Assembly (NCBI GenBank): GCA_964539135.1 | Contig: CAZIFG010000001.1 | Span: 1,251-65,250, forward strand | DNA length: 64,000 nucleotides | Reading direction: 5' to 3' | DNA from: an uncultured Rickettsiales bacterium | GTDB lineage: Bacteria > Margulisbacteria > Marinamargulisbacteria > GCA-2716485 > CAZIFG01 | Shown here: positions 1 through 64,000 of the stretch, one piece after another | Layout: each line of letters starts with the position of its first letter | Position numbering within the stretch: position 1 is the stretch's first letter | The notes under the pieces: model-generated | What the model was told of the DNA's origin: nothing | What the model saw: the letters and a program-made list of their open reading frames with translations, nothing else | The model's database searches: none | Program-made: the position numbers and the translations under genes

Positions 1-2
1 GG

Positions 3-737
3 GTGGCGACAACAGCTAGTTACGCAACAACTGCAAACTATGCAACAAGTGCGGGGTCGGCCTTGACTGCAACCACAGCGAATGCCTTGGCTGATGGCGT
101 TGTGCTTACAGATGCTCAGGTGACTAATAATTTAACCTTAACTTCAGGTAGTATTGATGGGGTGATGATTGGTCAAACCACCTCTGCGAATGCCATCTTT
201 ACAGGGGTAACGTTGAATGCCTTGGTTGTGGGCGATAGTATTGTCTTCACAGGGGCAACACCTGGATTGTCATCTAGCCAAGTGATTACACTTACGGCGC
301 CTTCTTTTAATGTTTCGGGTAACTTGAATCTTAAAGGCGACGCGTATAAAACGGTTGCGGGTGGATGGTTGGAATCCTCTGACTCTCGTTTGAAACATGA
401 TATCGTGACCTTGAATGCGGCGGAGTCTTTATCTAAATTGATGTCACTGAGACCTGTATCTTATTATTGGAATGACCCTGCGGCGCATGGTAACCAAGAT
501 TTTAAGATGGATGGTTTTATTGCTCAAGAACTTCAAGAGGTCTTCCCAACATGGGTTAAACAAGGACCTAATGGATACTTGGCGGTGAATAAAATTGGAT
601 ATGATGCTTTGATGCTCAGTGCGTTAAAAGCGATTAAAGCGCAGCATGAGCAAGACCTTGTAGAGCTTAAAGCTTCTTATGATTCTAAACTTGAGGCATT
701 GGAATCTCGATTGAGAGTATTAGAAGGAGCTCACTAA
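3..737 (+). CDS. C-terminal part of a tail-fibre-like or surface fibre protein with a peptidase S74 type intramolecular chaperone domain (5' end lies outside the window)
   Basis: The frame is open from the window edge. An Ala/Thr-rich fibre-like region (ATTASYATTANYATS...) is followed by ESSDSRLKHDI..L..L....Y.W, which resembles the Ser-Lys autoprocessing motif of endosialidase and tail-spike chaperone domains. A coiled-coil tail follows. Confidence 0.55.
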   Translation: MATTASYATTANYATSAGSALTATTANALADGVVLTDAQVTNNLTLTSGSIDGVMIGQTTSANAIFTGVTLNALVVGDSIVFTGATPGLSSSQVITLTAPSFNVSGNLNLKGDAYKTVAGGWLESSDSRLKHDIVTLNAAESLSKLMSLRPVSYYWNDPAAHGNQDFKMDGFIAQELQEVFPTWVKQGPNGYLAVNKIGYDALMLSALKAIKAQHEQDLVELKASYDSKLEALESRLRVLEGAH

Positions 738-741
738 TTCG

Positions 742-1335
742 ATGTTAAGACTAGTCTTACTTCTAATTGGGATGATGTGTTTTGGGGACGTTGTCATGTC
801 AACGCCCCCAAATGTGCAGATTCGGTTCCCCGTTTTGAGCATTCAGGCTGTTCCGGAGGTTCAATCGGGTATTTATTTATCTGGCGTCCGAATGAACCTT
901 TTTTATGGTACAGATCCACTTTTTTCTCTGGATGATCCCTATGATTTTGAATATAGAGACGTTTTAACTGATCCGCATGGGGAATCGGGCATTACATTTA
1001 AACCTCTTACGGAGGTTCATATTGTGGGACCTGTTTTAAATTATCCAAATCCTTTTTTAAGTGGTAAGAAAACAGAAATTGGATTTCATCTTGAGATGCC
1101 GGGGCATGTGGATTTAACCTTGATTGTGTATAATATGTTGGGTCATCAGGTGGCTAGAAAAGACGTTAACACATCCAATTTGGTGCACTATTTTAATTAT
1201 TTTCGTATTCCATTTTCCAGTGATGACACTTATGGCGAGTTGCCTGCGGGACCTTATTTTTATCTGATTTTATATCAAAATAAAATTATTGGTAAAAATA
1301 AAATGGGTGTTATTCCATCGCCTATACGTTTTTAG
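742..1335 (+). CDS. Secreted protein with a T9SS-type / FlgD-Ig-like C-terminal beta-sandwich domain
   Basis: Hydrophobic N-terminal signal-like segment. The C-terminal pattern NYPNPF..kkTeIgF.l....V.L.iYNmLG..V is typical of Por-secretion-tail / FlgD_ig folds. Confidence 0.45.
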   Translation: MLRLVLLLIGMMCFGDVVMSTPPNVQIRFPVLSIQAVPEVQSGIYLSGVRMNLFYGTDPLFSLDDPYDFEYRDVLTDPHGESGITFKPLTEVHIVGPVLNYPNPFLSGKKTEIGFHLEMPGHVDLTLIVYNMLGHQVARKDVNTSNLVHYFNYFRIPFSSDDTYGELPAGPYFYLILYQNKIIGKNKMGVIPSPIRF

Positions 1336-1375
1336 TTTTTATCCTTCAGTCGCTTTGTTTTTTGAGCGAAAGATG

Positions 1376-1404
1376 TTGACAAAAGTGAGCTTAAGTATTA
1401 TAGT
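1376..1404 (+). promoter_or_regulatory. Sigma-70 type promoter upstream of rpmE
   Basis: TTGACA (1376-1381), 17-nt spacer, TATAGT (1399-1404), about 70 nt upstream of the rpmE ATG. Confidence 0.5.
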
Positions 1405-1473
1405 TCCCCTCTTGCGGCACCATTTTTTGAGTGGGGCTGTAGCGTAATTATTCTAAAAAACAGAGGCTTATAT

Positions 1474-1728
1474 ATGGCAAAAGTAGCAAAAGCAAGTAAA
1501 GCGCCCGCAAAGAAATCATCTGTTGTCGAAGCAGATGGTAAAATTGTTTATCATGACATTATTGTAACGTGTGCCTGTGGGGCAGAATTTGTTTCTGGAT
1601 CGACTCAAGAGTCTATTCGTGTGGATATTTGCTCTCGATGCCATCCTTTCTTTACTGGCGATAGCCGAATTCTGGATACTGAAGGCCGCGTAGAGAAATT
1701 CCGTAAGAAATATAGCTTAAAAAAATAA
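1474..1728 (+). CDS. rpmE: 50S ribosomal protein L31, with a Lys/Ala-rich N-terminal extension of about 20 aa
   Basis: CxC...CSRCHPFFTG motif and RVEKFRKKY tail. Confidence 0.9.
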   Translation: MAKVAKASKAPAKKSSVVEADGKIVYHDIIVTCACGAEFVSGSTQESIRVDICSRCHPFFTGDSRILDTEGRVEKFRKKYSLKK

Positions 1729-1767
1729 CCTTTTTATTGTATTGCTTTTTTTGGGGTCCCTTGGCGT

Positions 1768-2835
1768 ATGTCTTCTTTAATTGTTCAGTTTCAGGATTTG
1801 GAAGATAAATTTCTCTCTCTTGAACGCAAAATGAGTGACCCTGAGGTGATTTCGAATCAACAGCAGTATCAGGCGCTTGTTAAAGAACACTCTAAACTTA
1901 AAGAAGGCGTTTCTCTTTATTCTCGATATAAAAAAATTGCAGCAGAACTTGAAGATGCCAAAACCTTGCTTTTAGACCCTGATATGAAAGAGATGGCTCA
2001 GGCCGAGGTGGCTCTTTTATCTGAAGAGTTTGATCGTCTGACTCATGAACTCCATCTTTTTTTAATTCCTTCTGATCCTGATGATGATAGAGATGCTATG
2101 GTTGAAATTCGATCTGGAACGGGTGGGGAAGAGGCGGCTCTTTTTGCGACTGTTTTATTTCGTATGTACTCTAAGTACGCGGATGCCAAAGGATGGAAAA
2201 TTGAGGTTTTAGATCGAAATTTAACGGAATTGGGAGGCCTTAAGGAAATTTCATTTTCCATTAAGGGTTCTGACGTTTATGCTCACATGAAATTTGAAAG
2301 TGGAACGCATCGGGTGCAACGTGTTCCAGATACGGAATCGTCTGGACGTATTCATACGTCTGCGGCTACGGTCGCTATTTTACCAGAAGCAGAAGAAGTG
2401 GATGTTCATATTGATACCAAAGATTTGCGTATTGATACGTATAGATCCAGTGGTGCTGGGGGGCAGCATGTTAATAAAACGGATTCTGCCGTTCGGATTA
2501 CGCATGAACCATCTGGTATCGTTGTCGCCTGTCAGGATGAACGGTCTCAATTTCAAAATAAAGATAAAGCCATGAGGATGCTGCGTACCAAATTATACGA
2601 GAAAATGGTTGCCGATCAAGCTCAAAAAGAAGCAGCAGCTCGAAAAATTCAAGTGGGATCTGGAGATAGATCTCAAAAAATTAGGACCTATAATTATCCC
2701 CAAGGACGCGTTACAGATCATCGTATCGGCCTTACAGTTCATGACTTAGAAGGGATTTTGAGTGGGGAATTGGATAAAATTGTAGAGCCTTTGATTAAAC
2801 AAGACCAAATGGATAGACTGTCTTCCGTTTCTTAA
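1768..2835 (+). CDS. prfA: Peptide chain release factor 1
   Basis: GGQ motif (SSGAGGQHVNKTDSAVR), RVQRVP-x-TES recognition region, full length of 355 aa. Confidence 0.95.
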   Translation: MSSLIVQFQDLEDKFLSLERKMSDPEVISNQQQYQALVKEHSKLKEGVSLYSRYKKIAAELEDAKTLLLDPDMKEMAQAEVALLSEEFDRLTHELHLFLIPSDPDDDRDAMVEIRSGTGGEEAALFATVLFRMYSKYADAKGWKIEVLDRNLTELGGLKEISFSIKGSDVYAHMKFESGTHRVQRVPDTESSGRIHTSAATVAILPEAEEVDVHIDTKDLRIDTYRSSGAGGQHVNKTDSAVRITHEPSGIVVACQDERSQFQNKDKAMRMLRTKLYEKMVADQAQKEAAARKIQVGSGDRSQKIRTYNYPQGRVTDHRIGLTVHDLEGILSGELDKIVEPLIKQDQMDRLSSVS

Positions 2836-2841
2836 TTTTTT

Positions 2842-3744
2842 ATGGAAACAGTCGGCTTTTTTTATCGTAAAATATGTCATGAGTTGGCCCCTGTTGCAGA
2901 GTCTCAATCTGATCTTGAAGCAGAGTGGCTCTTTTGTTTTGTTTTAAACTGTTCTCGATCCCAATTTTTTTTGCGGTTTTCAGATCTTTTAGTGCCAGAT
3001 GTGCAGTTAAATCTGGAGGCTTTGGTTGCGCAGCGGCTTACAGGAAAGCCCTTGGCTTATATTTTGGGCTCTGTTTCCTTTATGGGGCGTGTGTTTCAGG
3101 TGAAAGAAGGCGTTTTAATTCCACGTCCTGAAACCGAGCGCTTGGTAGAAGAAAGTGCGTCTCGTTTGAGGCAAATTCTAGGAGATAGACCCTTTATTGG
3201 GTTTGAATGTGGGTGTGGTACGGGTGTTATTTCCTTGAGTTTAGCCTCTTTGTTTCTTCAGTCTCGATGGGTGGCCTGGGATATTAATGCGGCGGCCATT
3301 GCCTGTTCCATTCAAAATGCTCGGCAGCTGGATCTTGTGGATAGGGTGACGTTTATAGAAGCGGATTTTTTTGAGGGCCTTTCGCAACAGCCCCAAGGTG
3401 ATGATTATAAAGAGGTGATGATTCAGGATTTACCCTTGGTTTTTGTGAGTAATCCGCCCTATATTTCGTCTTTTGACTGTACCCAATTGGATGCGAGCGT
3501 GACATCTTTTGAGCCTTTATCGGCTTTGGATGGAGGCGTTGATGGCTTGGACTTTTATCGAAAATTTAAGACCTTTATGAGTACATTTAAGCCTATTTTT
3601 TCTGCTTTTGAACTGGGGCAATTCCAATTTCCAGCGGTTCAGGCGATTTTTCAAGATATGGGACATACAGAAGCCTATCTGGATTATCAGGGCATTCAGA
3701 GAGGGATTATGGTTTCGCAACAGTCCCATGATTTTAAGTCTTAG
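2842..3744 (+). CDS. prmC: Release-factor glutamine N5-methyltransferase (HemK/PrmC)
   Basis: SAM-binding GCGTGVIS and catalytic NPPY (VSNPPYI). Classic position downstream of prfA. Confidence 0.85.
   Translation: METVGFFYRKICHELAPVAESQSDLEAEWLFCFVLNCSRSQFFLRFSDLLVPDVQLNLEALVAQRLTGKPLAYILGSVSFMGRVFQVKEGVLIPRPETERLVEESASRLRQILGDRPFIGFECGCGTGVISLSLASLFLQSRWVAWDINAAAIACSIQNARQLDLVDRVTFIEADFFEGLSQQPQGDDYKEVMIQDLPLVFVSNPPYISSFDCTQLDASVTSFEPLSALDGGVDGLDFYRKFKTFMSTFKPIFSAFELGQFQFPAVQAIFQDMGHTEAYLDYQGIQRGIMVSQQSHDFKS
3713..3727 (+). repeat. Solo terminal-repeat fragment of the palindromic element, inside the 3' end of prmC
   Basis: TTTCGCAACAGTCCC is identical to the right terminal repeat of the element family. 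It encodes the prmC tail ..VSQQSH. Confidence 0.5.
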
Positions 3745-3755
3745 GGATAAATTTT

Positions 3756-3897
3756 GGGACTGTTGCGAAACGCCTATTTTGGCCATCTGCTGTGTTATCC
3801 TCGTCCTCAAGTCCTCATTTATGTCTCATAAACTCCGGGCTTTCGGACTCGGAATGCCTTGCAGCTGATCCAAACGTAGTCATTTCGCAACAGTCCC
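3756..3897 (+). mobile_element. Palindromic miniature element, copy 1 (142 bp), between convergent prmC and the sigma-54 activator gene
   Basis: GGGACTGTTGCGAAACGCCTA ... TAGTCATTTCGCAACAGTCCC terminal inverted repeats. Flanked by ATTTT at 3751-3755 and 3898-3902. Followed by a T-run. Confidence 0.85.
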
Positions 3898-3913
3898 ATT
3901 TTTTATTCATCGT

Positions 3914-5368
3914 TTAATTGGGTAGGGGAATCTGATATTTTTCCAATTTGTTGTAGAGTGTGGTTCTGGAAATTCCCAATGCTTTGGCGACTTGTAACAT
4001 ATTACCTTTTTTGAGTTCTAAGGCGTGCTCAATGGCTTTTTTTTCGAGTTCGTCTAAGGGCAAAATGAGGCTTGGATGCATGTAGGGGGCTGGCGCCTTA
4101 TCGGGTGGGTTGAGGAGCAGTTGTTCTTTTTGTCCGGGTTGGTAGGTTAAAATTTCTCGGGAAATGGGCTGTCCTTGTGCAATGATGAGGCCTCTATGTA
4201 GCGTATTTTCAAGCTCTCGGGCATTGCCTTCCCAGCGTTGTTGCATTAAATATTGCGCCGCATCTTCCGTTAAGAGGGGGGTGGGGATTTTTAACCGTTT
4301 AGAGAGGATGTCTAAAAAATGATGGGATAAAGGCAGTATGTCTTCGGGGCGCTCTCTAAGGGGGGGGATGTAAATGGGGAAGACATTGAGGCGATAGTAG
4401 AGGTCTAATCGGAATTTTTTATCATCTACGAGTTGTTTTAAGGGTTGGTTGGTGGCGGCAATAATACGCACATTGACTTTAATGGTTTTTGTGCCCCCTA
4501 CAGGATCTATTTCTTGATTCTGAAGGGCTCTTAATAATTTAACCTGGGTTTCTAGATTCATTTCTCCAATTTCATCTAAAAAGAGCGTGCCGCCGTCTGC
4601 CAGTTCAAATTTTCCAGGTTTTTTATCATCAGCACCTGTAAAGGCGCCTTTTACATGTCCAAATAATTCAGATTCAATGAGCTCTTTGGGAATGGCTCCA
4701 CAATTAATGGCAATAAAGGGCTTGGATTTTCGATTGGAGTTTTTGTGAATCGCCGTTGCAATGACATCTTTTCCCGTTCCACTTTCACCTTGGAGGAGGA
4801 CGGTGATGTCTTTTTCCAAAATCAGATCTAAGGCCTTAAAGACCTCTTTCATGGCAGGACTGTCTCCAATTAAGGCCAGTGCGTTGTGTGCTGTATTGAT
4901 TTTTTCAAGGTAGTGAATGTGTGCGGTTTGGCGAGAGATGAGTTGTTCTTTTTCGGCACTGTACCGTTCAAAGGTTAAAATCCCTAGAATATCGAGGCTG
5001 TTTTCCAGTTGTAACAGTTGCTCTTTTTCTTTGTCTTGAAGGGTATCGCTGTTCAGTGTCATTAAACTGGTTTTAAGTGCGTAAATGAGGAGTGCGGTGT
5101 CCTTAATGCTAAATCCATGGCTAATTTGTTCTTTTTGAAGGTTGTGAAATAAGGAAAGAATGGGCTCTATTTTTTCTTTTTGAATGATTTCTATTTGGGG
5201 ATTTTTGACTAGGGCTAAGAGTTCACTTAATAATTTTTTACTGGTAGGTTCTAAATGGATGTTTTTTTGCAATCCTTCTTCAGAATAGTGGGGATTTTCT
5301 TTGAGTTCTGCAATCCAATTGTTTAAAATCGTTTGCGGTTCTAATCCGGTAGGTTCTGTGTTATGCAT
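3914..5368 (-). CDS. Sigma-54-dependent transcriptional activator (bacterial enhancer-binding protein) without a receiver domain
   Basis: AAA+ Walker A GESGTGKD, GAFTGA loop, ELFGH, C-terminal Fis-type HTH (ISRTTLYNKLEKY). The N-terminal region of about 165 aa has no response-regulator Asp pocket. Confidence 0.85.
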   Translation of the reverse strand: MHNTEPTGLEPQTILNNWIAELKENPHYSEEGLQKNIHLEPTSKKLLSELLALVKNPQIEIIQKEKIEPILSLFHNLQKEQISHGFSIKDTALLIYALKTSLMTLNSDTLQDKEKEQLLQLENSLDILGILTFERYSAEKEQLISRQTAHIHYLEKINTAHNALALIGDSPAMKEVFKALDLILEKDITVLLQGESGTGKDVIATAIHKNSNRKSKPFIAINCGAIPKELIESELFGHVKGAFTGADDKKPGKFELADGGTLFLDEIGEMNLETQVKLLRALQNQEIDPVGGTKTIKVNVRIIAATNQPLKQLVDDKKFRLDLYYRLNVFPIYIPPLRERPEDILPLSHHFLDILSKRLKIPTPLLTEDAAQYLMQQRWEGNARELENTLHRGLIIAQGQPISREILTYQPGQKEQLLLNPPDKAPAPYMHPSLILPLDELEKKAIEHALELKKGNMLQVAKALGISRTTLYNKLEKYQIPLPN

Positions 5369-5427
5369 ATTTTTCTCTGCCCATTGTGTTCAATTTTTAA
5401 ACACTTTAAAACTTTTTTGAGAGGACG

Positions 5428-6270
5428 TCAAGAGCGTGTGCTGAGTGCTGGAAGTATCGCGTCTGGGGTTCCCCATTTGGTGCATTCTTCTGCTTCTGAA
5501 TATTGAAAGGCGATACCTGTGTCTTTGATCCAACAGCCGCTTATTCCCAATTCTGTTTGCAGTGCCATGACATTTTCTAAATTGTCATCAAAAAACCATA
5601 CGCTTTTATCTAGGGTGAGAGTGGATGTGTCTTGGATGATTTTTTTTACAATTTTTGTAAAATTGGAGAGTGGTTTTCCGATCCAATGGATGGGGCGTTG
5701 TAGGATTTCTTCTAGTGTTTCGGCATAATAACCTACAACTGCTTGGTGTCTATCTTGAACTCGAATCATGCGATCTGGATTGCAACAAATGACGGGAATT
5801 TCAGGGGTATGATGGCAATGAGAAATAAGAGGCGCTAATACATCGTGTGTATTGTCTCTGGGACCTGATGTTAAAACAATGACTTCGCTTTCCTCTACGT
5901 GAGGTGTTATTTTTTTGGCTTTTGCACGGATTATATATTCATGAGAATAGGGGGATCCAAAGACGTAGGCAATTTTGTTTTCGATGAGCCTGCGTATGAC
6001 CGGATCATGTTCTAACCCACTACCAGATGAAATGATATGGGATTCTGGGATATGAATGCCAAACGTGTTCAATCGCGTTTCTATTCGTTTTGGATTTTGA
6101 AAGGCATTGTTTGTGATCAGATAGCAGGGACCCAAGGTTTGAAAGTGTTGGATGATTTCAGGCACAGATTCAAAGGCAGAGGGTTTGTCTGTATAAATCA
6201 CACCGGAAGCGTCCAATAAAAATCCTTTTGGATTGCTTTTTAAGATCTCGGTTAAGGTGCGTTTGATCAT
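5428..6270 (-). CDS. HAD-superfamily hydrolase, subfamily IIA-like
   Basis: LLDASGVIY motif I-like, ITNNA, and FFDDN near the C-terminus. Start chosen at the ATG that forms an ATGA overlap with the ispE stop. Confidence 0.65.
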   Translation of the reverse strand: MIKRTLTEILKSNPKGFLLDASGVIYTDKPSAFESVPEIIQHFQTLGPCYLITNNAFQNPKRIETRLNTFGIHIPESHIISSGSGLEHDPVIRRLIENKIAYVFGSPYSHEYIIRAKAKKITPHVEESEVIVLTSGPRDNTHDVLAPLISHCHHTPEIPVICCNPDRMIRVQDRHQAVVGYYAETLEEILQRPIHWIGKPLSNFTKIVKKIIQDTSTLTLDKSVWFFDDNLENVMALQTELGISGCWIKDTGIAFQYSEAEECTKWGTPDAILPALSTRS

Positions 6271-7235
6271 AAACTTTCTGTTGCTACCATCTGAAGGGGG
6301 CATTCTAGACTTAGTTTTTCTTTATAATTTTCGGCTTCGCTTAGGGTGTTAAATGGGATAAATAAAGTAGAGCCGGATCCAGACATATACCATTGTTTGG
6401 GACTTATTTGAGTGAGTGTATCTGTTATTTTTTTAAGTTCTGGATACAGAATAAGTGCAGGTTCTAAGAGATCATTTTTTCCCAGTAGGGGATTTGGGCA
6501 AATGGGGTGGGCGGGTTCTTTTGCTGCATGGGGATACTGTTCATCGAATGTTTTATAGATTTGGGTGGTATCGCAGTGGATATTGGGAAAAATCAGCAGG
6601 TAAGCTTGAGTTTTACTTGGAAGGCTTACGATGTTTTCTCCAATGCCATAGACCCAGGCACATCCACTTTGGGACTGTTGTGAAATGCCTATTTTGGCCA
6701 TCTGCTGCGTTATCCTCGCCCTTAAGTCCTCATTTATACCGTATAAACTCTGGGCTTTTGGACTCGGAATGCCTTGCATATGATCCAAACGTAGGCATTT
6801 CGCAACAGCCCCACTTTTTAAAAAAAAGGGGACATCGGAGCCGGCTTTTAGTGCAATGGGGATTAAGCTTTCAAGGGGATGATTCCAAGATTCTAAGGTA
6901 TTCAAAACATTTAAAAAACAGGCGGCATTACTGCTTCCGCCACCGAGTCCGCCTCCCATGGGAATGTTTTTTTCAATGTGGATGTGGTAGCCATACTGAC
7001 AGGGCAGTTGTTGATATATTTTCCAGAGGATATTGGTTTCATTGAGCGGAACATCAGGATGTGTGGCTGTGATTTGAAGCCCTTTTTGGGTGCTTTGTTC
7101 TATGGTGAGGGTATCTGAAAGGGAGAGGGTTTGAAAAATAGAATTGATCGGGTGATATCCATTAGATCGCGGTGCATAGATCTGTAAGGATAAATTTAAT
7201 TTTGCAGGAGATAAGTATTTAACTTTTTTTAACAC
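6267..7235 (-). CDS. ispE: 4-diphosphocytidyl-2-C-methyl-D-erythritol kinase carrying an in-frame 49-codon element insertion
   Basis: KLNL.L start region, GHMP kinase motif PMGGGLGGGSSNAA, GSDVPFFL ... GIGE. The ORF is 322 aa, or about 273 aa once the insertion is removed. GTG start. Confidence 0.85.
   Translation of the reverse strand: MLKKVKYLSPAKLNLSLQIYAPRSNGYHPINSIFQTLSLSDTLTIEQSTQKGLQITATHPDVPLNETNILWKIYQQLPCQYGYHIHIEKNIPMGGGLGGGSSNAACFLNVLNTLESWNHPLESLIPIALKAGSDVPFFLKSGAVAKCLRLDHMQGIPSPKAQSLYGINEDLRARITQQMAKIGISQQSQSGCAWVYGIGENIVSLPSKTQAYLLIFPNIHCDTTQIYKTFDEQYPHAAKEPAHPICPNPLLGKNDLLEPALILYPELKKITDTLTQISPKQWYMSGSGSTLFIPFNTLSEAENYKEKLSLECPLQMVATESL
6671..6812 (+). mobile_element. Palindromic miniature element, copy 2 (142 bp), inside the ispE coding sequence
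   Basis: Full-length match to the family. Flanked by ACTTT at 6666-6670 and 6813-6817. 142 + 5 = 147 nt = 49 codons, with no stop in the ispE frame. Confidence 0.9.
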
Positions 7236-7245
7236 AGGTTCTTTT

Positions 7246-7276
7246 AAAGCCCCCCTGATTAAAGGGGGGCTTTTTT
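7246..7276 (-). terminator. GC-rich hairpin between the PPIase gene and ispE (bidirectional-type intrinsic terminator)
   Basis: GCCCCCC (7249-7255), 8-nt loop, GGGGGGC (7264-7270), flanked by an A-run and a T-run. On the minus strand the trailing U tract is only 3 nt. Confidence 0.5.
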
Positions 7277-7281
7277 CATTC

Positions 7282-8169
7282 TTAATGGTTTTCTTTAGAC
7301 TCTTCTTTTTTCTCGTCTTCTTTTTCGTCTGCTTTTTTAATTTTGGCTTTGGCTTTTAATCCATCAAGATAGGTGTTGATGGCAGCGCCTTGTTTTTGAT
7401 TTTGCAAAAATTGTTGAATTTGACCTTTTACAGATTCAAAGGGTTTTTCAGGTGCAATTTGAATGTCTTCTAGTCTCATGACATGGTATCCAAATTGTGT
7501 TTTGACAATGCCGGATACTTCTCCCTTTTTAAGGGCGAAAGCAACTTTTTCAAAATCAGGTACGAGATCTCCACGTTTGAAAAATCCAAGGTCTCCGCCA
7601 TTTGCTTTTGTTGGGTCCATTGATTTTTCTTTGGCGAGGGCTTCAAAGTTTTTGCCTGATTTTAATTCAGCTAAGATTTTTTTGGCTTCTGCTTCTGTTG
7701 CGACTAAGATATGACGGGCACGTCGTTGCTCGTATCCTTGGAATTGGGCTTTGTTGTTTTCATAAAATTGACTGACATCTTGTTCCGTTACAGCAATGTT
7801 TTTTTCAATATTATCTTTTAAAATCATATTGATTAAGAGCTGATTTTTGCTGTTTTGAAGTTGTTCTTCTAAAGTCGCGATTTGCTCTTTATACTCTGGT
7901 TTTTGATCTAATTTTTGTTTCTTAGCTTCTTGTAGAATGAGTTCCTCGTTGACCAGTTGATCTAAAAGTAATTTTCTATTTTCTGTTGCTGCGAAAGACG
8001 CTCTGGTGTTTTCAGGTAGAGATTGAATGCGTTTGTCCATTTTTTCTTGGGTAATTTTGACACCATTTACAGTGACTAGCGCTTTTGATTTATCATTACC
8101 ACAGGCGGTCAGAACGGTTAAGGTTGCGACGGCAAGCACTGTGTTTCGGATTAACGTACTTTTTTTCAT
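7282..8169 (-). CDS. Parvulin-type peptidyl-prolyl isomerase lipoprotein (PrsA/SurA-like)
   Basis: Lipobox LTACG. Rotamase domain ARHILV...GGDLGFF..G.L.P.F...F.L..GE.S..V.T.FGYH. Confidence 0.8.
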   Translation of the reverse strand: MKKSTLIRNTVLAVATLTVLTACGNDKSKALVTVNGVKITQEKMDKRIQSLPENTRASFAATENRKLLLDQLVNEELILQEAKKQKLDQKPEYKEQIATLEEQLQNSKNQLLINMILKDNIEKNIAVTEQDVSQFYENNKAQFQGYEQRRARHILVATEAEAKKILAELKSGKNFEALAKEKSMDPTKANGGDLGFFKRGDLVPDFEKVAFALKKGEVSGIVKTQFGYHVMRLEDIQIAPEKPFESVKGQIQQFLQNQKQGAAINTYLDGLKAKAKIKKADEKEDEKKEESKENH

Positions 8170-8188
8170 GATTCTTTTAACTCCTTAT

Positions 8189-8225
8189 ATATGAGGACTT
8201 CTAATAGGCGTTTCGTAACAGTCCC
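8189..8225 (-). repeat. Truncated, internally deleted copy of the palindromic element (left arm only, opposite orientation)
   Basis: The reverse complement reads GGGACTGTTACGAAACGCCTATTAGAAGTCCTCATAT, matching the left repeat plus the AAGTCCTCAT core. It ends 3 nt from the AAGGAG Shine-Dalgarno sequence of the PPIase gene. Confidence 0.6.
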
Positions 8226-8313
8226 AATAGTGGCTTATTCTAACAATGGGGCACTGCTTTGTCCACTAAAATTATTCTCAAAATGGGGGTGTTTTATGTC
8301 CCTTTTTGGGGTT

Positions 8314-10410
8314 TTAAAACTTGGTTGTAGGGACTAAATTGATGCGTTTTTGATCATCAATTTTATCGACTTTTATTTCGAATCTATCGCCTACTTTTAC
8401 GATATCTTCTACGTTTTCAACCCGTTTATCTGATAGTTTTGAAATATGGATTAGCCCTTCTTTTCCGGGATATAGTTCCACAAAACATCCAAATTGCATG
8501 ATTTTAGTGACTTTTCCGTCGTAGATTTCACCCACTTCAGGTTCTTTTGTTAATCTTAAAATCATCATTTTAGCGGTTTTTACACTTTCGCCTGATTTTC
8601 CAGAAATTTGGACTTCGCCTGTATTGCCATCTGATACAACCACACTGGCGCCGGATTCTTCTTCGATGTGTCGAATCATTTTGCCGCCAGGTCCAATGAC
8701 GAGACCTACTTTTTCGGGATTGATGGAAATGGTTTCAATTTTAGGCGCATTTTCAGAAACGGATTCTCTTGAAATAGAGAGTGTTTCTGCCATTTTGTTT
8801 AAAATGTACAGTCTGCCTTCATTGGCTTGATTGAGTGCATTTTCTAAAATTTCTCGTGATAAACCAGATACTTTAATATCCAATTGAAGTGCGGTGATTC
8901 CTTCTTTTGTTCCTGCGACTTTAAAATCCATGTCGCCATAATGATCTTCTAATCCTTGAATATCGGATAGGATGACGTAATCGTTTCCATCTAATAGCAA
9001 TCCCATGGCGATTCCGGATACCGGTGCTTTAATCGGTACGCCACAATCCATTAAGGCCATAGATCCCCCGCATACAGAGGCCATGGACGAGGATCCGTTG
9101 GATTCTAAAATTTCAGATACAATTCGAATGGTATAAGGAAAGGCATCTTGTGTGGGTAGAACCGCAAGTAAGGCTCTTTCTGCTAAGGCACCATGTCCCA
9201 ATTCTCGACGGCCTGTTCCAATTCTACCCACTTCTCCTACTGAAAATGGGGGGAAGTTGTAATGAAAGAAATAGGCGCTAGATTGGGTGTCATCCAGACC
9301 GTCTAACATTTGCTCGTCTTTACTATCACCTAGGGTGACCACGCACAAACTTTGGGTTTCTCCTCGGGTAAATAGGGCGGATCCATGCACGGAAGGCAGT
9401 ACACTGACTTGGGTTTCTATGTTTCGGATTTCTGTTGTTTTTCTGCCGTCAGGTCTTACTTTTTTTGTGATAATTGTTTTTCTGATTTGATCTTTTTTAA
9501 CGGTTTGGAAGGCTTTCTCAATGGCCTTTTTTTGGAGTTCCGTGTCATCTTCTTTTACAAAGGCAGCTTTGACCTCTGCCTCAATGCTGGAAAAGAGATC
9601 TTCTATTTCTTGTTTGGAGTTGGGACTGGTGAGTGCCAATTCAAATCGGTTACCTAAAAATGTCGCGATTTCTTGTTCCAGCCTATCTGCTTCTGTGGTA
9701 TTAGATTCGATGACTTTCTTTTCTTTTTTGGTTTGAGCGACCAAATTATCTTGTAGGGCAATCATCTGTTTGATGGCTTCGTGCCCAAACATGATGGCAT
9801 CTAAAATTTGGGATTCTGAGACTTCTTTGGCTTCGGACTCGATCATTAAAATGGCATCTTTTGTGCCGGCCACTGTTAAATTGAGTTTGCTTCGGGTGAG
9901 TTGTGCCGGAGAGGGATTTGTGACCAATTCGCCATCAATGAGTCCAACCACGACGCCTGCAATGGGGCCATTAAAGGGGATGTCCGATACGCTTACAGCT
10001 GCAGATGCGGCTGTAATGGCGAGGGATTCTATAGAAACAGTGGGGTCGTAAGATAGAACAGTGATGATAATTTGAACTTCATTATAGAACCCTTTTGGGA
10101 AGGTAGGACGTAAGGGTCTGTCAATGAGTCGTGCGATTAAAGTAGCATTCGTGCTGGGTCGGGCTTCTCGTTTGAAAAATCCACCGGGGATTTTTCCTGC
10201 GGCATACATTTTTTCGGCAAATTCTATGGTGAGGGGGAAAAAATCGATCCCTTCTTTGGGCGATTTACTCATGACTGCAGTGGCCAAAAGAACCATATCT
10301 CCACATTGAATTGTTACGGAGCCATTGGCTTGTTTTGCCAAAACGCCGGTATTTAACCTTACTTCTCGTCCCGCAATTGTCTGTGAGCTGGAATGTCCAC
10401 CTTTTATCAT
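8314..10410 (-). CDS. pnp: Polyribonucleotide nucleotidyltransferase (PNPase)
   Basis: Two RNase PH domains, KH and S1 domains, 698 aa. rpsO lies immediately upstream, as is typical. Confidence 0.95.
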   Translation of the reverse strand: MIKGGHSSSQTIAGREVRLNTGVLAKQANGSVTIQCGDMVLLATAVMSKSPKEGIDFFPLTIEFAEKMYAAGKIPGGFFKREARPSTNATLIARLIDRPLRPTFPKGFYNEVQIIITVLSYDPTVSIESLAITAASAAVSVSDIPFNGPIAGVVVGLIDGELVTNPSPAQLTRSKLNLTVAGTKDAILMIESEAKEVSESQILDAIMFGHEAIKQMIALQDNLVAQTKKEKKVIESNTTEADRLEQEIATFLGNRFELALTSPNSKQEIEDLFSSIEAEVKAAFVKEDDTELQKKAIEKAFQTVKKDQIRKTIITKKVRPDGRKTTEIRNIETQVSVLPSVHGSALFTRGETQSLCVVTLGDSKDEQMLDGLDDTQSSAYFFHYNFPPFSVGEVGRIGTGRRELGHGALAERALLAVLPTQDAFPYTIRIVSEILESNGSSSMASVCGGSMALMDCGVPIKAPVSGIAMGLLLDGNDYVILSDIQGLEDHYGDMDFKVAGTKEGITALQLDIKVSGLSREILENALNQANEGRLYILNKMAETLSISRESVSENAPKIETISINPEKVGLVIGPGGKMIRHIEEESGASVVVSDGNTGEVQISGKSGESVKTAKMMILRLTKEPEVGEIYDGKVTKIMQFGCFVELYPGKEGLIHISKLSDKRVENVEDIVKVGDRFEIKVDKIDDQKRINLVPTTKF

Positions 10411-10441
10411 TATTATAGTCCTTTTTTAGATCGTGCTGCGT

Positions 10442-10723
10442 TTATTGTTCTTTTGCTCTTAAATTTAATTTTTTAGTGAGAGCTTTGAATGACGCATTGT
10501 CTTTTTTGCTTAAATAACGCATGAGTTTTTTGCGTCTTCCAACTAAGATTAAAAGGCCGCGACGTGTGTGATGGTCTTTTTTGTGTTTTTTCAAATGCTC
10601 TACAAGATGGTTGATGCGTTCTGTGAGTAGGCTAATTTGTACCTCGCTTGAACCTGTGTCTGTTGCATGTGTTTGTGTGGATTCGATAATTTCTTTTTTA
10701 TCTTTTTCGCCAATTTTTGCCAT
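10442..10723 (-). CDS. rpsO: 30S ribosomal protein S15
   Basis: GSSEVQISLLTERINHLVEHLKKHKKDHHTRRGLL signature. Confidence 0.95.
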   Translation of the reverse strand: MAKIGEKDKKEIIESTQTHATDTGSSEVQISLLTERINHLVEHLKKHKKDHHTRRGLLILVGRRKKLMRYLSKKDNASFKALTKKLNLRAKEQ

Positions 10724-10878
10724 TGTTCTGTATCTCCTTAACTGTTGTATCTTTCAATTTTGAGCGTATATTATCATATCTTTTAGGCTGGGTCTATTGT
10801 TTTTGTAACAGTTTCATATTGTTTTCTTTTTTGCTTTGGGGTAGTATCAAGGCCCAGTGACGCATAGGAGGTTCTTTT

Positions 10879-11349
10879 ATGGCTGTTTTTGATGTTGTTA
10901 AATATCCTAATCCTATTTTGAGAGAAGTGTGCGCGCCTGTGCTTTCTTTTGATGCGGCTTTGTTTCGTTTTGTTCAAGATATGTTTGAAACCATGGATGC
11001 CGCTGAGGGTATTGGTCTTGCTGCTCCTCAAGTGGGTCGTGCGGAGCAGATTTTAGTTGTGGGGTACAAACAAAAGCGTTTTGTTTTGATTAATCCCATA
11101 GTGACGCCTTTAGGTAAAGGGGTTTCAACCCGTGAAGAAGGGTGTTTGAGTTTGCCCAAACTTTTGGTTGATGTTACGAGGCCGAAAGCCGTAGAGGTAA
11201 AAGCGCAAGATTTGGAAGGGAATGTGCTTCAATTTAAAGAGAAGGGTATGATTGCTACTATTATTCAACATGAGTTTGATCATTTGAATGGGGTGTTGAT
11301 TATTGATCATGGTGTTCCTCGGGACGCTTATTCGGAATCGGAGAGGTAG
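10879..11349 (+). CDS. def: Peptide deformylase
   Basis: GIGLAAPQ, EGCLS and QHEFDHL metal-binding motifs. Confidence 0.9.
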   Translation: MAVFDVVKYPNPILREVCAPVLSFDAALFRFVQDMFETMDAAEGIGLAAPQVGRAEQILVVGYKQKRFVLINPIVTPLGKGVSTREEGCLSLPKLLVDVTRPKAVEVKAQDLEGNVLQFKEKGMIATIIQHEFDHLNGVLIIDHGVPRDAYSESER

Positions 11350-11355
11350 GGGATT

Positions 11356-11694
11356 ATGTTGCTTACAGTGTTAAAATCAAAGTTGGCTTACGTTAAAATT
11401 ACACAAGCAGAACTGTTTTACGAAGGAAGTATTACGATTGATGAGGATTGGATGGATGCTGTAGGTCTCATTAAAGATGAGCAGGTTCATGTTGTGAATG
11501 TGAACAATGGCAATCGCTTGGTGACTTATGCCATTCCAGGACCCCGTGGATCTAAGGTCATTTGTTTGAATGGACCGGCTGCTCGTCAAGGGAGTGTTGG
11601 GGATCAGATTATTATTTTATCTTATGCTCAAATTGATCCCGCTTCGGAATCTTTAGATCCTAAAATTAAGTCCTTTCCGATTGACGGGTATTAA
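11356..11694 (+). CDS. panD: Aspartate 1-decarboxylase
   Basis: YEGSITID self-processing site, 112 aa. Confidence 0.9.
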
Positions 11695-11716
11695 GGCAAC
11701 CCTTACACTTGAGCCT

Positions 11717-13018
11717 ATGGCGCAGATTAAACCTATTACGTATACATCCGATTCAGGTGAAACCACTTTGTGTGGGATTTCTTTGACGGCGCTTTCGGAG
11801 CGTTATGGGACACCTCTTTATCTTATGGATGCTCACACCTTGCGTCAAAATTGTAGGTCGTATGTGTCGATATTGTCTCAGCAGTGTTCGGACTTTTTGG
11901 TGTTATATGCAGGTAAAGCGAATTTAAATCTTGCGCTTTTGCAGCTTGTTGCTCAGGAAGGCTTAGGGGTGGATGTGGTTTCAGGAGGAGAATTGTTTAC
12001 AGCCCTTAAGGCGGGTATTTCTCCAGATCGGATTTATTTTCATGGGAATAATAAATCTGTTTCAGAATTGAAATTGGCCGTGCAGTCAGGGGTTCGTTTG
12101 GTTGTGGATAACCAATCGGAATTGACTCGGATTGCGGCGCTTGCTTCTTCTGAATCTCCGGTGCGTATTTTGTTGCGTCTTAAACCTGAAATTGATGCTC
12201 ATACGCATGATTTTATTAAAACCGGAAATATTGACTCCAAATTTGGATTTGATATTCGTTTTTTGAAAGAGACTGTGCAGTATATTTCCACATTTCCCAT
12301 GCTTCGTTTGGTGGGACTTCATAGCCATATTGGGTCTCAAATTTTTGATATTGAACCCTATTTAGAATTGGCCCTTCGCATGGTGGGGCATATGACTCTT
12401 TTGAGAGATTCTTTTGGAATTACGCTTGAAGAAATTAATTTTGGGGGTGGAATGGGCATTATGTATGTGTCTTCAGATGATCCTCCTGAAGTGCCGGCTA
12501 TGCTTTCGGCCTTGTTGACGCGTTTTTATGCCTTATGTGAGTCTGAAAATTTCGCGATTCCACGACTGTTGTTTGAGCCTGGACGTTCCATTGTGGGGCC
12601 TGCTGGAATTACGCTTTATTCTATTGGTACGGTTAAAGAGATTCCTGATGTTAAGACGTATGTTTTTGTGGATGGTGGCATGGCGGATAATCCCAGGCCG
12701 ATGATGTATGGGGCTTCCTATACCTTTGAAGTGGCGAATAAACAGGGAAAGCCGCTTCAATCAGTGAGCATTGCGGGAAAATATTGTGAATCAGGGGATA
12801 TTTTGGCTGAAAATGTGAGTTTAAATGATCCTCAAGAGGGGGATCTTTTGGTGGTATTTGGTACAGGCGCTTACAATTATAGTATGGCGTCTCATTATAA
12901 TCGAAATAGTAAACCGGCTATGGTTTTGGTTGAAAAGGGACAGTCTCAGCTGATTGTTGAGCGGGAGTCTTTTGAAGATTTAATTCGTTTTGATAAGCCA
13001 CTTGAGGGTACTTTTTAA
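11717..13018 (+). CDS. lysA: Diaminopimelate decarboxylase (group IV PLP decarboxylase)
   Basis: YAGKAN, HSHIGSQ, GGGMGI, EPGRSIVG and CESGD motifs. Start set at the first ATG (11717). Confidence 0.75.
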   Translation: MAQIKPITYTSDSGETTLCGISLTALSERYGTPLYLMDAHTLRQNCRSYVSILSQQCSDFLVLYAGKANLNLALLQLVAQEGLGVDVVSGGELFTALKAGISPDRIYFHGNNKSVSELKLAVQSGVRLVVDNQSELTRIAALASSESPVRILLRLKPEIDAHTHDFIKTGNIDSKFGFDIRFLKETVQYISTFPMLRLVGLHSHIGSQIFDIEPYLELALRMVGHMTLLRDSFGITLEEINFGGGMGIMYVSSDDPPEVPAMLSALLTRFYALCESENFAIPRLLFEPGRSIVGPAGITLYSIGTVKEIPDVKTYVFVDGGMADNPRPMMYGASYTFEVANKQGKPLQSVSIAGKYCESGDILAENVSLNDPQEGDLLVVFGTGAYNYSMASHYNRNSKPAMVLVEKGQSQLIVERESFEDLIRFDKPLEGTF

Positions 13019-13806
13019 TGATGAAACAAATTTATCCGGGAACATTAATCGCAAAAAAGAAAGAGGGGCGTCGGTTTACGATGCTCACGGCTTATGATTC
13101 TGTTATGGCAAGCTTGCTTGAAAAAGCAGGTATTGAGGTTATTTTGGTGGGGGATTCTTTAGGAAATGTGATTGCTGGAGAGAAAAATACGATACCCGTT
13201 TCTATGGATCAAATGATTTTACATACACGTTATGTATCGCGTTCTGTTTCTCATGCTTTGGTTATTACTGATATGCCGTTTTTGAGTTATGAAGTGTCTT
13301 TGGATCAGGCTAAATTGAATGCGGGGCGTTTGATCAAAGAAGGTGGCGCACATGCCATTAAATTGGAATGTCATGAAATGCTGGTGCCAACGGTTAAACA
13401 CATTGTGGATATGGGGATTCCAGTGATGGCTCATATTGGGCTTACACCGCAAACTGTTTATAAACAGGGAGGCTTTAAAATTCAAGGTAAGGATCAGGAG
13501 GCCTTTGATCGGCTTTTTTCTTTGGCACTTTCTTTGGAAGAAGCGGGCTGTTTTTCTGTTTTATTGGAGTGTGTGCCTCATGATTTGGCTTCAAAAATTA
13601 CTGAGACATTAACCATTCCGACCATTGGGATTGGGGCGGGACCTCATTGTGATGGGCAGGTATTGGTCTCTCATGATTTATTGGGTCTTCATGAGGGGAG
13701 AGTGCCTTCATTTGTGATGCAATATGGCTCTTTTTTTCAACCGATGTTGGAGAGTGTGACGCGGTTTAATGAAGATGTCATTTCTGGCGCCTTTCCACGT
13801 TCATAG
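13018..13806 (+). CDS. panB: 3-methyl-2-oxobutanoate hydroxymethyltransferase
   Basis: MLTAYD and VGDSLG motifs. TAATG overlap with the lysA stop. Confidence 0.9.
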   Translation: MMKQIYPGTLIAKKKEGRRFTMLTAYDSVMASLLEKAGIEVILVGDSLGNVIAGEKNTIPVSMDQMILHTRYVSRSVSHALVITDMPFLSYEVSLDQAKLNAGRLIKEGGAHAIKLECHEMLVPTVKHIVDMGIPVMAHIGLTPQTVYKQGGFKIQGKDQEAFDRLFSLALSLEEAGCFSVLLECVPHDLASKITETLTIPTIGIGAGPHCDGQVLVSHDLLGLHEGRVPSFVMQYGSFFQPMLESVTRFNEDVISGAFPRS

Positions 13807-13820
13807 AGGGGATATTTGGT

Positions 13821-15170
13821 ATGAGTTTGCATTTTTATAATACCTTATCTCAAAAAAAAGAAGTGTTTGTCCCTTTGAATGCGCCTAAGGTGATGTTTTA
13901 TGTCTGTGGGGTGACGGTTTATGATTACAGTCATTTGGGGCATGCTCGGGCGAATGTGGTGTTTGATTCTATACGGCGTTATCTTCTTCATCTGGGATAT
14001 GAGGTGACTTTTGTTCAAAACTTTACGGATATTGATGATAAGATTATTGCGCGTTCCAATGAGGCGGGGATTCCTTTTTTTGAACTTACAGAGCTTTACA
14101 TTAAAGCGTTTCAAGAGGATATGGCGCAGCTCTTTATTTTACCCCCTACGCATGCCCCCAAGGCGACAGATTATATTCCAGAGATGATCGGGATGATTCA
14201 AACCTTGATGGATAAGGGTATTGCTTATGTTCAGGGGGAGGATGTGTGTTTTTCTATTGATGCTTTTCCTGAGTATGGCAAATTGTCTCATAAAATTCTA
14301 GAGGATTTGGTTGCGGGAACACGTGTTGACATTAATCAGGCTAAGAAAAATCCTTTGGATTTTGTGCTTTGGAAACAGTCAAAGCCTGGGGAGCCCTCTT
14401 GGGATAGTCCTTGGGGGAAAGGGCGACCTGGCTGGCATATTGAATGTTCTGCGATGGCGATGTCACTTTTGGGGGATACTATTGATATTCATGGGGGTGG
14501 GGAAGATCTTGTTTTTCCTCATCATGAAAATGAGATTGCGCAATCAGAGTGTTGTACAGGTAAGCCCTTTGCCTCGTATTGGGTTCATAATGGATTTGTC
14601 ACCATTAACCATGAGAAAATGTCTAAATCGAAGCATAATTTTTTTACCATTCGCGATATTTTGACGCGGTATTCGGGTGCGGTTGTTCGATTTTTTTTAC
14701 TGAAGGCCCATTATAGAACGGCGCTTAATTTTTCCTACGAGGTTTTGGATGATGCGCAGAGTGCGTATACTCGGCTTTTGACTTGTTTGCGTACGGTTTC
14801 GATTCAGGATCCTTCAGATGCAGTTAAAGGTGATTTTGAAACCTTAGAATCGAATTTTTTTGAGGCTTTAAATGATGATTTTAATACGGCTAAAGCTATT
14901 GGGATTTTGTTTGAGCTTGTCACGTTGATTAACACGTCGCAAGCTGGGGTAAGCGTTCTTCGACGGCTTGGGGGTATTTTAGGTCTTTTTGAGGATTTAA
15001 ATACAGAAATTGTCTTTTCAGATGAGGTCATAGCTTTGGCAGATGAGCGTGTTTTGGCTAAAAAAGAACGACGCTTTGATAGGGCAGATGAGATTCGTGC
15101 ACGTTTGAAAGATGAACATGGTGTTTTGATCGAAGATTCTGTGGATGGGTATCGTTTAAATTTAATTTAG
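13821..15170 (+). CDS. cysS: Cysteine--tRNA ligase
   Basis: HLGHAR (HIGH) and KMSKS motifs, 449 aa. Confidence 0.95.
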   Translation: MSLHFYNTLSQKKEVFVPLNAPKVMFYVCGVTVYDYSHLGHARANVVFDSIRRYLLHLGYEVTFVQNFTDIDDKIIARSNEAGIPFFELTELYIKAFQEDMAQLFILPPTHAPKATDYIPEMIGMIQTLMDKGIAYVQGEDVCFSIDAFPEYGKLSHKILEDLVAGTRVDINQAKKNPLDFVLWKQSKPGEPSWDSPWGKGRPGWHIECSAMAMSLLGDTIDIHGGGEDLVFPHHENEIAQSECCTGKPFASYWVHNGFVTINHEKMSKSKHNFFTIRDILTRYSGAVVRFFLLKAHYRTALNFSYEVLDDAQSAYTRLLTCLRTVSIQDPSDAVKGDFETLESNFFEALNDDFNTAKAIGILFELVTLINTSQAGVSVLRRLGGILGLFEDLNTEIVFSDEVIALADERVLAKKERRFDRADEIRARLKDEHGVLIEDSVDGYRLNLI

Positions 15171-15201
15171 GCAGCCTGCAGGAACTTTATGATGAGGAAC
15201 T

Positions 15202-15456
15202 TTATGATAGTTTTTCTGTATCTATATGGCTTAGGGGCCTTTTAGAAGCGTCCACTTCTTTTATATGCAGTTGTTGTCTTGATGTCGCTTCTTGTATAGC
15301 TTGGAATCGTGTTGACTTATCAAAAGTGCCGCCTTTTACCTGATTCGCGGGTAACTTTGGATCATAATTCCCGGTTCCAGGAGTGGGAGACTTTGTTTTT
15401 GTTGGAAAGAGAGAGGCACTCGTTCCAAATCCTAAAGGCACTCTGCCTGCATACAT
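15202..15456 (-). CDS. Small hypothetical protein with a PG-rich repeat-like motif
   Basis: 84-aa ORF in an otherwise empty convergent gap. It contains PTPGTGNYDP...KGGTFDKSTRF. No recognisable Shine-Dalgarno sequence was checked. Confidence 0.3.
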   Translation of the reverse strand: MYAGRVPLGFGTSASLFPTKTKSPTPGTGNYDPKLPANQVKGGTFDKSTRFQAIQEATSRQQLHIKEVDASKRPLSHIDTEKLS

Positions 15457-15633
15457 ATTTTTTTTCTCCTTATGTGTTCTCTAAGTTAAGTACCTCCCCT
15501 TAAAGGGATTTAAACTTATTGTGTAGGGTGTTTGCAGGAAATCTTACAGTTCCAGGAATTACTAAATTCGCTTACTCGTTTTTTTATATTATTTTGCCAC
15601 AGTTCCAAACGTTATTTGGATTTAAGATACTGT

Positions 15634-16914
15634 CTACTTTAAACACCGTATCACAGCATTAATTTCTTGGACTTCTTTTAGGGCTTTACACTCTTCAAGG
15701 GTTTCAAAAAATTTGGATTCACTGACCTCATGCGTCATTAATACTACTTCTGCTGCGTTTTTACCTTTCCCATGTTGCAAAATATTGGCAATGTTAATTG
15801 TATGTTTTCCCAATGTGCCACAAATTTTTTCCAGTACACCCGGTTGATTTTTAACCGTTATACGCAGGTAAAATGCAGATTCTGTTTTTTCAAGAGATTG
15901 AACATGCGCTTTTTCAAGATTTGTTTCAAGATTTCGAGGAGAAGGAATATGTGGTGTTTCAAAACATAGGTCAATAATATCTGCGACGACAGAGGATGCC
16001 GTAGGGAGGCTTCCGGCGCCTTTTCCAGTTAATAAGGCTTCTCCCGCTGCGTTGCCTTCGATATAGACAGCATTCAGTTCATTGTTAATTTGCGCCAATA
16101 AGTGACTGTTTGGAACCAAAGTAGGATGAACACAAACGCGTACTTCCTGGTTATTGAGTTGAGATCCTATGCCTAATAATTTGATTTTATATCCCAATTG
16201 TTGAGCATATTGAATGTCTTTTAATTCAATGTTTGAAATACCTTCACAATGAATGTCTTCTACTTGTAGATCTACCTTAAAGGCAACTGCAGCTAAAATA
16301 ATGAGCTTATGAGCAGCATCTATGCCTTCAATATCCATGGTGGGATCTGCTTCTGCAAATCCTTTTTTTTGGGCTTCTTTCAGAATGGGTTTAAATTCAC
16401 GTTGCGTTTTTTCAATTTGGGTCAAAATGTAGTTAGTGGTGCCATTTAAAATCCCATATAAGGTCTGAATTTTATTGGCTGAAAAGCCTGTTTTTAAGGC
16501 TCTAATAATGGGAATGCCGCCACAGACGGCGCCTTCAAAATAGAGGTCCACGTTATTTTCTTTGGCTACTCTAAAAAAAGTACTTTTATGCTTGGATACC
16601 ACTTCTTTATTGGCTGTAACCACATGCTTTTTATTTTTTAAGGCCTGGCAAATATAGTCATAAGCCGGGTATTCTCCGCCAAGAACCTCTACAATTATGG
16701 AAATTTCTTTATCCTTTAAAATGTCGTTTGCTTCGGTGGTTAAAAGCTCTTCTGGGAGATTTAGGTGTTTATACTTTTCAGGATTTCGTACCAATATTTT
16801 TTCGATGGACAGAGACTGATTTAACCGTTTCTCAATCAGAGATTGATTTTGTTTTAAAAGCTCTAAAACACCTTGTCCTACATTTCCAAGTCCGAGTAAT
16901 CCTATTTTTATCAT
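15634..16914 (-). CDS. hom: Homoserine dehydrogenase with a C-terminal ACT domain
   Basis: N-terminal GLLGLGNVGQG Rossmann motif, catalytic domain, ACT-like C-terminus, 426 aa. Confidence 0.9.
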   Translation of the reverse strand: MIKIGLLGLGNVGQGVLELLKQNQSLIEKRLNQSLSIEKILVRNPEKYKHLNLPEELLTTEANDILKDKEISIIVEVLGGEYPAYDYICQALKNKKHVVTANKEVVSKHKSTFFRVAKENNVDLYFEGAVCGGIPIIRALKTGFSANKIQTLYGILNGTTNYILTQIEKTQREFKPILKEAQKKGFAEADPTMDIEGIDAAHKLIILAAVAFKVDLQVEDIHCEGISNIELKDIQYAQQLGYKIKLLGIGSQLNNQEVRVCVHPTLVPNSHLLAQINNELNAVYIEGNAAGEALLTGKGAGSLPTASSVVADIIDLCFETPHIPSPRNLETNLEKAHVQSLEKTESAFYLRITVKNQPGVLEKICGTLGKHTINIANILQHGKGKNAAEVVLMTHEVSESKFFETLEECKALKEVQEINAVIRCLK

Positions 16915-17065
16915 AGGACTTAGTGTATCGTATCTTCAGATGAGCGTCTATACGCTCTCGTTTGAGGGTGTTTGTGTGATTTTTTTTTTGGGTGTATACT
17001 GAAGAGCGTCAGATTTTTCTTTTATTTTCTTTGAGTCTATCAACATGATCCATGGAGGTTTGTTT

Positions 17066-17572
17066 ATGTCAATTTTTAGATGTTTTTACACATGTTTGCC
17101 GTGTTGTCGTAAAAGGACGTCTCCATCCCCTCGCGATTCTGGGTTTGGGGCTCGGAGCAACTCTTTATCTCAGGTTGCTCCTGTTGAGCGTGCGGTCGTG
17201 TGTACACCGCCACTAGCGCCTGCTGGTTATGATCCCTATGCCCCTGTCCCTGTTGGGCAGGCTGTTGTGTGTGCGCCTCCGACGCAGTCGCAAAATGGGC
17301 AGCAACAGCAGGCTGTTGTGTGTGCGCCTTCGACGTCTGTTTTGGGGTATGATCCTTATCAATCGCAACCGGTTTTTTTTGGAAATAAGCCTTATCCAGG
17401 TATTCTTGTTGGGGCAGCGGAAGTGTCTGTACGTTTCCCAGATCCTGTTAGGCATCCTGTTGGTGGAGCAGATGTAGTTCCCACAGCCCCTCCAGCTTTA
17501 GAGCGTATAGGGCCTTATTTTACTCGTGATGGTCAACGGTATTATATTGAGGTTATGCCTGTTGCCGTATGA
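17066..17572 (+). CDS. Cys-rich N-terminus, Pro/Gln-rich repeat protein of unknown function
   Basis: GGAGG lies 7 nt upstream of the ATG at 17066. The N-terminus is MSIFRCFYTCLPCCRKR. Internal AVVCAPP and GYDPY repeats. ATGA overlap with tsaB. Confidence 0.5.
   Translation: MSIFRCFYTCLPCCRKRTSPSPRDSGFGARSNSLSQVAPVERAVVCTPPLAPAGYDPYAPVPVGQAVVCAPPTQSQNGQQQQAVVCAPSTSVLGYDPYQSQPVFFGNKPYPGILVGAAEVSVRFPDPVRHPVGGADVVPTAPPALERIGPYFTRDGQRYYIEVMPVAV
17258..17335 (+). repeat. Two 27-nt direct repeats inside the Cys/Pro-rich ORF
   Basis: CAGGCTGTTGTGTGTGCGCCT(C/T)CGACG at 17258-17284 and 17309-17335, 26/27 identical. Confidence 0.85.
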
Positions 17573-18183
17573 TTATTTTAGGACTTCATCTGGCAACCTT
17601 GCCTGTTTCTATTGCTCTGACTCAAGATGATCGTGTTTTGCATTCTCAATTTTTAGAGGGAGGGCATGAGGTTTCCGAAGGCATTGTGAGTTCTATTGGC
17701 TTGATGTTGCAGTCTTGTGGTGTTTCTTTTAAAGATCTGGATGGTGTTGCAGTTACAACAGGTCCTGGCTCTTATACTGGCTTAAGACTTGCGGTGACGG
17801 TGGCCAATACTTTGGGGTATGCTCTGAAGATTCCTGTTTTTTCGATGTCTACCTTAGAGGTTTTTTTGGTTCAATCGGACTGTCGTGATGGCGCTTTTAT
17901 CGTAACATGCCCTGCTCGAAAGCATGAATTTAATGTGGGGCGATATACAGTGGATGCGGCGGGTGCTATTGAGGTTCATGAAGAATTTTTAATCGCCAGT
18001 GATGCCTTTTCAGCGTATTTAGAGGCACATCCTGACTGTGTGCATGTTGAATCTATGCCTTTATTGGCGGAAACGATGTGTAAAAGGGTGCCAAAAGAAA
18101 TAAAAAGTGCGTTTTCTGCTGTTGTGCCACGGTATTCCTATACACCGCTTTTTAAGAAATGGGATGAGGCGCCTAAGTCTTAA
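17569..18183 (+). CDS. tsaB: tRNA threonylcarbamoyladenosine biosynthesis protein TsaB (YeaZ-like)
   Basis: TGPGSYTGLRLAVTVANTLGYALKIP signature of the TsaB/YeaZ family. Confidence 0.75.
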   Translation: MIILGLHLATLPVSIALTQDDRVLHSQFLEGGHEVSEGIVSSIGLMLQSCGVSFKDLDGVAVTTGPGSYTGLRLAVTVANTLGYALKIPVFSMSTLEVFLVQSDCRDGAFIVTCPARKHEFNVGRYTVDAAGAIEVHEEFLIASDAFSAYLEAHPDCVHVESMPLLAETMCKRVPKEIKSAFSAVVPRYSYTPLFKKWDEAPKS

Positions 18184-18341
18184 AGAATTGCTGTTAAAAT
18201 AATGATGAACAAAATCCCCAAAATAACCGCAAGGATCATGATTTGTGCTTTTTGTTTTGTCTTGAAATTTTCAGTGGCGCGAAGCTCTGATTCTATTCGG
18301 GCTTCGTAGTTTTCAATTTGTTGTTCAAATTTATCTTTCAT
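18180..18341 (-). CDS. Unlisted 53-aa ORF encoding a C-terminally membrane-anchored small protein
   Basis: My own translation is MKDKFEQQIENYEARIESELRATENFKTKQKAQIMILAVILGILFIIILTAIL. It starts 6 nt after the infA stop and fills the gap to tsaB. Confidence 0.35.
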   Translation of the reverse strand: MKDKFEQQIENYEARIESELRATENFKTKQKAQIMILAVILGILFIIILTAIL

Positions 18342-18346
18342 AGCGC

Positions 18347-18565
18347 TTATTTTGCCCTAAATGTAATGCGGCCTCTTGTTAAGTCGTAAGGGGATAATTC
18401 TACTTTGACTTTGTCGCCCAATAAAATTCGGATATAATTTTTTCGCATTCTGCCTGAGATATGGGCTAAAATAATCTGACCGGTCTCTATTTCAACTCGA
18501 AACTGAGCATTTGGAAGAGATTCTATGATTTTACCTTCAACTTCAATTGTGTCATTACCTGCCAT
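18347..18565 (-). CDS. infA: Translation initiation factor IF-1
   Basis: 72-aa S1-like protein: [25 protein letters not shown]...[32 protein letters not shown]. The longer 128-aa track ORF is an artefact of the upstream element. Confidence 0.9.
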
Positions 18566-18621
18566 GATAGAATATATCCTATCACGGGTAGGGCGTTTGT
18601 AGAAGGGGGGTTTTTTTGGGG

Positions 18622-18757
18622 GGGGCTGTTGCAAAATGCCTATTTTGCCCATCTGCTGTGTTATCCTCGTTCTTAAGCCCTCATTTTCACATATAAGGGC
18701 TTTCAGACTCGGAATGCCTTGCAGCTGATCCAAACGTAGGCATTTTGCAACAGCCCC
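18622..18757 (+). mobile_element. Palindromic miniature element, copy 3 (136 bp, 6-nt central deletion), in the infA upstream region
   Basis: Perfect 21-bp terminal inverted repeats (GGGGCTGTTGCAAAATGCCTA / TAGGCATTTTGCAACAGCCCC). The left boundary is blurred by a G-run. Confidence 0.85.
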
Positions 18758-18767
18758 TTTTTTGAAC

Positions 18768-19544
18768 TTATCTGGTTATTTCCAGTTCTACTACCTCGAT
18801 ATTTTGTGTGAGGATGTTTAATTTGGCACCCAGGGTATTGTGTGAAAATCGACGTTGAATGTCTTCCCAAATGAGGGTGTTGTCGTCATAAATAGCGCCA
18901 CTGACTGTGATTTCAATGGGACTTGTAGGGGGTGTTTGGTGGTTGTTTTTGGAGAGGGAATAAATGGTTTGAAGTCCTAGGCGTTTGAGAGGGTCTATTT
19001 CTTCTTTTTTGAACTCGTTTTCTTTTATTTTTAGGATGCAGGTATAAGTTCGATCTGGTTTTGGATGTCTCACCGATTCGCTGTCTAAAATATCGTTTGC
19101 TTCGAGTAGGGCATTTAATCGTGTGCTGTTAAATTGAATGTTTGCGGTGAGGATGATGGCGCCAAATGTTTCTAAAAAGGTTTTGGATTCAATGTTTAAG
19201 GATGCGACGCTGGCGCTGAGTTGTGGCATGAGGTCTTTTTTAAGGGCTTCAAATCGGGATTTTTCATCAGGTGTGATGAGTAAGGGGGGCAATGCCTGAT
19301 ATAAAATGTACTGGAATCCTTTTTCTGTGGCATCTTCCAGTGCTTTCTTTTCACCGATTTCAAGGCATTCTTTTTTTTGTTTGGATCGGGATGTTTGTGT
19401 AGACTGAAATTGACCTCTTATTTTTAAGGTGATGCCTTTTTGTTTTTCTGTGACCGTATTTGGAAGTGTTTGGGCACTTGTCCATGATATCATACTGAAT
19501 AGCCATAGACAGAGAATCCATCTGATTTTCTGTCGTTTATCCAT
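18768..19544 (-). CDS. Secreted hypothetical protein
   Basis: Signal-peptide-like N-terminus ([17 protein letters not shown]). No recognisable motifs. Start uncertain. Confidence 0.45.
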
Positions 19545-22122
19545 TGAGTATCGTTTCAACAACTTCAAAGGTGTTTTTTGAGAGTCCTTCTGTTTGATGC
19601 AGTTTTTCCAGTTCTTGCTTGATTAAGGCTTGATAGTGTTTTTCCAGTTGGGGATATAGTTTGTAGGCATTTGCTAAACGGGATCCCATGCTGGGGTTAA
19701 AGGTATCTATGTCTGTAATGGCGTTTGCCAATAAGGTGTATCCTGACCCATCTTTTGCATGAAAATGGGGTAGATTGGCTGCAAAACTTCCATATAAAGC
19801 GCGAATTTTATTGGGATTTTCTGCGTTAAAGGCAGGGTTTTGAGCTAATTCTATGAGTTTGGTTTTGACCTTCGGAGTGTTGGCGCTCATTTGTAAGGTA
19901 AACCATTTGTTCATGACTAAAGGATCGTCTTTAAATTCATCATAAAAGGTGGTTAAGGCAGCGTCGCATTCTGAACTGTTTGTTGTTAACAGCGCGTTGA
20001 GAGCCGCTATTTTATCGGTCATGTTGGTGGCGGTTTTAAATTGTGTATAGGCAAGATCGATGTAATCGCATCCCAGGTGAACACAATAATAGAGACAGAT
20101 ATTTTTGAGTCTGCGTTTTGAGATGGCTTCTGGAGATAGCGTGTAGGGTTCTGAGACGTTTAGGGCTTTATAGTGTTTGTAAAACAAAGGGCCATGGGTG
20201 TTTGCCAGTGTCATAAAAATAGACTCCCGGGCTTCCGATAGGCCTTGGATGTCTATAGGCGTGCTTTGTTTATTGATGATCAATTGTAGACTGGGGATGC
20301 TTAGCTTTTCTACGGTAATACTGGGATTGGCACTTTTTTCTAATTCTTGGCCTAAGGCATTTAAGGCATATGAGGATAGGGTTTCTGTGTTTCCTTCATA
20401 TCGATTTTGGATGGATCGGTAGTAGAGTTCTTGACTGGCTTCAATCTGATTAAAGGCGTTGGGGGCTTGGTTGAGCAATTGGCATAGCTCTTTTTCTTCG
20501 TAGGGATAAATGACATTAACAGGGGCTGAGAAGTCTTGATTTAGAGAGGGAATAGGCTTGCTTTTAATATTTTTAAAGGAGAAACTTTGGGATTCCTCTT
20601 TTATAATCAGGGTTTCATTGGCTAAGACTTCCCCTGTTTTTGAGAGGAGTCCTACTGAAAACGGAAAGTAAAAAGGCGCTTTTTGTTTGCTTTCTTTTGT
20701 AGGTCGGCAGTTTTGTGTCACGTTTAATTCGTACGTTTGTGTGATCTCATTGTAATGATCGGTTACGGTACAGACAGGGGTTCCTGCTTGGCAATACCAT
20801 CGTTTAAAGGCGGTGAGATCATGCCCGGAAGCTTCTTCCATGACAGCTAGAAAGTCTTCGGTTGTAACGGCTTGACCATCGTGTTTTTTAACATATAAGG
20901 CCATGCCTTTTTGAAAGGATTTTTCCCCAATTAAGGTATGGATCATTCGAATGATTTCAGATCCTTTTTCGTAGACGGTACTGGTGTAAAAGTTATTGAT
21001 TTCAATGAAGGATTCTGGTCGAATGGGATGGGCCATGGGACTTGCGTCTTCTGCAAATTGATGATGACGGAGTCTTTGTACATTTTTAAGCCTTTCAATG
21101 GTTCTGTCATTTAAATCTGATGAAAATTCTTGGTCTCTAAAGACGGTGAGACCCTCTTTGAGCGTGAGTTGAAACCAGTCTCTACAGGTTATGCGATTGC
21201 CGGTCCAGTTGTGAAAATATTCATGACCAATAACGGCTTCAATGCCCATAAAATCTTGATCTGTTGCGGTTTTTGGGTTTGCCAGGACGTAATGGGTATT
21301 AAAAATATTTAAGCCCTTGTTTTCCATGGCACCCATGTTAAAGGCATCTACGGCCACGATCATAAAGAGATCGAGGTCATATTCTAAGTTAAATCGATCT
21401 TCGTCCCATTTCATGGATTTTTTTAAAGAAGTCATGGCGTGATCGCACTTGGATTCATTGCCGTGATCTACATAAATTTCTAAGGTGATCTTTTTACCGG
21501 ATTTGGTTACAAAATGATCTGTTTTTTTTGCTAGGTCCCCTGCGACAACGGCAAAAAGATAGGCGGGTTTTGGAAAGGGATCTTCCCATGTGATGGCATG
21601 CCGGTTGTTGTCCAATATTTCTTTTTTTTGGGGATTTCCATTGGATAAGAGATACGGGTATCGTGTTTTATCTGCGGTGAGTCGTGTTGTAAAGACGCTC
21701 ATAATATCGGGTCTATCTATAAAATAGGTGATACGACGAAATCCTTCAGGTTCATTTTGAGAACAGATGATGTTTCCAGATTGATAAATACCTTCTAAAG
21801 CTAAATTTTTATGAGGTTCAATTTTTGTGGTGATTTCTAAGGTTATGGGGGTGTTTTCTGGGGGGAAGCATAGCTGCGTTTCTGTGAGCGTATATTCATT
21901 GGAATTTAGGCGCTGGCCATTTTTTTTAACAGAAAGGAGTTCGAGTGTTTCACCATTTAATGAAATCGGGGGGGCTTGGGGGCTTTTGTCATTGGGTATT
22001 AGTGTGAAAGTGCTTTTGACGATGGCATGGTCTTCTATAAATTCAATGTCTAAATTTATTTTTGGGATGGTGTAACTTGGAGCTTGATAGTCTTTTAAAT
22101 ACGTTGTTTTTGGTTTTTTCAT
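19537..22122 (-). CDS. pepN: Aminopeptidase N (M1 family)
   Basis: GAMENKGLNIF exopeptidase motif and HEYFHNWTGNR...E zinc site, 861 aa. Confidence 0.9.
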   Translation of the reverse strand: MKKPKTTYLKDYQAPSYTIPKINLDIEFIEDHAIVKSTFTLIPNDKSPQAPPISLNGETLELLSVKKNGQRLNSNEYTLTETQLCFPPENTPITLEITTKIEPHKNLALEGIYQSGNIICSQNEPEGFRRITYFIDRPDIMSVFTTRLTADKTRYPYLLSNGNPQKKEILDNNRHAITWEDPFPKPAYLFAVVAGDLAKKTDHFVTKSGKKITLEIYVDHGNESKCDHAMTSLKKSMKWDEDRFNLEYDLDLFMIVAVDAFNMGAMENKGLNIFNTHYVLANPKTATDQDFMGIEAVIGHEYFHNWTGNRITCRDWFQLTLKEGLTVFRDQEFSSDLNDRTIERLKNVQRLRHHQFAEDASPMAHPIRPESFIEINNFYTSTVYEKGSEIIRMIHTLIGEKSFQKGMALYVKKHDGQAVTTEDFLAVMEEASGHDLTAFKRWYCQAGTPVCTVTDHYNEITQTYELNVTQNCRPTKESKQKAPFYFPFSVGLLSKTGEVLANETLIIKEESQSFSFKNIKSKPIPSLNQDFSAPVNVIYPYEEKELCQLLNQAPNAFNQIEASQELYYRSIQNRYEGNTETLSSYALNALGQELEKSANPSITVEKLSIPSLQLIINKQSTPIDIQGLSEARESIFMTLANTHGPLFYKHYKALNVSEPYTLSPEAISKRRLKNICLYYCVHLGCDYIDLAYTQFKTATNMTDKIAALNALLTTNSSECDAALTTFYDEFKDDPLVMNKWFTLQMSANTPKVKTKLIELAQNPAFNAENPNKIRALYGSFAANLPHFHAKDGSGYTLLANAITDIDTFNPSMGSRLANAYKLYPQLEKHYQALIKQELEKLHQTEGLSKNTFEVVETILNG

Positions 22123-22131
22123 CTGTGTATT

Positions 22132-22626
22132 TTAACGGCTTACTTCGGCCTTGGAAAGGTGTTTTTCACTATCAAGCAAGTGTTTTTTGATCTCTTGACC
22201 GTTTTCTTTTGTCTCTCCACATGAATATTGACCTATTCCGCCTGACTTCGGCACAACACGATGACAGGGGAAATAAAGAGGGAAGGGATTGTTGGCAAGT
22301 GCTGTTCCTACGGCTCTTGCAGCTTTTGGCATTCCGATATTTTGTGCAATTTCAGCATAATATCGAGTTTCACCTAAGGGGATTTGAGAGACTTCCTCTA
22401 AGACTTTTTTTTGAAATGGCGTTAGACGTGTTGTATCGATGATTTGGTTTTTTAATGCCCCTACAAGGATGCTTAAGGAGACTGGGCCATTTTCTGATGG
22501 AGATAGCTGTATTCTAATTACTTCTCCTTTTGCATTATAAGACCATTTTATATCTAGGGACTGTTGCAAAACGCCTATTTTGGCCATCTTCTGTGTTATC
22601 CTTGTCCTCAAGTCCTCATTTATCAT
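22132..22626 (-). CDS. ogt: Methylated-DNA--protein-cysteine methyltransferase; its present start codon and first 24 codons lie inside an element copy
   Basis: Active site PCHRVV and helix-turn-helix YAEIAQNIG..KAARAVG. See the finding on the interrupted 5' end. Confidence 0.75.
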   Translation of the reverse strand: MINEDLRTRITQKMAKIGVLQQSLDIKWSYNAKGEVIRIQLSPSENGPVSLSILVGALKNQIIDTTRLTPFQKKVLEEVSQIPLGETRYYAEIAQNIGMPKAARAVGTALANNPFPLYFPCHRVVPKSGGIGQYSCGETKENGQEIKKHLLDSEKHLSKAEVSR

Positions 22627-22698
22627 CTATAAATTCCGGGCTTTCAGACTTGGAATGCCTTGTATATGATCCAAACGTAAGCATTTTGCAACAGTTCT
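22557..22698 (+). mobile_element. Palindromic miniature element, copy 4 (142 bp), inserted in the 5' end of ogt
   Basis: Full-length family match, flanked by ATCTA at 22552-22556 and 22699-22703. Confidence 0.85.
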
Positions 22699-22838
22699 AT
22701 CTATATTTAATAGGGAATTCTGGTTTTTCATGGCATTATTATAACATGATTTCTTTATTTTTATATTTTTTGATTTTTTATATTTAATGTTGTTTATTTT
22801 TATTTTATTTTTTAAATTTATGTGGTATATTTTGGCTC

Positions 22839-23768
22839 ATGAAAAAAATAATTGCTTCTGTTCCGGCTCGTTTTATAGCGGTTCTTCCTCATCATAAGCC
22901 GTTTTCTAAGGATTATTTCCAGTGGTATCGTTTTAAGTTTTTGCCTGCGGATTTTTTTACTACGCCTTTGTATGATTCTACGAGTTACCAAGGCGATCGT
23001 ATTTATGCCTTTCTTTCTGATCTTTCTCATTTGGATCCTCCTGACCTTCTGGCTCTGTTTCCTTCTAAAATAGAGATGACTCCGAAGGAAACTGTTGCCT
23101 TTTTATCTCATTTATTTAAACAGGGTGCTTTAGAGGCGGCAGGTTCTTTTTTAAAAATTGTGTCTATTTTAGATCCGGGGCAGTTTAAGCTTTGGTTTAA
23201 ACCGGATCATTCTCTTTCACCTTCTTCTTTCTCACTTGTTTCTTTTTTATACACTTCTATTTTTGAGGTTTCTAATATTCGAACCCCAGAGTCTAAAATG
23301 ACGGCTATGCATCAGGTATTGAGTTATATGCCGCGTGAAATTTTGACGACTTCTACGCTTAAGGAGGTGTATTTGAAACTTCAGTCGATCCATGCCGTTT
23401 TTGGCGCAGAGATTGTGGATGCTCAACTTAAAGCATTCAATGCTATTTTGGCTCAACATGGATTTACGCCGATTTCATTTCCTACTTTTTCACCTCCAAA
23501 GCCTGTTGTTCCAGAGCTTGTATTGCTGAAAGGGGATATTTTTTCTACTCCTCGTTTTGGTTCTGATACGGATTTAAACTCTAAGGCGAAGCCTCTTTGT
23601 ACTAGTAGGATTAAATTTTCTGATCTTCCTTCTTCTGACTGGATCCCGGGGGTGGGGGAGGGGAAGCGCGCTAAAGTGACGGTTCTTCCTCCTTCAACAG
23701 AGGGTTCTCCTAAGAATTTTAATGAGGGCGATTTCATGGATGATATTGGTTTCCCTTCCTCCCCCTAG
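22839..23768 (+). CDS. Hypothetical protein (309 aa), Ser/Pro-rich C-terminus
   Basis: Long ORF preceded by a very AT-rich 140-bp region. No recognisable motifs. Confidence 0.45.
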   Translation: MKKIIASVPARFIAVLPHHKPFSKDYFQWYRFKFLPADFFTTPLYDSTSYQGDRIYAFLSDLSHLDPPDLLALFPSKIEMTPKETVAFLSHLFKQGALEAAGSFLKIVSILDPGQFKLWFKPDHSLSPSSFSLVSFLYTSIFEVSNIRTPESKMTAMHQVLSYMPREILTTSTLKEVYLKLQSIHAVFGAEIVDAQLKAFNAILAQHGFTPISFPTFSPPKPVVPELVLLKGDIFSTPRFGSDTDLNSKAKPLCTSRIKFSDLPSSDWIPGVGEGKRAKVTVLPPSTEGSPKNFNEGDFMDDIGFPSSP

Positions 23769-23806
23769 ATTTTATGGATGCTTAAAAAGTGGGACTGGTG
23801 GAGGAA

Positions 23807-25345
23807 TTATAACAGGGAGAGGCCTTCTTTTGCCCATGTGTAGTTTGGATTTAGTTTTAAGGCCAGTTTGAATTGTAGTTCGGCTTCTTTTTTTTCGTTT
23901 AATACATAGTGGCACAACCCAATATTATAATGGTGGGCTTCATCTTCTAATTCGAATAAGGTCATCGATTTTTTATAGCATTCCATTGCGTGTGTATACT
24001 CTGAAATTAAATAATAGAGTCGCCCAATTTCAAAGAGTTGGTGTACTTTATTTGGAAAGATATAAACCTGAGCTTCGGCGAGTTTTAAACCTCTTTGTAA
24101 TATGCTTTGGTCCCGAAGTGTGATGGTTTGAATTTTTTTATTTAATACTTCGGATAGGGAAAATAGTACTTCTGGGTCCCAATAGGCTAAATCTAAAAGG
24201 GTGTAGAGCTCGTCTGGGGTATGATTTTCGGCTTGTTTTAATAGGATGTTTTTTAATAAAATAAAGGATTCTGGGGGCATTCTATTATTGAGTAAATTAA
24301 AGATGTGATTTGTTTTTGGGTAATTTTCTTTTGAATGTGTCCAGAATAAACATACTTTTAATCCTGCATTTTCTGTGGGGAGATGACTTTGCCCCCCTTT
24401 TAAGTGGATATATTTTGAGAGGGCATCAAAATTTGTCATCAGTGAAAAGCTGCCGTGAAAGGCAATGTGAACTTGTTTGATGTCTTCAAAGTTTTGTTCG
24501 TTAATATGGCCTTTGTCCGCAGAGATTATAAAGGCCCCTTGTTTGGATAGCGAGGCTAGATGATCTATACATTGAACACCGCCAATGGGGATAATAAATG
24601 TCGCTGATTTTAAGGTGTTTTTGTAGTTTTCAAGAACAGCATTGAGTGGCTCATTCTTATAATACTCTGTATTAATGGGCTTAAAATCGAAGTGATGCTT
24701 TAGGGGATCCATTGAAATGACACCCTTTTTTTTACAATTACTTTTAGGTGAGGATGTTGTGATCAGTCCCTCGTAGAGGGTATGGTTTTCGACTTTAAAC
24801 GCATCGTGAGGGATGGTGTCAAAGAGATAATTTGAAATGACAATGAGTGGATTTTTTCGGCTGTTTGAGTCTAAAATTTCGCCACTGTATTTTAGCTTTA
24901 TCGGATGTGTTTGATAGCAGTCATATTTAGCGTAATCTAAAAGACCTTTTTCTTGAAAGTGCTTTAATTGAGGCTGTTTTTCCCAATAGGAGATAATTCT
25001 TTCTGTGAAATCGGTCATGACATATTGAAACTTTAAATGTTCTAGTCCAAATGTGTGTCTTAAGGTGTCTAGGTGTGTGAGACATAAAAATGAAAATTTG
25101 CCAGACCCACTGCCTAATTCTATGCAGGTAATGGCTTCTTTGGGGTCTATGATGCCCCTTTCAATGCTTTCTTGAATGTAGGTGATGATGGTATTGGCGT
25201 AGGTTGTTGCGATGACGCTGTTGCTTGTGACATAAAAGGGCACAGCGCCTTTCCAAGAATCAATGCCTTTTTCATTAAAATAATCTTGCTGAAATTGCCA
25301 AATTTTGGAGTGCGATAAGCGTTGTTTTTTTTCCAGTTCTTTCAT
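23807..25345 (-). CDS. Putative SAM-dependent methyltransferase (MidA/NDUFAF7-like fold) fused to C-terminal TPR repeats
   Basis: IELGSGSGKFSF glycine-rich SAM loop, VISNYLFDTIPHDAF (resembles the ANEFFDALP motif of the family), TPR-like C-terminus. Confidence 0.5.
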   Translation of the reverse strand: MKELEKKQRLSHSKIWQFQQDYFNEKGIDSWKGAVPFYVTSNSVIATTYANTIITYIQESIERGIIDPKEAITCIELGSGSGKFSFLCLTHLDTLRHTFGLEHLKFQYVMTDFTERIISYWEKQPQLKHFQEKGLLDYAKYDCYQTHPIKLKYSGEILDSNSRKNPLIVISNYLFDTIPHDAFKVENHTLYEGLITTSSPKSNCKKKGVISMDPLKHHFDFKPINTEYYKNEPLNAVLENYKNTLKSATFIIPIGGVQCIDHLASLSKQGAFIISADKGHINEQNFEDIKQVHIAFHGSFSLMTNFDALSKYIHLKGGQSHLPTENAGLKVCLFWTHSKENYPKTNHIFNLLNNRMPPESFILLKNILLKQAENHTPDELYTLLDLAYWDPEVLFSLSEVLNKKIQTITLRDQSILQRGLKLAEAQVYIFPNKVHQLFEIGRLYYLISEYTHAMECYKKSMTLFELEDEAHHYNIGLCHYVLNEKKEAELQFKLALKLNPNYTWAKEGLSLL

Positions 25346-25467
25346 GATTCTGATTTACCCTTTTTGTGTCTGTTTAAACCTTGGGACGGGAGATGATTTT
25401 CTTGGATGTGGTCATGCCTGTCTTTTTTACAGTATACTGTGTTTTATTTTTTATTTGGAGGACTTTT

Positions 25468-26022
25468 ATGATTCGGGCCGCTATTCTTTTAGCCGATGGA
25501 TTTGAAGATATTGAAGCCTTTGCTGTTATTGATATTTTAAGACGTGCTGGGGCTTTACTTTCTATAGTGGGTGTTTCGGCTTTAGGGGTACGCTCAAAAT
25601 TGAATGTTCGGGTTCATGCTGAACTGACTTTAGATGCAATTTCAGACACCTTGTTTGATCTTCTTATTTTGCCAGGGGGCGGTGAGGGCGTTCAGCATTT
25701 ATCTGAAAACGCAGCTGTTCGTGCGTGTATTGCCTTGCATGATGCACATCGCAAATGGATTGCGGCTATTTGTGCGGCGCCTACTTTATTAGAATCGATG
25801 GGTCTGTTAAGGGGACGTATGGCAACCTCGTATCCCTCTCTTAAATACAGGTTTCAAACCTGTATTTATGCTGAAACATCGGTGGTGTGTTCGGATCATA
25901 TTATTACTTCAAGAGGGCCTGGGACGACCTTTGAGTTTGCTTATTTTTTAGTCGAAAAATTATATTCTAAAGCCTTCTCCGATGCTTTGAAACATGAAAT
26001 GGTTTTTGAACAGAAAGTTTAA
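25468..26022 (+). CDS. DJ-1/PfpI family protein
   Basis: ILLADGFEDIE, nucleophile elbow AAICAAP. GGAGGA lies 6 nt upstream of the ATG at 25468. Confidence 0.8.
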   Translation: MIRAAILLADGFEDIEAFAVIDILRRAGALLSIVGVSALGVRSKLNVRVHAELTLDAISDTLFDLLILPGGGEGVQHLSENAAVRACIALHDAHRKWIAAICAAPTLLESMGLLRGRMATSYPSLKYRFQTCIYAETSVVCSDHIITSRGPGTTFEFAYFLVEKLYSKAFSDALKHEMVFEQKV

Positions 26023-26026
26023 GCGA

Positions 26027-26452
26027 TTAAACGCCTTTTTGATGTACAAATAAGAGGGTTGTGTGTTGGATTTTTTTGATCATGGCAAAAAAACCATTGG
26101 TTCTACTGGGGCTTAAATGTTGGTCCAATTCCAATTCCGCAAAAAGACTTTGGATATCTAAGGTGATGATTTCTTTGGGCGTTTTATTTTGCAGGGCGCT
26201 TAGGATTACGGCAATAAGTCCTTTTACAATACTGGCATCGCTGTCTGCTATGAATTCAGGATTTTCGGCCTCTGGATTTTTAACTACAATCCATACATTA
26301 CTCATGCATCCCAATACTTTATTTTCGGCTGTTTTTTCTGTTTCAGGGAAAGGAGGGAGTTGCTTTCCAATTTGAATGAGATATTTAAATCGGTCATCCC
26401 AATGATTGAGGGCGCGAAAATTGGCTTTAATTTGATCTAAATGAGGTAACAT
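26027..26452 (-). CDS. sufE: SufE-like cysteine desulfuration (sulfur acceptor) protein
   Basis: LGCMSNVWI active-site Cys context, 141 aa. The start ATG overlaps the hemB stop (TAATG). Confidence 0.75.
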   Translation of the reverse strand: MLPHLDQIKANFRALNHWDDRFKYLIQIGKQLPPFPETEKTAENKVLGCMSNVWIVVKNPEAENPEFIADSDASIVKGLIAVILSALQNKTPKEIITLDIQSLFAELELDQHLSPSRTNGFFAMIKKIQHTTLLFVHQKGV

Positions 26453-27417
26453 TAGAGTCTTTTTGCAATTTCTAGGGCGGCGTAAGTAAAAATCATGCTG
26501 GCGCCTGCTCGTTTTAAACATAGGAGAGATTCTTGCATGATGGCGTTTGCTTGTTCTTGGGTATGTGTTGGATTCATGATCATGCTGTATTCGCCGCTGA
26601 CTTGATAGGCAGCGATGGGAAGAGTGCATGTGTTTGCGAGCTCTCTGATAATATCAAGGTAAAAAATACCTGGTTTTATCATGAGTATGTCAGCGCCTTC
26701 TTGGATATCCAATTGACATTCTCTTTGGGCTTCGAGTCTATTTGCTGGATTCATTTGATAGGTTTTTTTATCGCCTTCTCGGGGTTCCGAATTTAAGGCA
26801 TCTCTAAAAGGACCGTATAAACTCGAACAATATTTAGCTGCATACGACATGATGAGTGTCTTTTCCTGTTGATTCTGATCCAGTGCGCTTCTAATCGCAG
26901 CCACGCGGCCATCCATCATGTCGGAGGGGGCTACAATATCAGATCCGGCTTCTGCTTGTAAGACAGCCATTTCAGCTAGTATTTCAACGGTTTCATCATT
27001 GAGAATGTTTCCGTTTTTAACTAAGCCATCGTGGCCATCGCTGGAATATGGGTCTAGCGCAATATCCGAAATGACCAGAAGGTCTGGAATAGTATCTTTA
27101 ATCGCACGGATTGTTCTGCAGGTTAAGTTGTTTGGGTTGAGGGCTTCGTTTGCGTTGGGACTTTTGAGTTTATCTTCGATGACAGGAAAGATGGCAATAC
27201 CTGAGATGCCTGCTTTTTGAGCCTCTTTACTGATTTTGATCAGATCGTTTAACGAATATCGAAAACATCCGGGCATGCTTTGAATGGGGGTTGATTTTGG
27301 GCCTTCCTGCACAAAAAGAGGCAGAATTAGATCTTCGGGATGCAGGTGTGTTTCTTGAACTAAATGGCGTATAGCTGGATTTTGTCTTAGTCGTCTTGGA
27401 CGGTGTAAAAGGGTCAT
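26452..27417 (-). CDS. hemB: Porphobilinogen synthase (delta-aminolevulinate dehydratase), Asp-rich zinc-independent type
   Basis: RPRRLR and [14 protein letters not shown] (rather than the Cys-rich DxCxCxY..GHCG). Full length of 321 aa. Confidence 0.95.
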
Positions 27418-27893
27418 AATTGAGTTGGGTTGGGGGCGTCCCCATAGATCTCTTTAGGGTCAAAGACTTTGTGACTTTCTTCGTAGTGTAAGCGAGGCTG
27501 TTCTGTGAGTTGGGCACCTGTTGGAATGCTTCTGTAAAAACAGGATCTATATCCTACATGGCAACTGGCGGCTAATCCTTGGACTTCTACTCTGAGCCAG
27601 ATACAATCTTGGTCATCGTCAATTCGACATTCTTTAATGCGTTGTATGAGACCACTTGTTTTGCCTTTGTGCCACAGCGCTTGTCTGCTCCGACTATAAT
27701 AGACCGCTTCTCCGGATTCTAAGGTTTGAACCAGTGCTTCCTCATTCATGTAGCCATGCATGAGGAGTTCTCCGCTATGGTAGTCGGTTGTTACAACGGG
27801 GATGAGGCCTTTTTCGTCAAATTTTGGCGCTAAATCGAAGCCTTCTTCTACTTGTTCTACGCTGATTCTTTTTTCAAAATAGGGCTTGGTCAT
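27414..27893 (-). CDS. hisI: Phosphoribosyl-AMP cyclohydrolase (stand-alone HisI domain with a C-terminal extension)
   Basis: GLIPVVTTD...[11 protein letters not shown]...[16 protein letters not shown]......I..DDDQD....V......SCH.GY.SCF. The track ORF is trimmed at the tRNA. Confidence 0.8.
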
Positions 27894-27915
27894 GACGGTT
27901 TCCTTGCTTCTTACG

Positions 27916-27991
27916 TGGTGCGCTCGGTAGGAGTCGAACCTACAACCTCTTGATCCGTAGTCAAGTGCTCTATCCATTAAGCCACGAGCGC
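27916..27991 (-). tRNA. tRNA-Arg (anticodon ACG), CCA encoded
   Basis: Manual fold of GCGCTCGTGGCTTAATGGATAGAGCACTTGACTACGGATCAAGAGGTTGTAGGTTCGACTCCTACCGAGCGCACCA gives a 7-bp acceptor stem, anticodon loop CTACGGA and T-loop TTCGACT. Confidence 0.9.
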
Positions 27992-28007
27992 TCTGTTTAG
28001 GAGCCTG

Positions 28008-28016
28008 ATTGTATCA
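28008..28016 (-). promoter_or_regulatory. Possible extended -10 promoter element for the tRNA-Arg / hisI transcript
   Basis: TGATACAAT on the minus strand, ending 17 nt upstream of the mature tRNA 5' end. No convincing -35 element. Confidence 0.3.
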
Positions 28017-28115
28017 TATTTATGTGGTTGAATCTAGATTCTTTTCAAAATAGGGGGGAGGGCAACAATTTCCTGTGTTGATGGCTTTATTTCTCTATTA
28101 ACCTTGGACTGGTTT

Positions 28116-29918
28116 TTACGCGGGGATACCGTTTTCGGGGCTGTCCCCAATTTGAATGTGCCATAAGTCAGCGTAAAGGCCTTTTTTTTCTAAGAGGCTT
28201 TCATGGGAGCCTTCTTCTGCAATTTTTCCGTCTGTGAGTACTAAAATACGGTTTGCGTGTCTTAGGGTTGAGAGTCGATGGGCAATAATAATAGCTGTTT
28301 TTCCTTTTGTGAGCGTATTGAGATTTTTTTGAATCGCGCGTTCTGTTTCCGTATCTACGGAACTTGTGGCTTCGTCAAAAATCATGATAGGCGCATTTTT
28401 AAGAATGGCTCTTGCAATGCTGAGACGCTGCCGTTGTCCGCCCGATAATTTAATCCCCCTTTCGCCTACAATGGTGTCGTATTTTTCCGGTAATGTTTGT
28501 ACAAATTCATCTAGTTCGGCTTCTTTTGCAGCTTTGATGACGGCATCTTGAGGGAGTGTTTCATTGTTTCCGTAGGCAATGTTTTCGTAAATGGTGCCAT
28601 GAAAGAGGTAGACGTCCTGGCTGACCAGCGCGATGTTTTTTCTGAGTACATTTAAGGGAATATGGCGACTGTCTTCGTCATCTATCATGATCGAGCCTTC
28701 AGTTGGGGCGTATAATCGAAGTAGGAGTTTAATCAGTGTGGATTTTCCGGATCCTGTTGTGCCTGCGATACCAATAATTTCATTTTTTTGAATGGTGGCA
28801 TGAATGCCTTTTAAAATAGGGATTTTGTTTTCATACGCAAATTGGATGTTTTTAAGCTCTATTTTTCCATTTAGAGTGGTTTTTTGAGTATTATATCCCT
28901 CTGTTTGAGGTTCTGCAGGGGCGTCTAAAAGATCAAAAATACGTCGGCAACTTGCATTGGCACGTTCATAATCATCTAAAATGACACCTAGCTCTGTTAG
29001 GGGCCATAACATTCGTTGAATGAGCATGGAAAATAAGACCAATTCCCCAAGGGTTAAAATGCCTTTATTTTCTAAAACCCAGTAGCTTCCGATAAACAAG
29101 ACGCCTGCAAATCCGAGTGCGATGATCATTCGAATGAGGGGGACATATAAACTGGATAGCTTAATGGCTTCAATATTTGCGGATTTGTAGGCTTGACTGG
29201 CCGCTTCTACCCGCCTTTTTTCAAAGGCTTCGGCTGTGAAACTTTTGACCACTAAAATGCCGGCCAAGTTATTTTCTAGCCTACTGCTTAATTTTCCAAC
29301 ATAGTCTCTAAGTTTCGCATATTTGGGGGATATCTTTTTTTGATAATAGAGACTTCCCCAAATGACAAAGGGCATAGGGGTAAGGCATACAATCGCCAAT
29401 TGCCACGATGTTGTAAATAAAACGAGGCTTGAAAATATAAAAAGAATGCCAATTTGAACCAATTTGTTAAATCCAGTGTTTAAAAAGCGTTCAAGTTGGT
29501 TGACATCATCATTTAAGATGGCCATGGATTCGCCTAGCCGGTGGTTTTCAAAAAAAGATAAGGGCCTATTTTGGAGATGATTGTAGGTGTCTAATCTTAA
29601 AATATGTTGAATCGTTTGTGCCAGTGTAAAAAATTGGTATTGGTACATCCATTGAAAAAAACTTTCAAATCCAAAAATAATAAAGCCCAGACAGGCTAAA
29701 AAACCTGCCATTTTTAAGGGATCTTCTGTGCCTGTGATCATTGAAATCCAGTTCGGAGGTGTTCCTTTAACAGAATCAATGACCCATCCTACCAATAAAG
29801 GGGGCATGAGGTCCAAGATCTTATTTAAAATGCTTGCAGTGCTGGCCAGGCTTAATTCTTTATAATAGGGCCTAAGATAGGCGAATAATTTTCTCATAGG
29901 ACTTGAATTTTTTTTCAT
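28116..29918 (-). CDS. ABC exporter, fused permease/ATPase (MsbA-like type I exporter)
   Basis: Six-helix TMD followed by Walker A GTTGSGKST, signature LSGGQRQR and Walker B IMIFDEATS. Confidence 0.9.
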   Translation of the reverse strand: MKKNSSPMRKLFAYLRPYYKELSLASTASILNKILDLMPPLLVGWVIDSVKGTPPNWISMITGTEDPLKMAGFLACLGFIIFGFESFFQWMYQYQFFTLAQTIQHILRLDTYNHLQNRPLSFFENHRLGESMAILNDDVNQLERFLNTGFNKLVQIGILFIFSSLVLFTTSWQLAIVCLTPMPFVIWGSLYYQKKISPKYAKLRDYVGKLSSRLENNLAGILVVKSFTAEAFEKRRVEAASQAYKSANIEAIKLSSLYVPLIRMIIALGFAGVLFIGSYWVLENKGILTLGELVLFSMLIQRMLWPLTELGVILDDYERANASCRRIFDLLDAPAEPQTEGYNTQKTTLNGKIELKNIQFAYENKIPILKGIHATIQKNEIIGIAGTTGSGKSTLIKLLLRLYAPTEGSIMIDDEDSRHIPLNVLRKNIALVSQDVYLFHGTIYENIAYGNNETLPQDAVIKAAKEAELDEFVQTLPEKYDTIVGERGIKLSGGQRQRLSIARAILKNAPIMIFDEATSSVDTETERAIQKNLNTLTKGKTAIIIAHRLSTLRHANRILVLTDGKIAEEGSHESLLEKKGLYADLWHIQIGDSPENGIPA

Positions 29919-29956
29919 AGGCGCTATTTTAGCGTTCTTTTGAATCCAATTCTAGG

Positions 29957-30093
29957 GGGGCTGTTGCAAAACGCCTATTTTGGCCATCTGCGGTGCTATC
30001 CTCGTCCTCAAGTCCTCATTTATACCGTATAAGGGCTTTCGCTCTCGGAATGCCTTGCAGCTGATCCAAATGTAGGCATTTCGCAACAGTCCC
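29957..30093 (+). mobile_element. Palindromic miniature element, copy 5 (137 bp, 5-nt central deletion), upstream of the ABC exporter gene
   Basis: Family match with both terminal repeats. Flanks are CTAGG (29952-29956) and CTCGG (30094-30098), matching at 4 of 5 positions. Confidence 0.85.
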
Positions 30094-30112
30094 CTCGGTA
30101 TTTTTTAACTGC

Positions 30113-30370
30113 TTAATGGCTTACGGCAATATGCTTGTATAGCTTTTCAATTCGAATTTGAACTGGGGGATAGAGTGAGGTGTTTAAAGATTGAATGTCA
30201 TGATCTGGAAGTTCTGCGATCGGGGATTTCTTTTCTTCTTTTTTATTCTTTTCGTCTTCTTTTTTATTTTGCTTTCTATTTTCTTCGTTGGTGGGTTTTT
30301 CAACACGACTGGGTGCTCTTAATGGATTGAGCTTATACGTATTTGAATGACTGTGAACACTGCCTGACAT
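30113..30370 (-). CDS. Small Lys/Glu-rich hypothetical protein
   Basis: 85-aa ORF filling an otherwise non-coding gap. Low-complexity charged centre. Confidence 0.3.
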   Translation of the reverse strand: MSGSVHSHSNTYKLNPLRAPSRVEKPTNEENRKQNKKEDEKNKKEEKKSPIAELPDHDIQSLNTSLYPPVQIRIEKLYKHIAVSH

Positions 30371-30530
30371 ATTTCCTTCCTTTTTTAGGTTCCCTTAATG
30401 ATTATCGGCGTTTTTTGTGATTTTTTTCATGCACTATTATTTGTTTCTTTTTCAACCTTCTACTATTATTTTTGTAATGGATATCATACCCTACTTCTAG
30501 GGTTTTATCTTATTCATTTTAACTGTTTTT

Positions 30531-31220
30531 TTATAGGAATTTTAAAAATGGATTGTGTTCTTTTTCTTCTTTTAAGGTTGTATTTGGGCCATGTCCAGAA
30601 AGGATTAGGGTTGTGTTGGGTAAGGGGAATAGCTGTGTTTTGATGCTTGAAAGTAATGTTTTTGTGTCCCCAAAGGGGAGATCCGTTCGTCCTATACTGC
30701 CTTTAAATAGTGCGTCGCCTGCAAACAGAAGTGGGGCTTCGTTTATTGGATTATCTTGTAAAATACTGTCGACATAGGGCATAAACAAGGCCACGTGCCC
30801 TGGGGCGTGACCCGGTGTGAATAAGCACTGCGCGGTGTAACTACCTATAGAAATACTACTGATATTATCTAGCCATTGGGTTGCGGGGGGAGGGTTTTTA
30901 TACCCTGAAAACCCGTATCTTTCAGCCACTTTTTCGATGTTTTCTGACAGTGGCGTATCTTTTGAATGCCAATATAATTCAGGTGAAGGATGGTTTTCAT
31001 CTTTAATGATTTCGAGTAAATCTACGACACCACCGGCATGGTCTAGATGGCAATGGGTGAGTATGATTTTATCAATGATATAATCTTCAGTAGCGCTATA
31101 TAGTTTTTCGGCTTCGCCACCTGGATCGATAATGACAGCTTTTTTTGTGTGGGTATCTAGTAAGACCCTTGCATTTTGTTGATATTCGCAGACGGGAATG
31201 GTTTTAACGATTAGAGGCAT
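30531..31220 (-). CDS. Metallo-beta-lactamase fold hydrolase (glyoxalase II-like)
   Basis: THCHLDHAGG metal-binding motif, later GHAPGH and D..F.G..GR.D motifs. Confidence 0.8.
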   Translation of the reverse strand: MPLIVKTIPVCEYQQNARVLLDTHTKKAVIIDPGGEAEKLYSATEDYIIDKIILTHCHLDHAGGVVDLLEIIKDENHPSPELYWHSKDTPLSENIEKVAERYGFSGYKNPPPATQWLDNISSISIGSYTAQCLFTPGHAPGHVALFMPYVDSILQDNPINEAPLLFAGDALFKGSIGRTDLPFGDTKTLLSSIKTQLFPLPNTTLILSGHGPNTTLKEEKEHNPFLKFL

Positions 31221-31701
31221 TTTGTTGACTTTGAATTTTTTGGAGTGTTGCTGTTGTCGAGTTTCCCTCTATGAAGGATAGAATTTTTATCTTACCACCA
31301 TATCTATTTACAATGGGAGTTTCGGGAAGTGTTTCTGGTGTATAGTCTCCGCCTTTTACATAAATATCGGGTTTTAAACGTTCAATTAAGGCGATGGGGG
31401 TGTTTTCATCAAATAAGGTGACAAAATCAATAGATTCTAAAGCTGCAATGACTAGCGCTCTTTTTTCTTGAGTGTTTATGGGGCGGTCTGGTCCTTTTAT
31501 TCTTTGAATGGATGCGTCGGTGTTGAGCCCTAAAATTAAGAGATCTCCGCTTTCCTTTGCTTCTTCTAGATAGAGGACGTGTCCTGGATGCAATAAATCA
31601 AAACATCCGTTTGTAAAGACTACTTTTTTTCCTGCTTTTTGAGCGTTTTGAACTATGGCCTGAAGGTCATCTTGTGTTTTTATTTTATCTTTAATTGTCA
31701 C
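31204..31701 (-). CDS. D-glycero-beta-D-manno-heptose 1-phosphate adenylyltransferase (RfaE domain II as a separate protein)
   Basis: Cytidylyltransferase motif FTNGCFDLLHPGHVLYL, 165 aa. Confidence 0.85.
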   Translation of the reverse strand: MTIKDKIKTQDDLQAIVQNAQKAGKKVVFTNGCFDLLHPGHVLYLEEAKESGDLLILGLNTDASIQRIKGPDRPINTQEKRALVIAALESIDFVTLFDENTPIALIERLKPDIYVKGGDYTPETLPETPIVNRYGGKIKILSFIEGNSTTATLQKIQSQQNASNR

Positions 31702-32653
31702 AGAATTCCTGCTCTAATTCGCTGAAGTGAATGGGAGCTGTTCCCATTTTTCCAACAACGATGCCCGCTGCATGATTCGCAATGCTTGCCGCTTTTTCTA
31801 AGGAAGCACCTGCAGAAAGTGCGGTGGCTAATGTTGCAATGACAGTGTCTCCTGCACCGGTGATATCAAATACTTCTTTGGCTTTTGTGGGGATGTCGAG
31901 CTTATTTGAGCGGGTGATTAGAGACATTCCTTTTTCAGATCGTGTGACCAATAAGGCCTCTAAATTGAGGGCCTCAATGACGTTTTTTGCCACTGAAAAA
32001 ATGATTTCTTCGGAGCTTAGCTTGAGAGGAGAAATGGCGGTGAATTCTGCGAAATTAGGGGTTAGGAGTGTGGCCCCTTTATATTTTGTATAAGAATCTC
32101 CTTTGGGATCTACAATGATAGGCAAGTTGTGTGTTTTTGCGTTTTCAATGATGAACTTGAGCATGCTTTCGGGGAGTGTGCCTTTTTCATAGTCGGAAAT
32201 GAGGACGCAGCTTACTTTTGGAAGAATTAGGCGTACTTTTTCTTGAATTTGAGCCAGTGTTCTTTCAGATAGTGGGTCCGTGGATTCGCGATCAACTCTT
32301 GCGACGTGTTGGTGGTGGGCAATGATTCTTGATTTTAAAACAGTGGGTTTTTCTGGGGTGTGAATCAGGCCTTCTGTTTCAATGTGGGCTTCATTTAAGA
32401 GGGATTTTAATTTTTCGCCACTGCTGTCTTTTCCGATGGTTCCAATTAAAAAAACCGTTGCGCCTAGGGCTTTAATATTATGCGCAACATTCGCAGCGCC
32501 TCCAGGTACGAGTGTTGTGGTTTTAACTTTACAGACGGGGACAGGGGCTTCTGGAGATATTCGGCTCACTTCGCACCAATGATATTCATCTAGCATGACA
32601 TCTCCGATAACCAGCAAGGATGTTGAGGGAAATGCGTTAATGAGTGTTTTCAT
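31691..32653 (-). CDS. D-glycero-beta-D-manno-heptose-7-phosphate kinase (RfaE domain I as a separate protein)
   Basis: PfkB ribokinase family: GGAANVA and DITGAGDTV motifs, 320 aa. Confidence 0.85.
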   Translation of the reverse strand: MKTLINAFPSTSLLVIGDVMLDEYHWCEVSRISPEAPVPVCKVKTTTLVPGGAANVAHNIKALGATVFLIGTIGKDSSGEKLKSLLNEAHIETEGLIHTPEKPTVLKSRIIAHHQHVARVDRESTDPLSERTLAQIQEKVRLILPKVSCVLISDYEKGTLPESMLKFIIENAKTHNLPIIVDPKGDSYTKYKGATLLTPNFAEFTAISPLKLSSEEIIFSVAKNVIEALNLEALLVTRSEKGMSLITRSNKLDIPTKAKEVFDITGAGDTVIATLATALSAGASLEKAASIANHAAGIVVGKMGTAPIHFSELEQEFCDN

Positions 32654-32687
32654 AATAGCTCCATTTTAACGGTATTTTTTGCTTTCG

Positions 32688-33011
32688 TTAATCCCTAATC
32701 TCATTGTGTTCGGCCTGACCTTCTTCTGAAGGGGACTCTTTTTTTACAGGCATAGAGGTATTTTGATGCGTTTCTCTTACCACTATTATAGGAGGGGCTT
32801 CTTCTGTGTCTATAGATATTTTTTCAGTTTTGGCCCCATTTTCTGTGATGAATTTGAAGTCAAAACCGGAGCGTCCTTTGATGTCGTATTTTTTTCGTGT
32901 GATAAATTTTGTTGTGAATGGCAGTTCTTCGTCTGGAACAGGATCATAGCTGAGTCCATATATTGGTTGAATGCTGAGTATGATTATGTATAAATACAGT
33001 ATTTTTTTCAT
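32688..33011 (-). CDS. Small secreted hypothetical protein
   Basis: Signal-like N-terminus MKKILYLYIIILSIQPIYG. 107 aa. Confidence 0.4.
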   Translation of the reverse strand: MKKILYLYIIILSIQPIYGLSYDPVPDEELPFTTKFITRKKYDIKGRSGFDFKFITENGAKTEKISIDTEEAPPIIVVRETHQNTSMPVKKESPSEEGQAEHNEIRD

Positions 33012-33071
33012 GAGGGTCCTTTAGAATTTATTCTATAGACTTTTTTTACTTTATGCTATACTTTCGCCACA

Positions 33072-34871
33072 ATGAAGAAGATACGAAACTTTTCTATTAT
33101 CGCCCATATTGATCATGGCAAGTCTACCTTGTCAGATCGGCTCATTCAAGCTACGCATACTGTTGAAGATCGTGAGATGAAAAATCAGCTTTTGGATTCT
33201 ATGGATTTAGAGCGGGAACGTGGTATTACGATTAAAATGCAAGCGGTTCGTTTGGATTATCGTGCCAATGATGGTGAAGATTATATTTTAAATTTAATTG
33301 ATACGCCGGGGCATGTTGATTTTAGTTATGAAGTTTCTCGTTCTTTGGCTGCTTGTGAAGGGGTCCTACTTCTGGTTGATGCGGCTCAGGGGATTGAGGC
33401 TCAAACCATGGCTAATTTTTATTTGGCCTTAGAACATAATTTAGAGGTCATTCCTGTTGTGAATAAGATTGATCTTCCTTCCGCAGATCCAGATCGCGTT
33501 TTGGAAGAAATTGAGCGTGTTTTGGGGATTCCTGCCAGTGATTGTTTATTATGTAGCGCCAAAACGGGGATAGGAATTCCGGCTATTTTGGAAGCCATTG
33601 TGAAGAAAATTCCCTGTCCAAAGCCCCTTGAGACTGAAAACGATAAAACAAAGGCCCTAATTTATGATGCCCATTATGACGATTATAGAGGGGTTATTTC
33701 GTATGTCCGTGTTTTTAGTGGGGAATTGGTTAAGGGACAGCGTATTCGCATGATGGCGGCAGACATTAGTTCGGATGTGATGGATATTGGTTTTTTTAAA
33801 CCTAAAATGACCTCTGCTTCACGGCTTGGGCCTGGAGAGGTTGGGTATTTGATTACTGGTATTAAGTCTGTAGAGCAGTCTCGTGTGGGGGATACTGTTA
33901 CGACCTTAAAGCAGGGGGCAGAGGCGCCTCTTCCTGGTTATCGAGATGCAAAACCCATGGTTTTTTGTGGCTTTTATCCTGTGGATACAGAGCAGTTTAA
34001 GGATTTAGGGGATGCGCTTCATAAGCTTAAATTGAATGATGCCTCCTTGCAGTTTGAAACAGAGTCGTCTCAGGCTCTTGGGTTTGGGTATCGATGTGGA
34101 TTTTTAGGCTTGCTTCATATGGAGATTATTCAGGAGCGTATTCAACGTGAATTTAACATTGAAATTGTGGTAACTGCGCCTAACGTTACGTATCGTGTTT
34201 TAACTACACAGGGAGATATTAAGCTGATTGAAAATCCCAGTGCCTTTCCGGATCCTTCTACGATTGATTCGATGGAAGAGCCGTTTATGGGGGTTTCGAT
34301 TATCACGCCTAATTTATATTTGGGAACGGTTATGGAATTGGCAAAAGAGGCAAGGGGGATTTATAAAAAAACAGAATATTTAGATGCAGAACGGCAGATT
34401 CTAACCTTTAGCTTGCCTTTAAATGAACTGATTACAAACTTTTTTGATCAATTAAAATCTAGAACAAAAGGCTACGCCAGTATGGATTATTGGGAAGAGG
34501 ATTATCAGACTTCAGATTTGGTGAAGGTGGATCTTTTGATTAATGGGGATCCTGTGGATGCGCTTTCTTTTGTGGCGCACCGTTCTAAGGCGCGATCTAC
34601 AGCGGTTCATTTGGCTTTAAAATTGAAGGAAATTATTCCCAGACAGATGTATGAAGTTGCGATCCAAGGGGCCATTGGTGGAAATGTGTTGTGTCGAGAA
34701 ACCATTAAAGCCATGCGTAAAAATGTGACGGCTAAATGTTATGGCGGGGATATTAGTCGAAAACGAAAACTTTTGGAAAAGCAAAAAGAAGGTAAGAAAA
34801 GAATGAAACAAGTGGGGTCTATTCAAGTGCCTAAAGAGGCCTTTTTGTCGATTTTAAAAACGGAGTCCTAG
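33072..34871 (+). CDS. lepA: Elongation factor 4 (LepA)
   Basis: GTPase motifs [14 protein letters not shown] and NKID, plus the LepA-specific C-terminal domain. 599 aa. Confidence 0.95.
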
Positions 34872-34875
34872 TCGG

Positions 34876-36234
34876 ATGTCCCTTGGCCCTCGATTGAGGG
34901 TAGACTCTCTTTCTTTGGATTTTTTACCTTTGGTTGATTTGTTTCATGCTGCGCCAGGCTTTGTATGGTTAGACAGTTCGGATGAGACGTCTTCTTTTTC
35001 TCATGTTTCTATTGTGGTTTGGGAACCGCCCTTAACCTTGTCTTTGGAAGATGGGGTTGTTTATCGGTCTTCTTTTTATGAAAAAACAGTGCTTTCTACG
35101 GATATTTTTGAAACCTTGGCTTTACATTTAAAGGAGATTCCTTCTCTTGAATCTGCAGACCTTCCTTTTGTTGGGGGATTTGTTGGCGGAATTGCCTACT
35201 CTACGGCGCGACATTTCCCGGATTTTTCTGCTTTGGCGGCATTTAAAGGGTGTGAGGCTTGGTTTGGTCTTTATGATAGAGGCTTTGTATTTAACCATCA
35301 CAGCAATCAGCTCTATTTTTTTTCTTCTGATGTAGCAGGGCGTGACGTTATTTCTTTTGATCAGGTGATGATTCCAGACCCTGCTTTGGCTTCTTTTTCC
35401 TGTACAATTCCTCAATCGTCTTGTGATTTTAAGGCTTATTTAAAGCGCTTTTCTGAGGTGAAAAACTATATTTCTGCTGGCGATATTTATCAGGCCAATA
35501 TCTCTATTCCATTTTATGGTGTGTTTCAGGGGGATCCGTTCTGGTATTACTTGGCATTGCGTGCTGCTTCTCCGGCACCTTTTTCAGGATTTTTATCATC
35601 ACCTTATTTTACCCTTTGCTCCTCTTCTCCAGAGTGTTTTCTTTCTATTGACGGCTTAAACGTCAAGACTTGGCCCATTAAAGGAACGATCTCTCGAAAG
35701 GCCTCTTTTGAGGCCGATTTAGCTCAAAAAGAACGTTTATATGTTTCAGAAAAAGATAGTGCAGAGTTGACCATGATTTTGGATTTGGAGCGCCATGATT
35801 TATCGCTTGTTTGTGAGCCTGGGAGTATTGAGGTTCCCATTTTAAAACAGGTGGAAACCTTTGCGTATTTACACCATTTGGTTGGCTGTGTTTCAGGTAC
35901 CTTGAAACAGGATGTTTCGCCTGTTTTTTGTTTAAAAGCACTTTTTCCTGGGGGCTCTATTGTGGGGGCTCCTAAAATTCGAGCGGCTGAAATTATACAG
36001 GAGCAGGAGGTGACTTCTAGAGGCTTTTATACTGGATCTATGGGTTTTTTTGGCTGTAATGGTAGACATTCTTTTAATTTGCTGATTCGATCTGTTGTTT
36101 TCTCGGATCAGGCCTTTAGTTATCATGTTGGGAGTGGCATTGTTTCTGATTCAGATCCTTCTTCAGAGTGGGCTGAAATCCAGGTTAAAGCAAAAGGAAT
36201 GGCAAAGGCCTTGTCTGCTTTTATTTTACCATGA
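34876..36234 (+). CDS. pabB: Aminodeoxychorismate synthase component I (chorismate-binding enzyme)
   Basis: Chorismate-binding C-terminal region (FPGGSIVGAPK, RGFYTGSMG). Followed by a class IV aminotransferase-fold gene. Confidence 0.7.
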   Translation: MSLGPRLRVDSLSLDFLPLVDLFHAAPGFVWLDSSDETSSFSHVSIVVWEPPLTLSLEDGVVYRSSFYEKTVLSTDIFETLALHLKEIPSLESADLPFVGGFVGGIAYSTARHFPDFSALAAFKGCEAWFGLYDRGFVFNHHSNQLYFFSSDVAGRDVISFDQVMIPDPALASFSCTIPQSSCDFKAYLKRFSEVKNYISAGDIYQANISIPFYGVFQGDPFWYYLALRAASPAPFSGFLSSPYFTLCSSSPECFLSIDGLNVKTWPIKGTISRKASFEADLAQKERLYVSEKDSAELTMILDLERHDLSLVCEPGSIEVPILKQVETFAYLHHLVGCVSGTLKQDVSPVFCLKALFPGGSIVGAPKIRAAEIIQEQEVTSRGFYTGSMGFFGCNGRHSFNLLIRSVVFSDQAFSYHVGSGIVSDSDPSSEWAEIQVKAKGMAKALSAFILP

Positions 36235-36298
36235 TCAATGGTATTTTAATCAACGTGTAGTGGAATTTAATACAATTAACGACAAAAGGGGTATCCTT

Positions 36299-37138
36299 AT
36301 GACACAGTCTGTTTTTCCAATTTTATCTGTCAATTTTGAATTTAAGTCTGCCGAAATGGTACCGTTTCCGTTTATGGATTATGGGTTTTTGTATGGATAT
36401 GGCCTTTTTGAAACGATTCGAATTTCTAAGGGGCATGCTATTCTTCTTAAAAAACATTTACATCGTTTAAGGCAGGCCGCTACGATTTTGGATATTCCGA
36501 TGGAAGATAGTGACGCGCATTATGCGGCGCATATTGAAGATTTAATCGAAAAAAACAACACTCGAGATGCTGTTCTTAATATTTATTTAACACCTGGAAA
36601 TCGTGAAAAAGATCCCTCTCAAATTGTATTTGGGGATTCTATGGTGATGATGGTTTTGCGGGATTTTCCTGATATTAAGGTTGAATATCGTCATAGCCTG
36701 TCTTTTTCTCAGGAGTCTTTTCAGCGCACACCTTTGGATGGATTCAAAACGATGAGTTGGATGAAAAACATTCTCGAGCGTAAGCTTTCCTTGGGGTATG
36801 ATGATGTGCTTTTATATTCAGCGGACAAAGAAATTTTGGAAGCTTCGATGTCGAATGCTTTTTTTGTCAAAGGGGATTTGTGTTATACCTCCAGTTCCCC
36901 AGTTGTTTTAAGGGGCGTGACGCGTCAATTTTTATTGGATAAGGCCAGTGAAATTGGTATTGAGATTGTGGAATGTCAAATCATGAAATCGGATCTTAAT
37001 GATATGGAAGAGATTTTTTTGACGAATGCAGTGAGAGGGATTATGTTGGTAGACTCTGTTAAAGGATTGCCTCATTTGAAATCTGGAAAAATAGCCCAAT
37101 TGATGCAGTTGAGATATCGACAACTTTTAGGGGTTTAA
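36299..37138 (+). CDS. pabC: Aminodeoxychorismate lyase (class IV aminotransferase fold)
   Basis: GFLYGYGLFET, K..SW motif region and TNAVRGI near the C-terminus. Start set at the ATG after the pabB stop. Confidence 0.65.
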   Translation: MTQSVFPILSVNFEFKSAEMVPFPFMDYGFLYGYGLFETIRISKGHAILLKKHLHRLRQAATILDIPMEDSDAHYAAHIEDLIEKNNTRDAVLNIYLTPGNREKDPSQIVFGDSMVMMVLRDFPDIKVEYRHSLSFSQESFQRTPLDGFKTMSWMKNILERKLSLGYDDVLLYSADKEILEASMSNAFFVKGDLCYTSSSPVVLRGVTRQFLLDKASEIGIEIVECQIMKSDLNDMEEIFLTNAVRGIMLVDSVKGLPHLKSGKIAQLMQLRYRQLLGV

Positions 37139-37161
37139 GGTCTTGAAAAAGGGGTACGATA

Positions 37162-37190
37162 TTGACAACTAAAGCCTCATTTGTTAGAGT
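37162..37190 (+). promoter_or_regulatory. Candidate sigma-70 type promoter ahead of the flagellar cluster
   Basis: TTGACA (37162-37167), 17-nt spacer, TAGAGT (37185-37190). Confidence 0.35.
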
Positions 37191-37260
37191 GTTTTTGGTT
37201 TAGATTTTACTGGCGTTTATTTCGTTTTCTTGTATACTTTCCTTAAAAAAGGATTTTAAT

Positions 37261-38538
37261 TTGGTAGATTCTATTGGTGCGGCTGGGCAATATGCTATTC
37301 CTCAAAATACACGACGTGTAGAACGCCCTCGTTCGGCTGAAGAATCTCAATCTCGTGAATTTAAGCTGGATAATACAGGGGCCTCTACAGAGGCACATGC
37401 GGCTACTGCTATAGAAGATGTTCAAGCGGATGCCAATAAGGTTCGAAAAAATAAAGAAGCATCTGTTCAAGAGCGTCGGAGTCAACTGACCGATACAGAT
37501 TTAGGTGACATGCTTCTTAAATTTAAAAAGCCTGTTACTCCTCAGTATAAGCAAATTATTACGGCTCTTTTAGAGCGAAATCAGCCTATTACCAAAGAGG
37601 CGCTTGATGGCATTAAAACCCTTATTGATGGCAATTCAAAACCCAATTCGATTCAAGCGGCGGTGATTGCCTATTCTAAGGGCCTTTCTACGTCTTCTAA
37701 AGGAACGGATTTGATATCGTCGTTTTTATCTCATTTTACGTCTTTTACAGAGAATACATCTGCTTTAAATACCTCTTTAAATCAGTTGCGTTTTTCACTT
37801 TCTAATTATGGTAAATTGTTTGAGCCCTCGTTTTTATCGTCTTTTTCGGCCATTTTATCTGGATTTGGAGATGAGCTTAAAAAGCTGACGCGTGTTCAAC
37901 AGGAAGGCTCTTTGGAAGGGTTTGAATTGGGGCGTGAAAAGATGATTGGAGACCTTAAAACATTATTGGGTTTCCTTAAAGGGGTAGAACATCAGGTCAT
38001 TCAGCGTGGTGCGGATGTGCCGGTTTCTTTGGTTAAATCCTTTTTGTCGGATGTGCTTCCTTTTAGACAGGATTTGTCTGCGCTTTTAGATGATTTATTA
38101 ACGCAAATGGTTTTGACTAAAACTGATCTTCATGCGATGGCAAATCAAGATTTTGCCTATTGGTTATTGCCTAATTTATGGCCTGGGATTAAGAGGGATA
38201 TCGAGCTTTTGATTCGACGCCAAAAACGGGGTAAAAAAAGTGTTGTACTCCCTGAAAAAACACAAATTATTTTGAAGTTTGAAACCCCAGAAATGGGTGA
38301 AGTCACTATTGTTATGGATTTTCTGGATCGGACTATTTCTTACGTGTTTCATACTACAGCAGGGGATACCAAATCCTATATTGCTTCTCTGTTACCTGAT
38401 TTGAGGTATAGAATGGCCTCTCACAACTATCAACTTACACGGGTTCAAACACGCGAAAATTCTTTTGTAGATGTGAAATCTTTAATTTTACCCACGATTA
38501 ACCTAAATTCCATGACACGGATCATTACGGAGGCTTGA
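37261..38538 (+). CDS. fliK: Flagellar hook-length control protein FliK-like
   Basis: The C-terminal segment KFETPEMGEVTIVMDFLDRTISYVFHTTAGDTKSYIASLLPDLRYRMASHNYQL fits the FliK C-terminal (Flg_hook) pattern. TTG start with AGGA 7 nt upstream. Confidence 0.5.
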   Translation: MVDSIGAAGQYAIPQNTRRVERPRSAEESQSREFKLDNTGASTEAHAATAIEDVQADANKVRKNKEASVQERRSQLTDTDLGDMLLKFKKPVTPQYKQIITALLERNQPITKEALDGIKTLIDGNSKPNSIQAAVIAYSKGLSTSSKGTDLISSFLSHFTSFTENTSALNTSLNQLRFSLSNYGKLFEPSFLSSFSAILSGFGDELKKLTRVQQEGSLEGFELGREKMIGDLKTLLGFLKGVEHQVIQRGADVPVSLVKSFLSDVLPFRQDLSALLDDLLTQMVLTKTDLHAMANQDFAYWLLPNLWPGIKRDIELLIRRQKRGKKSVVLPEKTQIILKFETPEMGEVTIVMDFLDRTISYVFHTTAGDTKSYIASLLPDLRYRMASHNYQLTRVQTRENSFVDVKSLILPTINLNSMTRIITEA

Positions 38539-39014
38539 TGTCTAATTATAGGCCCCCTTTTACACCTTCTATGGTACCGCCCTCAGATCCTAAAAAAGAG
38601 AAAGAGGCGCCTGCTATTTCTTCAAAATCGGTGCGTCGAAAAGGTAAGGTTAAGGCGTCTGATATTAAGTCTCGTTTGGATCAGTTGAATTTACCTGAAA
38701 AAAGCAAGAAAAAGGCCATTGCGCTTAAATATGATGTGGATAAGGGCAAGGCGCCTAAAATTTTAGCAGTGGGAAAAGGGGCCTTTGCTGAAATGATTTT
38801 GCAGGTGGCCGAAGATCATAAAATTCCCTTTTATGAAGATGATGCGTTGGCCGATCTTTTATCTAAATTGGAAATAGACAGTGAAATTCCGCCTGAGCTT
38901 TTTGGTGTTGTGGCTGAAGTGTTGGCTTTTGTGTACCAACTTGATAAATTGGCAAAAAAACGGCAGAAGGTTCGCGATAAATATGGTACTATGCGATCTA
39001 AGGAGGCCTTATGA
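38535..39014 (+). CDS. Stand-alone FlhB C-terminal domain homologue (EscU/YscU/FlhB-C family)
   Basis: KAIALKYDVDKGKAPKILAVGKGAFAEMILQVAEDHKIPFYEDDALADLL...IPPELFGVVAEVLAFVY. ATGA overlaps on both sides. Confidence 0.7.
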   Translation: MMSNYRPPFTPSMVPPSDPKKEKEAPAISSKSVRRKGKVKASDIKSRLDQLNLPEKSKKKAIALKYDVDKGKAPKILAVGKGAFAEMILQVAEDHKIPFYEDDALADLLSKLEIDSEIPPELFGVVAEVLAFVYQLDKLAKKRQKVRDKYGTMRSKEAL

Positions 39015-39817
39015 TCATGATTTGTTTACGTTGGATGTTTGTTTTTTGTACCTTTTTGGGGTCGTCTTCCTTTCTTTTGGCCTATGAAAATTATGGGGAA
39101 GTTCAAGATCCAGGTGTTTGGGATAGTATTAATGGGATGTATGCCTTTCAGACGCATTATACGAATTGGATGTTTTATACCATGAATGTGAATACTCCCG
39201 GGTTTTTGGAACAGGGGGTTTATAATACCCGTCGGACTTCGGATAAATTGGATTCTGTGCCTTTTTTTCGGTTTAGACCTGGCCCTATTGTTGAGACTCG
39301 GCGTAAATTGGATTTTTATATTAATGCTCAGGGGCGTGGCTTTTTTGTGATTAAGTTACCAACGACTTTGGCCTATACGCGTGATGGTCGTTTTCAGTTG
39401 GATTCAACAGGGCGTTTGGTAACTATGGCTGGATCTTACCCTGTTTTAGGTACAGAGGGCGATATTTATTTGCCGGATGGATTGAGTATTGATGATGTGA
39501 CCTGTTCTCGTTCGGGTATTTTGTATGCGCAAGGACAGCGTGTTGGACAACTTCGCATTGCGGTCTTTACTAGCTTTCAAGCGATGCAATCTATGGATAC
39601 CCTGAATGGCAGTGTTTTTATTTTGACAGAGGAATTGGATTTATTGGAAGGGCCTGAGCATTATGCAATTCTTCAAGGACATTTAGAAGAGAATAATGTT
39701 TTAAAAGCGATTACTGGGGATATTTTAATGGCAAAGAACTCGTATGATGCCAATGCAAAAGTAGCGCATTTGTTAAATCGAGCAATTAATACTGGGGCGA
39801 GCCTTGCTCAACCTTAA
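39011..39817 (+). CDS. flgF: Flagellar basal-body rod protein (FlgF-like)
   Basis: NVNTPGF N-terminal rod motif, TRDGRFQLDSTGRLVT, C-terminal LEENNV. Confidence 0.65.
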   Translation: MIMICLRWMFVFCTFLGSSSFLLAYENYGEVQDPGVWDSINGMYAFQTHYTNWMFYTMNVNTPGFLEQGVYNTRRTSDKLDSVPFFRFRPGPIVETRRKLDFYINAQGRGFFVIKLPTTLAYTRDGRFQLDSTGRLVTMAGSYPVLGTEGDIYLPDGLSIDDVTCSRSGILYAQGQRVGQLRIAVFTSFQAMQSMDTLNGSVFILTEELDLLEGPEHYAILQGHLEENNVLKAITGDILMAKNSYDANAKVAHLLNRAINTGASLAQP

Positions 39818-39834
39818 AATAGGAGAAAATTAAG

Positions 39835-40638
39835 ATGTTATCCCAATTGTTTATGGCCAAGTCTGCCTTTGATGCTTTTGAACGAAAAATGCAGGTTGTT
39901 GCGAATAATATTTCCAATGCCCAAACAGTGGGGTATAAAAAACGACGTGTAGAATTGGAAAGTTTGTTTCCTTTGGTTTTGGAACGGGCTTATTCTGAAT
40001 TTGATGAAAGTGGGAGTGCTCAAGGTGCAAAACGTAAGAAATATTTGGAATATGGGCAAGGCGTTCGTATTGTAGATGTAACCAAAGATTTGGCGATGGG
40101 TACTGTTCAAATTACCAATCAACCTTTTGATTTTGCGATTCAAGGCAGCGGGATGCTTCAGTTTAGAATGCCAGATGGTACCATTGCCTATAGTCGTGCG
40201 GGAAATCTTCATATTGATGCAGATGGAACCTTGATGAATCCCAATGGACATCCTGTGGAGCCTACGATTCGTGTGCCTCGTAACGTTACAGATGTTGTGG
40301 TGACAGAAGAGGGACGTGTCTTTGTTCAAGCCGGAGAGAACCCTCAGCCTCAAGAAATTGGTCAACTTATGCTTGCTAATTTCCCCAATCCTTGGGCGAT
40401 TAAAGATTTAGGGCAAAACTTATTTGCTGAAACAGAGGCGTCGGGACAACCTACTTTAGAAGTTCCGGGGCGTAATGGTATGGGAACTATTAAACAGAGA
40501 GCTTTGGAGTTTTCAAACGTTAATATTATTGAAGAGTTAATGGATATGTTGCTGACGCAGCGATCTTTTGAGCTTATTGTAAAAACCATCGGGTCTGCCG
40601 ATGCGATGCTTAAAATTGCCAGTGACATTAGTAAGTAG
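39835..40638 (+). CDS. flgG: Flagellar distal rod protein FlgG
   Basis: VVANNISNAQTVGYKK N-terminal motif, LEFSNVNIIEELMDMLLTQRSFE C-terminal motif. Confidence 0.9.
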   Translation: MLSQLFMAKSAFDAFERKMQVVANNISNAQTVGYKKRRVELESLFPLVLERAYSEFDESGSAQGAKRKKYLEYGQGVRIVDVTKDLAMGTVQITNQPFDFAIQGSGMLQFRMPDGTIAYSRAGNLHIDADGTLMNPNGHPVEPTIRVPRNVTDVVVTEEGRVFVQAGENPQPQEIGQLMLANFPNPWAIKDLGQNLFAETEASGQPTLEVPGRNGMGTIKQRALEFSNVNIIEELMDMLLTQRSFELIVKTIGSADAMLKIASDISK

Positions 40639-41353
40639 AGGACTTTTTTTTGGCATTTTAGCCTTATTTTTAGGTACTGGGCTTCTTGCGACGCCTAAAT
40701 TGACCCCTTTGAGTGTTCAAAGTGCTGTTCGTTCTAAGTTTACTCAGAAATTATTACATGACTATCCTTATGCGATTACGTCTGACGTATCTATTCGCTT
40801 TAACACGTTTGAGGCGTTTAATGTGCCGACTTTAGCGGTGTCCATGCGCTTTGAATTTGCAGAATTTTCCAATGTTTTGGGTAAAACAGTGATTCCACTG
40901 ACCTATTTAGATGCCAATGGCCAAGACTTGGTTTCGATTCGTTTGGGTACAGAGACGACTTTGTATGCTTTTTTTGTGAAGTCTACGGCCCTTTTAAGAA
41001 AGGGGGAGATTGTTCGTCCTGAGCATTTAGAGCGTGTTCGATTGGAAGTGAATGGACGAGACCCTCAGAGTTATCATGATACGGAGTCTATTGTGGGTAA
41101 AATGGTGAGGGGGACTATTGCACAGGGGACTGTTTTTACAGATAGGATGCTTAAGATTCCACCTGTGATTAACATGGGGGCGGATGTCTTATTTGTGCTT
41201 CCAAATCAGGGCTTTACAGTGGAAGTTCAAGGAAAAGCTTTAGATGAAGGGGCTATTGGTGATATTATTAGGGTGCAATCAGCTGCAGATAACCGGAAGA
41301 TTTTGAGAGGTAAGGTGAAAGATGAAAAAACAGTTATTTTTTATAAGCTTTAG
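40601..41353 (+). CDS. flgA: Flagellar P-ring assembly chaperone FlgA
   Basis: Signal peptide. C-terminal G.V..G..V.......G..V...G.AL..GA.GD.I.V pattern. The start could be ATG 40601 or GTG 40622. Confidence 0.65.
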   Translation: MRCLKLPVTLVSRGLFFGILALFLGTGLLATPKLTPLSVQSAVRSKFTQKLLHDYPYAITSDVSIRFNTFEAFNVPTLAVSMRFEFAEFSNVLGKTVIPLTYLDANGQDLVSIRLGTETTLYAFFVKSTALLRKGEIVRPEHLERVRLEVNGRDPQSYHDTESIVGKMVRGTIAQGTVFTDRMLKIPPVINMGADVLFVLPNQGFTVEVQGKALDEGAIGDIIRVQSAADNRKILRGKVKDEKTVIFYKL

Positions 41354-41936
41354 TTTAATTTTGGTTTATTGCTCTACTCTTGGGGCTGATTCTTTATGGC
41401 AGGGTAATGGCGCGGCCTCTTTATATGGGACAGAGAGGCGTCGTATTGCAGTTGGAGATACTATTACGATTTTGATTTCGGAATCTACAGCGGCTGTTCA
41501 AGAGGCCAGTACTCAAACAAAAAAAAAGTCGTCTATTGCGACTAATTTATTGGATAACTGGGATCAAGTTGCGAATCTTTTAGGGAATGAGCAAAATCGT
41601 AAAACGTTTGAATTTGGCGTTGGGGGTAATGATCAATATGCAGGTTCTGGCCAAACCTCTCGTAGAAGTAGTGTCAAAGCGGTTGTCACAGCTATGGTGA
41701 CAGAAGTCCTAGAATCCGGTAATTTGTTTATTGTGGGAGAGCATGAGGTTAAGGTAAATGATGAAGTTGAGACGATTCATGTGGAAGGTGTGATTCGTCC
41801 CTCAGATATTTCGGCTAAAAATACGGTTTTGTCTTCTCAAATTGCTAAGGCTCAGGTGTCTGTTCATGGTGTGGGAGTTGTGGGTTCTAAACAAACACCA
41901 GGACTTTTGACTAAAATGTTTAATTGGTTATTTTAA
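41322..41936 (+). CDS. flgH: Flagellar L-ring lipoprotein FlgH
   Basis: Lipobox LVYC, SLW...VGDTITILISE and typical FlgH core. Confidence 0.85.
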   Translation: MKKQLFFISFSLILVYCSTLGADSLWQGNGAASLYGTERRRIAVGDTITILISESTAAVQEASTQTKKKSSIATNLLDNWDQVANLLGNEQNRKTFEFGVGGNDQYAGSGQTSRRSSVKAVVTAMVTEVLESGNLFIVGEHEVKVNDEVETIHVEGVIRPSDISAKNTVLSSQIAKAQVSVHGVGVVGSKQTPGLLTKMFNWLF

Positions 41937-41954
41937 TACAAAAGAGGTGATGGG

Positions 41955-43055
41955 ATGAACTCAAATAAGCGACTTGTACTTTTTGTTCTTTTTGTGTGGT
42001 TTTTTTCAGGGACTTTGGCAGAGTATGCCGTTTCTCAGGAGGTTACAGTTCGACTTAAAGATGTGGGGCGTATTATTGAAGCGCGAGAAAATCAGCTTTT
42101 AGGCTTTGGCTTGGTTGTAGGGCTTCGTAACACCGGGGATACCAAATCGACAGGATTTACGCACACTGCTTTTCGGAATTTATTGGGTAAAATGGGCATT
42201 TCATCTGGAGGGATTGATTTTAATTCTCGAAATGTGGCAGCTGTTATGGTGACGGCTGTTTTACCGCCTTTTTTAAAACCAGGTCAAAAAATTCCTGTTA
42301 CGGTGTCTGCTGCGGGTGATAGTAATAGTTTGGTAGGGGGTACCTTGCTGATGACACCGCTTCAAGGGGCGGATATGGTTACGTATGCGGTTGCTCAAGG
42401 TCCTGTGGTTGTCGCGGGTATTTCAGAGCAGTCTGTTAATGCACGGTATATGCGCAACCAAACAACGGTAGGGACTATTCCAAATGGGGCTATTATTGAA
42501 GCAGAAGTTCCGGTTACCTATTCTGATTTACATAATATTACGGTTATTTTAAACGAATCTAATTTTACAACGGTTTCAAGAGCTACTACCGCTATTCAAA
42601 AAGCTGGATTTGCAGGTGCTAAAGCTATTGATGCGAATACAATTAAAATCCCGCTTACAGATTTGGACTCTTCAGATCTTGTGAATACCATTGCGGTGTT
42701 GGAAGATATTGCGGTAATTCCAGATACGTCTGCTAAAGTTGTGATTAATTCTCGAACGGGAACAGTGGTGATTGGGGATAAGGTCAGGTTGTTCCCTGCT
42801 GCTGTTACGCATGGGAGTATTTCTATTCAGATTAGTGATTCGGATGCCACGCAAGGCTTAGCAGGAGAGAATAATGGAACGGGGATTGATGTTCAAGAAG
42901 CGGATTCTCGTCTTATTTATTTAAATCCAAGGGATACGCTATCTAGTTTGGTTAATGCTTTGAATCAAATTGGGGCCTCTCCTAAAGACCTTATTTCTAT
43001 CATTGAACAATTAAAATTGTCTGGGGCGCTTGTTGCCGAGTTAGAGGTGATGTAA
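41955..43055 (+). CDS. flgI: Flagellar P-ring protein FlgI
   Basis: RLKDVGRIIEARENQLLGFGLVVGLRNTGD N-terminal signature, 366 aa. Confidence 0.9.
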   Translation: MNSNKRLVLFVLFVWFFSGTLAEYAVSQEVTVRLKDVGRIIEARENQLLGFGLVVGLRNTGDTKSTGFTHTAFRNLLGKMGISSGGIDFNSRNVAAVMVTAVLPPFLKPGQKIPVTVSAAGDSNSLVGGTLLMTPLQGADMVTYAVAQGPVVVAGISEQSVNARYMRNQTTVGTIPNGAIIEAEVPVTYSDLHNITVILNESNFTTVSRATTAIQKAGFAGAKAIDANTIKIPLTDLDSSDLVNTIAVLEDIAVIPDTSAKVVINSRTGTVVIGDKVRLFPAAVTHGSISIQISDSDATQGLAGENNGTGIDVQEADSRLIYLNPRDTLSSLVNALNQIGASPKDLISIIEQLKLSGALVAELEVM

Positions 43056-43058
43056 GAT

Positions 43059-43466
43059 TTGGTGTTTCGTGGGGCTATAGCGCTTTTTCTATGGGGGTGT
43101 TTTCTATGTCTTCAGCTGAAGGCGCAGAATCTTCCGTATGATCAGATGCAGGATATGTCGCCTTCTATGAAATTTTATTCGGCTCAAAATAATTTTTATC
43201 CTCAAGAAGATAAAGTGATTGATGAATTTCAATCGCGATTGATTGAGGATTTATTTACTAAACCTTTGTTTGATACTCAGTCTGCTTTGTCTTATGATGA
43301 AGATGGAGATCAAGATCCAGGACAAGAAGATAATGTGATTAGTAGCAAGGCTCAGAAAGAAATTATGAATGATTTATTGTCTAAAGAATTTGCTAAAGTA
43401 CTTGCGCAAAAAGATATGTTAAAATTAAGAGAGACTTTGAGAGCTCAGATTCATCGTATGGAATAG
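43059..43466 (+). CDS. Possible rod-binding protein (FlgJ N-terminal-like)
   Basis: Position directly after flgI, a signal-like N-terminus, and weak resemblance to rod-binding helices (IMNDLLSKEFAKVLAQ). TTG/GTG start after GAGGTGA. Confidence 0.3.
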   Translation: MVFRGAIALFLWGCFLCLQLKAQNLPYDQMQDMSPSMKFYSAQNNFYPQEDKVIDEFQSRLIEDLFTKPLFDTQSALSYDEDGDQDPGQEDNVISSKAQKEIMNDLLSKEFAKVLAQKDMLKLRETLRAQIHRME

Positions 43467-43479
43467 AGGATTAACGCGA

Positions 43480-44208
43480 ATGAAAGAAGTGGATATTTCA
43501 AAATTGCAAGCTCAAAATTTGATGCAGGACCCTGCTATGATTAGCGAGGTTTTTGTGAATGATTATATGGCGATGATCGAATCTGTTGCCAGTGTTTTAT
43601 CTCGAAGTGGAAAAGTTCCTCCCTGTATTGATTTTGATGATTTAGTTTCTTGGGGAGTGGAAGGTCTGATTAAGGCTAAAAAAAATTTTAAAAATGATTT
43701 AGGGGCTCGCTTTTCAACCTATGCTTTTTATCGGGTGAAAGGCGAGATGTTGGATCGTGTTCGTTCCGAATGGAAATATAGAAATCCTGTTGAGCATGAG
43801 CAACACCGTCGACGCATTCGAGAAAAAGTAGCTGATGCTGCCAGTGAATTTTCTAAAAATACGGAGGATGCGGCGCTTTCTACATCTGAAAGTGTCAAAG
43901 GTTTATTGCGTCAGTCTACTATGGTGTATGTTTTAGCTACAGAAGATTTTGAAGTGGAATCCAGTATGAAGGGAAGTAAAAATCCTGAAGTTGAAGCCAT
44001 TGATGAAAATAATTCTGTTTTATGGGAAGAAATTCAGAAATTAGAAGGCGATGAACGAACTATTGTTGAGCTTTTTTATGTTCAGGGATTGAAACAAACC
44101 GAAATAGCTGATAAGTTAGGGTACTCAAAGAGTAAAGTATGTCGTGTGCATATGGCCTTGTTGAATAAATTAAGAGTGCGGCTTAACGAGAGATATCATG
44201 AAGAATAG
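43480..44208 (+). CDS. fliA: Flagellar sigma factor FliA/WhiG family (sigma-28)
   Basis: Region 2 (DDLVSWGVEGLIKAKKNFKNDLGARFSTYAFYRVKGEMLD) and region 4 HTH (GLKQTEIADKLGYSKSKVCRVH). Confidence 0.8.
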   Translation: MKEVDISKLQAQNLMQDPAMISEVFVNDYMAMIESVASVLSRSGKVPPCIDFDDLVSWGVEGLIKAKKNFKNDLGARFSTYAFYRVKGEMLDRVRSEWKYRNPVEHEQHRRRIREKVADAASEFSKNTEDAALSTSESVKGLLRQSTMVYVLATEDFEVESSMKGSKNPEVEAIDENNSVLWEEIQKLEGDERTIVELFYVQGLKQTEIADKLGYSKSKVCRVHMALLNKLRVRLNERYHEE

Positions 44209-44587
44209 TTTTTGGATCTTATTTTTTGTGGGCTTTTTTTTAGCTTCTCCTTTACTTGCGGAGAAGAGCTTTTTTGATGATTTTTTATTCGATAGTTCTA
44301 TGTCTGGTCTGGAAGAGGCCATTCATGATACGGGACATCGCCATGCGGTGTATAGTTATAACATTGCCAACGCAACGACACAGGGATTTAAGCCTATTCT
44401 TTTAGATGATGATCAACGTCAATTTTTTCAGCTGATTCCCAAAAACAGTGAGTATTTTTCTAAGGTGGTTATTGAACACATGTCTTCTAAAATGGCGTTG
44501 AATCGGGTGAGACAGGCCGCTTTGTTTGCCCTTTACAAGAAAAAATTTGATAATTATCGACAAGTAGTTTCTTTGGGTAAAAAATGA
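44198..44587 (+). CDS. flgB: Flagellar proximal rod protein FlgB
   Basis: YSYNIANATTQGFKP rod N-terminal motif. Size and position are appropriate, directly before flgC. Confidence 0.7.
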   Translation: MKNSFWILFFVGFFLASPLLAEKSFFDDFLFDSSMSGLEEAIHDTGHRHAVYSYNIANATTQGFKPILLDDDQRQFFQLIPKNSEYFSKVVIEHMSSKMALNRVRQAALFALYKKKFDNYRQVVSLGKK

Positions 44588-45039
44588 CCGGCTTTATATA
44601 TTCTTTTTTTATTTTTTCTTTTTTATTTTCTTCTCTTTTGCATGCGCAGAGTTTGGATGATGCCTTGTCGATTAATATGTCGGGGGTATTGGCTCAACGG
44701 ATGAAAATGACGGTTACGGCTGAAAACGTGGCCAACTTAATGACGCTTAAGGATGAGGAAACCGGCCTTCCGTATCAAAAAAAATATGTGGTTTTAGAAA
44801 CAAATGGCACGAAAGGGGTTCGTGTTAAGAGTATAGAGCGGAGTAATGAGCCTTTTGGTCGCTACTTCGATCCTGCAGCGCCTCAGGCAGATGAAGATGG
44901 TTTTTTTTATTTACCCAATACCAATATGCCGAATGAAATGATAACATTAAAGCATACGGAGGCTATTTTTGAAGCCAATGTTAATGCATTTAAATTGAGT
45001 AAAGCGATGTATCAGAGTGCGATTGAGTTACTTAAATAA
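44584..45039 (+). CDS. flgC: Flagellar proximal rod protein FlgC
   Basis: TAENVANLMT N-terminal motif and MPNEMITLKHTEAIFEANVNAFK C-terminal motif. Confidence 0.85.
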   Translation: MTGFIYSFFIFSFLFSSLLHAQSLDDALSINMSGVLAQRMKMTVTAENVANLMTLKDEETGLPYQKKYVVLETNGTKGVRVKSIERSNEPFGRYFDPAAPQADEDGFFYLPNTNMPNEMITLKHTEAIFEANVNAFKLSKAMYQSAIELLK

Positions 45040-45054
45040 GAGGAGGCTTTAGGT

Positions 45055-45594
45055 ATGGGACAATTACGTGTGAATCAAATATCCAACTCATCTGCAATGC
45101 CTAAAGGGGTTGAGGGGGCCACTTACCGTGCGGATAAACCGTTTCAATTGTTTTTAGATCAAGAAGTTTCTAAAACAGAAACCCAAAAACCCATTCCGGC
45201 TATGCCTCATGTTATCGCTCAACCTTTGGATATTAATCGTTATTCTGAAGTTGTGGCGCAGGTTATTAATAAAAATGAATTGGATCGTCTGGATAAAGAG
45301 CGTCGTACAGATCGGGATAGAGATGTTGCGGTGAGTGATGTTGATGAGCGTTCTGGAACCCGAGGGGTTGTGCCTTTTCAGATTATGATTGAAAAGGCTG
45401 TAGATTCATTGGTCGAAATTAGTAATATGGAGTATCGTGTTAATGACTTAACCCAGCAGTATATTGAGGGTAAAGTTTCTGTGGATGTTGTGAGTATGGA
45501 AGCCCAGAAGCTTAATTTAGCGATTACGTTTGCCACCACTTTGATTACAACAGTGTCGCAAACAGTCAAAGAATTAACTCAAATACCAATTTAA
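45055..45594 (+). CDS. fliE: FliE-like hook-basal body complex protein with a long N-terminal extension
   Basis: Position between flgC and fliF. The C-terminal helix VSVDVVSMEAQKLNLAITFATTLITTVSQTVKELTQIPI follows the FliE C-terminal pattern. Confidence 0.45.
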   Translation: MGQLRVNQISNSSAMPKGVEGATYRADKPFQLFLDQEVSKTETQKPIPAMPHVIAQPLDINRYSEVVAQVINKNELDRLDKERRTDRDRDVAVSDVDERSGTRGVVPFQIMIEKAVDSLVEISNMEYRVNDLTQQYIEGKVSVDVVSMEAQKLNLAITFATTLITTVSQTVKELTQIPI

Positions 45595-45603
45595 GGACTA
45601 TAA

Positions 45604-47346
45604 ATGGCAGAAGAAGATTTTGGAATTGATGATGAATTAGAGGGCCAAGAGTCCCGAACTGGACAGCGGCCTGCGGCCTCTGTTCGTCGTAGTATTATGG
45701 CGGCGGTTTCTCTTATTATCGTTGTTGCGGTGGGCTATGGCACGTATTCATTTTTTTCAAAACCTAGTTCCAAGTCCCCTCAAACAGCAGAAGCTATTTC
45801 TTTGGAAACAGCGCAAGCGGCAGCAGAGAAAGCCAGAGAAGAAGAGGCGGAACGTCTTAAGAAAATGAAATATGTTCAACTGTTTACAGGTTTGGAAGGC
45901 TCTGAAATGTCTAAGATCGTTCGGGAGCTTAGTTTTGCAGGGATTGTTTTTAAATCTGAACAAACTGGAAGTAAGTTTTCTGTTTCTGTAGACTCTGAAC
46001 GGGAAATGGATGCTCGTAATCTTTTAGCGGTTAAAGGGCTCCCTTCTGGAGGCTCTAAAGGGTATGACCTTTTGGATAATAGCCAAACCTTGGGGGTTAC
46101 AGAATTTGATAAGCGTATTCGTTTTTTGCGTGCCCTTTCTGGAGAATTGGAAAAAGCGATTTTGAAACTTGAAATGATTCAAGAATCTAAAGTGCAAATT
46201 GTCATTCCTGAACCTCGTTTATTTACGGTGTCTCAACCGCCTGTTACAGCAGCTATTTTGGTTCGACGTATTCCAGGTAAAAAAATTACGGATGATGTGG
46301 TTTTTAGTATTATTCAGTTGGTTGCCAATGCTGTTGAAAATTTACAACCTGAAAATGTTAAGGTTATTGATACCACAGGGGTGGTTCTTTCTGAAGGTGT
46401 TTTAGATCGTATGAAGGAACAAGGCGTGGGCGTTGCAGCTACCGTTACAGAGTCTGAAACGGATAAACCTGTTTTACCTCAAACCATAGAAGATGCTTAT
46501 GGTCAGCCTATTATTCCTAATTTTGATAAAATTCAAGAATGGTTTGATCTTAAATGGGCTTTTGAACAAAAGTTAATTCGCCGTGTTTCTAAACAGTTGA
46601 TGGGTGTTTTACCTGTAGGATCCTTTAAAGTTGCGATTACCAGTGATTTGGGACCTGTTGAAAATGGGGAAATCGTGGATATTCGTCGTATGACTATTAG
46701 CATTGTTGTGGACAGTCGCAATGAGGATGTTTTTTTAGATGGGGATGTTAAAACTCAAATTTTTAAAACAGTCTCTGCGGCATCTGGCTATGTTAAGGGA
46801 CGAGACGTTATTCAGTTGAGTCGTGCCGATTTTAGTTTACTTGCGCCAGAAGATTTAGAGGATATGAAGTCTTTGGAACGTGAGTATCGCTTTCAGACCT
46901 TATTTTTTAAATATGGCTACAAGGCCTTACCTTTTATTGCAGGCTTGGTGGTTTTATATTTCTTGTATCGTTTGTTTAGACGTTTAACACAAAAGGCGCC
47001 AGCGCCCCTTGTTGAAGAAGATGATTCTCGTTCTTTTCAGTTTGATGAGCTTAAGAATGATATGAATGAAAGTAAGCAGGTGGATAAATTGCGACAGGTT
47101 GCCCGCCGAGAAGCGCATGTTTTGGCGGGTGTTATGGAAAAATGGCTTTCAGAAGATCAAGAGGTGTCTGCGTCTCCTTCCCCACAACGCCCTGTTCCTT
47201 CTCAACAGCCTGAATCTGAAGAGGTTGTGGATTTTGGTGAGGATGATTTAGATCAAGATGCTTTTGATGAAAATGACGAAAATTTTGATGATCTTGGCTT
47301 TGATGATGAGTTTAGAGCAGAGGATGATCGGGAGGCAGTATCATGA
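45604..47346 (+). CDS. fliF: Flagellar MS-ring protein FliF
   Basis: N-terminal TM, GLPSGGSKGYDLLDNSQTLGVTEFDKRIRFLRALSGELEKAI (YscJ/FliF core), second TM, acidic C-terminus. Confidence 0.85.
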   Translation: MAEEDFGIDDELEGQESRTGQRPAASVRRSIMAAVSLIIVVAVGYGTYSFFSKPSSKSPQTAEAISLETAQAAAEKAREEEAERLKKMKYVQLFTGLEGSEMSKIVRELSFAGIVFKSEQTGSKFSVSVDSEREMDARNLLAVKGLPSGGSKGYDLLDNSQTLGVTEFDKRIRFLRALSGELEKAILKLEMIQESKVQIVIPEPRLFTVSQPPVTAAILVRRIPGKKITDDVVFSIIQLVANAVENLQPENVKVIDTTGVVLSEGVLDRMKEQGVGVAATVTESETDKPVLPQTIEDAYGQPIIPNFDKIQEWFDLKWAFEQKLIRRVSKQLMGVLPVGSFKVAITSDLGPVENGEIVDIRRMTISIVVDSRNEDVFLDGDVKTQIFKTVSAASGYVKGRDVIQLSRADFSLLAPEDLEDMKSLEREYRFQTLFFKYGYKALPFIAGLVVLYFLYRLFRRLTQKAPAPLVEEDDSRSFQFDELKNDMNESKQVDKLRQVARREAHVLAGVMEKWLSEDQEVSASPSPQRPVPSQQPESEEVVDFGEDDLDQDAFDENDENFDDLGFDDEFRAEDDREAVS

Positions 47347-47936
47347 TGAAGGGCTATCAAAAAGCGCAATTATTGCTTAAATTGTTGGGAGATGAGACAC
47401 AGTCTGTTTTGCGTCATTTATCAGAATCGAGTACGGCGAAGTTAACAGGGTTGGTAGGAGATGTTCCTGATTTAAGAGGGGATGATAAACAGGCCTTTTT
47501 TGATGATGTGTTTCGTGAAGTTGAAAAACAGCGTGTTGCAGGCTTTGGATTGGCGTCTGCTCCACCCGTTGTATCGGCTGCTGCTGCTCCTTCTGTCGAA
47601 AAAGAGAGGCCTTCCACCGGAGCTTCTGGGGGTGGATTTTTTTCTTTAGATGCTTCACCTTCATCTTCTTCTAGTGCTTCAGGCACTAAAGAGTGTGGTC
47701 CTGAAGATATTGCAGAACAGTTGGCATCTCAACCGCCTCAAATTGCAGCCTTTTTTTTATCTAAACTGGATGCGGGCCTTGCTTCTGACGTTCGCGGGCA
47801 TATGTCGTCTACTTTGATTTCTCAGATTGATGAGATTCAGGTGGATGCGATCCCCCTTTCAGATAAAGTCTTTAAACGTATTTATGATCAAATTATGACC
47901 CGAAAAGTTAAGGCAGCTGATCCTAACTTTTTTTAA
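47343..47936 (+). CDS. Short FliG-like protein (N-terminal and partial middle domain only, 197 aa)
   Basis: YQKAQLLLKLLGDETQSVLRHLS matches the FliG N-domain start. A later PQIAAFFLSKLDAGLASDV repeat is FliG-like. No C-terminal torque domain is present before the stop. Confidence 0.45.
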   Translation: MMKGYQKAQLLLKLLGDETQSVLRHLSESSTAKLTGLVGDVPDLRGDDKQAFFDDVFREVEKQRVAGFGLASAPPVVSAAAAPSVEKERPSTGASGGGFFSLDASPSSSSSASGTKECGPEDIAEQLASQPPQIAAFFLSKLDAGLASDVRGHMSSTLISQIDEIQVDAIPLSDKVFKRIYDQIMTRKVKAADPNFF

Positions 47937-49405
47937 TTTCGGAACAGCCCCCTTTTTAGTCGTATATAGCCGATACTTAATATACCGAATGCGACGTAAA
48001 TGATCAGGTCTCCTACTTTTGCGTAGAGGCTTTGTTTTAAATTCATAGGGAGGGTTGCACGGATTACCCCCCTTGTATTTAGGGGCATTTTTTGGATGTC
48101 TTTGCCGTTATTGGAAATGATGCTGGAAATCCCCGTACTTGCAGATTGAATCATGTATTGATTCATTTCAATGGCGCGTAAACGGGTCATTTGGAGATGT
48201 TTTTCAGCGGCAGAGCTGTTTAGGAACCAGGCATTATTGGCCAGTGTACATAATACAGTCGCGCCTTGTTGACCAAACTGTCTTGAGGCACCGGGGTAGG
48301 TGGATTCTAGACAAATAGAGGGTCCAATTTTGAATTGATGGATGCTTAAGGGGCCTTCGTTTTTACCCTTTGAAAATTCTGCGCCTGGGATGATGTTCTT
48401 TAATCCGAATTTTAAAAATAGGGATTTTAAGGGCCAATATTCGCCAAAAGGCATGAGCTTCATTTTGTTATAGGGTGGGTTTAAGCTGCCATCTTTAGAG
48501 ATGAGTGCCGCACTATTATAAATGTGATCGTTTTGTCGATAGGGTGTTCCAAATAGGATATGTGTTTGGTAGGTTTGTGTGATTCTTTTTAGGTCTGTCA
48601 TGAACCATTGTCGTTCTAAATTAAAATCCGGTGTAATCGTTTCGGCCCAGACTACCAAATCGGCGGGGGCTTTTTGAAGGGCTTCTTCTGTGAGGTCTAA
48701 ATATTCTTTTCTAAAGGGCGTCCAGTAAGGGGCTTGAAATTTTTTGTCTTGGCTTTGATTGGGTTGCACGACCAGGACACGTAGCGTTTCTTGAGAGGTG
48801 GGTTCTTTTTGATTTTTGAGTATGAATCCGAGACTTTCGCTGCTCATGATGAGGATACCGCCGAGAAGGAGATAGGTGAGCCCTTTTTTGGATCTATTTT
48901 CATAGGCACTGAATAAAAGGGCATTTATTGCGATTATAATGGCGGATATTAAAAATACGCCCCCTAGCTTTGCCAGTAGAATAAATGGCTGATGACTTGC
49001 TTGTGAATAGCCTATTATGCCGCCTGGGCTTCCAAATGGGCCGATGGATTTTAAATATTCTAGCAGGATCCAGATTAAGGGCATCCAGTGTATTTTTTTT
49101 TTTAAATGGCCAAAGATCCAGCCGATGATGCCGGTATATAGGCCAAAAAAACAACTTGAAAGGATCCATAAGCAGATGACACCGATTTTAGGGCCCCAGG
49201 CACTGAGTGTGAGCATCCAACTGTTAAACCCTGCCATGAATAAGACGCCCCATAAATAACCATACAGGGCCGTGTGTTTTGAGTGTGTGAATACATAAAA
49301 AAGTGGGATTAGGGCAACAAAGGCAAGGCCATACAGATTAAATGGTGGGAAGCTGAGTAGTGTTAGTACTACAGATACTAGAATTATAAGACTTCGGCTT
49401 GCCAT
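47933..49405 (-). CDS. lnt: Apolipoprotein N-acyltransferase
   Basis: Multi-TM N-terminal half and CN-hydrolase C-terminal half (VVWAET, PFGEYWP, ICLEST). Confidence 0.85.
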   Translation of the reverse strand: MASRSLIILVSVVLTLLSFPPFNLYGLAFVALIPLFYVFTHSKHTALYGYLWGVLFMAGFNSWMLTLSAWGPKIGVICLWILSSCFFGLYTGIIGWIFGHLKKKIHWMPLIWILLEYLKSIGPFGSPGGIIGYSQASHQPFILLAKLGGVFLISAIIIAINALLFSAYENRSKKGLTYLLLGGILIMSSESLGFILKNQKEPTSQETLRVLVVQPNQSQDKKFQAPYWTPFRKEYLDLTEEALQKAPADLVVWAETITPDFNLERQWFMTDLKRITQTYQTHILFGTPYRQNDHIYNSAALISKDGSLNPPYNKMKLMPFGEYWPLKSLFLKFGLKNIIPGAEFSKGKNEGPLSIHQFKIGPSICLESTYPGASRQFGQQGATVLCTLANNAWFLNSSAAEKHLQMTRLRAIEMNQYMIQSASTGISSIISNNGKDIQKMPLNTRGVIRATLPMNLKQSLYAKVGDLIIYVAFGILSIGYIRLKRGLFRN

Positions 49406-50190
49406 GATATGAGGTCCATAGATTGCGGAATGCTGCTGTTTTCAGCACCGCTTAAGATTCGTTTTTGGTTTTTAGATAGGGGGATATTGAAGGGGAATTG
49501 TTGTCCTTTTGGATTGGTTGAATCTTGATAGAGCCCGGCAATAAAGTCAGATTTTCTCAGGGACATTAACCCATAGAAAATAAGATCGTTTTCAACATAG
49601 CCTAATTGTGAAATTTCTAGGGTTAAGGTTAGGGTTCGAGTGTTTAATCCTGTGAGGGTATTGTTGCCATTTGTACTGCTGATTACACCTCTAAAGGTCT
49701 CGCTTTTTGGATATCGTTGCTCGTGAATGGCTTGTTGCTCTGTAAAGGTTCCAATATTGTCTGTTACGGTGAAGGGGGCTGTAATAGATGTCCCGAGGGG
49801 GATGCCCTTAATGAGTTCTATCTTATTGTCATAAATAATGATGAATTGGTCCCATGTTGTATACACTTGATCATAAAAGGGTTTTAAGGTGGTACTTCCG
49901 CCTGGAAGACGTGTGGGATCAAAGAGGAATCCTGGAATGGGCATATAGCTCAGTTCTGTTGTGTTGGGTTGAAAAAAGATAATGGGTGAGGGGCGTTTTG
50001 AAAAGGGGATAATATAGACGGCATCTGTGGTGTTGGTGTTTCCCATAAATGTGAATGTGAGTGTTAATTTTAGGTTTTGGGTTTCTTCGACACGTAAAGT
50101 TCTGGCACACCCTGTTAGGCTGATGATGAGGACGAGGATGAGGGCTAATTTTTTATGGAGCATCTTTCTATTATAACCTTTCTTGTGCAT
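49384..50190 (-). CDS. Hypothetical lipoprotein
   Basis: Lipobox SLTGC after a hydrophobic leader. The start could be 50190 or 50163. Confidence 0.45.
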   Translation of the reverse strand: MHKKGYNRKMLHKKLALILVLIISLTGCARTLRVEETQNLKLTLTFTFMGNTNTTDAVYIIPFSKRPSPIIFFQPNTTELSYMPIPGFLFDPTRLPGGSTTLKPFYDQVYTTWDQFIIIYDNKIELIKGIPLGTSITAPFTVTDNIGTFTEQQAIHEQRYPKSETFRGVISSTNGNNTLTGLNTRTLTLTLEISQLGYVENDLIFYGLMSLRKSDFIAGLYQDSTNPKGQQFPFNIPLSKNQKRILSGAENSSIPQSMDLISWQAEVL

Positions 50191-52681
50191 TTTGTTTGAA
50201 TTTTCCTTCTATTTCTAACAATTCTTTTGTTTTTCGGATTTGAAAGGGATCATCTGGGAAGGCAAAGAATCGGTAGGTGATGAACCATGTTTCTGTGGAT
50301 TTTGTATAGGAGAGGCTGAGCTCTCTTTCATGCTCTTTTTTGACTAAACTGAGTGTGTTGAGATCATAATTTTTTAACTCTACTTTACCCAAACCTGTGG
50401 GGTCTTTATAAAAAAAATCCGCTCTAAATTGCCATTGATAGTTTACATCTCGACCCAAATTAAAGCCCAGTTGTAGGGTAGAACCTTGTACAAAAAAATC
50501 ACTTTCGTCTACCCATTTGTTCATATTGACGTAGAGATTATAATTGATCTCTATCCAAGAGGGTTTGAGTTGTGCTTGTATGAATAAGGGTTCGAATCGG
50601 GTGCTTTTTTCTGCATCCGTAAAGTTCATTTTTTTGGATCCATTGGCTTGGAGTGAGGCTCTATTGTTAAAGAGGGTCATTTCGATGGTGTATAAATGGG
50701 AGCCCCATTTGCGTTCGGGTTTTTCTAACCAGTTATAGGGAAAACTGTTGGTCCATGTGAAGGTGCCATAATTGGGGTATTTATCAAATTGAAAGTCCAG
50801 CGTTTGGACAATATCGTTTCTATTGCCTTTCAGTTGTGTGACGCCAAGGGTATAGGGATTGTTGTTGTTTTCTGCTGAATATTGATAGTGATAGAGTGTT
50901 CCAGTTGCGAATAATCCCCATAAAAATTCTTGTCTGTATCCTTCTACGTTGGCCTGTAATCTGTATTGGGCATCGCCATCAAATAAACCGGTATTGGCTT
51001 GTTTAAATGCATATTGGTTATACACAAAATTGGCTTTCCAAACGGAAATGGTTTGATTGTAAATATAGGTGTTGGGTATAATTTCAAATTTTTCTTTTGG
51101 AAAGATGCGTCTATCATTGGTTTTGGGGTCAAACGTGAATTCTCTGTATCTCGCCATGGTGGCATCTTGTTTCACCGTAAAAAAACCGATTTTATAGGGA
51201 TTTAAATCCAGTGTGATTTCAGGTTCTTTGGCTAAATAATCGTTGAGTCTGATGTTGTTTGAGGGTTGAAGCTGGTAAAGCTGATTCCAATAAATGGATA
51301 ATCTTCCCCTGTTAAAGGTTTTGACTAAAGTAGAGTTAAGGTCTAATTTGCGATTGGGATCTTGGTTTTGTTGTGAAATTTCTTTTAAATTTGCCGTATT
51401 ATACAGATTAATACGATTTGGAAAATACAGGGTCTGCTTGAGTGTTGCATCGAGATCTAGTTCTTTAAAGGTATCTTGGCGTTTGTTCAGATCTAAAGAA
51501 TAGCGGTGCTTATTATTAAATGTTCGATTTAGTTTGAGGGTTTGGGCATTGCTTTTAAGTGTGTTGTTTTCCAGTTGATCGCCTGTAATTTGAAAGATAT
51601 CCCCTAAATTGTCGTAATTGGCCCCTAATTTTGTGTATAAACTTTCTTCTTTAGCCCGTATTTGAATGTGTTCTTCTACTTTTTTGCTGATAATTTCATG
51701 ATTAAGGCTCCAATAAGGCGTTATTTGATATGTGTTTTTCCATCCCAATGTTTCATTTTTTTTGGGTTCAAACTGTCCTAATTCATTTTTAATGTCAAAA
51801 TCGTATCTATAGGCGGTGATATTACCTTCTTGTTTTTCCCATTCGTAAAAGTGATTGATCCCGATACCAAGACCCCATTCTCCAAATTGATATTTACTGC
51901 GTTTGATGTCGTCTTTGTCCTGAAAAAAATCGAGATATAAGCTCGATTCTTTGTTGTTTTTATATTTATAATCAATGCTGTTTTGAACAAACCATCCCCA
52001 ACCTGGTCTATTTTCCAGTTTTCCAATGGTTGGGAAATTCCAAACTATTTTTCGTGTGCCCAGTGCATAGGAATAATAGGGGATGGGAATGAGAATGGGG
52101 AGCGATAATTCATTTCCAATAAGAGGGAGTTTAAAGGGGAGTGGCGTGACTAAAAATTTATTGACGAAATAACCGCGTTTGATGACAAAGCGTTTGTTTG
52201 GTGTGTATATAAATTCATCTGCGTAGATATAATGATGGGGGCTTTCGGGGTTAGTACAGGTGGTGAGTATGCCTCTTTTTCCATATTTTTTACTTGGCGT
52301 ATCTGTTAATACATCCGCGGATAGCAAGATATTTCCTTTATTTTCGGGCGGGACGATTTCAATATTAATTTGATTTAAGGTGGCAATATTTTCTTCTAAA
52401 TTTAGAAGAATTGCAGATGTTTTGAATTCGTTTTCACCTTTTTTAATCCAAATATTTCCCGTGGACCAGACCCTGTTGTTGTCTATATCCATTTTAAGGT
52501 AATCGGCAGTGACTTTGAGATCATCTGTTTCTAAGACCACATTTCCTTTTGCGGTCATGATGCGTCCTTCTTCACTATAACTGACGCTTTCGGATTTTAT
52601 TTTTATATTTTGTTCCGTGGCATAGAGTATGCCATTGGCACATAAAAAAAAGATTAAAATGCCCCTTATGAATGATTTCAT
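50171..52681 (-). CDS. lptD: LPS-assembly outer-membrane protein LptD/OstA-like
   Basis: N-terminal OstA-like beta-jellyroll (SVSYSEEGRIMTAKGNVVLETDDLKVTADYLKMD...) followed by a long aromatic-rich beta-barrel region. The start forms an ATGA overlap with the upstream TPR gene. Confidence 0.65.
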   Translation of the reverse strand: MKSFIRGILIFFLCANGILYATEQNIKIKSESVSYSEEGRIMTAKGNVVLETDDLKVTADYLKMDIDNNRVWSTGNIWIKKGENEFKTSAILLNLEENIATLNQINIEIVPPENKGNILLSADVLTDTPSKKYGKRGILTTCTNPESPHHYIYADEFIYTPNKRFVIKRGYFVNKFLVTPLPFKLPLIGNELSLPILIPIPYYSYALGTRKIVWNFPTIGKLENRPGWGWFVQNSIDYKYKNNKESSLYLDFFQDKDDIKRSKYQFGEWGLGIGINHFYEWEKQEGNITAYRYDFDIKNELGQFEPKKNETLGWKNTYQITPYWSLNHEIISKKVEEHIQIRAKEESLYTKLGANYDNLGDIFQITGDQLENNTLKSNAQTLKLNRTFNNKHRYSLDLNKRQDTFKELDLDATLKQTLYFPNRINLYNTANLKEISQQNQDPNRKLDLNSTLVKTFNRGRLSIYWNQLYQLQPSNNIRLNDYLAKEPEITLDLNPYKIGFFTVKQDATMARYREFTFDPKTNDRRIFPKEKFEIIPNTYIYNQTISVWKANFVYNQYAFKQANTGLFDGDAQYRLQANVEGYRQEFLWGLFATGTLYHYQYSAENNNNPYTLGVTQLKGNRNDIVQTLDFQFDKYPNYGTFTWTNSFPYNWLEKPERKWGSHLYTIEMTLFNNRASLQANGSKKMNFTDAEKSTRFEPLFIQAQLKPSWIEINYNLYVNMNKWVDESDFFVQGSTLQLGFNLGRDVNYQWQFRADFFYKDPTGLGKVELKNYDLNTLSLVKKEHERELSLSYTKSTETWFITYRFFAFPDDPFQIRKTKELLEIEGKFKQNAQERL

Positions 52682-55080
52682 GCGTCCTTTGGGATTTCTT
52701 TTTTGTTCCAAAATCCTTTTGGACTTAACCATTCTTTTATGCCGGTAGCTTCTGCTTTTAAGTACTGTGTTCGGCGTTGAATATGGAGTGCTAAAAGGCC
52801 GGTTTGATTGGCGCGTTTCCAATTTTCATGGGCTTTTTCGGGTTCTCCTGTTTCCCAATAAATGTCGCCTAAAAGTAAGCTGTAAAGGGGGTTTTTAGGG
52901 TTTTCGGCTATGGCTTTTTGAGTATAGTCCATTGCGAGTTCCCATTCACTTCCTTTGAAATAGAGTAGGCTTCTGAGGTGATAGGCCAGTTCCATTTCAT
53001 CGCCTAATTTTTCTGCCATTTGAATTTCAGCAAGAGCCTCTTTCATTTTGTTTTTTGTGATGTAAAAGAATCCCAAATTGAGATGAAAAATGGTTGATTT
53101 GGGTTCTAATCCAATGGCCAACTTAAAGGCATCTTTGGCTTCTTCCTCTTTTTGTTCTAAAAAGAGAGTAACACCTTGATTATTATGAGAAATGGCTACG
53201 GTGGATTGTCTGGAATTTTCTTTTTTTGACGCGGTTTTTTGGCGTGGAATGCTGACCAAAAGAAGAGTTTTGCCTGAAAAGAGGCCGCCTATCGCAATTC
53301 CTTTATTGGCACTGTGTTGGTTTTCTTTTAAAAATTGAGCAAATTTTTCTGCCTTTGGATAGTTGGGTGTGTTTTTGAGTGTTTGAAGGCTTAGATCTAA
53401 TGCTTCTTGGGTTTCTCCTTTGTTAAAGCAGGCAAGGCTGAGTAAAAACTGTGCAGGTGCGGATGCGTTTTTTTTGCTGAATAATTTTTTTTCTACCAGT
53501 GGTTTTAGGTGGTTTTTTGCAGCTGTGTATTGGCCCAATTCAATTAAAATTCGCCCCATTAATGTTTGGGCTTTTAAATAAGAGGGGCTGTTTTTGGCAA
53601 TTTTTTCAAGATAGCTACGTGCAGTTTCTAGCTCCCCTTTTTGGTGATACAGTTGGCCAATTTCAAATTGGGTATTGGCATCTTGAGGGTCGCTTTTTAG
53701 ATGGGTTTCAATGGTTTCAGAAATGTCTTCTAAGACGGCTTTTTGGGCTAAATTGTAGATAAATTCTGTATGGCGGTTTTCCTCCAATAGGGTAGTTAAT
53801 AGAGCTGTTTTCTCTCTTTTTCTATTTGTTTTTTTATAAATTTTCAATTCCATGAGCTGAGCTTTTAGTTTAAAGGGAGTTTCTTTAAGTGCCGCACATC
53901 CGGCTAAACTTTTTTCAAAATTTTCTTTGTGGTATTCCAGTTGAACAAAATTATACTCAATCCATTCTTTTTCTTGTGGATTTTCTATTTTGATTTTTTC
54001 CAGTTGTGCAATGACACTGGCTTCATCAAAATGTTGAGATTGAATTAAAGCCGAGATGACTTCTAAGGCCTGTTTTTCTTGATGGTTTTGAATAAAGCAT
54101 TCGGCTAATATCTGAATGCCATAGGCATGACGTTGATTTTTTTCTAAGATTTCACTGAGTTTTCGAATTAAAACGGGAATGGGGGCGGTTTTATTTTCCA
54201 GTAGATTTTTTAGGGTTTCCACTGCATCTGTGTAGAGTCCTTTTACACTAAAGGCATCGCAGAGGCCTAATGTTAGTGGGGCATTTCCGGGGAATTTTTC
54301 TAAGCTTTCTTTGTAGAGCTTGATGACATTATCTGCATTTTCGGCATTGATTTTTAATAGACCTTGAAGATGTTCGTTGGCTTTTTCGATATTAAACCGT
54401 TGCAAATAGAGTTCGACCAATAATTCTTTGACTTCTTTATGATGGGGGGCATTTTTGGTCATTTTTTCGCATTTTTCAATGCCCATTTTGGCGTCGTCAG
54501 GGTAGAGTTGTATCCATTTTCGAAGTGATAAACAGGCTTTGGGGTAGTCTAAGGTTTGAATGTAAAGTTCTGTGAGGGTTTTGTGAAATTGGATGTTATC
54601 GGGTTTTTGAATGCTTAGGGTTTCAAAAAATTGAACGCTTTTTTTAGCTTGTTGGCTTTGACTGTAGATTTTAGACAGTAAATCAATGACAGCCGAATCG
54701 TAAATTTTTTCTTCAAAAGCAGATTCAAAGATATGTTGAATTTTGGCTTTTAATTTATGTTTATTATAAATCTTGTATAGCAAAAAATAGGTTTGCGTAA
54801 ACAATGGATTTTGTTCGAAGAGTTCTTCTAATTCGTAGAAGGCTTCGGTGTATCGTTGATGCTCAATATAGAGTTGGGCAATGACAATCCGAAGTTGAGG
54901 GGGGTCTTTTTGTTCTTTTAATAAGACATATAAAGGGGTTAAAATTTGGGCCAACAGCAAGGGGTTTTCTTTGGCGACAGAGGATAATCGGTCTAAAGCT
55001 TCCATATACTGACCTCGTCTTGCTAAGGACAAGCCAATCAGAAAATTTTTATGGGTGATAGGCTTTATTTGTATTTGCAT
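52678..55080 (-). CDS. Large tetratricopeptide-repeat protein
   Basis: Repeated 34-residue A..Y..A....P motifs throughout. Start uncertain (55080 chosen). Confidence 0.65.
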   Translation of the reverse strand: MQIQIKPITHKNFLIGLSLARRGQYMEALDRLSSVAKENPLLLAQILTPLYVLLKEQKDPPQLRIVIAQLYIEHQRYTEAFYELEELFEQNPLFTQTYFLLYKIYNKHKLKAKIQHIFESAFEEKIYDSAVIDLLSKIYSQSQQAKKSVQFFETLSIQKPDNIQFHKTLTELYIQTLDYPKACLSLRKWIQLYPDDAKMGIEKCEKMTKNAPHHKEVKELLVELYLQRFNIEKANEHLQGLLKINAENADNVIKLYKESLEKFPGNAPLTLGLCDAFSVKGLYTDAVETLKNLLENKTAPIPVLIRKLSEILEKNQRHAYGIQILAECFIQNHQEKQALEVISALIQSQHFDEASVIAQLEKIKIENPQEKEWIEYNFVQLEYHKENFEKSLAGCAALKETPFKLKAQLMELKIYKKTNRKREKTALLTTLLEENRHTEFIYNLAQKAVLEDISETIETHLKSDPQDANTQFEIGQLYHQKGELETARSYLEKIAKNSPSYLKAQTLMGRILIELGQYTAAKNHLKPLVEKKLFSKKNASAPAQFLLSLACFNKGETQEALDLSLQTLKNTPNYPKAEKFAQFLKENQHSANKGIAIGGLFSGKTLLLVSIPRQKTASKKENSRQSTVAISHNNQGVTLFLEQKEEEAKDAFKLAIGLEPKSTIFHLNLGFFYITKNKMKEALAEIQMAEKLGDEMELAYHLRSLLYFKGSEWELAMDYTQKAIAENPKNPLYSLLLGDIYWETGEPEKAHENWKRANQTGLLALHIQRRTQYLKAEATGIKEWLSPKGFWNKKEIPKDA

Positions 55081-56360
55081 TGATAAGTAATTACGCTGAG
55101 CGCTACGCCGCCATAAATCATGTTCGGTAACCATGCCCCTATAAGGGGCGTTAGGGTGCCATCTTTTGCTAGGGCTTTACAAACGGCCATGATAAAAAAA
55201 TAAAACCCAGCAGATAATACGGCAATAATAATGGCCACAATCACACCCCACCAATCTTTTCCAGATCGTACTAAACTTAGGCAGGCGGCGATTCCCATAA
55301 TGCCAAACACAAAGCAGGCAAGAGGGATGCTGGTTTTTGTATAATACTCCACTCGGAGTGCTCGCGTGCTTACGCCTCCTTTTTCGAGTTTTGATATCTT
55401 TGATTTTAATTCTTTTATGTCCATTTCACTAGTTGTTTTTTGTTTTTCATAAAACGTTTGAATTTCTTGGTTTACATGAAGGGTTAATTCTGAAAATTTG
55501 TCCATAAATTGGATATTGCCTTCAGCGTCTACGTCTTGAATGCTGCCATCTAGTAAAGACCATTGATTTTTTTTCCATAGCGCATATTTGGCTGTAATGG
55601 TTCTTGGGAATTCCGATTTGGGTTCGAAAATTAAAATGTTTTCCATTTTTCCTTTTTTAATGTCTACTTTTTTAATGTAAAAAAATCGATCATCGGTACC
55701 TTTAAATACAATGTCTTCTACAATACTGGGGGGGGGTATTTTTTGAATTTGTTCTTGAATAAGTTGTTCGGCATTGCGTTGTGTCCATGGGACTAGTTTT
55801 TCATTATTAAGATAGGATAATGTGCTGGTGGATGCGGTTAAAATAAGTAAGGGAAGTGCAATGCGAAAGGTATGAATGCCAGAGGTTCGGAGTACGGTTA
55901 ACTCATTGTCTTTGGCCATTCTAACCAGCAATAGCATGATTGAAAATAAAACAGCCATCGGTAAAAAAAGCACCATGATTTCAGGTAATTTATAGAGCAG
56001 TAGCCGAATAATTGTCAGCGGAGACACGCCAGCGACAATGACTTCTTCTACGAGAAAAAATAAAATATCAATCATTGCAATGAGTGTAAATCCAACGATG
56101 GATAGGCAGAATGGTCCCATAAATTGAGTGATTAAGTAACGATCTAAAATGGTCAAGTGTTTGCTTATGGGTTTTAAAATAAAATGGATGGCTTTGAGGG
56201 CTTTTAATTCAAAAAATAGCCCATAAATGATGAGGGAAATAAGAACATATACTCCCCAAGTGGGGAGTATATGGAAGCCTTTTTGTAGGCTATGGATGAC
56301 AGCGTTTTCATGACTTAACGATTTCCCAATTGATTGTAATAACGATGTGATTTCGTTCAT
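55065..56360 (-). CDS. LPS export ABC transporter permease (LptF/LptG, YjgP/YjgQ family)
   Basis: ILDRYLITQF N-terminal signature, 3+3 TM helices with a large periplasmic insert. Confidence 0.8.
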   Translation of the reverse strand: MNEITSLLQSIGKSLSHENAVIHSLQKGFHILPTWGVYVLISLIIYGLFFELKALKAIHFILKPISKHLTILDRYLITQFMGPFCLSIVGFTLIAMIDILFFLVEEVIVAGVSPLTIIRLLLYKLPEIMVLFLPMAVLFSIMLLLVRMAKDNELTVLRTSGIHTFRIALPLLILTASTSTLSYLNNEKLVPWTQRNAEQLIQEQIQKIPPPSIVEDIVFKGTDDRFFYIKKVDIKKGKMENILIFEPKSEFPRTITAKYALWKKNQWSLLDGSIQDVDAEGNIQFMDKFSELTLHVNQEIQTFYEKQKTTSEMDIKELKSKISKLEKGGVSTRALRVEYYTKTSIPLACFVFGIMGIAACLSLVRSGKDWWGVIVAIIIAVLSAGFYFFIMAVCKALAKDGTLTPLIGAWLPNMIYGGVALSVITYQCKYK

Positions 56361-56377
56361 TCAATGGGGGGGATGTG

Positions 56378-56578
56378 TTAAGAAAGTTCGTCGGCTACTT
56401 GTTGAATCTTTGTGCGTCTCTCAGCTGCTTTTTTGCGTCTCTTTTTTTCTTCAGAGGGCTTTTCAAAATATTCTCGTTTTCGAAGTTCTAACAAGGTGCC
56501 TTCATTTTTTACCTTTCTTTTGAATTTTCTTAATACAGAATCAATCGATTCTCCTGGCCGTTTTTCTTGCTTTGCCAT
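56378..56578 (-). CDS. rpsU: 30S ribosomal protein S21
   Basis: ESIDSVLRKFKRKVKNEGTLLELRKREYFEKPSEEKKRRK. Confidence 0.9.
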   Translation of the reverse strand: MAKQEKRPGESIDSVLRKFKRKVKNEGTLLELRKREYFEKPSEEKKRRKKAAERRTKIQQVADELS

Positions 56579-56614
56579 TTTGTCTTCACTCCTTCTTTAC
56601 TCTAAACGTTTTGT

Positions 56615-56956
56615 TTATCCCGGCGGCCAGTTTAAGTGACGCCCACCTAAGATATGAAAATGAAGATGATCCACTGTTTGACCACCGTCTTCTCCTGTAT
56701 TTGTCACTATTCTGAACCCATTGTCTTCTAATTTTAAATCTTTGACAATAGCTTGAATGGATTCTAAGAGCTGTGATAACAGTGTAGCATTAATTTTTGA
56801 AAGTTTCAGTATATTCTGAAGATGGGCTTTTGGAATGACAATAATATGAATGGGGGCTTGTGGATTTATATCATGAAAAGCGATGACGCTTTCGCTTTCA
56901 TAGACGATTTTGGCCGGGATTTTTTTTTCAATAATGCTACAAAAAATACAATTCAT
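56615..56956 (-). CDS. Histidine triad (HIT) family nucleotide hydrolase
   Basis: CIFC.II....PA, then HLHFHILGG histidine triad. Confidence 0.9.
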   Translation of the reverse strand: MNCIFCSIIEKKIPAKIVYESESVIAFHDINPQAPIHIIVIPKAHLQNILKLSKINATLLSQLLESIQAIVKDLKLEDNGFRIVTNTGEDGGQTVDHLHFHILGGRHLNWPPG

Positions 56957-56962
56957 AGTGGT

Positions 56963-57676
56963 TTATTCCTTTAATAAGAGACCTTCAAGTTGCAGTCTCG
57001 TGTTGGTATTGTAGTGAAGGGCTTCTAGGGTGTCTACTATTCTTTGGATTATGTAGATGTTAGGGGGTGTTTCTTCTGTCAATTCCTGGATCCACTCATA
57101 TAGAGCTTCTTGGGCACTTTCTTTGTTTTCGGCCAGAATTTCAAGTGCGCTTAATTGGTCTATTAGCGATTTTTTTTTCAATTCTGTGTAGGGAATATGT
57201 TTTTTTTCGGACTTAGTCTTATTTTTTTCTGTGGGAAAATATAGGGGCTGACACCGTGACCAAATGGTTGGCAGTATGGCTTTGGGTTGCGTTGTGGTTA
57301 ATATAAAGATAACGTGATTCGGGGGTGTTTCCAGTGTTTTTAAAAAGGCATTGGCGGCTTGCACGGTAAATGTGTGGGCATCGCATAGGGTTACAAAGAG
57401 GGGATCTTGATTTGGAGAGCCATATTTTGTTTTTTCTATTAATGCCCGGATATCTTCTATTTTGATGCTGTTTTCTGTCTTTACTCTCAAATGGTTGGGA
57501 CTTTCTTTAGCGCTTTGAAGTCGTTTTTCAATGAGGTAAGTGGCGGCTAATTCTAGATCTGCCGCGCATTCTCCGTAAAAGAGATAGGCGGCATCTAGGG
57601 TTTTATGTTCAGAGAGGGCATCTAAAAAGGCTTTATTTTTGTTTGAAAATAAAGTGCCGGTTTCATCATTTGTCAT
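56963..57676 (-). CDS. holB: DNA polymerase III delta-prime subunit (short form)
   Basis: AYLFYG with a degenerate P-loop, NAFLKTLE(T)PP, TIWSRCQ (SRC motif). Confidence 0.6.
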   Translation of the reverse strand: MTNDETGTLFSNKNKAFLDALSEHKTLDAAYLFYGECAADLELAATYLIEKRLQSAKESPNHLRVKTENSIKIEDIRALIEKTKYGSPNQDPLFVTLCDAHTFTVQAANAFLKTLETPPNHVIFILTTTQPKAILPTIWSRCQPLYFPTEKNKTKSEKKHIPYTELKKKSLIDQLSALEILAENKESAQEALYEWIQELTEETPPNIYIIQRIVDTLEALHYNTNTRLQLEGLLLKE

Positions 57677-59526
57677 GAATGAATGTGTTCGGCCATTTCA
57701 ACATCGTATAAAATATCATCAAATTGATGGCGATATAAGGGCATGTTGAGTCGTTTTTCATCTAACACATGGCCGATAAATCCGATGGTTCTCCCCAATA
57801 TAAAAAAGGCATTTAGTGTGCCTGTTTCGATGAATTCTTGAATTTCACTGTCGGTATAATTTAAGCCTTTCCACATGTCCACCATGAGAACGCCTATGGC
57901 ACCATCTACATTTAAAATTAAATTGTCTTTTTTAGAGGATGTAATGAGTTCTACTTTTGAGGCATAGTCTAATAAAGGGGTGCTTGGAAATGCAGTTTTG
58001 GCATATTCTTTTAGACTTTTGACTCGAAGGTCAGGGTTTCTTAAGGATTTAATGCGATGTCCGATTCCAGGGATGGGAATGCCTTTTTGTTTCATGCTTT
58101 CTACAAACTCTCTGGGGTCTTGAGCGCTGTCATAGGCGATTTTAAAATGGCGTGCTGTATCATCAATGGCACCCCCAAATTTGGGACCTATGGTTAAAAG
58201 ACCACTGGCTAAGCAGGATACGACGTCTTTACCTGCGCGTGCCGAGACCCTGCAATTGTGGGCGCCGCTGACCGCAGGCCCGTGATCGGCGACGGTTTTT
58301 AAAACCGTTTCTATAAAATCGCTGGCCCATTTTGGATATCTTTTTTTGAACCATAATAAACTGACAACATCTGCGATGCTGAATCCTGTATCAGGTGTTG
58401 CTACTTTGCTGATGGGATATCCGGCGTAAACAGCTTCATCTCCTCTATCATCTGAAATGGTACAGATAAAGCTGGTTTCTTTTCTGATTTTACCTTCTTT
58501 TTTTGCCGTTGAAAAATCGATGGGAAGTTTTGGAATGACAGGTTCTTTTTGTTTTTGAATCACACCTTCCGCTTGAAGGCGTTGAAACACAGCATGAATC
58601 ATGTCTGGTAGTTCATTGAAAGATTTAGGGACTCTAAATCCAGCCTCTTTCATGGCTTCGTTTTTGGCTTTTGCGGTTTCTTTTTTATCATTAGCACTGG
58701 CACCGGCATGTCCAAATTGTACACTGGCGCTAAAATGTTCTGCGACGGTGCCAATACACCAGGCCACAATGGGTTTGGTTATTTTTCCAGATTTTACAGC
58801 TTCAATTACCTCATATTCTGCGAGTCCACCCACTTCTCCTAATAAAATGAAATATTTAATGTCAGGGTTTTTTTCCATTCGGAGGAGATGTTCGAGATAA
58901 GAAGACCCGGGATATCGATCGCCCCCTATGGCAATACCTTCTGAAATGCCATCCGCTTGAAGTGCTGTGATATTGGCCAGCTCATTAAAGAGGCCGCCAG
59001 ATCGTGTTACAAGACCTGCGGATCCTTTGAGGTGAAGTTTAGATTGGATAATGCGCTCGTTGGTACCGCCAAGATTCCCGGTTTTAAAGGCCCCGGGGGA
59101 AATGCATCCCACTGTTGCGGGACCAATAATGATTTTTTTGAGTTGCTTGGCTTGCGTATTGAGTTCTCTTGTGAGTCGTTCGGGAACGCCTTCTGCCGTG
59201 ATCATGATGGTTCGAATGCTTGGGATCTCTAAGGCTTCTTTTGTAACCTGATGGGCGGTTCTAAATGAGGCAAAATTGAGTAAAATATCAGCATGAGGGT
59301 ATGCTTCTGCGGCTTCTTCGGTGCATTTATAAATGGGGATAATGACCTCTGTATTTCCAAAGAAAAACTTTTCAAAGGAGGTGCTGCTTGTGGGATGAAT
59401 AATGGCGGCCACAGAGGGCGTTTTACGATGAATAATATAATCGTAATCCAACATGCGTTGAATGGCTTTTGCGTTGTTATTCCAAAATAAGGCCTGTGTT
59501 TCAGGGGTGAATAATGTGTTTGTCAT
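57673..59526 (-). CDS. aclA: ATP-citrate lyase alpha (large) subunit
   Basis: CoA-binding/ligase domains with phosphohistidine loop SVQFGHAGASA, plus a C-terminal citrate-synthase-like domain. 617 aa. Confidence 0.85.
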   Translation of the reverse strand: MTNTLFTPETQALFWNNNAKAIQRMLDYDYIIHRKTPSVAAIIHPTSSTSFEKFFFGNTEVIIPIYKCTEEAAEAYPHADILLNFASFRTAHQVTKEALEIPSIRTIMITAEGVPERLTRELNTQAKQLKKIIIGPATVGCISPGAFKTGNLGGTNERIIQSKLHLKGSAGLVTRSGGLFNELANITALQADGISEGIAIGGDRYPGSSYLEHLLRMEKNPDIKYFILLGEVGGLAEYEVIEAVKSGKITKPIVAWCIGTVAEHFSASVQFGHAGASANDKKETAKAKNEAMKEAGFRVPKSFNELPDMIHAVFQRLQAEGVIQKQKEPVIPKLPIDFSTAKKEGKIRKETSFICTISDDRGDEAVYAGYPISKVATPDTGFSIADVVSLLWFKKRYPKWASDFIETVLKTVADHGPAVSGAHNCRVSARAGKDVVSCLASGLLTIGPKFGGAIDDTARHFKIAYDSAQDPREFVESMKQKGIPIPGIGHRIKSLRNPDLRVKSLKEYAKTAFPSTPLLDYASKVELITSSKKDNLILNVDGAIGVLMVDMWKGLNYTDSEIQEFIETGTLNAFFILGRTIGFIGHVLDEKRLNMPLYRHQFDDILYDVEMAEHIHS

Positions 59527-60833
59527 GCTACAACTCCTTCTTTTTCTTCTTCTAAGGCCATGCGAATGATATCGGTAATATGGGTGTTTGGCCCATAGAC
59601 TTGGATGGGTAAATGGAGCCTTTCACCGGCAGCTTCCATTAACTTTAAGCCTTTTTCGTAGTTAGGGCCGCCACGACGTACGTATGTTTTTACCTTGTTT
59701 TTTTGAAGCGCGGGGGCAAATTCTTCAAGCGCTTGAATAATGCCTGCGAAGGTTTTGGCGACGTCTGTAAAATTGGCAATGGCGCCACCGATAATTAGGA
59801 TTTTATCTTCTTCTCTGGGGTGTTCGACCATTAACTCTAATAGGGTTTTGGTGTAAATATAGGTTTCTTCTGTGGTTGGATTCCCAGAGTATTCGCCGTA
59901 ATTGGCCAATTCACTGATGCCCCAGGCATTGTCTATGGTGTCAGCGTACACAACGGAGGCACCGCCGCCAGCTACCAAGGTCCAGAGTCGTCCATAAGGA
60001 TTCAGAATTGTGAGCTTTAAACTGGATCCAGATTCTTCATCTAAGGCTTTGATGCGTTCTTCAGCCGCACTTAAAGGACGCATGCCAAAGGGGGAGGGGA
60101 ATTCGATAGGGCCCCATTTTTCTGTGATTAAAAATTTTGCGGTATCGTCTACTTTGGCTACTGCATCTAAGAGATACACCGTATTGTCTTTAATGACGAC
60201 AGGATTGAGTTCTAAATAGCAAAAATGTAGGTCTTTAAAGAAGGCATAAAATTGTGTCGCAAATACGGTAAAGGGCGTGTTTTTTAATCCATTTGGCATG
60301 CCTTTTTCTATTTTAGAGGCGATATCTTGCTCTGATAGATTGAGCGGAATTCGTATTTCTGTGGTTTTGTCCCAATTTTCTTCTACTTCAATGCCACCGT
60401 AGGGACTGATGACTAAAATATCGTCATAATCGTCGGTTCGAGCTGAAATATAGTATTCTTCTTCTTGGTCGTGGGGGGCAAAGGGCTCCACAATGTAATG
60501 GGATAAAACACCTGAAATCCCTGATAAAAGGGTGGTTTCTTGTGTGTTGTGTTTTTCAATCCACTCACAGGCTTGTTTTAAATTGACATCACCTGCTTTT
60601 TTTTCTTTTAAATATACAAGGTTATTTTTGCCTCGTTTTCCAAATAGCATGTCGGGTTTTACAACCAGTCCGCTTTGATTCAACCATGGATTTACTTGGG
60701 TTTGATCTTTTAACATTTGTCCCGAACAGGCTAGAACAGAATTGAAATGATATTTAAATCCTTTGAAATACGTTTCCCAATGAGTATGAAATAGGGATTT
60801 ACAGGTGTATTCTCGTATGTCTCTTTGTGCCAT
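59523..60833 (-). CDS. aclB: ATP-citrate lyase beta (small, ATP-grasp) subunit
   Basis: ACL-type N-terminus (IREYTCKSLF...), ATP-grasp and citrate-binding regions. ATGA overlap with aclA. 436 aa. Confidence 0.85.
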   Translation of the reverse strand: MAQRDIREYTCKSLFHTHWETYFKGFKYHFNSVLACSGQMLKDQTQVNPWLNQSGLVVKPDMLFGKRGKNNLVYLKEKKAGDVNLKQACEWIEKHNTQETTLLSGISGVLSHYIVEPFAPHDQEEEYYISARTDDYDDILVISPYGGIEVEENWDKTTEIRIPLNLSEQDIASKIEKGMPNGLKNTPFTVFATQFYAFFKDLHFCYLELNPVVIKDNTVYLLDAVAKVDDTAKFLITEKWGPIEFPSPFGMRPLSAAEERIKALDEESGSSLKLTILNPYGRLWTLVAGGGASVVYADTIDNAWGISELANYGEYSGNPTTEETYIYTKTLLELMVEHPREEDKILIIGGAIANFTDVAKTFAGIIQALEEFAPALQKNKVKTYVRRGGPNYEKGLKLMEAAGERLHLPIQVYGPNTHITDIIRMALEEEKEGVVA

Positions 60834-60863
60834 TTTTTTGCCCCTTAAGGTTTAATTTGATCT

Positions 60864-61358
60864 CTAGTTGGAAATGCCTAATAGTGTTGCGACGGCAATT
60901 CCTATCCACAAAAATGTGCGCTGACGTTTCATTTCTTTGACTTCTTTTTTTAAGTCCCAGGCTATTTTTGTGAGATCATTATGCAGTGTTTCTTGTTCTG
61001 TTGAGAGTTGTTTTGTTTTTGCCATTAATTTTTTAATATTTTCATCTGCGGCTACAAAATTAGATTTAAAGGATTTTGATAAATGATTTAATTCTTGAAT
61101 ATCGGCTTTCGATAATTGAAGGGTGGTGTTTTCCGGGGTGTTGTTGATTTGATCAATTACCAAGGCCAATTCTTTTCGGGTGACGGGTTCTTTGGGTCTA
61201 AAATTATTATCTTCAAATAAGGTTAAATACCCGTTGTTGATACTATTTTCGATGGCTTTGTAACTGGTGTCTCGACTGTCCACATCGGCAATGGGTTCTG
61301 CGTGAATGAGGGCAGTGCTTAAGAGTAGTATTCCAAAAATAAATAGACTTTTTTTCAT
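60864..61358 (-). CDS. SLH-domain protein with coiled coil and C-terminal TM anchor
   Basis: Signal peptide, then SYKAIENSINNGYLTLFEDNNFRPKEPVTRKELALVIDQI (S-layer-homology pattern), then the hydrophobic C-terminus WIGIAVATLLGI. Confidence 0.5.
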   Translation of the reverse strand: MKKSLFIFGILLLSTALIHAEPIADVDSRDTSYKAIENSINNGYLTLFEDNNFRPKEPVTRKELALVIDQINNTPENTTLQLSKADIQELNHLSKSFKSNFVAADENIKKLMAKTKQLSTEQETLHNDLTKIAWDLKKEVKEMKRQRTFLWIGIAVATLLGISN

Positions 61359-63394
61359 TATTTCTCTCCTTTTATTTCAACCACTTCTACATGTTGAATG
61401 GCATAATTTTCATTGAGCGTGATTTCTGTTTTTCCTGCCTTTAAGGGCTTGAAATGCAACTTTACAATTTTTAGAAGCGGTTGTTTTTTTGTGTTTTTGA
61501 TACGTCTTATGCTTACCTCTCCGTCTCTTTCTGCTATTTTTTGGTCTAATTGTTCAATGTCTGAACTGGTGCTTGTTCGAATGAGTTCCAGCGCTTCAGG
61601 ATTGAAGGTAATGTTATAAAATGTTTCTTTAAAGGGTTGTGAATTTTCAATGTTAAATTCCACATAAAAAACATCGTCTAGGGAGACTGTTTTTTTGTCG
61701 GATGTGAGCGTTTTGATCATTAAAGGATCTGCGATATTAATGGTTTTTGTGATGGTTTTTTTCAGGGTTCCTTTTGCTTTTATACTTACACTGAGGGTTT
61801 CACGTTGTTTTGGATTGTTCGGCATTTTTATTTTCCAATTGATTTTAAGGGTTTCAAAGGGTTTTAAGAGGGCAATCTTTTTTTTTGCTGTTTCAAAGTT
61901 TGGAAGATCTAAACTTTTGGTATCAATTTCGGTTTCAATTTGTGAAATGCTGAACGATGATGGATTTTTAAGGGTTAATATGGCATCCGTATAAGCATTG
62001 AATCCCAGTATTTTTTTCACAGGTACATACAAAGAAGCTTCAATGTTTACAGCTGCGTTGAAATTGATTTTTCGCTTGACGCTGTTTTTTCCTAAGGTAG
62101 ATGAATTTACGTTCATTTCAATAAAATGAGTTCCGAAACTGGCTTCATTGGTTAAAATGACTTTGATGGGTACTTGTGCGGTTTCACCGGCTTTTATCAT
62201 GGGGATTTTTGTGGATAAGTTGCCTTTTGTAATTCGAAGCCCTTCTGGTAAGTCGAAGGTCACTTCTGTATTTTGAATGTCATATCCGCCTGGATTTAAG
62301 ATATATCCTAAAATCATAAATTCGTGGGGGGAGGTTAGCGGAACATTTGAAGGTGCGGTTAATCCTAACTTAATGGCGCCAGGAGATAAGGTGAGCCCGC
62401 CCAGTCCATAAATGGTTCGAATGGTGCGACTTTCTCCGGGTTGCAAGGAGATGGGGTTCCAATAAAGTCCCAATGCGGTATCTTGTTCGATTTCACCGGT
62501 TCGAATAAAGGGCCTGTTTTCTTCGTATTGAAAGTTCCAAGGGTTATCCACGAGCGTGCCCCAGTTGGATAAAACCATACGGTCTGGCGGAAAAACGCCA
62601 TGGTCTTTGTCAATGAGGGATCCTTGAGCAATGACATTGGGTGTTATTAAGGAATCAAAGGCTTGCCAATACTCTAAGATATTTTTTCCGATGTATTCTT
62701 TTTCTGCGGTAATGGCATCTTTTCCAATTCGGAAAGGCGCGCCATCGTTGGCGCCTAATTTGGTGTCCATCATGATTCTTAATCCCACGTTGTGAGGATC
62801 TTTACTGTGATTGATGAGTGTATATTCGATGAGGGCACTGTCTCGAACTTGTGTGGATGGGTTTGTATACAGTCTTAACTTTTGAATGATTTCAATGGGA
62901 CCTGCTTGTCCCTGTGTTGTAATATTTTCGGTGTCCTGTGCTTGAGTGAGGATGGTTCCAAATTGAATTTTTTCACCTACACGACGAATGAGTTTTTTGC
63001 TGGCTTCTCCAAATACAATGGGTCTTCCATCGACTAGCACTGTTGTGTAAGATGCCCAAGGGACGGGCTTTCCATAAATAAGAGATTGATTGTTGTCGTT
63101 TGGATTCTGGGGATCGCCTTGTGTTGTTTCAATTGCAAATCTGCCCATGTCTTCTTTTTGTGTATTGACGATGATTTTTACAAATTCATTTTCAAGGCTT
63201 GTGGTTCGTGAATCGGAATAAGATCTTGTGATTTCTTCTTGAGAATTTGGGCTTGAGATACTGTCGTCTACTGCTGTTTCTATTTCTTGGGAGTTTTCAA
63301 GTGTTTCCAGTGTAAAGGTAGGGGATTGGGCATGGAGTGTGCTTATGGTGAGCAATATCAATAATAATAGATATGATTTTAGTGTTTTTTTCAT
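61358..63394 (-). CDS. Large secreted hypothetical protein (678 aa), possible cohesin-like C-terminal module
   Basis: Signal peptide. The C-terminal YNITFNPEALELIRTS...LKIVKLHFKPLKAGKTEITL resembles cohesin-type beta-sandwiches. Confidence 0.45.
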   Translation of the reverse strand: MKKTLKSYLLLLILLTISTLHAQSPTFTLETLENSQEIETAVDDSISSPNSQEEITRSYSDSRTTSLENEFVKIIVNTQKEDMGRFAIETTQGDPQNPNDNNQSLIYGKPVPWASYTTVLVDGRPIVFGEASKKLIRRVGEKIQFGTILTQAQDTENITTQGQAGPIEIIQKLRLYTNPSTQVRDSALIEYTLINHSKDPHNVGLRIMMDTKLGANDGAPFRIGKDAITAEKEYIGKNILEYWQAFDSLITPNVIAQGSLIDKDHGVFPPDRMVLSNWGTLVDNPWNFQYEENRPFIRTGEIEQDTALGLYWNPISLQPGESRTIRTIYGLGGLTLSPGAIKLGLTAPSNVPLTSPHEFMILGYILNPGGYDIQNTEVTFDLPEGLRITKGNLSTKIPMIKAGETAQVPIKVILTNEASFGTHFIEMNVNSSTLGKNSVKRKINFNAAVNIEASLYVPVKKILGFNAYTDAILTLKNPSSFSISQIETEIDTKSLDLPNFETAKKKIALLKPFETLKINWKIKMPNNPKQRETLSVSIKAKGTLKKTITKTINIADPLMIKTLTSDKKTVSLDDVFYVEFNIENSQPFKETFYNITFNPEALELIRTSTSSDIEQLDQKIAERDGEVSIRRIKNTKKQPLLKIVKLHFKPLKAGKTEITLNENYAIQHVEVVEIKGEK

Positions 63395-64000
63395 TATTTA
63401 AACTCGTGCTCTAGGCGTATTTTACCATTGGCGTATTGCATTAAGGCTCCTTTTTTCTTGAGTTCTCCTTCTATAATTGTTTTAATAAATACGGCATCTA
63501 ATTCTTTAAATCCTGTTGATTTTATAATTTCATACTCTGTGACCGTACCATCTGCACCTATTGTGGCATTTACTATGATGGTGCCTTTCCATTCGTTTGT
63601 AATGGCAATTTTAGGCGTTACAAGGGATATGGATGAATAGGTTCCGGTTCCGTCTGGCGAACCAGGTAATTGTGACGCAGATCCAGGCCTTGCGGTGTTT
63701 TGTCCGTCAGGGGATCCAGGTGATTTTGAAATGGCACCTGGTTTTGTTGTTTCTTTTCCTTTGGCATCTCCAGGAGTTTGTATCGAATTGGCTTTGGGTT
63801 TGGCTGCGGCACTTGTTCCTGTTTCTGCTTTTTCAAATGGGGCAATGGTTGTGGCTTTAACCTCTGCTTTTAATGGGGGTTCTGGATCTTGTATGGTGCC
63901 TGTTTCTTCTGTTGTGGCTTCTTTTTGAATGACGGTTTCAATGCTGAATTTTACCGGAATTTCATAGGCTTTGGGCGTGCTTTGTGTTACAATCACGTGC
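63394..64000 (-). CDS. TonB-like protein, C-terminal part (the N-terminus lies beyond the window end)
   Basis: Pro/Gly-rich spacer (PGSPDG repeats), then a TonB-C-like GTIIVNATIGADGTVTEYEIIKSTGFKELDAVFIKTI. The frame is still open at the window edge. Confidence 0.5.
   Translation of the reverse strand, partial: HVIVTQSTPKAYEIPVKFSIETVIQKEATTEETGTIQDPEPPLKAEVKATTIAPFEKAETGTSAAAKPKANSIQTPGDAKGKETTKPGAISKSPGSPDGQNTARPGSASQLPGSPDGTGTYSSISLVTPKIAITNEWKGTIIVNATIGADGTVTEYEIIKSTGFKELDAVFIKTIIEGELKKKGALMQYANGKIRLEHEFK

Follow-up and report, generated by a model that had tools for sequence, protein, structure and literature searches.

A probable family of miniature inverted-repeat transposable elements in an uncultivated Margulisiibacteriota genome

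The repeat copies and their settings

The window, as the whole 64-kb stretch of DNA analysed here is called, comes from an organism whose PNPase has named relatives in Margulisiibacteriota only, the next-best match being 68% identical. It carries five full copies of a palindromic repeat, all on the plus strand and all at the positions given in a preliminary description of this DNA. The first (w1, 3756-3897, 142 bp) lies between the convergent prmC (+) and sigma-54 activator (-) genes and is bracketed by ATTTT at 3751-3755 and 3898-3902. The second (w2, 6671-6812, 142 bp), with ACTTT at 6666-6670 and 6813-6817, sits in frame inside ispE and is hence not intergenic. The third (w3, 18622-18757, 136 bp) occupies the infA 5' leader, 57 nt upstream of the native infA start codon; its 21-nt inverted repeat is perfect, and no duplication is recognisable, the left edge being a G-run. 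The fourth (w4, 22557-22698, 142 bp) is flanked by ATCTA at 22552-22556 and 22699-22703, and the fifth (w5, 29957-30093, 137 bp), with the imperfect pair CTAGG/CTCGG, has a minus-strand gene on either side and is 39 nt upstream of the start codon of an ABC transporter gene. Mean column identity of these five copies is 83%, flanks included.

Fragments of the repeat are also present. Two had been noted beforehand, at 3713-3727 and 8189-8225, and both are real: the former, a solo terminus of 15-16 nt at 3712-3727 with no strand assigned, makes the last codons of prmC (VSQQS), and the latter is a minus-strand left-arm relic with an internal deletion (8186-8225; the 21-nt tip plus AAGTCCTCAT), which occupies a PPIase gene leader and is opposite in orientation to the full copies. 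Two further relics were found. A second solo terminus, TTTCGCAACAGCCCC (3380-3394, 15/15 match, no strand assigned), is in frame inside prmC and encodes SQQP, and a degenerate right arm (CAGCTGATCC ... TTTCGGAACAGCCCC) lies on the plus strand between convergent genes at 47913-47951. The earlier statement that the last 34 kb are free of the repeat thus holds for full copies but not for relics.

Five additional copies, on contigs that are separate from the window but belong to its organism (same ENA assembly, same coverage of ~6x), bring the known total to ten. They were located via element-encoded peptides by an exhaustive profile search of proteins; a word-indexed protein search with an element peptide had given no match. 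The density is ten copies in 91 kb, or about one per 9 kb, and spacing can be close, with gaps of 2.8 kb between w1 and w2 and 0.5 kb between copies a1 and a2. Element length is 136-142 bp. Because the copies differ from one another by 5-17%, transposition of the family may have ceased.

The consensus tips read GGG(A/G)CTGTTGC(A/G)AAA. The terminus pattern is matched 11 times against 0.14 expected, and the 15-nt tip 18 times against 1.2. [quoted passage not shown] The interior is partly self-complementary as well; each copy is an imperfect palindrome over its whole length and forms a single long hairpin (z -5.6 to -10.5). Position 12 of the arms, to which attention had been drawn, pairs as G-C in six of the ten copies and as A-T in three, and is mismatched in one. 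The longest open frame in the element is 47 codons and none encodes a transposase, in keeping with MITEs, which are shorter than 500 bp.

A single orientation had been described, and this is true of the full copies in the window but not of contig L073, where three copies point one way and one the other. The element's minus strand is the one transcribed by local genes in 8/8 decidable cases (two-sided p ~0.008 for a rule framed post hoc). The plus-strand hairpin runs into T-rich flank and would act as a polar terminator, the likely reason for such a bias. Replication as the determinant of orientation was rejected, the copies being split 6 to 4 relative to GC skew.

Target duplications and insertion within genes

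The perfect direct repeats ATTTT, ACTTT and ATCTA were confirmed; of the other two window copies, the one with CTAGG/CTCGG has a 4/5 match and the copy at 18622 has none. Across the family, the 5-bp direct repeat is perfect in seven of the ten copies, matches at 4/5 in one more, and is absent in two. A 5/5 match would arise by chance with a probability of 0.0019, and at least seven among ten with p ~1e-17; the duplication is constant in length, no direct repeat extending past 5 bp, and the duplicated target DNA is AT-rich.

Four of the ten copies lie within genes, namely ispE, lolA, dinD and probably ogt. The ispE gene (6267-7235, minus strand; 322 aa, Pfam GHMP_kinases_N and _C) is normally essential. 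Its insert of 142 + 5 = 147 bp amounts to 49 codons, approximately residues 142-190, and is stop-free on the element minus strand. IspE chains in the PDB align to residues 5-143 and 192-306, leaving the insert without counterpart, and the insert columns are empty in 52 of the 54 nearest homologues and hold one residue in the other two. The TIGR00154 profile matches the protein in two stretches with the insert (152 bits) and in one without it (168 bits). In the AlphaFold model, the core has pLDDT >90 except for one 10-residue block at 88, and the insert scores 39-74; the core fold is thus predicted to be intact, with the insert modelled, at low confidence, as an excursion from a beta-turn. The junction gains independent support from a separate sequencing run, one contig of which begins inside the ispE copy.

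The other genic copies extend this picture. dinD is split by a 137-bp copy; on excision its two ORFs become a full DinD of 250 aa, for which the NF008573 match is a single stretch (E = 3.7e-96). Excision from lolA yields an N-terminus in which MRDKIGSLMLALWIVTVPISA is joined directly to KE, a canonical signal peptide, and the family profile falls into register. For copy w4 the probable host is an ogt-like gene, entered in frame at 11 codons from its start, and within the element one TAG stands directly before the ATG now annotated as the ogt start; PDB and NCBIfam comparisons gave no confirmation of this junction, the N-terminal domain being one that is not conserved. The copies in ispE, lolA and ogt all use frame 0 of the element minus strand, which is open in ispE and lolA, whereas in ogt a stop interrupts it and translation would restart at the ATG behind. 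In-frame carriage concerns at least two genes, probably three. The element plus its duplication measures 141 or 147 bp in six of the ten copies, and this length, together with a minus-strand frame that can be open, would let some genic insertions survive as in-frame peptides.

In-silico removal of the element and one repeat thus leaves intact genes in ispE and dinD and a canonical N-terminus in lolA. Since excision restores intact genes, the copies are true insertions, and the empty site is seen indirectly, in the excised sequences and in the insert-free IspE homologues. Contigs recovered from other datasets all match the window (99.95-100% where measured), copies included, and among these sampled populations neither an empty-site allele nor a presence/absence polymorphism was seen. 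With ten copies, seven exact 5-bp duplications and genes restored by excision, the core proposal of the preliminary description, a non-autonomous miniature transposable element, is upheld, and the repeats very probably constitute a MITE family of an uncultivated, Marinamargulisbacteria-like member of the Margulisiibacteriota. It is a novel example of an already known kind of element rather than a new kind.

The ends and the mobilising enzyme

The absence of a transposase from the window, previously asserted, was supported by a Pfam scan of ORFs of at least 150 aa, all but two that are short and lie within larger ORFs, which returned no transposase match; a few of the scanned ORFs lacked any match. 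Neither a transposase nor an autonomous partner with the same ends occurs in 91 kb (the 64-kb window and contigs L072 and L073), so that non-autonomy, as previously claimed, holds for the DNA seen. We infer mobilisation in trans. The two tips would be the binding and cleavage sites of a transposase supplied from elsewhere, presumably of the DDE type because of the inverted repeats and the fixed-length duplication. Insertion proceeds by a 5-bp staggered cut in an AT-rich target, repair of which leaves the exact 5-bp direct repeat, and selection would presumably then act as a filter, with surviving copies mostly intergenic.

A tentative possibility is that the family derives from, and is moved by, an IS6/IS26-like transposase lineage whose duplications measure 5 bp instead of the usual 8 bp. 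Each of the 20 ends agrees with the 14-bp consensus GGTTCTGTTGCAAA of that family in 10-12 places, with most mismatches at positions 3-4, which are the most variable of the consensus (PMC6807381). Among its conserved positions, G1, G2 and G7, invariant in the consensus, are each kept in 19/20 ends, and the conserved G10 in 20/20 (PMC6807381). The ends also show the GG tip and the cTGTt and caaa motifs, and the family is known to yield MITEs, ISfinder listing two of them (PMC7986276). For ISSto2, one of the listed members, the record gives a 5-bp duplication together with long repeats (PMC6807381). Against such a derivation, the recorded duplications of the family are 8 bp (PMC6807381, PMC7986276), whereas here they are 5 bp in 7/7 intact cases; moreover, no IS6 transposase occurs in the 91 kb, the ends of ISAcma1, the one cyanobacterial member inspected (GGGTTGTGTCGCAAA), are less similar and without a visible duplication, and a 12-nt match could arise by convergence. 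Under current family definitions, IS6-type tips and a 5-bp duplication contradict each other. As the IS6/IS26 family normally duplicates 8 bp, the mobilising transposase is not assigned from the tips.

The preliminary description had instead seen in the GGG(G/A) tips and 5-bp duplications the mark of Tn3-family-derived miniature elements. Such an origin, TIME-like and with movement by a Tn3-family transposase, now looks unlikely. Past the GGG(G) tip, an average of 4.7 of 34 positions are shared with the 38-bp repeat of Tn3, against a random expectation of 8.5; this was a direct comparison with one Tn3-family repeat, the sequence of which was verified in at least 5000 plasmids. Repeats of the Tn3 family carry TAAG at their inner end, and it is absent here. 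A blastn search of 72,556 plasmids found no related end, and the tips agree with the consensus of another family, that of IS6/IS26. What does fit is that the tips begin GGG(G/A), that arms similar over ~20-25 of the first 30 nt make a long inverted repeat conceivable, and that the duplication is exact, 5 bp and AT-rich, as in Tn3-family transposons and TIMEs (PMC4133298, PMC13367494). TIMEs, however, are mostly single-copy, a typical rather than strict feature attributed to target immunity (PMC4133298), and here ten copies occur in 91 kb, two pairs being separated by no more than 0.5 and 2.8 kb. Both the Tn3 and IS6 families transpose by copy-in replication, which is thus also the most likely mode here.

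That the repeats are not mobile but kept in place, as a structured RNA under conservation or as a REP-like or terminator-like regulatory palindrome, is highly improbable. In favour of this reading, either strand gives a very stable hairpin, with the better fold on the minus-strand RNA in nine of the ten copies, changes are paired at tip positions 3, 4 and 12, and orientation tracks transcription in every decidable case (8/8). Yet the exact 5-bp duplications, the copies within coding sequences with ORFs restored by excision, the lack of any Rfam match to the element (a tRNA being the sole match in the window), and a covariation term of ~0 in the aligned copies, with no pair outside the tips changing on both sides, speak against such a motif and led to its rejection. 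Variable sites show no codon-position bias, and a simple scan of 3500-8400, which covers two of the five window copies, calls no promoter or terminator. The hairpin of the ispE copy is no weaker than those of the other copies; with the covariation and codon-position results, this led to RNA-level selection being dropped.

Relatives and implications

Searches for relatives of this MITE family outside its genome were negative. The tip pattern has 61 loci in GTDB representative genomes, none with both ends and, by rough estimate, no more than chance would give; loci that share the tip pattern are without IS6-type elements. Scans of JGI metagenomes gave nothing or chance matches, that of IMG/VR gave nothing, and blastn against PLSDB gave noise alone (E >= 1). 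A repeat family in Peptococcaceae has an identical 22-nt tip, but it lacks duplications and varies in length; it probably bears no relation to the present family, or at most a remote one of IS6 type. The literature search found no report of MITEs in Margulisbacteria.

Among known systems, the family resembles the IS6/IS26-family MITEs MITEBth2 and MITEHarch3 in its GG tips, its CTGTT and GCAAA motifs and the absence of a transposase gene, but its duplication is 5 bp as opposed to 8 bp and its size 136-142 bp as opposed to 227 and 336 bp; unlike them, it is palindromic over its whole length, high-copy and chromosomal, with no cognate IS seen in 91 kb. With Tn3-derived TIMEs it shares non-autonomy, G-run tips and AT-rich 5-bp duplications (PMC4133298, PMC13367494), the last falling within the 5- or 6-bp AT-rich duplication that characterises TIMEs (PMC4133298), whereas its ends have no similarity to Tn3-family 38-bp repeats, its length is about half that of TIMEs (256-262 bp) and its many copies are closely spaced, while a genome mostly has a single TIME. 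Rickettsia palindromic elements (RPEs) are palindromes of ~100-150 bp that lie in frame in housekeeping genes, to which they add a conserved peptide (PMC10969869). The carriage in ispE, lolA and probably ogt is RPE-like in behaviour; in contrast to RPEs, the host belongs to an unrelated phylum, terminal inverted repeats and 5-bp duplications are clear, just 3/10 copies are in frame and one disrupts a gene. Other bacterial MITEs that are palindromic throughout, of the ERIC, Correia and Nezha type, duplicate TA or other lengths, and duplication length as well as tips set them apart. They are alike in small size, hairpins, mostly intergenic sites and co-transcription with neighbours (PMC10969869).

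A speculative history, somewhat doubtful as a whole, would join these observations. An unrecognised branch of IS6/IS26-like transposases making 5-bp duplications would have multiplied a palindromic MITE within a candidate-phylum genome, to a density near one copy per 9 kb; a length of 1 mod 3 and an open minus-strand frame would have let a 45-49-aa module persist in the essential genes ispE and lolA, an RPE-like situation outside Rickettsia, and the element would donate start codons to downstream genes.

Practical consequences are already apparent. Gene callers have been misled, ATGs within the element being taken for the start codons of infA, of ogt and of a truncated form of ispE, and short-read assemblies are broken by the elements. 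The combination of IS6/IS26-type ends with a Tn3-length duplication is a clash of classification, and the partner enzyme, if found, would show the range of duplication length within one transposase family. The copies in ispE and lolA are a natural test of insertion tolerance, the first for a conserved enzyme loop and the second for a signal peptide, and the in-frame copies extend the picture of selfish DNA inside genes known from Rickettsia. For an uncultivated lineage, these elements provide a useful marker for the dynamics of the genome.

Copies, relics and target duplications

By every testable criterion the palindrome is a MITE. A repeat finder recovers the five copies of the preliminary description at 3756-3897, 6671-6812, 18622-18757, 22557-22698 and 29957-30093, and in an alignment of these with their flanks (mean column identity 83%) similarity breaks off right at the GGG...CCC tips. 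The window contains 11 matches to the tip pattern, where 0.14 are expected, and 18 to the 15-nt tip, where 1.2 are expected; every copy folds into one long hairpin whichever strand is taken (z -5.6 to -10.5). The flanking 5-bp repeats are as that description gave them, and, in keeping with its statement that the window lacks a transposase, no transposase domain was found in the ORFs of at least 150 aa that lie outside larger ORFs. An Rfam search of the window returned tRNA only and no match for the element.

Further copies were reached with a profile built from the element's minus-strand peptide and searched against 1.84 billion representative proteins. Two proteins were found whose ends run into an element, on contigs L072 and L073 of the same organism, which belong to the same assembly and have the same ~6x coverage. 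These contigs hold five more copies, four with perfect 5-bp repeats (AATAT, ATGTT, TAGAT and TATTT). The direct repeat is thus exactly 5 bp in seven of ten copies and never longer, with a 4/5 match in one more; the chance of a 5/5 match being 0.0019, seven in ten corresponds to p ~1e-17. The copies are 83-95% identical (mean 88%), come in three lengths (142, 137 and 136 bp), and occur about once per 9 kb. Two on L073 (1947-2088 and 2602-2738), in the same orientation and 514 bp apart, surround a gene for a small RRM-domain RNA-binding protein; as the first has its own duplication, the pair does not reflect composite transposition. Three polymorphisms are incongruently distributed in the ten-copy alignment, namely a 5-nt indel (columns 77-81), CAGCTG versus CATATG, both palindromic hexamers (109-110), and a G-C versus A-T tip pair (12/131). 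The first two are found in all four combinations, and the incongruence suggests that copies have recombined or undergone gene conversion with one another.

Both fragments noted earlier, at 3713-3727 and 8189-8225, are present. The latter is part of an internally deleted left-arm relic (8186-8225), opposite in orientation to the full copies, and a tip search added a degenerate right-arm relic at 47913-47951. Among promoter-like sites in the scanned region, the best one (TGGACA-17-TAGAAT with TG upstream; 8237-8265, minus strand) is located shortly upstream of both the 8186-8225 relic and a PPIase gene, so that the relic would belong to the leader of that gene. Within prmC (2842-3744) two solo tips of 15-16 nt lie in frame, one at 3380-3394 (a 15/15 match) encoding SQQP and one at 3712-3727 encoding VSQQS, the latter supplying the C-terminal tail and stop context. 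Compared with E. coli PrmC, the loop preceding the NPPY motif is presumably ~14 aa longer. The two tips may be what is left of old in-frame insertions after most of their sequence was deleted.

Insertions within genes

The elements are insertions, and four copies lie inside genes, one of them, in an ogt-like gene, probably so. On L073 (10001-10895) a 137-bp copy separates 170-aa and 117-aa ORFs, which the gene caller lists as two genes. In-silico deletion of the copy and one repeat fuses them into a 250-aa DinD protein that matches NF008573 in one stretch (E = 3.7e-96).

The 6671 copy lies in ispE, whose frame is kept because 142 + 5 = 147 bp, or 49 codons, without a stop codon. The insert, whose peptide includes INEDLRARITQQMAK, interrupts the conserved turn FFLxGG|TALVxGIGE; PDB IspE chains align on either side with nothing opposite it, and its columns hold no residue in 52 of the 54 nearest homologues and one residue in the other two. 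Against TIGR00154 the protein matches in two stretches with the insert (152 bits) and in one without it (168 bits). AlphaFold gives the core a pLDDT >90, except for one 10-residue block (88), and the insert 39-74 with one predicted helix. A contig from an independent run, SRR7369911, begins inside this copy and runs on through ispE. The exact 'empty' 273-aa IspE is absent from a 15-billion-protein collection.

On L072 a 136-bp copy (136 + 5 = 141) lies five codons into a lolA-like gene. Its in-silico excision yields MRDKIGSLMLALWIVTVPISA|KE, in which the n-, h- and c-regions read as a standard signal peptide, and puts the family profile in register. The 22557 copy (147 bp including the repeat) appears to lie 11 codons into the ogt-like gene. 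An in-frame MKNQNSLLNID is present upstream, and the copy carries one TAG followed immediately by the ATG that is the annotated start. The N-terminus of this protein is poorly conserved, and homology comparisons gave no confirmation of the junction.

The in-frame cases in ispE, lolA and ogt are all read on the element minus strand in the same frame, which is open only in the ispE, lolA and infA-leader (18622) copies. Gene-caller starts fall at ATGs inside the element at window 18565-18757 (MAKIG...), at window 22557-22626 (MGKIG...) and on contig L080 at 16-450 (MINEDL...), giving respectively a 101-aa IF-1 call (72 aa from the native start), the ogt-like gene and a truncated IspE. GAGGA repeats lie ~11 nt upstream of the MAKIG ATG, and the minus strand may act as a portable ribosome-binding site and start codon. 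MITEs inserted in frame are on record from several bacteria, and in behaviour the element resembles the Rickettsia palindromic elements (RPEs), which likewise sit in frame in housekeeping genes (PMC10969869).

Orientation and the hairpin

The uniform orientation described earlier holds for the five window copies, all plus, and fails on L073, where three copies point one way and one the other. Replication was rejected as the cause, since relative to GC skew the ten copies split 6 to 4, and L073 is mixed. Throughout 1-64000 the GC skew stays positive (+0.16) and the AT skew negative (-0.17) with no switch, and the window falls entirely on one replichore, its plus strand being the leading strand; L073, unlike the window, has G>C together with A>T. 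Neighbouring genes transcribe the element minus strand in 8 of 8 decidable cases (6671, 18622, 22557 and 29957 in the window, a1, a2 and a3 on L073, and the lolA copy), a post hoc rule with a two-sided p of ~0.008, the other two copies lying in convergent or divergent spacers. The plus-strand hairpin is followed by a T-rich flank (ATTTTTT, ACTTTTT, TTTTTT and the like) and the minus-strand hairpin by an A-rich one; from this arrangement, plus-orientation copies would be polar terminators purged by selection. A terminator scan of 3500-8400 called none at the two copies covered.

Selection of the hairpin as RNA has little support. The conserved structured RNA or regulatory motif raised as an alternative in the preliminary description fared poorly in a covariance check, with a covariation term of 0.08 kcal/mol; two-sided pair changes are limited to tip positions 3, 4 and 12, and the variable sites are not biased towards any codon position. 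In 9 of 10 copies it is the minus strand that gives the better fold, an asymmetry that counts once because it was inherited from a common ancestor. The match between arms noted earlier at position 12 is correct, the position being paired in 9 of 10 copies; homogenisation of the arms or matching sites for the transposase could explain it equally well.

Host population and kinship of the family

For the PNPase of this organism the databases contain a single identical entry (NCBI/ENA/Logan); the next relatives reach only 68% identity and, where named, are Candidatus Marinamargulisbacteria or Margulisiibacteriota. Adjacent minus-strand genes at 57673-60833 carry the ATP-citrate lyase domains Citrate_bind, ATP-grasp, CoA-ligase and Citrate_synt, which hints at reductive TCA capability in the lineage. 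An ORF at 3-1335 (plus strand) has an endosialidase-chaperone (Peptidase_S74) domain, and the next a weak T9SS sorting-domain match.

Contigs of the same strain come from an ENA assembly and from Logan assemblies of four runs; where aligned, they match the window at 99.95-100% identity, and they carry the same element copies; no empty allele was found among contigs of the sampled population. Unitig-style Logan contigs stop ~27-46 nt inside elements, as expected of a multi-copy repeat. Such ends recur in several independent runs (among L002, L071, L075, L080, L081 and L082, with L071 exceptional in ending ~10 nt short of the element), so that the family fragments short-read assemblies of this organism. 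Exact-pattern scans of GTDB species representatives, JGI metagenomes, IMG/VR and PLSDB gave no second genome with the family, the literature searched yielded no report of MITEs in Margulisbacteria, and no autonomous partner occurs in the 91 kb examined, all from one population.

By their tips the closest relatives are IS6/IS26 elements. Searching the literature for the tip sequence brought up IS257 and IS1216 as well as the IS6/IS26 family consensus GGTTCTGTTGCAAA. In this consensus G1, G2 and G7 hardly vary, G10 is conserved, and variation is greatest at positions 3-4 (PMC6807381); a GG tip and the motifs cTGTt and caaa are further family features (PMC7986276). All 20 element ends match this consensus at 10-12 of 14 positions. 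However, the family makes 8-bp direct target repeats, only ISSto2 being recorded with the 5 bp found here, and only two MITEs are known in it (PMC6807381, PMC7986276). A different palindromic repeat in the Peptococcaceae MAG JAAYUV01 (L009, L011, L019, L022, L026, L027, L035, L038-L040, L048, L053, L060 and L062) has nearly identical first 22 nt (GGGGCTGTTGCAAAACGACTAG) and the complement of these at its other end; it is ~60 to >250 nt long, without target duplication, and may likewise derive from an IS6/IS26-type element or resemble the family by coincidence. Various Clostridia (L005, L014, L061, L018/L057, L032, L058 and L034) have short terminator-like hairpins from the same tip, GGCTGTTGCAAAATGACTA ... 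TAGTCAT..GCAACAGCC.

Mobilisation by a Tn3-family transposase, as first proposed, is improbable, although the duplication length points to it and is shared with Tn3-derived miniature elements (TIMEs): beyond GGGG the ends agree with the Tn3 38-bp repeat (verified in at least 5000 plasmids) at 4.7 of 34 positions, where 8.5 are expected at random, and copies lie as near as 0.5 kb, unlike TIMEs, which are 256-262 bp and mostly single-copy, a feature attributed to immunity (PMC4133298). As the tips indicate IS6/IS26 and the duplication length indicates Tn3, with no partner seen, an IS6/IS26-like origin is tentatively favoured and no enzyme is assigned. The family is a known kind of element, mildly interesting for the mismatch between its tip sequence and its duplication length.

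What the first reader, a model, noticed from the sequence alone, without database searches (positions are those of the whole stretch)
6666..6817. Palindromic element inserted in frame inside the essential MEP-pathway kinase gene ispE
The ispE ORF (minus strand) reads straight through copy 2.

The element (142 nt) plus one ACTTT flank (5 nt) totals 147 nt, or 49 codons. These codons encode [49 protein letters not shown], with no stop.

Deleting the element and one flank joins ...GSDVPFFLKSG to CAWVYGIGENIV. That restores the spacing of the conserved IspE segment (E. coli [20 protein letters not shown]) and a typical length of 273 aa.

An apparently intact essential enzyme therefore carries a mobile-element-derived 49-aa loop next to its substrate-binding GxGE region. 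This is the behaviour described for Rickettsia palindromic elements, here in an unrelated sequence family.
Basis: partly seen in the sequence, partly recalled or inferred. Interest (0 to 1): 0.85.

Follow-up and report, generated by a model that had tools for sequence, protein, structure and literature searches.

The report
Mobile palindrome inserted in-frame in ispE
A 141-base mobile palindromic repeat has landed inside the gene for an isoprenoid-pathway enzyme of an uncultivated Margulisbacteria-like bacterium without breaking the reading frame, adding a 49-residue loop; the same repeat does this to two other genes, as the palindromic elements of Rickettsia do.

Summary
ispE (6267-7235, minus strand, 322 aa) contains a 141-nt palindromic MITE-like element (6671-6811) flanked by a 6-bp duplication, CACTTT. 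Together these are 147 nt, or 49 stop-free codons.

None of 119 homologues has residues there, and neither do the positional orthologues in two related genomes. Deleting the 147 nt gives a 273-aa IspE with canonical spacing. Catalytic residues are intact. AlphaFold2 predicts a confident IspE fold (pLDDT 90; TM 0.82 to E. coli and Klebsiella IspE) with the insert as a low-confidence excursion.

Independent assemblies contain the same allele, and no empty site was found.

The window holds five full copies and two remnants, and another contig holds a sixth copy. Three of the six lie in coding sequence (ispE, ogt, lolA). All three are in the one phase that is stop-free in the family consensus.

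The element matched nothing in the other public collections searched.

The best reading is a new family of coding-compatible palindromic transposable elements, analogous to Rickettsia RPEs but unrelated in sequence. Translation of the insert and enzyme activity are inferred, not shown. In-frame MITE insertions are already documented in several bacteria, so this is a new member of a known kind and of moderate interest.

The parts
6267..7235 (-). ispE ORF (322 aa, GTG start) carrying the insertion
   Evidence: TIGR00154 scores 152.5 bits against a cutoff of 138.7. Both GHMP N and C domains are present. K12, N14, D134 and GGGLGGGSSNAA are conserved.
6671..6811 (+). Element copy c2 (141 nt, about 21-nt terminal inverted repeats, whole-length hairpin). 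Orientation is given in the family's own register; ispE reads its reverse complement.
   Evidence: The RNA fold of the mRNA-sense strand is -60 kcal/mol.
6665..6670 (+). Left copy of the 6-bp target-site duplication CACTTT
6812..6817 (+). Right copy of the 6-bp target-site duplication CACTTT
6663..6809 (-). The 49 insert-encoded codons (IspE residues 143-191)
   Evidence: AlphaFold2 pLDDT is 43-75 here with a helix at 169-181, against 94-98 for nearly all of the rest of the protein.
3756..3896 (+). Copy c1, filling the gap between the convergent genes prmC (+) and the sigma-54 activator (-). Flanks are AATTTT and CATTTT.
   Evidence: In relatives these two genes abut or overlap.
18622..18756 (+). 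Copy c3 (135-nt variant). It lies 56 nt upstream of the infA start and 11 nt after the upstream gene's stop codon.
22557..22697 (+). Copy c4, a second in-frame 147-nt insertion (TSD TATCTA at 22551-22556 and 22698-22703) after codon 11 of ogt. It has a TAG in the loop, followed immediately by an ATG.
   Evidence: Deleting 22557-22703 restores a 150-aa ORF from the ATG at 22731. The PCHRV active site is intact.
22132..22731 (-). ogt (O6-methylguanine-DNA methyltransferase) gene interrupted by c4
29957..30092 (+). Copy c5 (136 nt), 38 nt upstream of the start of an ABC-transporter gene
8190..8227 (-). Internally deleted half-copy (terminal repeat TAGGCGTTTCGTAACAGTCCC plus an ATGAGGACTT fragment) in the opposite orientation, between pnp and the PpiC/SurA-like gene
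47913..47957 (+). Eroded right-arm remnant at the junction of two convergent genes
   Evidence: (E = 0.016). This is weak evidence.

Best explanation
A non-autonomous, MITE-like palindromic transposable element inserted into the ispE coding sequence of an uncultivated Margulisiibacteriota-like bacterium. The element has a 135- or 141-nt core, about 21-nt terminal inverted repeats and a 6-bp target-site duplication.

Core plus duplication is a multiple of three. The element landed in the one phase that is stop-free in the family consensus, so the gene stays open.

The gene is most probably transcribed and translated straight through. That would give an IspE with a 49-residue, largely disordered excursion containing one short helix. 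The excursion sits at the turn between the short helix after catalytic Asp134 and the strand leading to GIGE, and the GHMP kinase fold and catalytic residues are untouched.

The same element behaves in the same way in ogt and lolA. The family is therefore a functional analogue of the Rickettsia palindromic elements, independent in sequence.

Shown: repeat origin, duplication, frame, absence from orthologues, presence in independent assemblies, and a predicted intact fold. Inferred: translation of the insert, retained kinase activity, essentiality of ispE in this organism, and selection as the cause of the phase bias.
For: - Repeat family with terminal inverted repeats, hairpin and duplications.
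- Intact 322-aa ORF that is clearly IspE.
- The insert columns are empty, or hold at most one residue, in all 119 homologues.
- Relatives L010 and L012 keep the synteny rpsO-pnp-ppiC-like-ispE-...-sigma54-prmC-prfA-rpmE. Their IspE is 295-296 aa, without the insert, and they carry no element copies.
- Precise deletion gives a canonical 273-aa protein.
- The AlphaFold2 model has pLDDT 90.2 and pTM 0.86, with only residues 143-191 at low confidence. Foldseek gives TM 0.82 to 8ckh and 1oj4 IspE.
- The identical allele occurs in an ENA contig that spans the gene (99.98% identical over 14.4 kb). A Logan contig starts inside the element and reads on into ispE.
- There is no second ispE in the window.
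- Two more in-frame coding insertions exist, in ogt and lolA.
- All three coding insertions use the only phase that is stop-free in the family consensus. The chance of this is about (1/3)^3 = 0.04.
Against: - There are no expression, proteomic or activity data.
- The insertion point is only a few residues from elements that line the substrate pocket, the 3-10 helix theta2 and the beta5-beta6 loop (PMC2655357), so activity could be impaired.
- A hairpin of about -60 kcal/mol inside the mRNA could attract RNase III or slow ribosomes.
- Differences between the ispE copy and the consensus are 3 synonymous to 7 non-synonymous, like the intergenic copies. Nothing therefore shows selection on the peptide itself.
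- Only about 80 kb of this genome could be read, so a second ispE elsewhere is not excluded.
- The sample of six copies is small.
Confidence: 0.8

Rival explanations
1. The insertion has inactivated or crippled IspE. On this view the ORF is a young pseudogene that has not yet decayed, and isoprenoid precursors come from a second ispE, another pathway or a partner organism.
For: - The insertion lies 9 residues after the catalytic Asp134 and 7 before the substrate-contacting GxGE residue (PMC2655357).
- The ogt copy of the same element carries a stop codon, so the family does damage genes.
- There is no sign of purifying selection on the insert peptide.
Against: - Copies differ by 9-17% from each other, so the family is not young. 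Even so, the ispE copy and the rest of the gene have no stop or frameshift.
- All catalytic and P-loop residues are conserved.
- The identical allele is present in independent samples.
- No other ispE was seen in the window, and no ispE closer than 45% identity was found in the protein collection that holds this assembly's proteins.
Confidence: 0.12
2. The 147 nt are not represented in the mature protein. Ribosomes would hop across the hairpin using the duplicated codons supplied by the target-site duplication, or the segment would be removed at the RNA or protein level.
For: - The duplication places identical in-frame codons on both sides: AGT GGx in ispE and GAT in ogt. A hop would therefore recreate the ancestral protein exactly.
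- A very stable hairpin starts right after the first copy.
- There is precedent for bypassing of inserts in T4 gene 60 and at 81 sites in Magnusiomyces mitochondria (PMC5009743).
Against: - Bypass is unnecessary for ispE and lolA, which are stop-free.
- There is no stop or rare codon directly after the putative take-off codon.
- The 147-nt gap is far longer than the 50-nt gap of T4 gene 60, the known bacterial-system case cited here.
- The insert has no intein features. It is 49 aa, starts with Ala and ends Ser-Gly.
- No bacterial mRNA splicing of this kind is known (own knowledge).
Confidence: 0.03
3. The insert is an assembly artefact, or it is a native lineage-specific loop of IspE and not an insertion.
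For: Repeats do break assemblies here. Several Logan contigs end inside or right beside copies of the element.
Against: - Two independent assemblies span both junctions with identical sequence.
- The flanks carry a perfect 6-bp duplication.
- The DNA is 84-89% identical to the other copies, three of them intergenic.
- Syntenic orthologues lack the segment.
Confidence: 0.02

Closest known systems
Rickettsia palindromic elements (RPE; Ogata et al. 2000, 2002, as summarised in PMC10969869 and PMC3184786)
   Same: - Palindromic repeats of about 105-150 bp.
- A high fraction of copies lies inside ORFs of unrelated function.
- Insertions are in frame and encode a conserved peptide.
- Host proteins appear to keep their fold.
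   Different: - There is no sequence relationship. Two motif scans of 185,579 species genomes found nothing.
- The host is a Margulisiibacteriota-like bacterium with flagellar and other genes, not an obligate intracellular alphaproteobacterium.
- This element has clear terminal inverted repeats and a 6-bp duplication, so it looks like a classical MITE.
Bacterial MITEs with in-frame gene fusions: BRE (Bordetella), BOX/RUP/SPRITE (pneumococcus), ERIC/RU-1/2/3 (enterobacteria), QMITE1/2 (Coxiella), Anabaena MITEs (PMC3184786, PMC2759123, PMC5896051, PMC10969869)
   Same: - Small non-autonomous repeats with terminal inverted repeats or hairpins.
- Mostly intergenic, but sometimes fused internally or at the 5' or 3' ends of ORFs.
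- Here c4 and c6 modify 5' ends, and c2 is internal.
   Different: - It is a different sequence family and a different phylum.
- Half of the known copies are in coding sequence, and all of those are in the open phase.
- One lies inside a core enzyme of central metabolism, not in a hypothetical gene.
Correia/NEMIS elements of Neisseria (own knowledge, and reference 28 of PMC5896051)
   Same: - About 100-155-bp elements with terminal inverted repeats that fold into long hairpins in transcripts.
- Abundant and mostly close to genes.
   Different: - Correia elements duplicate TA and are known mainly for promoter, IHF and RNase III effects in untranslated regions.
- No such function was tested or seen here.
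Translational bypass inserts: T4 gene 60 and the Magnusiomyces mitochondrial inserts (PMC5009743)
   Same: - A mobile insert inside coding sequence.
- Flanked by matching codons and associated with a hairpin.
   Different: - Those inserts are 50 nt in T4 gene 60 and short blocks of nucleotides in Magnusiomyces, and the Magnusiomyces inserts disrupt the frame of 12 of the 15 protein genes (PMC5009743), so they must be skipped.
- This insert is 147 nt and open in frame.
- There is no evidence of bypass here.

Membership tests
MITE (non-autonomous element with terminal inverted repeats) | Small size with no transposase ORF | tested here: met
   Cores are 135-141 nt. The only open frames are 45-47 codons of repeat peptide.
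MITE (non-autonomous element with terminal inverted repeats) | Terminal inverted repeats | tested here: met
   Terminal repeats of about 21 nt, GGGRCTGTTGCRAAAYGCCTA. The whole element pairs into a hairpin of -41 to -67 kcal/mol.
MITE (non-autonomous element with terminal inverted repeats) | Target-site duplication | tested here: met
   Perfect 6-bp direct repeats for c2 (CACTTT), c4 (TATCTA) and c6 (CTATTT), and 5 of 6 for c1. The duplication is unclear for c3 and c5.
MITE (non-autonomous element with terminal inverted repeats) | Multiple dispersed copies in one genome | tested here: met
   Five full copies and two remnants in 64 kb, plus one copy on another contig of the same assemblies.
MITE (non-autonomous element with terminal inverted repeats) | A cognate autonomous IS with the same terminal repeats | tested here: inconclusive
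   No transposase domain was found among the window ORFs that were scanned. The rest of the genome could not be read, and the terminal-repeat pattern is absent from the three public collections.
Rickettsia palindromic elements (RPE-1 to RPE-10) | Sequence belongs to an RPE family or occurs in Rickettsia | tested here: not met
   Core and terminal-repeat motifs of this element gave 0 hits in 185,579 species genomes. These are exact-pattern tests, so distant homology is not excluded.
Rickettsia palindromic elements (RPE-1 to RPE-10) | Repeated in-frame insertion into unrelated ORFs, encoding a conserved peptide | tested here: met
   IspE, Ogt and LolA all carry the ..[25 protein letters not shown].. 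peptide in the same orientation and phase.
Rickettsia palindromic elements (RPE-1 to RPE-10) | Insertion site compatible with the host protein's fold (surface loop) | tested here: inconclusive
   AlphaFold2 keeps the IspE fold at high confidence and models the insert as a low-confidence excursion at a turn. Solvent exposure was not measured and there is no experimental structure.
IspE (TIGR00154, GHMP kinase) | Score above the curated family cutoff | tested here: met
   152.5 bits against 138.7, matched in two stretches either side of the insert.
IspE (TIGR00154, GHMP kinase) | Catalytic Lys and Asp, and glycine-rich P-loop | tested here: met
   K12, N14, D134 and PMGGGLGGGSSNAA sit in invariant or nearly invariant columns of a 120-sequence alignment.
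IspE (TIGR00154, GHMP kinase) | CDP-ME kinase activity | not testable with these tools
   This needs an enzyme assay or complementation.
Intein | At least about 130 aa, N-terminal Cys/Ser, C-terminal His-Asn followed by Cys/Ser/Thr | tested here: not met
   The insert is 49 aa, starts with Ala and ends Ser-Gly. Only the following Cys fits. The intein criteria are from own knowledge.
T4 gene 60-type programmed bypass | Matching take-off and landing codons, a stop codon right after take-off, and a hairpin at take-off | tested here: inconclusive
   Matching codons and a hairpin are present, but there is no stop after take-off and the gap is 147 nt, not 50. Ribosome behaviour cannot be tested here.

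The most novel reading that the evidence does not exclude
Core plus 6-bp duplication is always a multiple of three, so the element is flanked by identical in-frame codons and begins with a very stable hairpin. Ribosomes might therefore hop over it, at least part of the time. That would regenerate the ancestral IspE, LolA and, above all, the stop-interrupted Ogt from interrupted genes. It would be a bacterial chromosomal counterpart of the mobile bypass inserts of Magnusiomyces mitochondria.
Probability: 0.03. Interest if true: 0.85.

Novelty: new member of a known kind. Interest (0 to 1): 0.5.

Why it matters
This would be a second, independent lineage in which palindromic selfish DNA routinely colonises protein-coding genes without destroying them. 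Until now that behaviour has been regarded as a Rickettsia speciality.

The host is not visibly genome-reduced; the window encodes flagellar genes and several metabolic enzymes. That weakens the idea that the lifestyle needs the relaxed selection of obligate intracellular bacteria.

It also gives a natural experiment on how much foreign sequence a GHMP kinase tolerates next to its active site.

In practice, such elements break assemblies (seen here) and can mislead gene callers about start codons. They can also cause intact genes to be flagged as pseudogenes in metagenome-assembled genomes.

Tried and rejected
- Two exact-motif scans each of genome contigs and metagenome contigs, and one of viral contigs, for the element core or paired terminal repeats. 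All gave 0 hits. No distribution outside this organism could be established.
- Word-index protein search with the 49-aa peptide. No candidates were returned, because the index is insensitive to short queries.
- Exhaustive HMMER search of 1.84 billion representatives with the peptide. Only one true hit came back, LolA P0128. IspE and Ogt themselves were not returned, so the library under-samples this genome.
- Exact look-ups of the predicted empty-site IspE, Ogt and LolA proteins. None is in the collection, so no polymorphic empty allele was found.
- Attempts to walk along the 195-kb NCBI contig returned only short ENA and Logan contigs.
- Rfam found only one tRNA in the window and no family for the element.
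- The promoter and terminator scan showed nothing inside the element.
- A synonymous versus non-synonymous count on the copies gave no signal and has low power.
- Searches for the sample accessions in the literature found nothing. An identification with the placozoan symbiont 'Ruthmannia' was considered and dropped, because that study's data are filed under a different accession series.
- Intein, native loop and mis-assembly were considered and rejected (see the rival explanations).

Full report
**What is there.**

The minus-strand ORF 6267-7235 is uninterrupted and 322 aa long. It is IspE:
- it has both the GHMP N and C domains;
- TIGR00154 scores 152.5 bits against a curated cutoff of 138.7, but in two separate stretches;
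- solved IspE structures align to residues 5-143 and 192-306 with nothing opposite the residues in between.

Residues 143-191 (AVAKCL...QSQSG, window 6663-6809 on the minus strand) are the insert.

**It is a copy of a dispersed repeat.**

The repeat finder, MAFFT and a profile search give five full copies in the window:

| Copy | Coordinates | Core length |
|---|---|---|
| c1 | 3756-3896 | 141 nt |
| c2 (in ispE) | 6671-6811 | 141 nt |
| c3 | 18622-18756 | 135 nt |
| c4 | 22557-22697 | 141 nt |
| c5 | 29957-30092 | 136 nt |

- All five are in one orientation, with E-values of 1e-46 to 1e-52.
- There is a half-copy in the opposite orientation at 8190-8227 and a weak remnant at 47913-47957.
- Each copy has terminal inverted repeats of about 21 nt and folds into one long hairpin of -41 to -67 kcal/mol. 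The ispE region folds with z = -5.2 against shuffles.
- Copies are 83-91% identical to each other.
- Perfect 6-bp direct repeats flank c2 (CACTTT), c4 (TATCTA) and a sixth copy, c6 (CTATTT). For c1 the match is 5 of 6.

These are the features of a MITE. No transposase was seen among the window ORFs that were scanned.

**It is an insertion, not a native segment.**

- In a 120-sequence IspE alignment, the 119 homologues have 0-1 residues in the insert columns. Their median length is 284 aa.
- Deleting 6671-6817 (147 nt) gives a 273-aa protein reading FLKSGCAWVYGIGE. This has exactly the spacing of FLxGxTALVxGIGE in relatives.
- The closest retrievable relatives are a JGI metagenome contig (L010) and NCBI GCA_014466255.1 (L012). 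PNPase is 66-68% identical, and named neighbours are Margulisiibacteriota or Marinamargulisbacteria.
- Both relatives keep the gene order rpsO-pnp-ppiC-like-ispE-...-sigma54 activator-prmC-prfA-rpmE. Their IspE is 295-296 aa without the insert, and they have no copy of the element.

**It is not an assembly artefact.**

- An independent ENA contig, 99.98% identical over 14.4 kb, spans the whole gene and encodes the identical 322-aa protein.
- A Logan contig from another run begins inside the element and continues into the 3' part of ispE.
- Other Logan contigs stop inside or right beside copies of the element, as expected for a genomic repeat.
- Exact look-ups of the predicted empty-site proteins found nothing.

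**State of the enzyme.**

- The residues K12, N14, D134 and the P-loop GGGLGGGSSNAA are all in place. Their roles are defined for Aquifex IspE in PMC2655357.
- AlphaFold2 with the 120-sequence alignment gives mean pLDDT 90.2 and pTM 0.86.
- Only the insert is uncertain. Ten-residue block means are 66, 43, 49, 75 and 62, with a predicted helix at 169-181. The strand resumes at 192 with pLDDT 95.
- The model matches E. coli and Klebsiella IspE with a target-normalised TM of 0.82.
- The site lies between the short helix after Asp134 and the strand leading to GIGE.
- In Aquifex IspE the corresponding 3-10 helix and the beta5-beta6 loop both line the CDP-ME pocket, and the residue equivalent to the I of GIGE (Lys145) contacts the cytosine through its carbonyl (PMC2655357).

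There is no second ispE in the window.

**The element does this repeatedly.**

- Copy c4 sits after codon 11 of ogt. It is again 141 + 6 = 147 nt and in the same orientation and phase, but with a TAG in the hairpin loop followed directly by an ATG.
- Deleting c4 restores a 150-aa Ogt from the ATG at 22731. The PCHRV active site downstream is intact.
- The exhaustive peptide search found one more case, P0128. This is a LolA-family protein on a contig of the same ENA assembly, with similar coverage, and it is also present in the NCBI assembly.
- There a 135 + 6 = 141-nt copy is inserted after codon 6, between the n- and h-regions of the signal peptide. It is stop-free and in the same orientation and phase.
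- So three of six full copies are in coding sequence. All three are in the single phase that is stop-free in the family consensus, [46 protein letters not shown].
- By chance this phase agreement would occur about 1 time in 27.
- The intergenic copies c1 and c4 carry stops in this frame, while the ispE and lolA copies do not.
- The differences between the ispE copy and the consensus (3 synonymous, 7 non-synonymous) give no sign that the peptide itself is under selection.

**Mechanism proposed.**

A cut-and-paste MITE duplicates 6 bp of A/T-rich target. Because core plus duplication is 3n, downstream frame is always preserved. Insertions in the open phase add 47-49 residues. They survive when they fall at tolerant sites: a turn in IspE, the n-region of a signal peptide, or the extreme N-terminus of Ogt. 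The insert is most likely translated as a flexible passenger loop. Transposition itself, translation and activity are inferred.

**Comparison with known systems.**

Functionally this is what Rickettsia palindromic elements do. According to the review in PMC10969869, nearly half of the RPE copies first reported in R. conorii are in-frame in ORFs. In-frame or terminal fusions are also recorded for BRE, BOX/RUP, ERIC/RU, QMITE and cyanobacterial MITEs (PMC3184786, PMC2759123, PMC5896051).

In sequence it is unrelated to anything retrievable. There were no hits in 185,579 species genomes, the JGI metagenomes or IMG/VR, and no Rfam family matched. I therefore file it as a new member of a known kind.

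**Rivals.**

- A crippled gene backed up elsewhere: about 0.12.
- Ribosomal hopping or other removal of the insert: about 0.03. This is attractive only because the duplication supplies matching in-frame codons and because ogt carries a stop. PMC5009743 gives the precedents.
- Artefact or native loop: about 0.02.

**Verdict.**

The observation and the interpretation are both supported, and extended by two further in-frame insertions. Interest is moderate at 0.5. It is a clean, RPE-like case in a new phylum and in a core enzyme, but the phenomenon is established and function remains untested.

Noticed in passing
window 22132-22731 (-), element 22557-22697: The ogt (MGMT) gene is interrupted after codon 11 by an in-frame copy of the same element. 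The copy carries a TAG followed immediately by an ATG (TAGATG). The gene may now start from an element-supplied ATG (MINEDL... or MAKIG...), or it may be inactive.
   Followed up: yes
L005 4397-4540 (ENA ERZ3430527 NODE_6763; protein P0128): A sixth copy is inserted in frame after codon 6 of a LolA-family gene, splitting the signal peptide. The ancestral N-terminus is MRDKIG|SLMLALWIVTVPISA. The element's internal Met (MAKIGVLKQSQIGSLMLALW...) would give a plausible alternative signal peptide.
   Followed up: yes
window 18622-18756, 29957-30092, 22557-22697; L005 4397-4540: Four of the six full copies lie within about 60 nt of a translation start. They are 56 nt upstream of infA, 38 nt upstream of an ABC-transporter gene, at codon 11 of ogt and at codon 6 of lolA. 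This could reflect a preference for A/T-rich targets or an effect on expression.
   Followed up: partly
window 3756-30092 (five full copies): All five full copies in the window share one orientation, and the lolA copy has the same orientation relative to its gene. The T-rich strand of the duplication is always on the same side. Only the truncated half-copy at 8190-8227 is inverted.
   Followed up: partly
window 8190-8227 and 47913-47957: There is an internally deleted half-copy between pnp and the ppiC-like gene, and an eroded right arm between two convergent genes. Together with the 9-17% divergence between copies, this suggests the family is old and decaying, not freshly active.
   Followed up: partly
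L002, L004, L007 contig ends (window 18611, 6716, 3850, about 3780): Short-read Logan assemblies break inside or right beside copies of the element. One result is a truncated 144-aa 'IspE' gene call that starts at the element's internal Met (P0122).
   Followed up: yes
window 6455-7045 (+): A 196-aa antisense ORF runs through ispE and the element. It exists because one plus-strand frame is stop-free in this copy and in c1 and c4, and it is almost certainly not a gene.
   Followed up: partly
window 7246-7273: A perfect G/C-rich hairpin with T-runs on both strands (AAAGCCCCCCTGATTAAAGGGGGGCTTT) lies between the ppiC-like gene and ispE, only about 10 nt before the ispE GTG start. It looks like a bidirectional terminator.
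   Followed up: no
window 57673-60833 (-): Two adjacent genes have ATP-citrate-lyase-type domains (Citrate_bind/Citrate_synth_N, then Ligase_CoA/Citrate_synt). This hints at a reductive TCA cycle or citrate cleavage in this lineage.
   Followed up: no
window 37261-47936 (+): There is a flagellar gene cluster (FliK-like, FlhB C-terminal fragment, FlgF/G, FlgA, FlgH, FlgI, a sigma-28-like factor, FliF, FliG-like). The organism therefore appears motile and not strongly genome-reduced.
   Followed up: no

Follow-up and report, generated by a model that had tools for sequence, protein, structure and literature searches.

A palindromic MITE inserted in frame in ogt, with a stop-start codon pair at its hairpin tip

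The ogt gene of an uncultured bacterium has been remodelled at its 5' end by the insertion of a palindromic MITE, which keeps the reading frame and carries, at the hypervariable tip of its hairpin, a stop codon that is directly abutted by an ATG. This structural part is secure, the insertion being real and no artefact, and the event as a whole is a real but fairly ordinary case of transposon remodelling of a gene. The stop-start twist at the 5' end is compatible with chance, and its use as a point of restart is putative. The outcome that we consider the likeliest, and hold tentatively, is that the upstream ORF is translated and that ribosomes would restart at the abutting AUG, giving an Ogt protein with 10 residues swapped for 24. 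In what follows, the window is the whole 64-kb stretch of DNA that was analysed, and the copies of the element within it are numbered c1 to c5 (Table 1).

Table 1. Coordinates of the element copies, ORFs and signals in the window
Feature	Position	Strand	Remarks
c1	3756..3897	+	Intergenic; flanked by prmC and a sigma-54 activator gene, which converge; duplication ATTTT; TGA at the apical codon
c2	6671..6812	+	Inside ispE (6267-7235, - strand); in frame, stop-free; duplication ACTTT
c3	18622..18757	+	136 bp; upstream of infA
c4	22557..22698	+	142-bp MITE-like palindrome in ogt; terminal inverted repeats GGGACTGTTGCAAAA ... TTTTGCAACAGTTCT; the ogt mRNA has the reverse complement
c5	29957..30093	+	137 bp; intergenic, ahead of a gene for an ABC transporter; imperfect duplication CTAGG/CTCGG
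Left target-site duplication ATCTA	22552..22556	.	Removal of the element and one copy restores the ORF
Right target-site duplication ATCTA	22699..22703	.	Pairs with the left ATCTA
Reconstructed empty-site junction of ogt			TTAAATATAGATATAAAATGG
34-codon upstream ORF	22627..22731	-	Ancestral ATG (22731-22729), 10 native and 23 element codons, then TAG (22629-22627)
164-aa ogt ORF	22132..22626	-	First 24 residues element-encoded; native sequence from DIKWSY
TAG-ATG stop-start pair	22624..22629	-	5-nt apical loop; in the predicted fold AUG unpaired and UAG at the loop edge
Candidate extended -10 box	22738..22746	-	TGTTATAAT, perfect; ends 6 nt before ATG 22731; leaderless-mRNA geometry
Element-internal ATG	22585..22587	-	In all 9 copies; start of the public gene call (P0001, 151 aa, MAKIGVLQQSL...); stem-paired; 39 nt past the TAG

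The insertion in ogt

A previous sequence-only reading of this DNA had placed the element some 10 codons downstream of the ogt start and in the frame that it has in ispE, and the element bounds and the flanking ATCTA duplication bear this out. The insertion point of c4 lies after codon 11 of a 150-codon ogt, to which exactly 147 nt (49 codons) have been added; because the modal element length of 142 bp and the 5-bp duplication together make 147 nt, or 49 codons, the reading frame is kept. That taking out copy 4 and one ATCTA rebuilds an uninterrupted ORF, as had been proposed, also holds, the excision of these 147 nt (22557-22703) giving a 150-aa ORF that begins MKNQNSLLNIDIKWSYNAKGEV... Today, positions 22731 to 22132 of the minus strand are one frame interrupted by a single stop. 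The layout around that stop is as it had been described: on the minus strand, ATG 22731 opens a 34-codon ORF that ends at TAG 22629-22627, and the very next codon, ATG 22626, begins a 164-aa ORF (N-terminus MINEDL) that runs to 22132 and owes its first 24 residues to the element.

The stop-start pair is the same wherever it could be seen. TAG-ATG is identical in four other assemblies, ENA ERZ3430527 (NODE_2671) and Logan SRR17828886, SRR7369911 and SRR7369912, which include a run containing a variant strain; the 34-codon upstream ORF is identical in the same four, and insertion and stop-start are present in all five assemblies. NODE_2671 of ERZ3430527 covers 14.2 kb, with an identical element and 7 SNPs elsewhere. 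The Logan contigs, coming from the adjacent gene, span the 5' arm and the tip and are identical there, and contigs entering from the pepN side break within the 3' arm and have the same junction. No empty-site or variant allele was found in other samples, in which every contig either has the insertion or breaks inside it. The earlier caveat that the TAG might be an assembly error is not borne out. Short-read assemblies do break at the repeat, which would allow for an assembly or sequencing artefact within it, but 5' arm, apex and junctions are identical in all four other assemblies, and the apex of the ogt copy is unique among the copies and so cannot have been borrowed from another copy during assembly. 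Given the identity of TAG-ATG across assemblies, assembly error is excluded as far as the data allow, and we attach a negligible probability to an artefact of either kind.

Private substitutions in c4 amount to 4/136 (about 3%), by which measure the insertion is young. The argument that an intact ORF implies selection was considered and rejected as underpowered, c4 having only about 3% private substitutions.

The 164-aa ORF encodes Ogt (O6-alkylguanine-DNA alkyltransferase), as shown by its match to PF01035 (E 2e-28), its PCHRV motif and its PDB matches to Ogt/AGT. In an alignment of 40 sequences, the 18 invariant positions (18/18) and a further 10 nearly invariant ones are all retained in the window strain. 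The insertion point is directly N-terminal to a conserved beta hairpin (DIKWSYNAKGEVIRIQL), upstream of which the homologues vary in length, with between 0 and more than 25 unconserved residues. Among 5.8 billion proteins there is no Ogt with more than 48% identity, and the nearest homologues overall reach at most 48-60% identity and are non-syntenic. An AF2 model of the 164-aa form has a mean pLDDT of 78.9, with more than 90 in the catalytic domain; element residues 1-22 are modelled as a low-confidence helix and linker, and the first beta strand starts from residue 24. On this model the catalytic domain would be untouched, with the element residues as a low-confidence appendage outside the fold.

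The repeat family and its hairpin tip

The repeat occurs in five copies within the window at 79-100% identity, where the chance expectation is 0, and in four more on L086, a second contig of the same genome, making nine copies in 84 kb over two contigs, with lengths of 136-143 bp (modal length 142 bp). Terminal inverted repeats of roughly 30 nt (GGGACTGTTGCRAAA...) are found at both element ends. The whole element is predicted to fold into a hairpin, with dG of -43 to -72 kcal/mol among the copies, of -49.8 kcal/mol (z -6.6) for c4 and of -47 to -72 kcal/mol for other copies on the same minus strand. The target-site duplications are 5 bp long, AT-rich and of differing sequence; they are perfect in five of the nine copies (ATTTT, ACTTT, ATCTA, ATGAT and ATAAT), and of the remaining four copies, two have a duplication matched at 4/5 positions and two have none. 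The element has no transposase gene, its sole open frames being 47-residue peptides, and the family consensus has one open frame per orientation. Terminal inverted repeats, hairpin and 5-bp duplications together identify the family as a bacterial MITE, non-autonomous and palindromic.

The element core has 0 matches in 185,579 representative genomes and JGI metagenome contigs, and its terminal repeat has 0 matches in the scanned metagenomes; these scans thus yielded no relatives, no empty sites and no partner transposon. Neither an autonomous partner transposon nor a transposase with matching ends is present in the window, there is no Rfam match to the element at gathering or permissive thresholds, and extending the sampled sequence past the window ends added no copies. 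A profile search with the element peptides of both open frames, in which ispE itself is masked by a truncated cluster representative, gave only one additional protein, P0131, a small ORF elsewhere in the genome that is truncated by another copy of the element. Among called proteins, element copies read in frame within genes are therefore rare, the two found being those in ispE and ogt.

The best named relatives of LepA are from Candidatus Margulisbacteria and Marinamargulisbacteria (71-74% identity), with metagenome proteins reaching up to 79%; against representative genomes LepA is uninformative, with no match above 62% identity and matches spread over many phyla. The gene content of the window includes ATP-citrate-lyase-like proteins, FliF and a sigma-54 activator. 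We found no literature on MITEs in Margulisbacteria or on the sequencing runs.

The plus strand has a GC skew of about +0.15 in both loci (the window and L086), whatever the gene strand, and all nine elements have one orientation relative to this skew (two-sided binomial, about 0.004), which is not aligned with transcription. The co-orientation suggests orientation-specific, possibly replication-coupled, insertion and, should it hold across the genome, would indicate that a MITE can transpose by a replication-coupled mechanism.

The second genic copy, c2, provides a comparison for the one in ogt. Its host ORF, of 322 aa, encodes a GHMP kinase (6267-7235, minus strand), namely IspE, and residues 1-143 and 192-322 of this protein align to contiguous positions of solved IspE structures; the element is thus a clean 49-residue point insertion with nothing deleted, located in a surface turn after GSDVPFFLKSG (the GSDVPFF motif). 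The element frame is the same as in ogt and has no stop. The sequence-only reading had noted TAC GGT here at the site of TAG ATG in ogt, and the alignment of the copies agrees. The shared orientation is not an independent coincidence, since all nine copies are co-oriented and both ispE and ogt are on the minus strand; with the orientation fixed, sharing a frame is a 1-in-3 event.

In the alignment of the nine copies, column identity is about 90% throughout with the exception of the 5-nt hairpin tip, to which hypervariability is restricted. The tips are GAGAC, ACGGT (twice), ATGTG (twice), AGATG (ogt), AGATA, TGTA and TGGTA. In the ogt frame the tip provides codon 24 (TNN) and codon 25, and from tip composition a stop at codon 24 is expected in about 30% of copies; the intergenic c1 has TGA at the apical codon at which ogt has TAG. 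An ATG as the next codon has an expectation of about 3%, and any start codon of about 9%, figures for a coincidence that was singled out after the fact. TAG terminates 12/55 long ORFs in the window, and so serves this genome as a normal stop codon. The copies nearest to c4 by shared variants are c2 and L086:16918, the tips of which differ from that of c4. The stop-start may either have arrived with the inserted copy or have arisen later; the AGATA tip of one copy is a single A-to-G transition away from the AGATG of ogt, and such a change would make the ATG.

Start codons and the fate of ogt

Three ATG codons compete as the start of ogt: the ancestral, reconstructed one (22731), the one abutting the TAG (22626) and one internal to the element (22587). 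The sequence-only reading had considered 22731 and 22626 and had missed the third, which is the start of the public gene call. ATG 22731 has no Shine-Dalgarno (SD) and is preceded by the candidate -10 box. The same -10 geometry is found at the divergent gene at 22839, at pepN (22122) and at lepA (33072), and overall at 6/44 starts, compared with 3.6% of all ATGs and 9% of ATGs with an AT-rich upstream region, an enrichment that is not significant once AT-richness is matched. The assignment of ATG 22731 as a leaderless start is suggestive only. ATG 22626 follows the TAG with 0 nt between them, and in the predicted mRNA fold it sits unpaired within the apical loop; no SD precedes it, as compared with the roughly one third of genes here that have one. 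For ATG 22587, AGGA sits 11 nt upstream, and a purine-rich upstream stretch (GAGGACAAGGA) is invariant in 9/9 copies. A consensus scan revealed no element-borne promoter directed at ogt.

In reporter studies, termination-reinitiation is efficient at overlaps or at gaps of up to about 10 nt and is nearly lost at 38 nt (PMC10666635; PMC6728339), and a pair of ORFs on a single transcript can be classed as a reinitiation pair if the stop of the first falls between about -8 and +10 nt relative to the start of the second (PMC10666635). The abutment of TAG 22629-22627 and ATG 22626 is within this distance. From the distance dependence of reinitiation, ATG 22626 is favoured over ATG 22587, provided that the upstream ORF is translated. 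In ogt, in infA and on a truncated ispE contig, three genes in all, gene callers choose the element ATG. At infA, the element frame of c3 continues into the gene and the public call of 101 aa begins at the element ATG; this start is clearly wrong, the true start of IF-1 being 28 codons downstream, and the callers' choice of the element ATG is therefore no evidence of its use.

Expression by restart at the abutting AUG is the course of events that we tentatively prefer. The ancestral ATG 22731, with which a leaderless mRNA from the TGTTATAAT box probably begins, would still be used and would open the 34-codon ORF. By the time it arrived at the UAG, a ribosome would have unwound the entire 5' arm of the hairpin, and it would then restart at AUG 22626 by termination-reinitiation. 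The product would be the 164-aa Ogt, in which 24 residues from the element take the place of the first 10, which are unconserved, and the catalytic domain is intact; the conserved element ATG, 39 nt beyond, may also be used to some extent and add the 151-aa form. The 0-nt spacing, the unpaired loop AUG and the candidate leaderless start upstream argue for such a restart; against it are the missing SD at ATG 22626, the -10 geometry that is not enriched after AT matching, and the fact that a young intact ORF also fits a dead gene.

Three outcomes had been listed in the sequence-only reading, and they fare differently: a restart at an element-donated start fits the geometry, disruption of the gene is a serious rival, and read-through is unlikely. 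Only slightly less likely than the restart is that the allele is a young null. The insertion with its in-frame stop would then have inactivated a repair gene that the cell can do without, the ORF beyond the stop would be intact from shortness of time, and the ATG would be a coincidence of the hypervariable loop. The gene is dispensable in many bacteria. With 4/136 private substitutions, the number of changes creating a stop in ogt is expected to be about 0.5, which makes intactness uninformative, and an intergenic copy likewise has a stop at the apical codon, where one is expected in about 30% of copies. In the variant strain ogt has a single SNP, P83H, which alters a position that is the same in all 40 homologues and is a hint of relaxed constraint on ogt, and pepN, the adjacent gene, has 4 synonymous and 3 non-synonymous changes in that strain. 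Neither internal ATG has a well-spaced SD, and the truncation of P0131 is an instance of another copy disrupting an ORF. Such a null allele has to be reconciled, however, with an unusually favourable restart geometry (0 nt, a loop AUG and an upstream ORF with an intact probable start), with the presence of all conserved Ogt residues in the window strain, with the fixation of insertion and stop-start in 5/5 assemblies with no empty site seen, and with the replaced part being an unconserved N-terminal tail.

Independent initiation at ATG 22587, with GAGGACAAGGA as a weak ribosome-binding site, would make the element a portable start module, yield the 151-aa protein and leave the upstream ORF irrelevant. 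The invariance of this ATG and its purine-rich stretch in all nine copies, the AGGA upstream and the choice of the gene callers at ogt, infA and the truncated ispE contig all speak for it, but both ATG and upstream stretch are predicted to be base-paired in a hairpin of about -50 to -55 kcal/mol, the 11-nt spacing of the AGGA borders the workable limit, the same call is clearly wrong at infA, and 39 nt past the TAG is beyond efficient reinitiation (PMC10666635); we consider it improbable. Far less probable still is that the TAG is read through or recoded to give a 199-aa Ogt with the full 49-residue insert, as in IspE. The frame is unbroken but for one codon, and IspE is an example of a protein tolerating the insert in full; against this, the TAG is a codon that regularly ends long ORFs in the window (12/55), and tRNA-Arg(ACG) is the window's sole tRNA, with no suppressor seen there. 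We know of no read-through signal for the context of the ogt TAG.

A broader proposal, which goes further than the restart itself and which we regard as doubtful, is that a replication-oriented MITE with two open frames, and with a length of 49 codons including its duplication, is pre-adapted to in-frame residence in genes. At ogt, its tip would have become a stop-start and a leaderless gene would have become a two-step cistron, in which the upstream ORF opens the hairpin and the ribosome is passed to the element start, so that the transposon would both break and rescue translation. Should the stop-start at the tip truly be in use, it would offer a compact natural model of termination-reinitiation on a leaderless mRNA, and would show a gene surviving a transposon hit at its 5' end. 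In addition, since gene callers start ogt, infA and the truncated ispE contig at the element ATG, such repeats systematically corrupt start annotation in MAGs.

Relation to known systems

The closest behavioural parallel is with the Rickettsia palindromic elements (RPEs; Ogata et al. 2000), palindromes of about 150 bp that are found in frame in unrelated housekeeping genes, where they add a conserved peptide that is tolerated at permissive sites (PMC10969869). The present element matches this behaviour in its in-frame genic insertions adding a conserved peptide, with 49 stop-free codons in ispE and a single stop in ogt. Unlike RPEs, it resides in a Margulisbacteria-like host with free-living gene content, the likeness being one of function only, and it differs further in its clear terminal inverted repeats and 5-bp duplications and in that one genic copy splits its gene by a stop. 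In-frame palindromic repeats are best known from Rickettsia, and their presence also in an uncultivated, deep-branching, free-living lineage makes the phenomenon more general.

QMITE1 and QMITE2 of Coxiella burnetii are MITEs that extend across the termini of functional genes, donate terminal residues or stops to them and form strong mRNA hairpins (PMC5896051). QMITEs also touch ogt in Coxiella, where the affected functional gene ends are 3' ends; here, in contrast, it is the 5' end of ogt that is remodelled and the start codon that is displaced. TIME, a Tn3-derived MITE of about 262 bp, has 38-bp repeats homologous to the ends of the Tn3 family and 5-bp AT-rich duplications (PMC4133298). Our element shares with TIMEs the 5-bp AT-rich duplications, the long terminal repeats and the lack of coding capacity; no partner transposase was seen. 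Membership in the Tn3/TIME group was considered and rejected, plasmid records yielding only chance matches of 20-26 nt with E of at least 1. The Tn3 end and the element end presumably have the GGG start alone in common.

Restarts after nonsense codons are classically known from lacI and T4 rIIB. Gene pairs with abutting or overlapping stop and start codons are translated by termination-reinitiation, for which an SD is not needed and which is strongly distance-dependent (PMC6728339, PMC10666635). The ogt pair differs from these known stop-start pairs in lying within one former gene, in the same frame, and in having been made by the tip of a transposon hairpin; its restart is putative. MITEs of the Correia, ERIC and BOX types are long hairpins that are co-transcribed with a gene and that may act as RNase III substrates or modulators of translation (PMC10969869, PMC3184786). 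The present element is likewise predicted to form a long hairpin in a gene transcript, and it matches no Rfam family. In-frame MITE insertions have already been described for RPEs, ERIC, Anabaena MITEs and QMITEs (PMC10969869, PMC5896051), and the element described here is a new MITE family showing known behaviour.

Gene starts at and around the element

The element, a palindromic MITE-like repeat, carries an internal ATG behind a purine-rich stretch, both conserved in all nine copies, and gene callers are misled by this combination at ogt, at infA and on the truncated ispE contig. At infA, the public call of 101 aa begins at the element ATG because the element frame continues stop-free into the gene; the true IF-1 start lies 28 codons downstream of the public one. 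The copy concerned, c3, is directly adjoined by a homopolymer-rich tract, and no clean target duplication was definable at this copy.

Several genes in the window, infA and ogt included, lack an SD sequence and have a -10-like hexamer whose end lies 5-9 nt upstream of the start codon (see table, Start rows). The hexamer takes the extended TGn form in three of them, and this start-codon geometry is a hint that the organism commonly makes leaderless mRNAs.

Features discussed, with positions in the window unless another contig is named
Feature	Position	Detail
Element copies (five)	3756-30093	
Element copies (four)	L086 2569-17059	second contig, same genome
infA and copy c3	18347-18757	
Homopolymer-rich tract	18600-18625	CCCCCCC AAAAAAA CCCCCC on - strand
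Element copy in ogt	22557-22698	
prmC	2842-3744	
Solo right-end repeat	3380-3394	in prmC
Solo right-end repeat	3713-3727	in prmC
Solo right-end repeat	8211-8225	
Solo right-end repeat	47937-47951	
Start, infA	18565	true IF-1 start
Start, pepN	22122	
Start, ogt	22731	
Start, 309-aa neighbour	22839	
Start, ABC transporter gene	29918	
Start, lepA	33072	
ATP-citrate-lyase-like gene pair	56963-60833	Citrate_bind/Citrate_synth_N and Ligase_CoA/Citrate_synt
Truncated small ORF	L086 10001-10248	

Orientation of the copies and solo right-end repeats

The orientation of the copies was referred to the GC skew of the + strand (+0.15, strong and independent of gene strand) and to its AT skew. All nine are co-oriented relative to this skew (two-sided binomial probability ~0.004), the skew within the elements being opposite to that of the surrounding + strand, and co-orientation with transcription is absent in the window and L086. 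This suggests that transposition of the element is replication-coupled and orientation-specific.

The 15-nt right-end repeat of the element (TTTCGCAACAGYCCC) is also present in the window as solo copies, all oriented as right ends. Two lie in frame within prmC, encoding LSQQP and VSQQS, and the break of one Logan contig (from assemblies of public runs) falls exactly at the first of these. The solo repeats may be what remains of copies since lost, or sites to which a transposase binds.

The ogt copy, a strain variant and other loci

The hairpin of the ogt copy (-49 kcal/mol) is among the weakest of the family, most other copies lying at -52 to -72, and its outer repeat is degenerate, with AGAACTG in place of GGGACTG. 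These features could reflect decay, or relief of a translation block. A variant strain, represented by a contig from run SRR17828886 (L083), has 8 SNPs in 3.9 kb; its Ogt carries P83H (equivalent to window 22379), a change at a residue that does not vary among 40 homologues, and PepN on the same contig has four synonymous and three non-synonymous changes.

Elsewhere in the window, the ATP-citrate-lyase-like pair adjoins flagellar and Lpt genes, and the genome is Margulisbacteria-like. On L086, another element copy cuts short a small ORF near a 71-aa RuvX fragment and is read there in the element's other open frame; the N-terminus of this ORF (KIYTIRGLTVMLDRDLAALY) resembles a DNA-binding domain of the ORF6N/KilA-N type.
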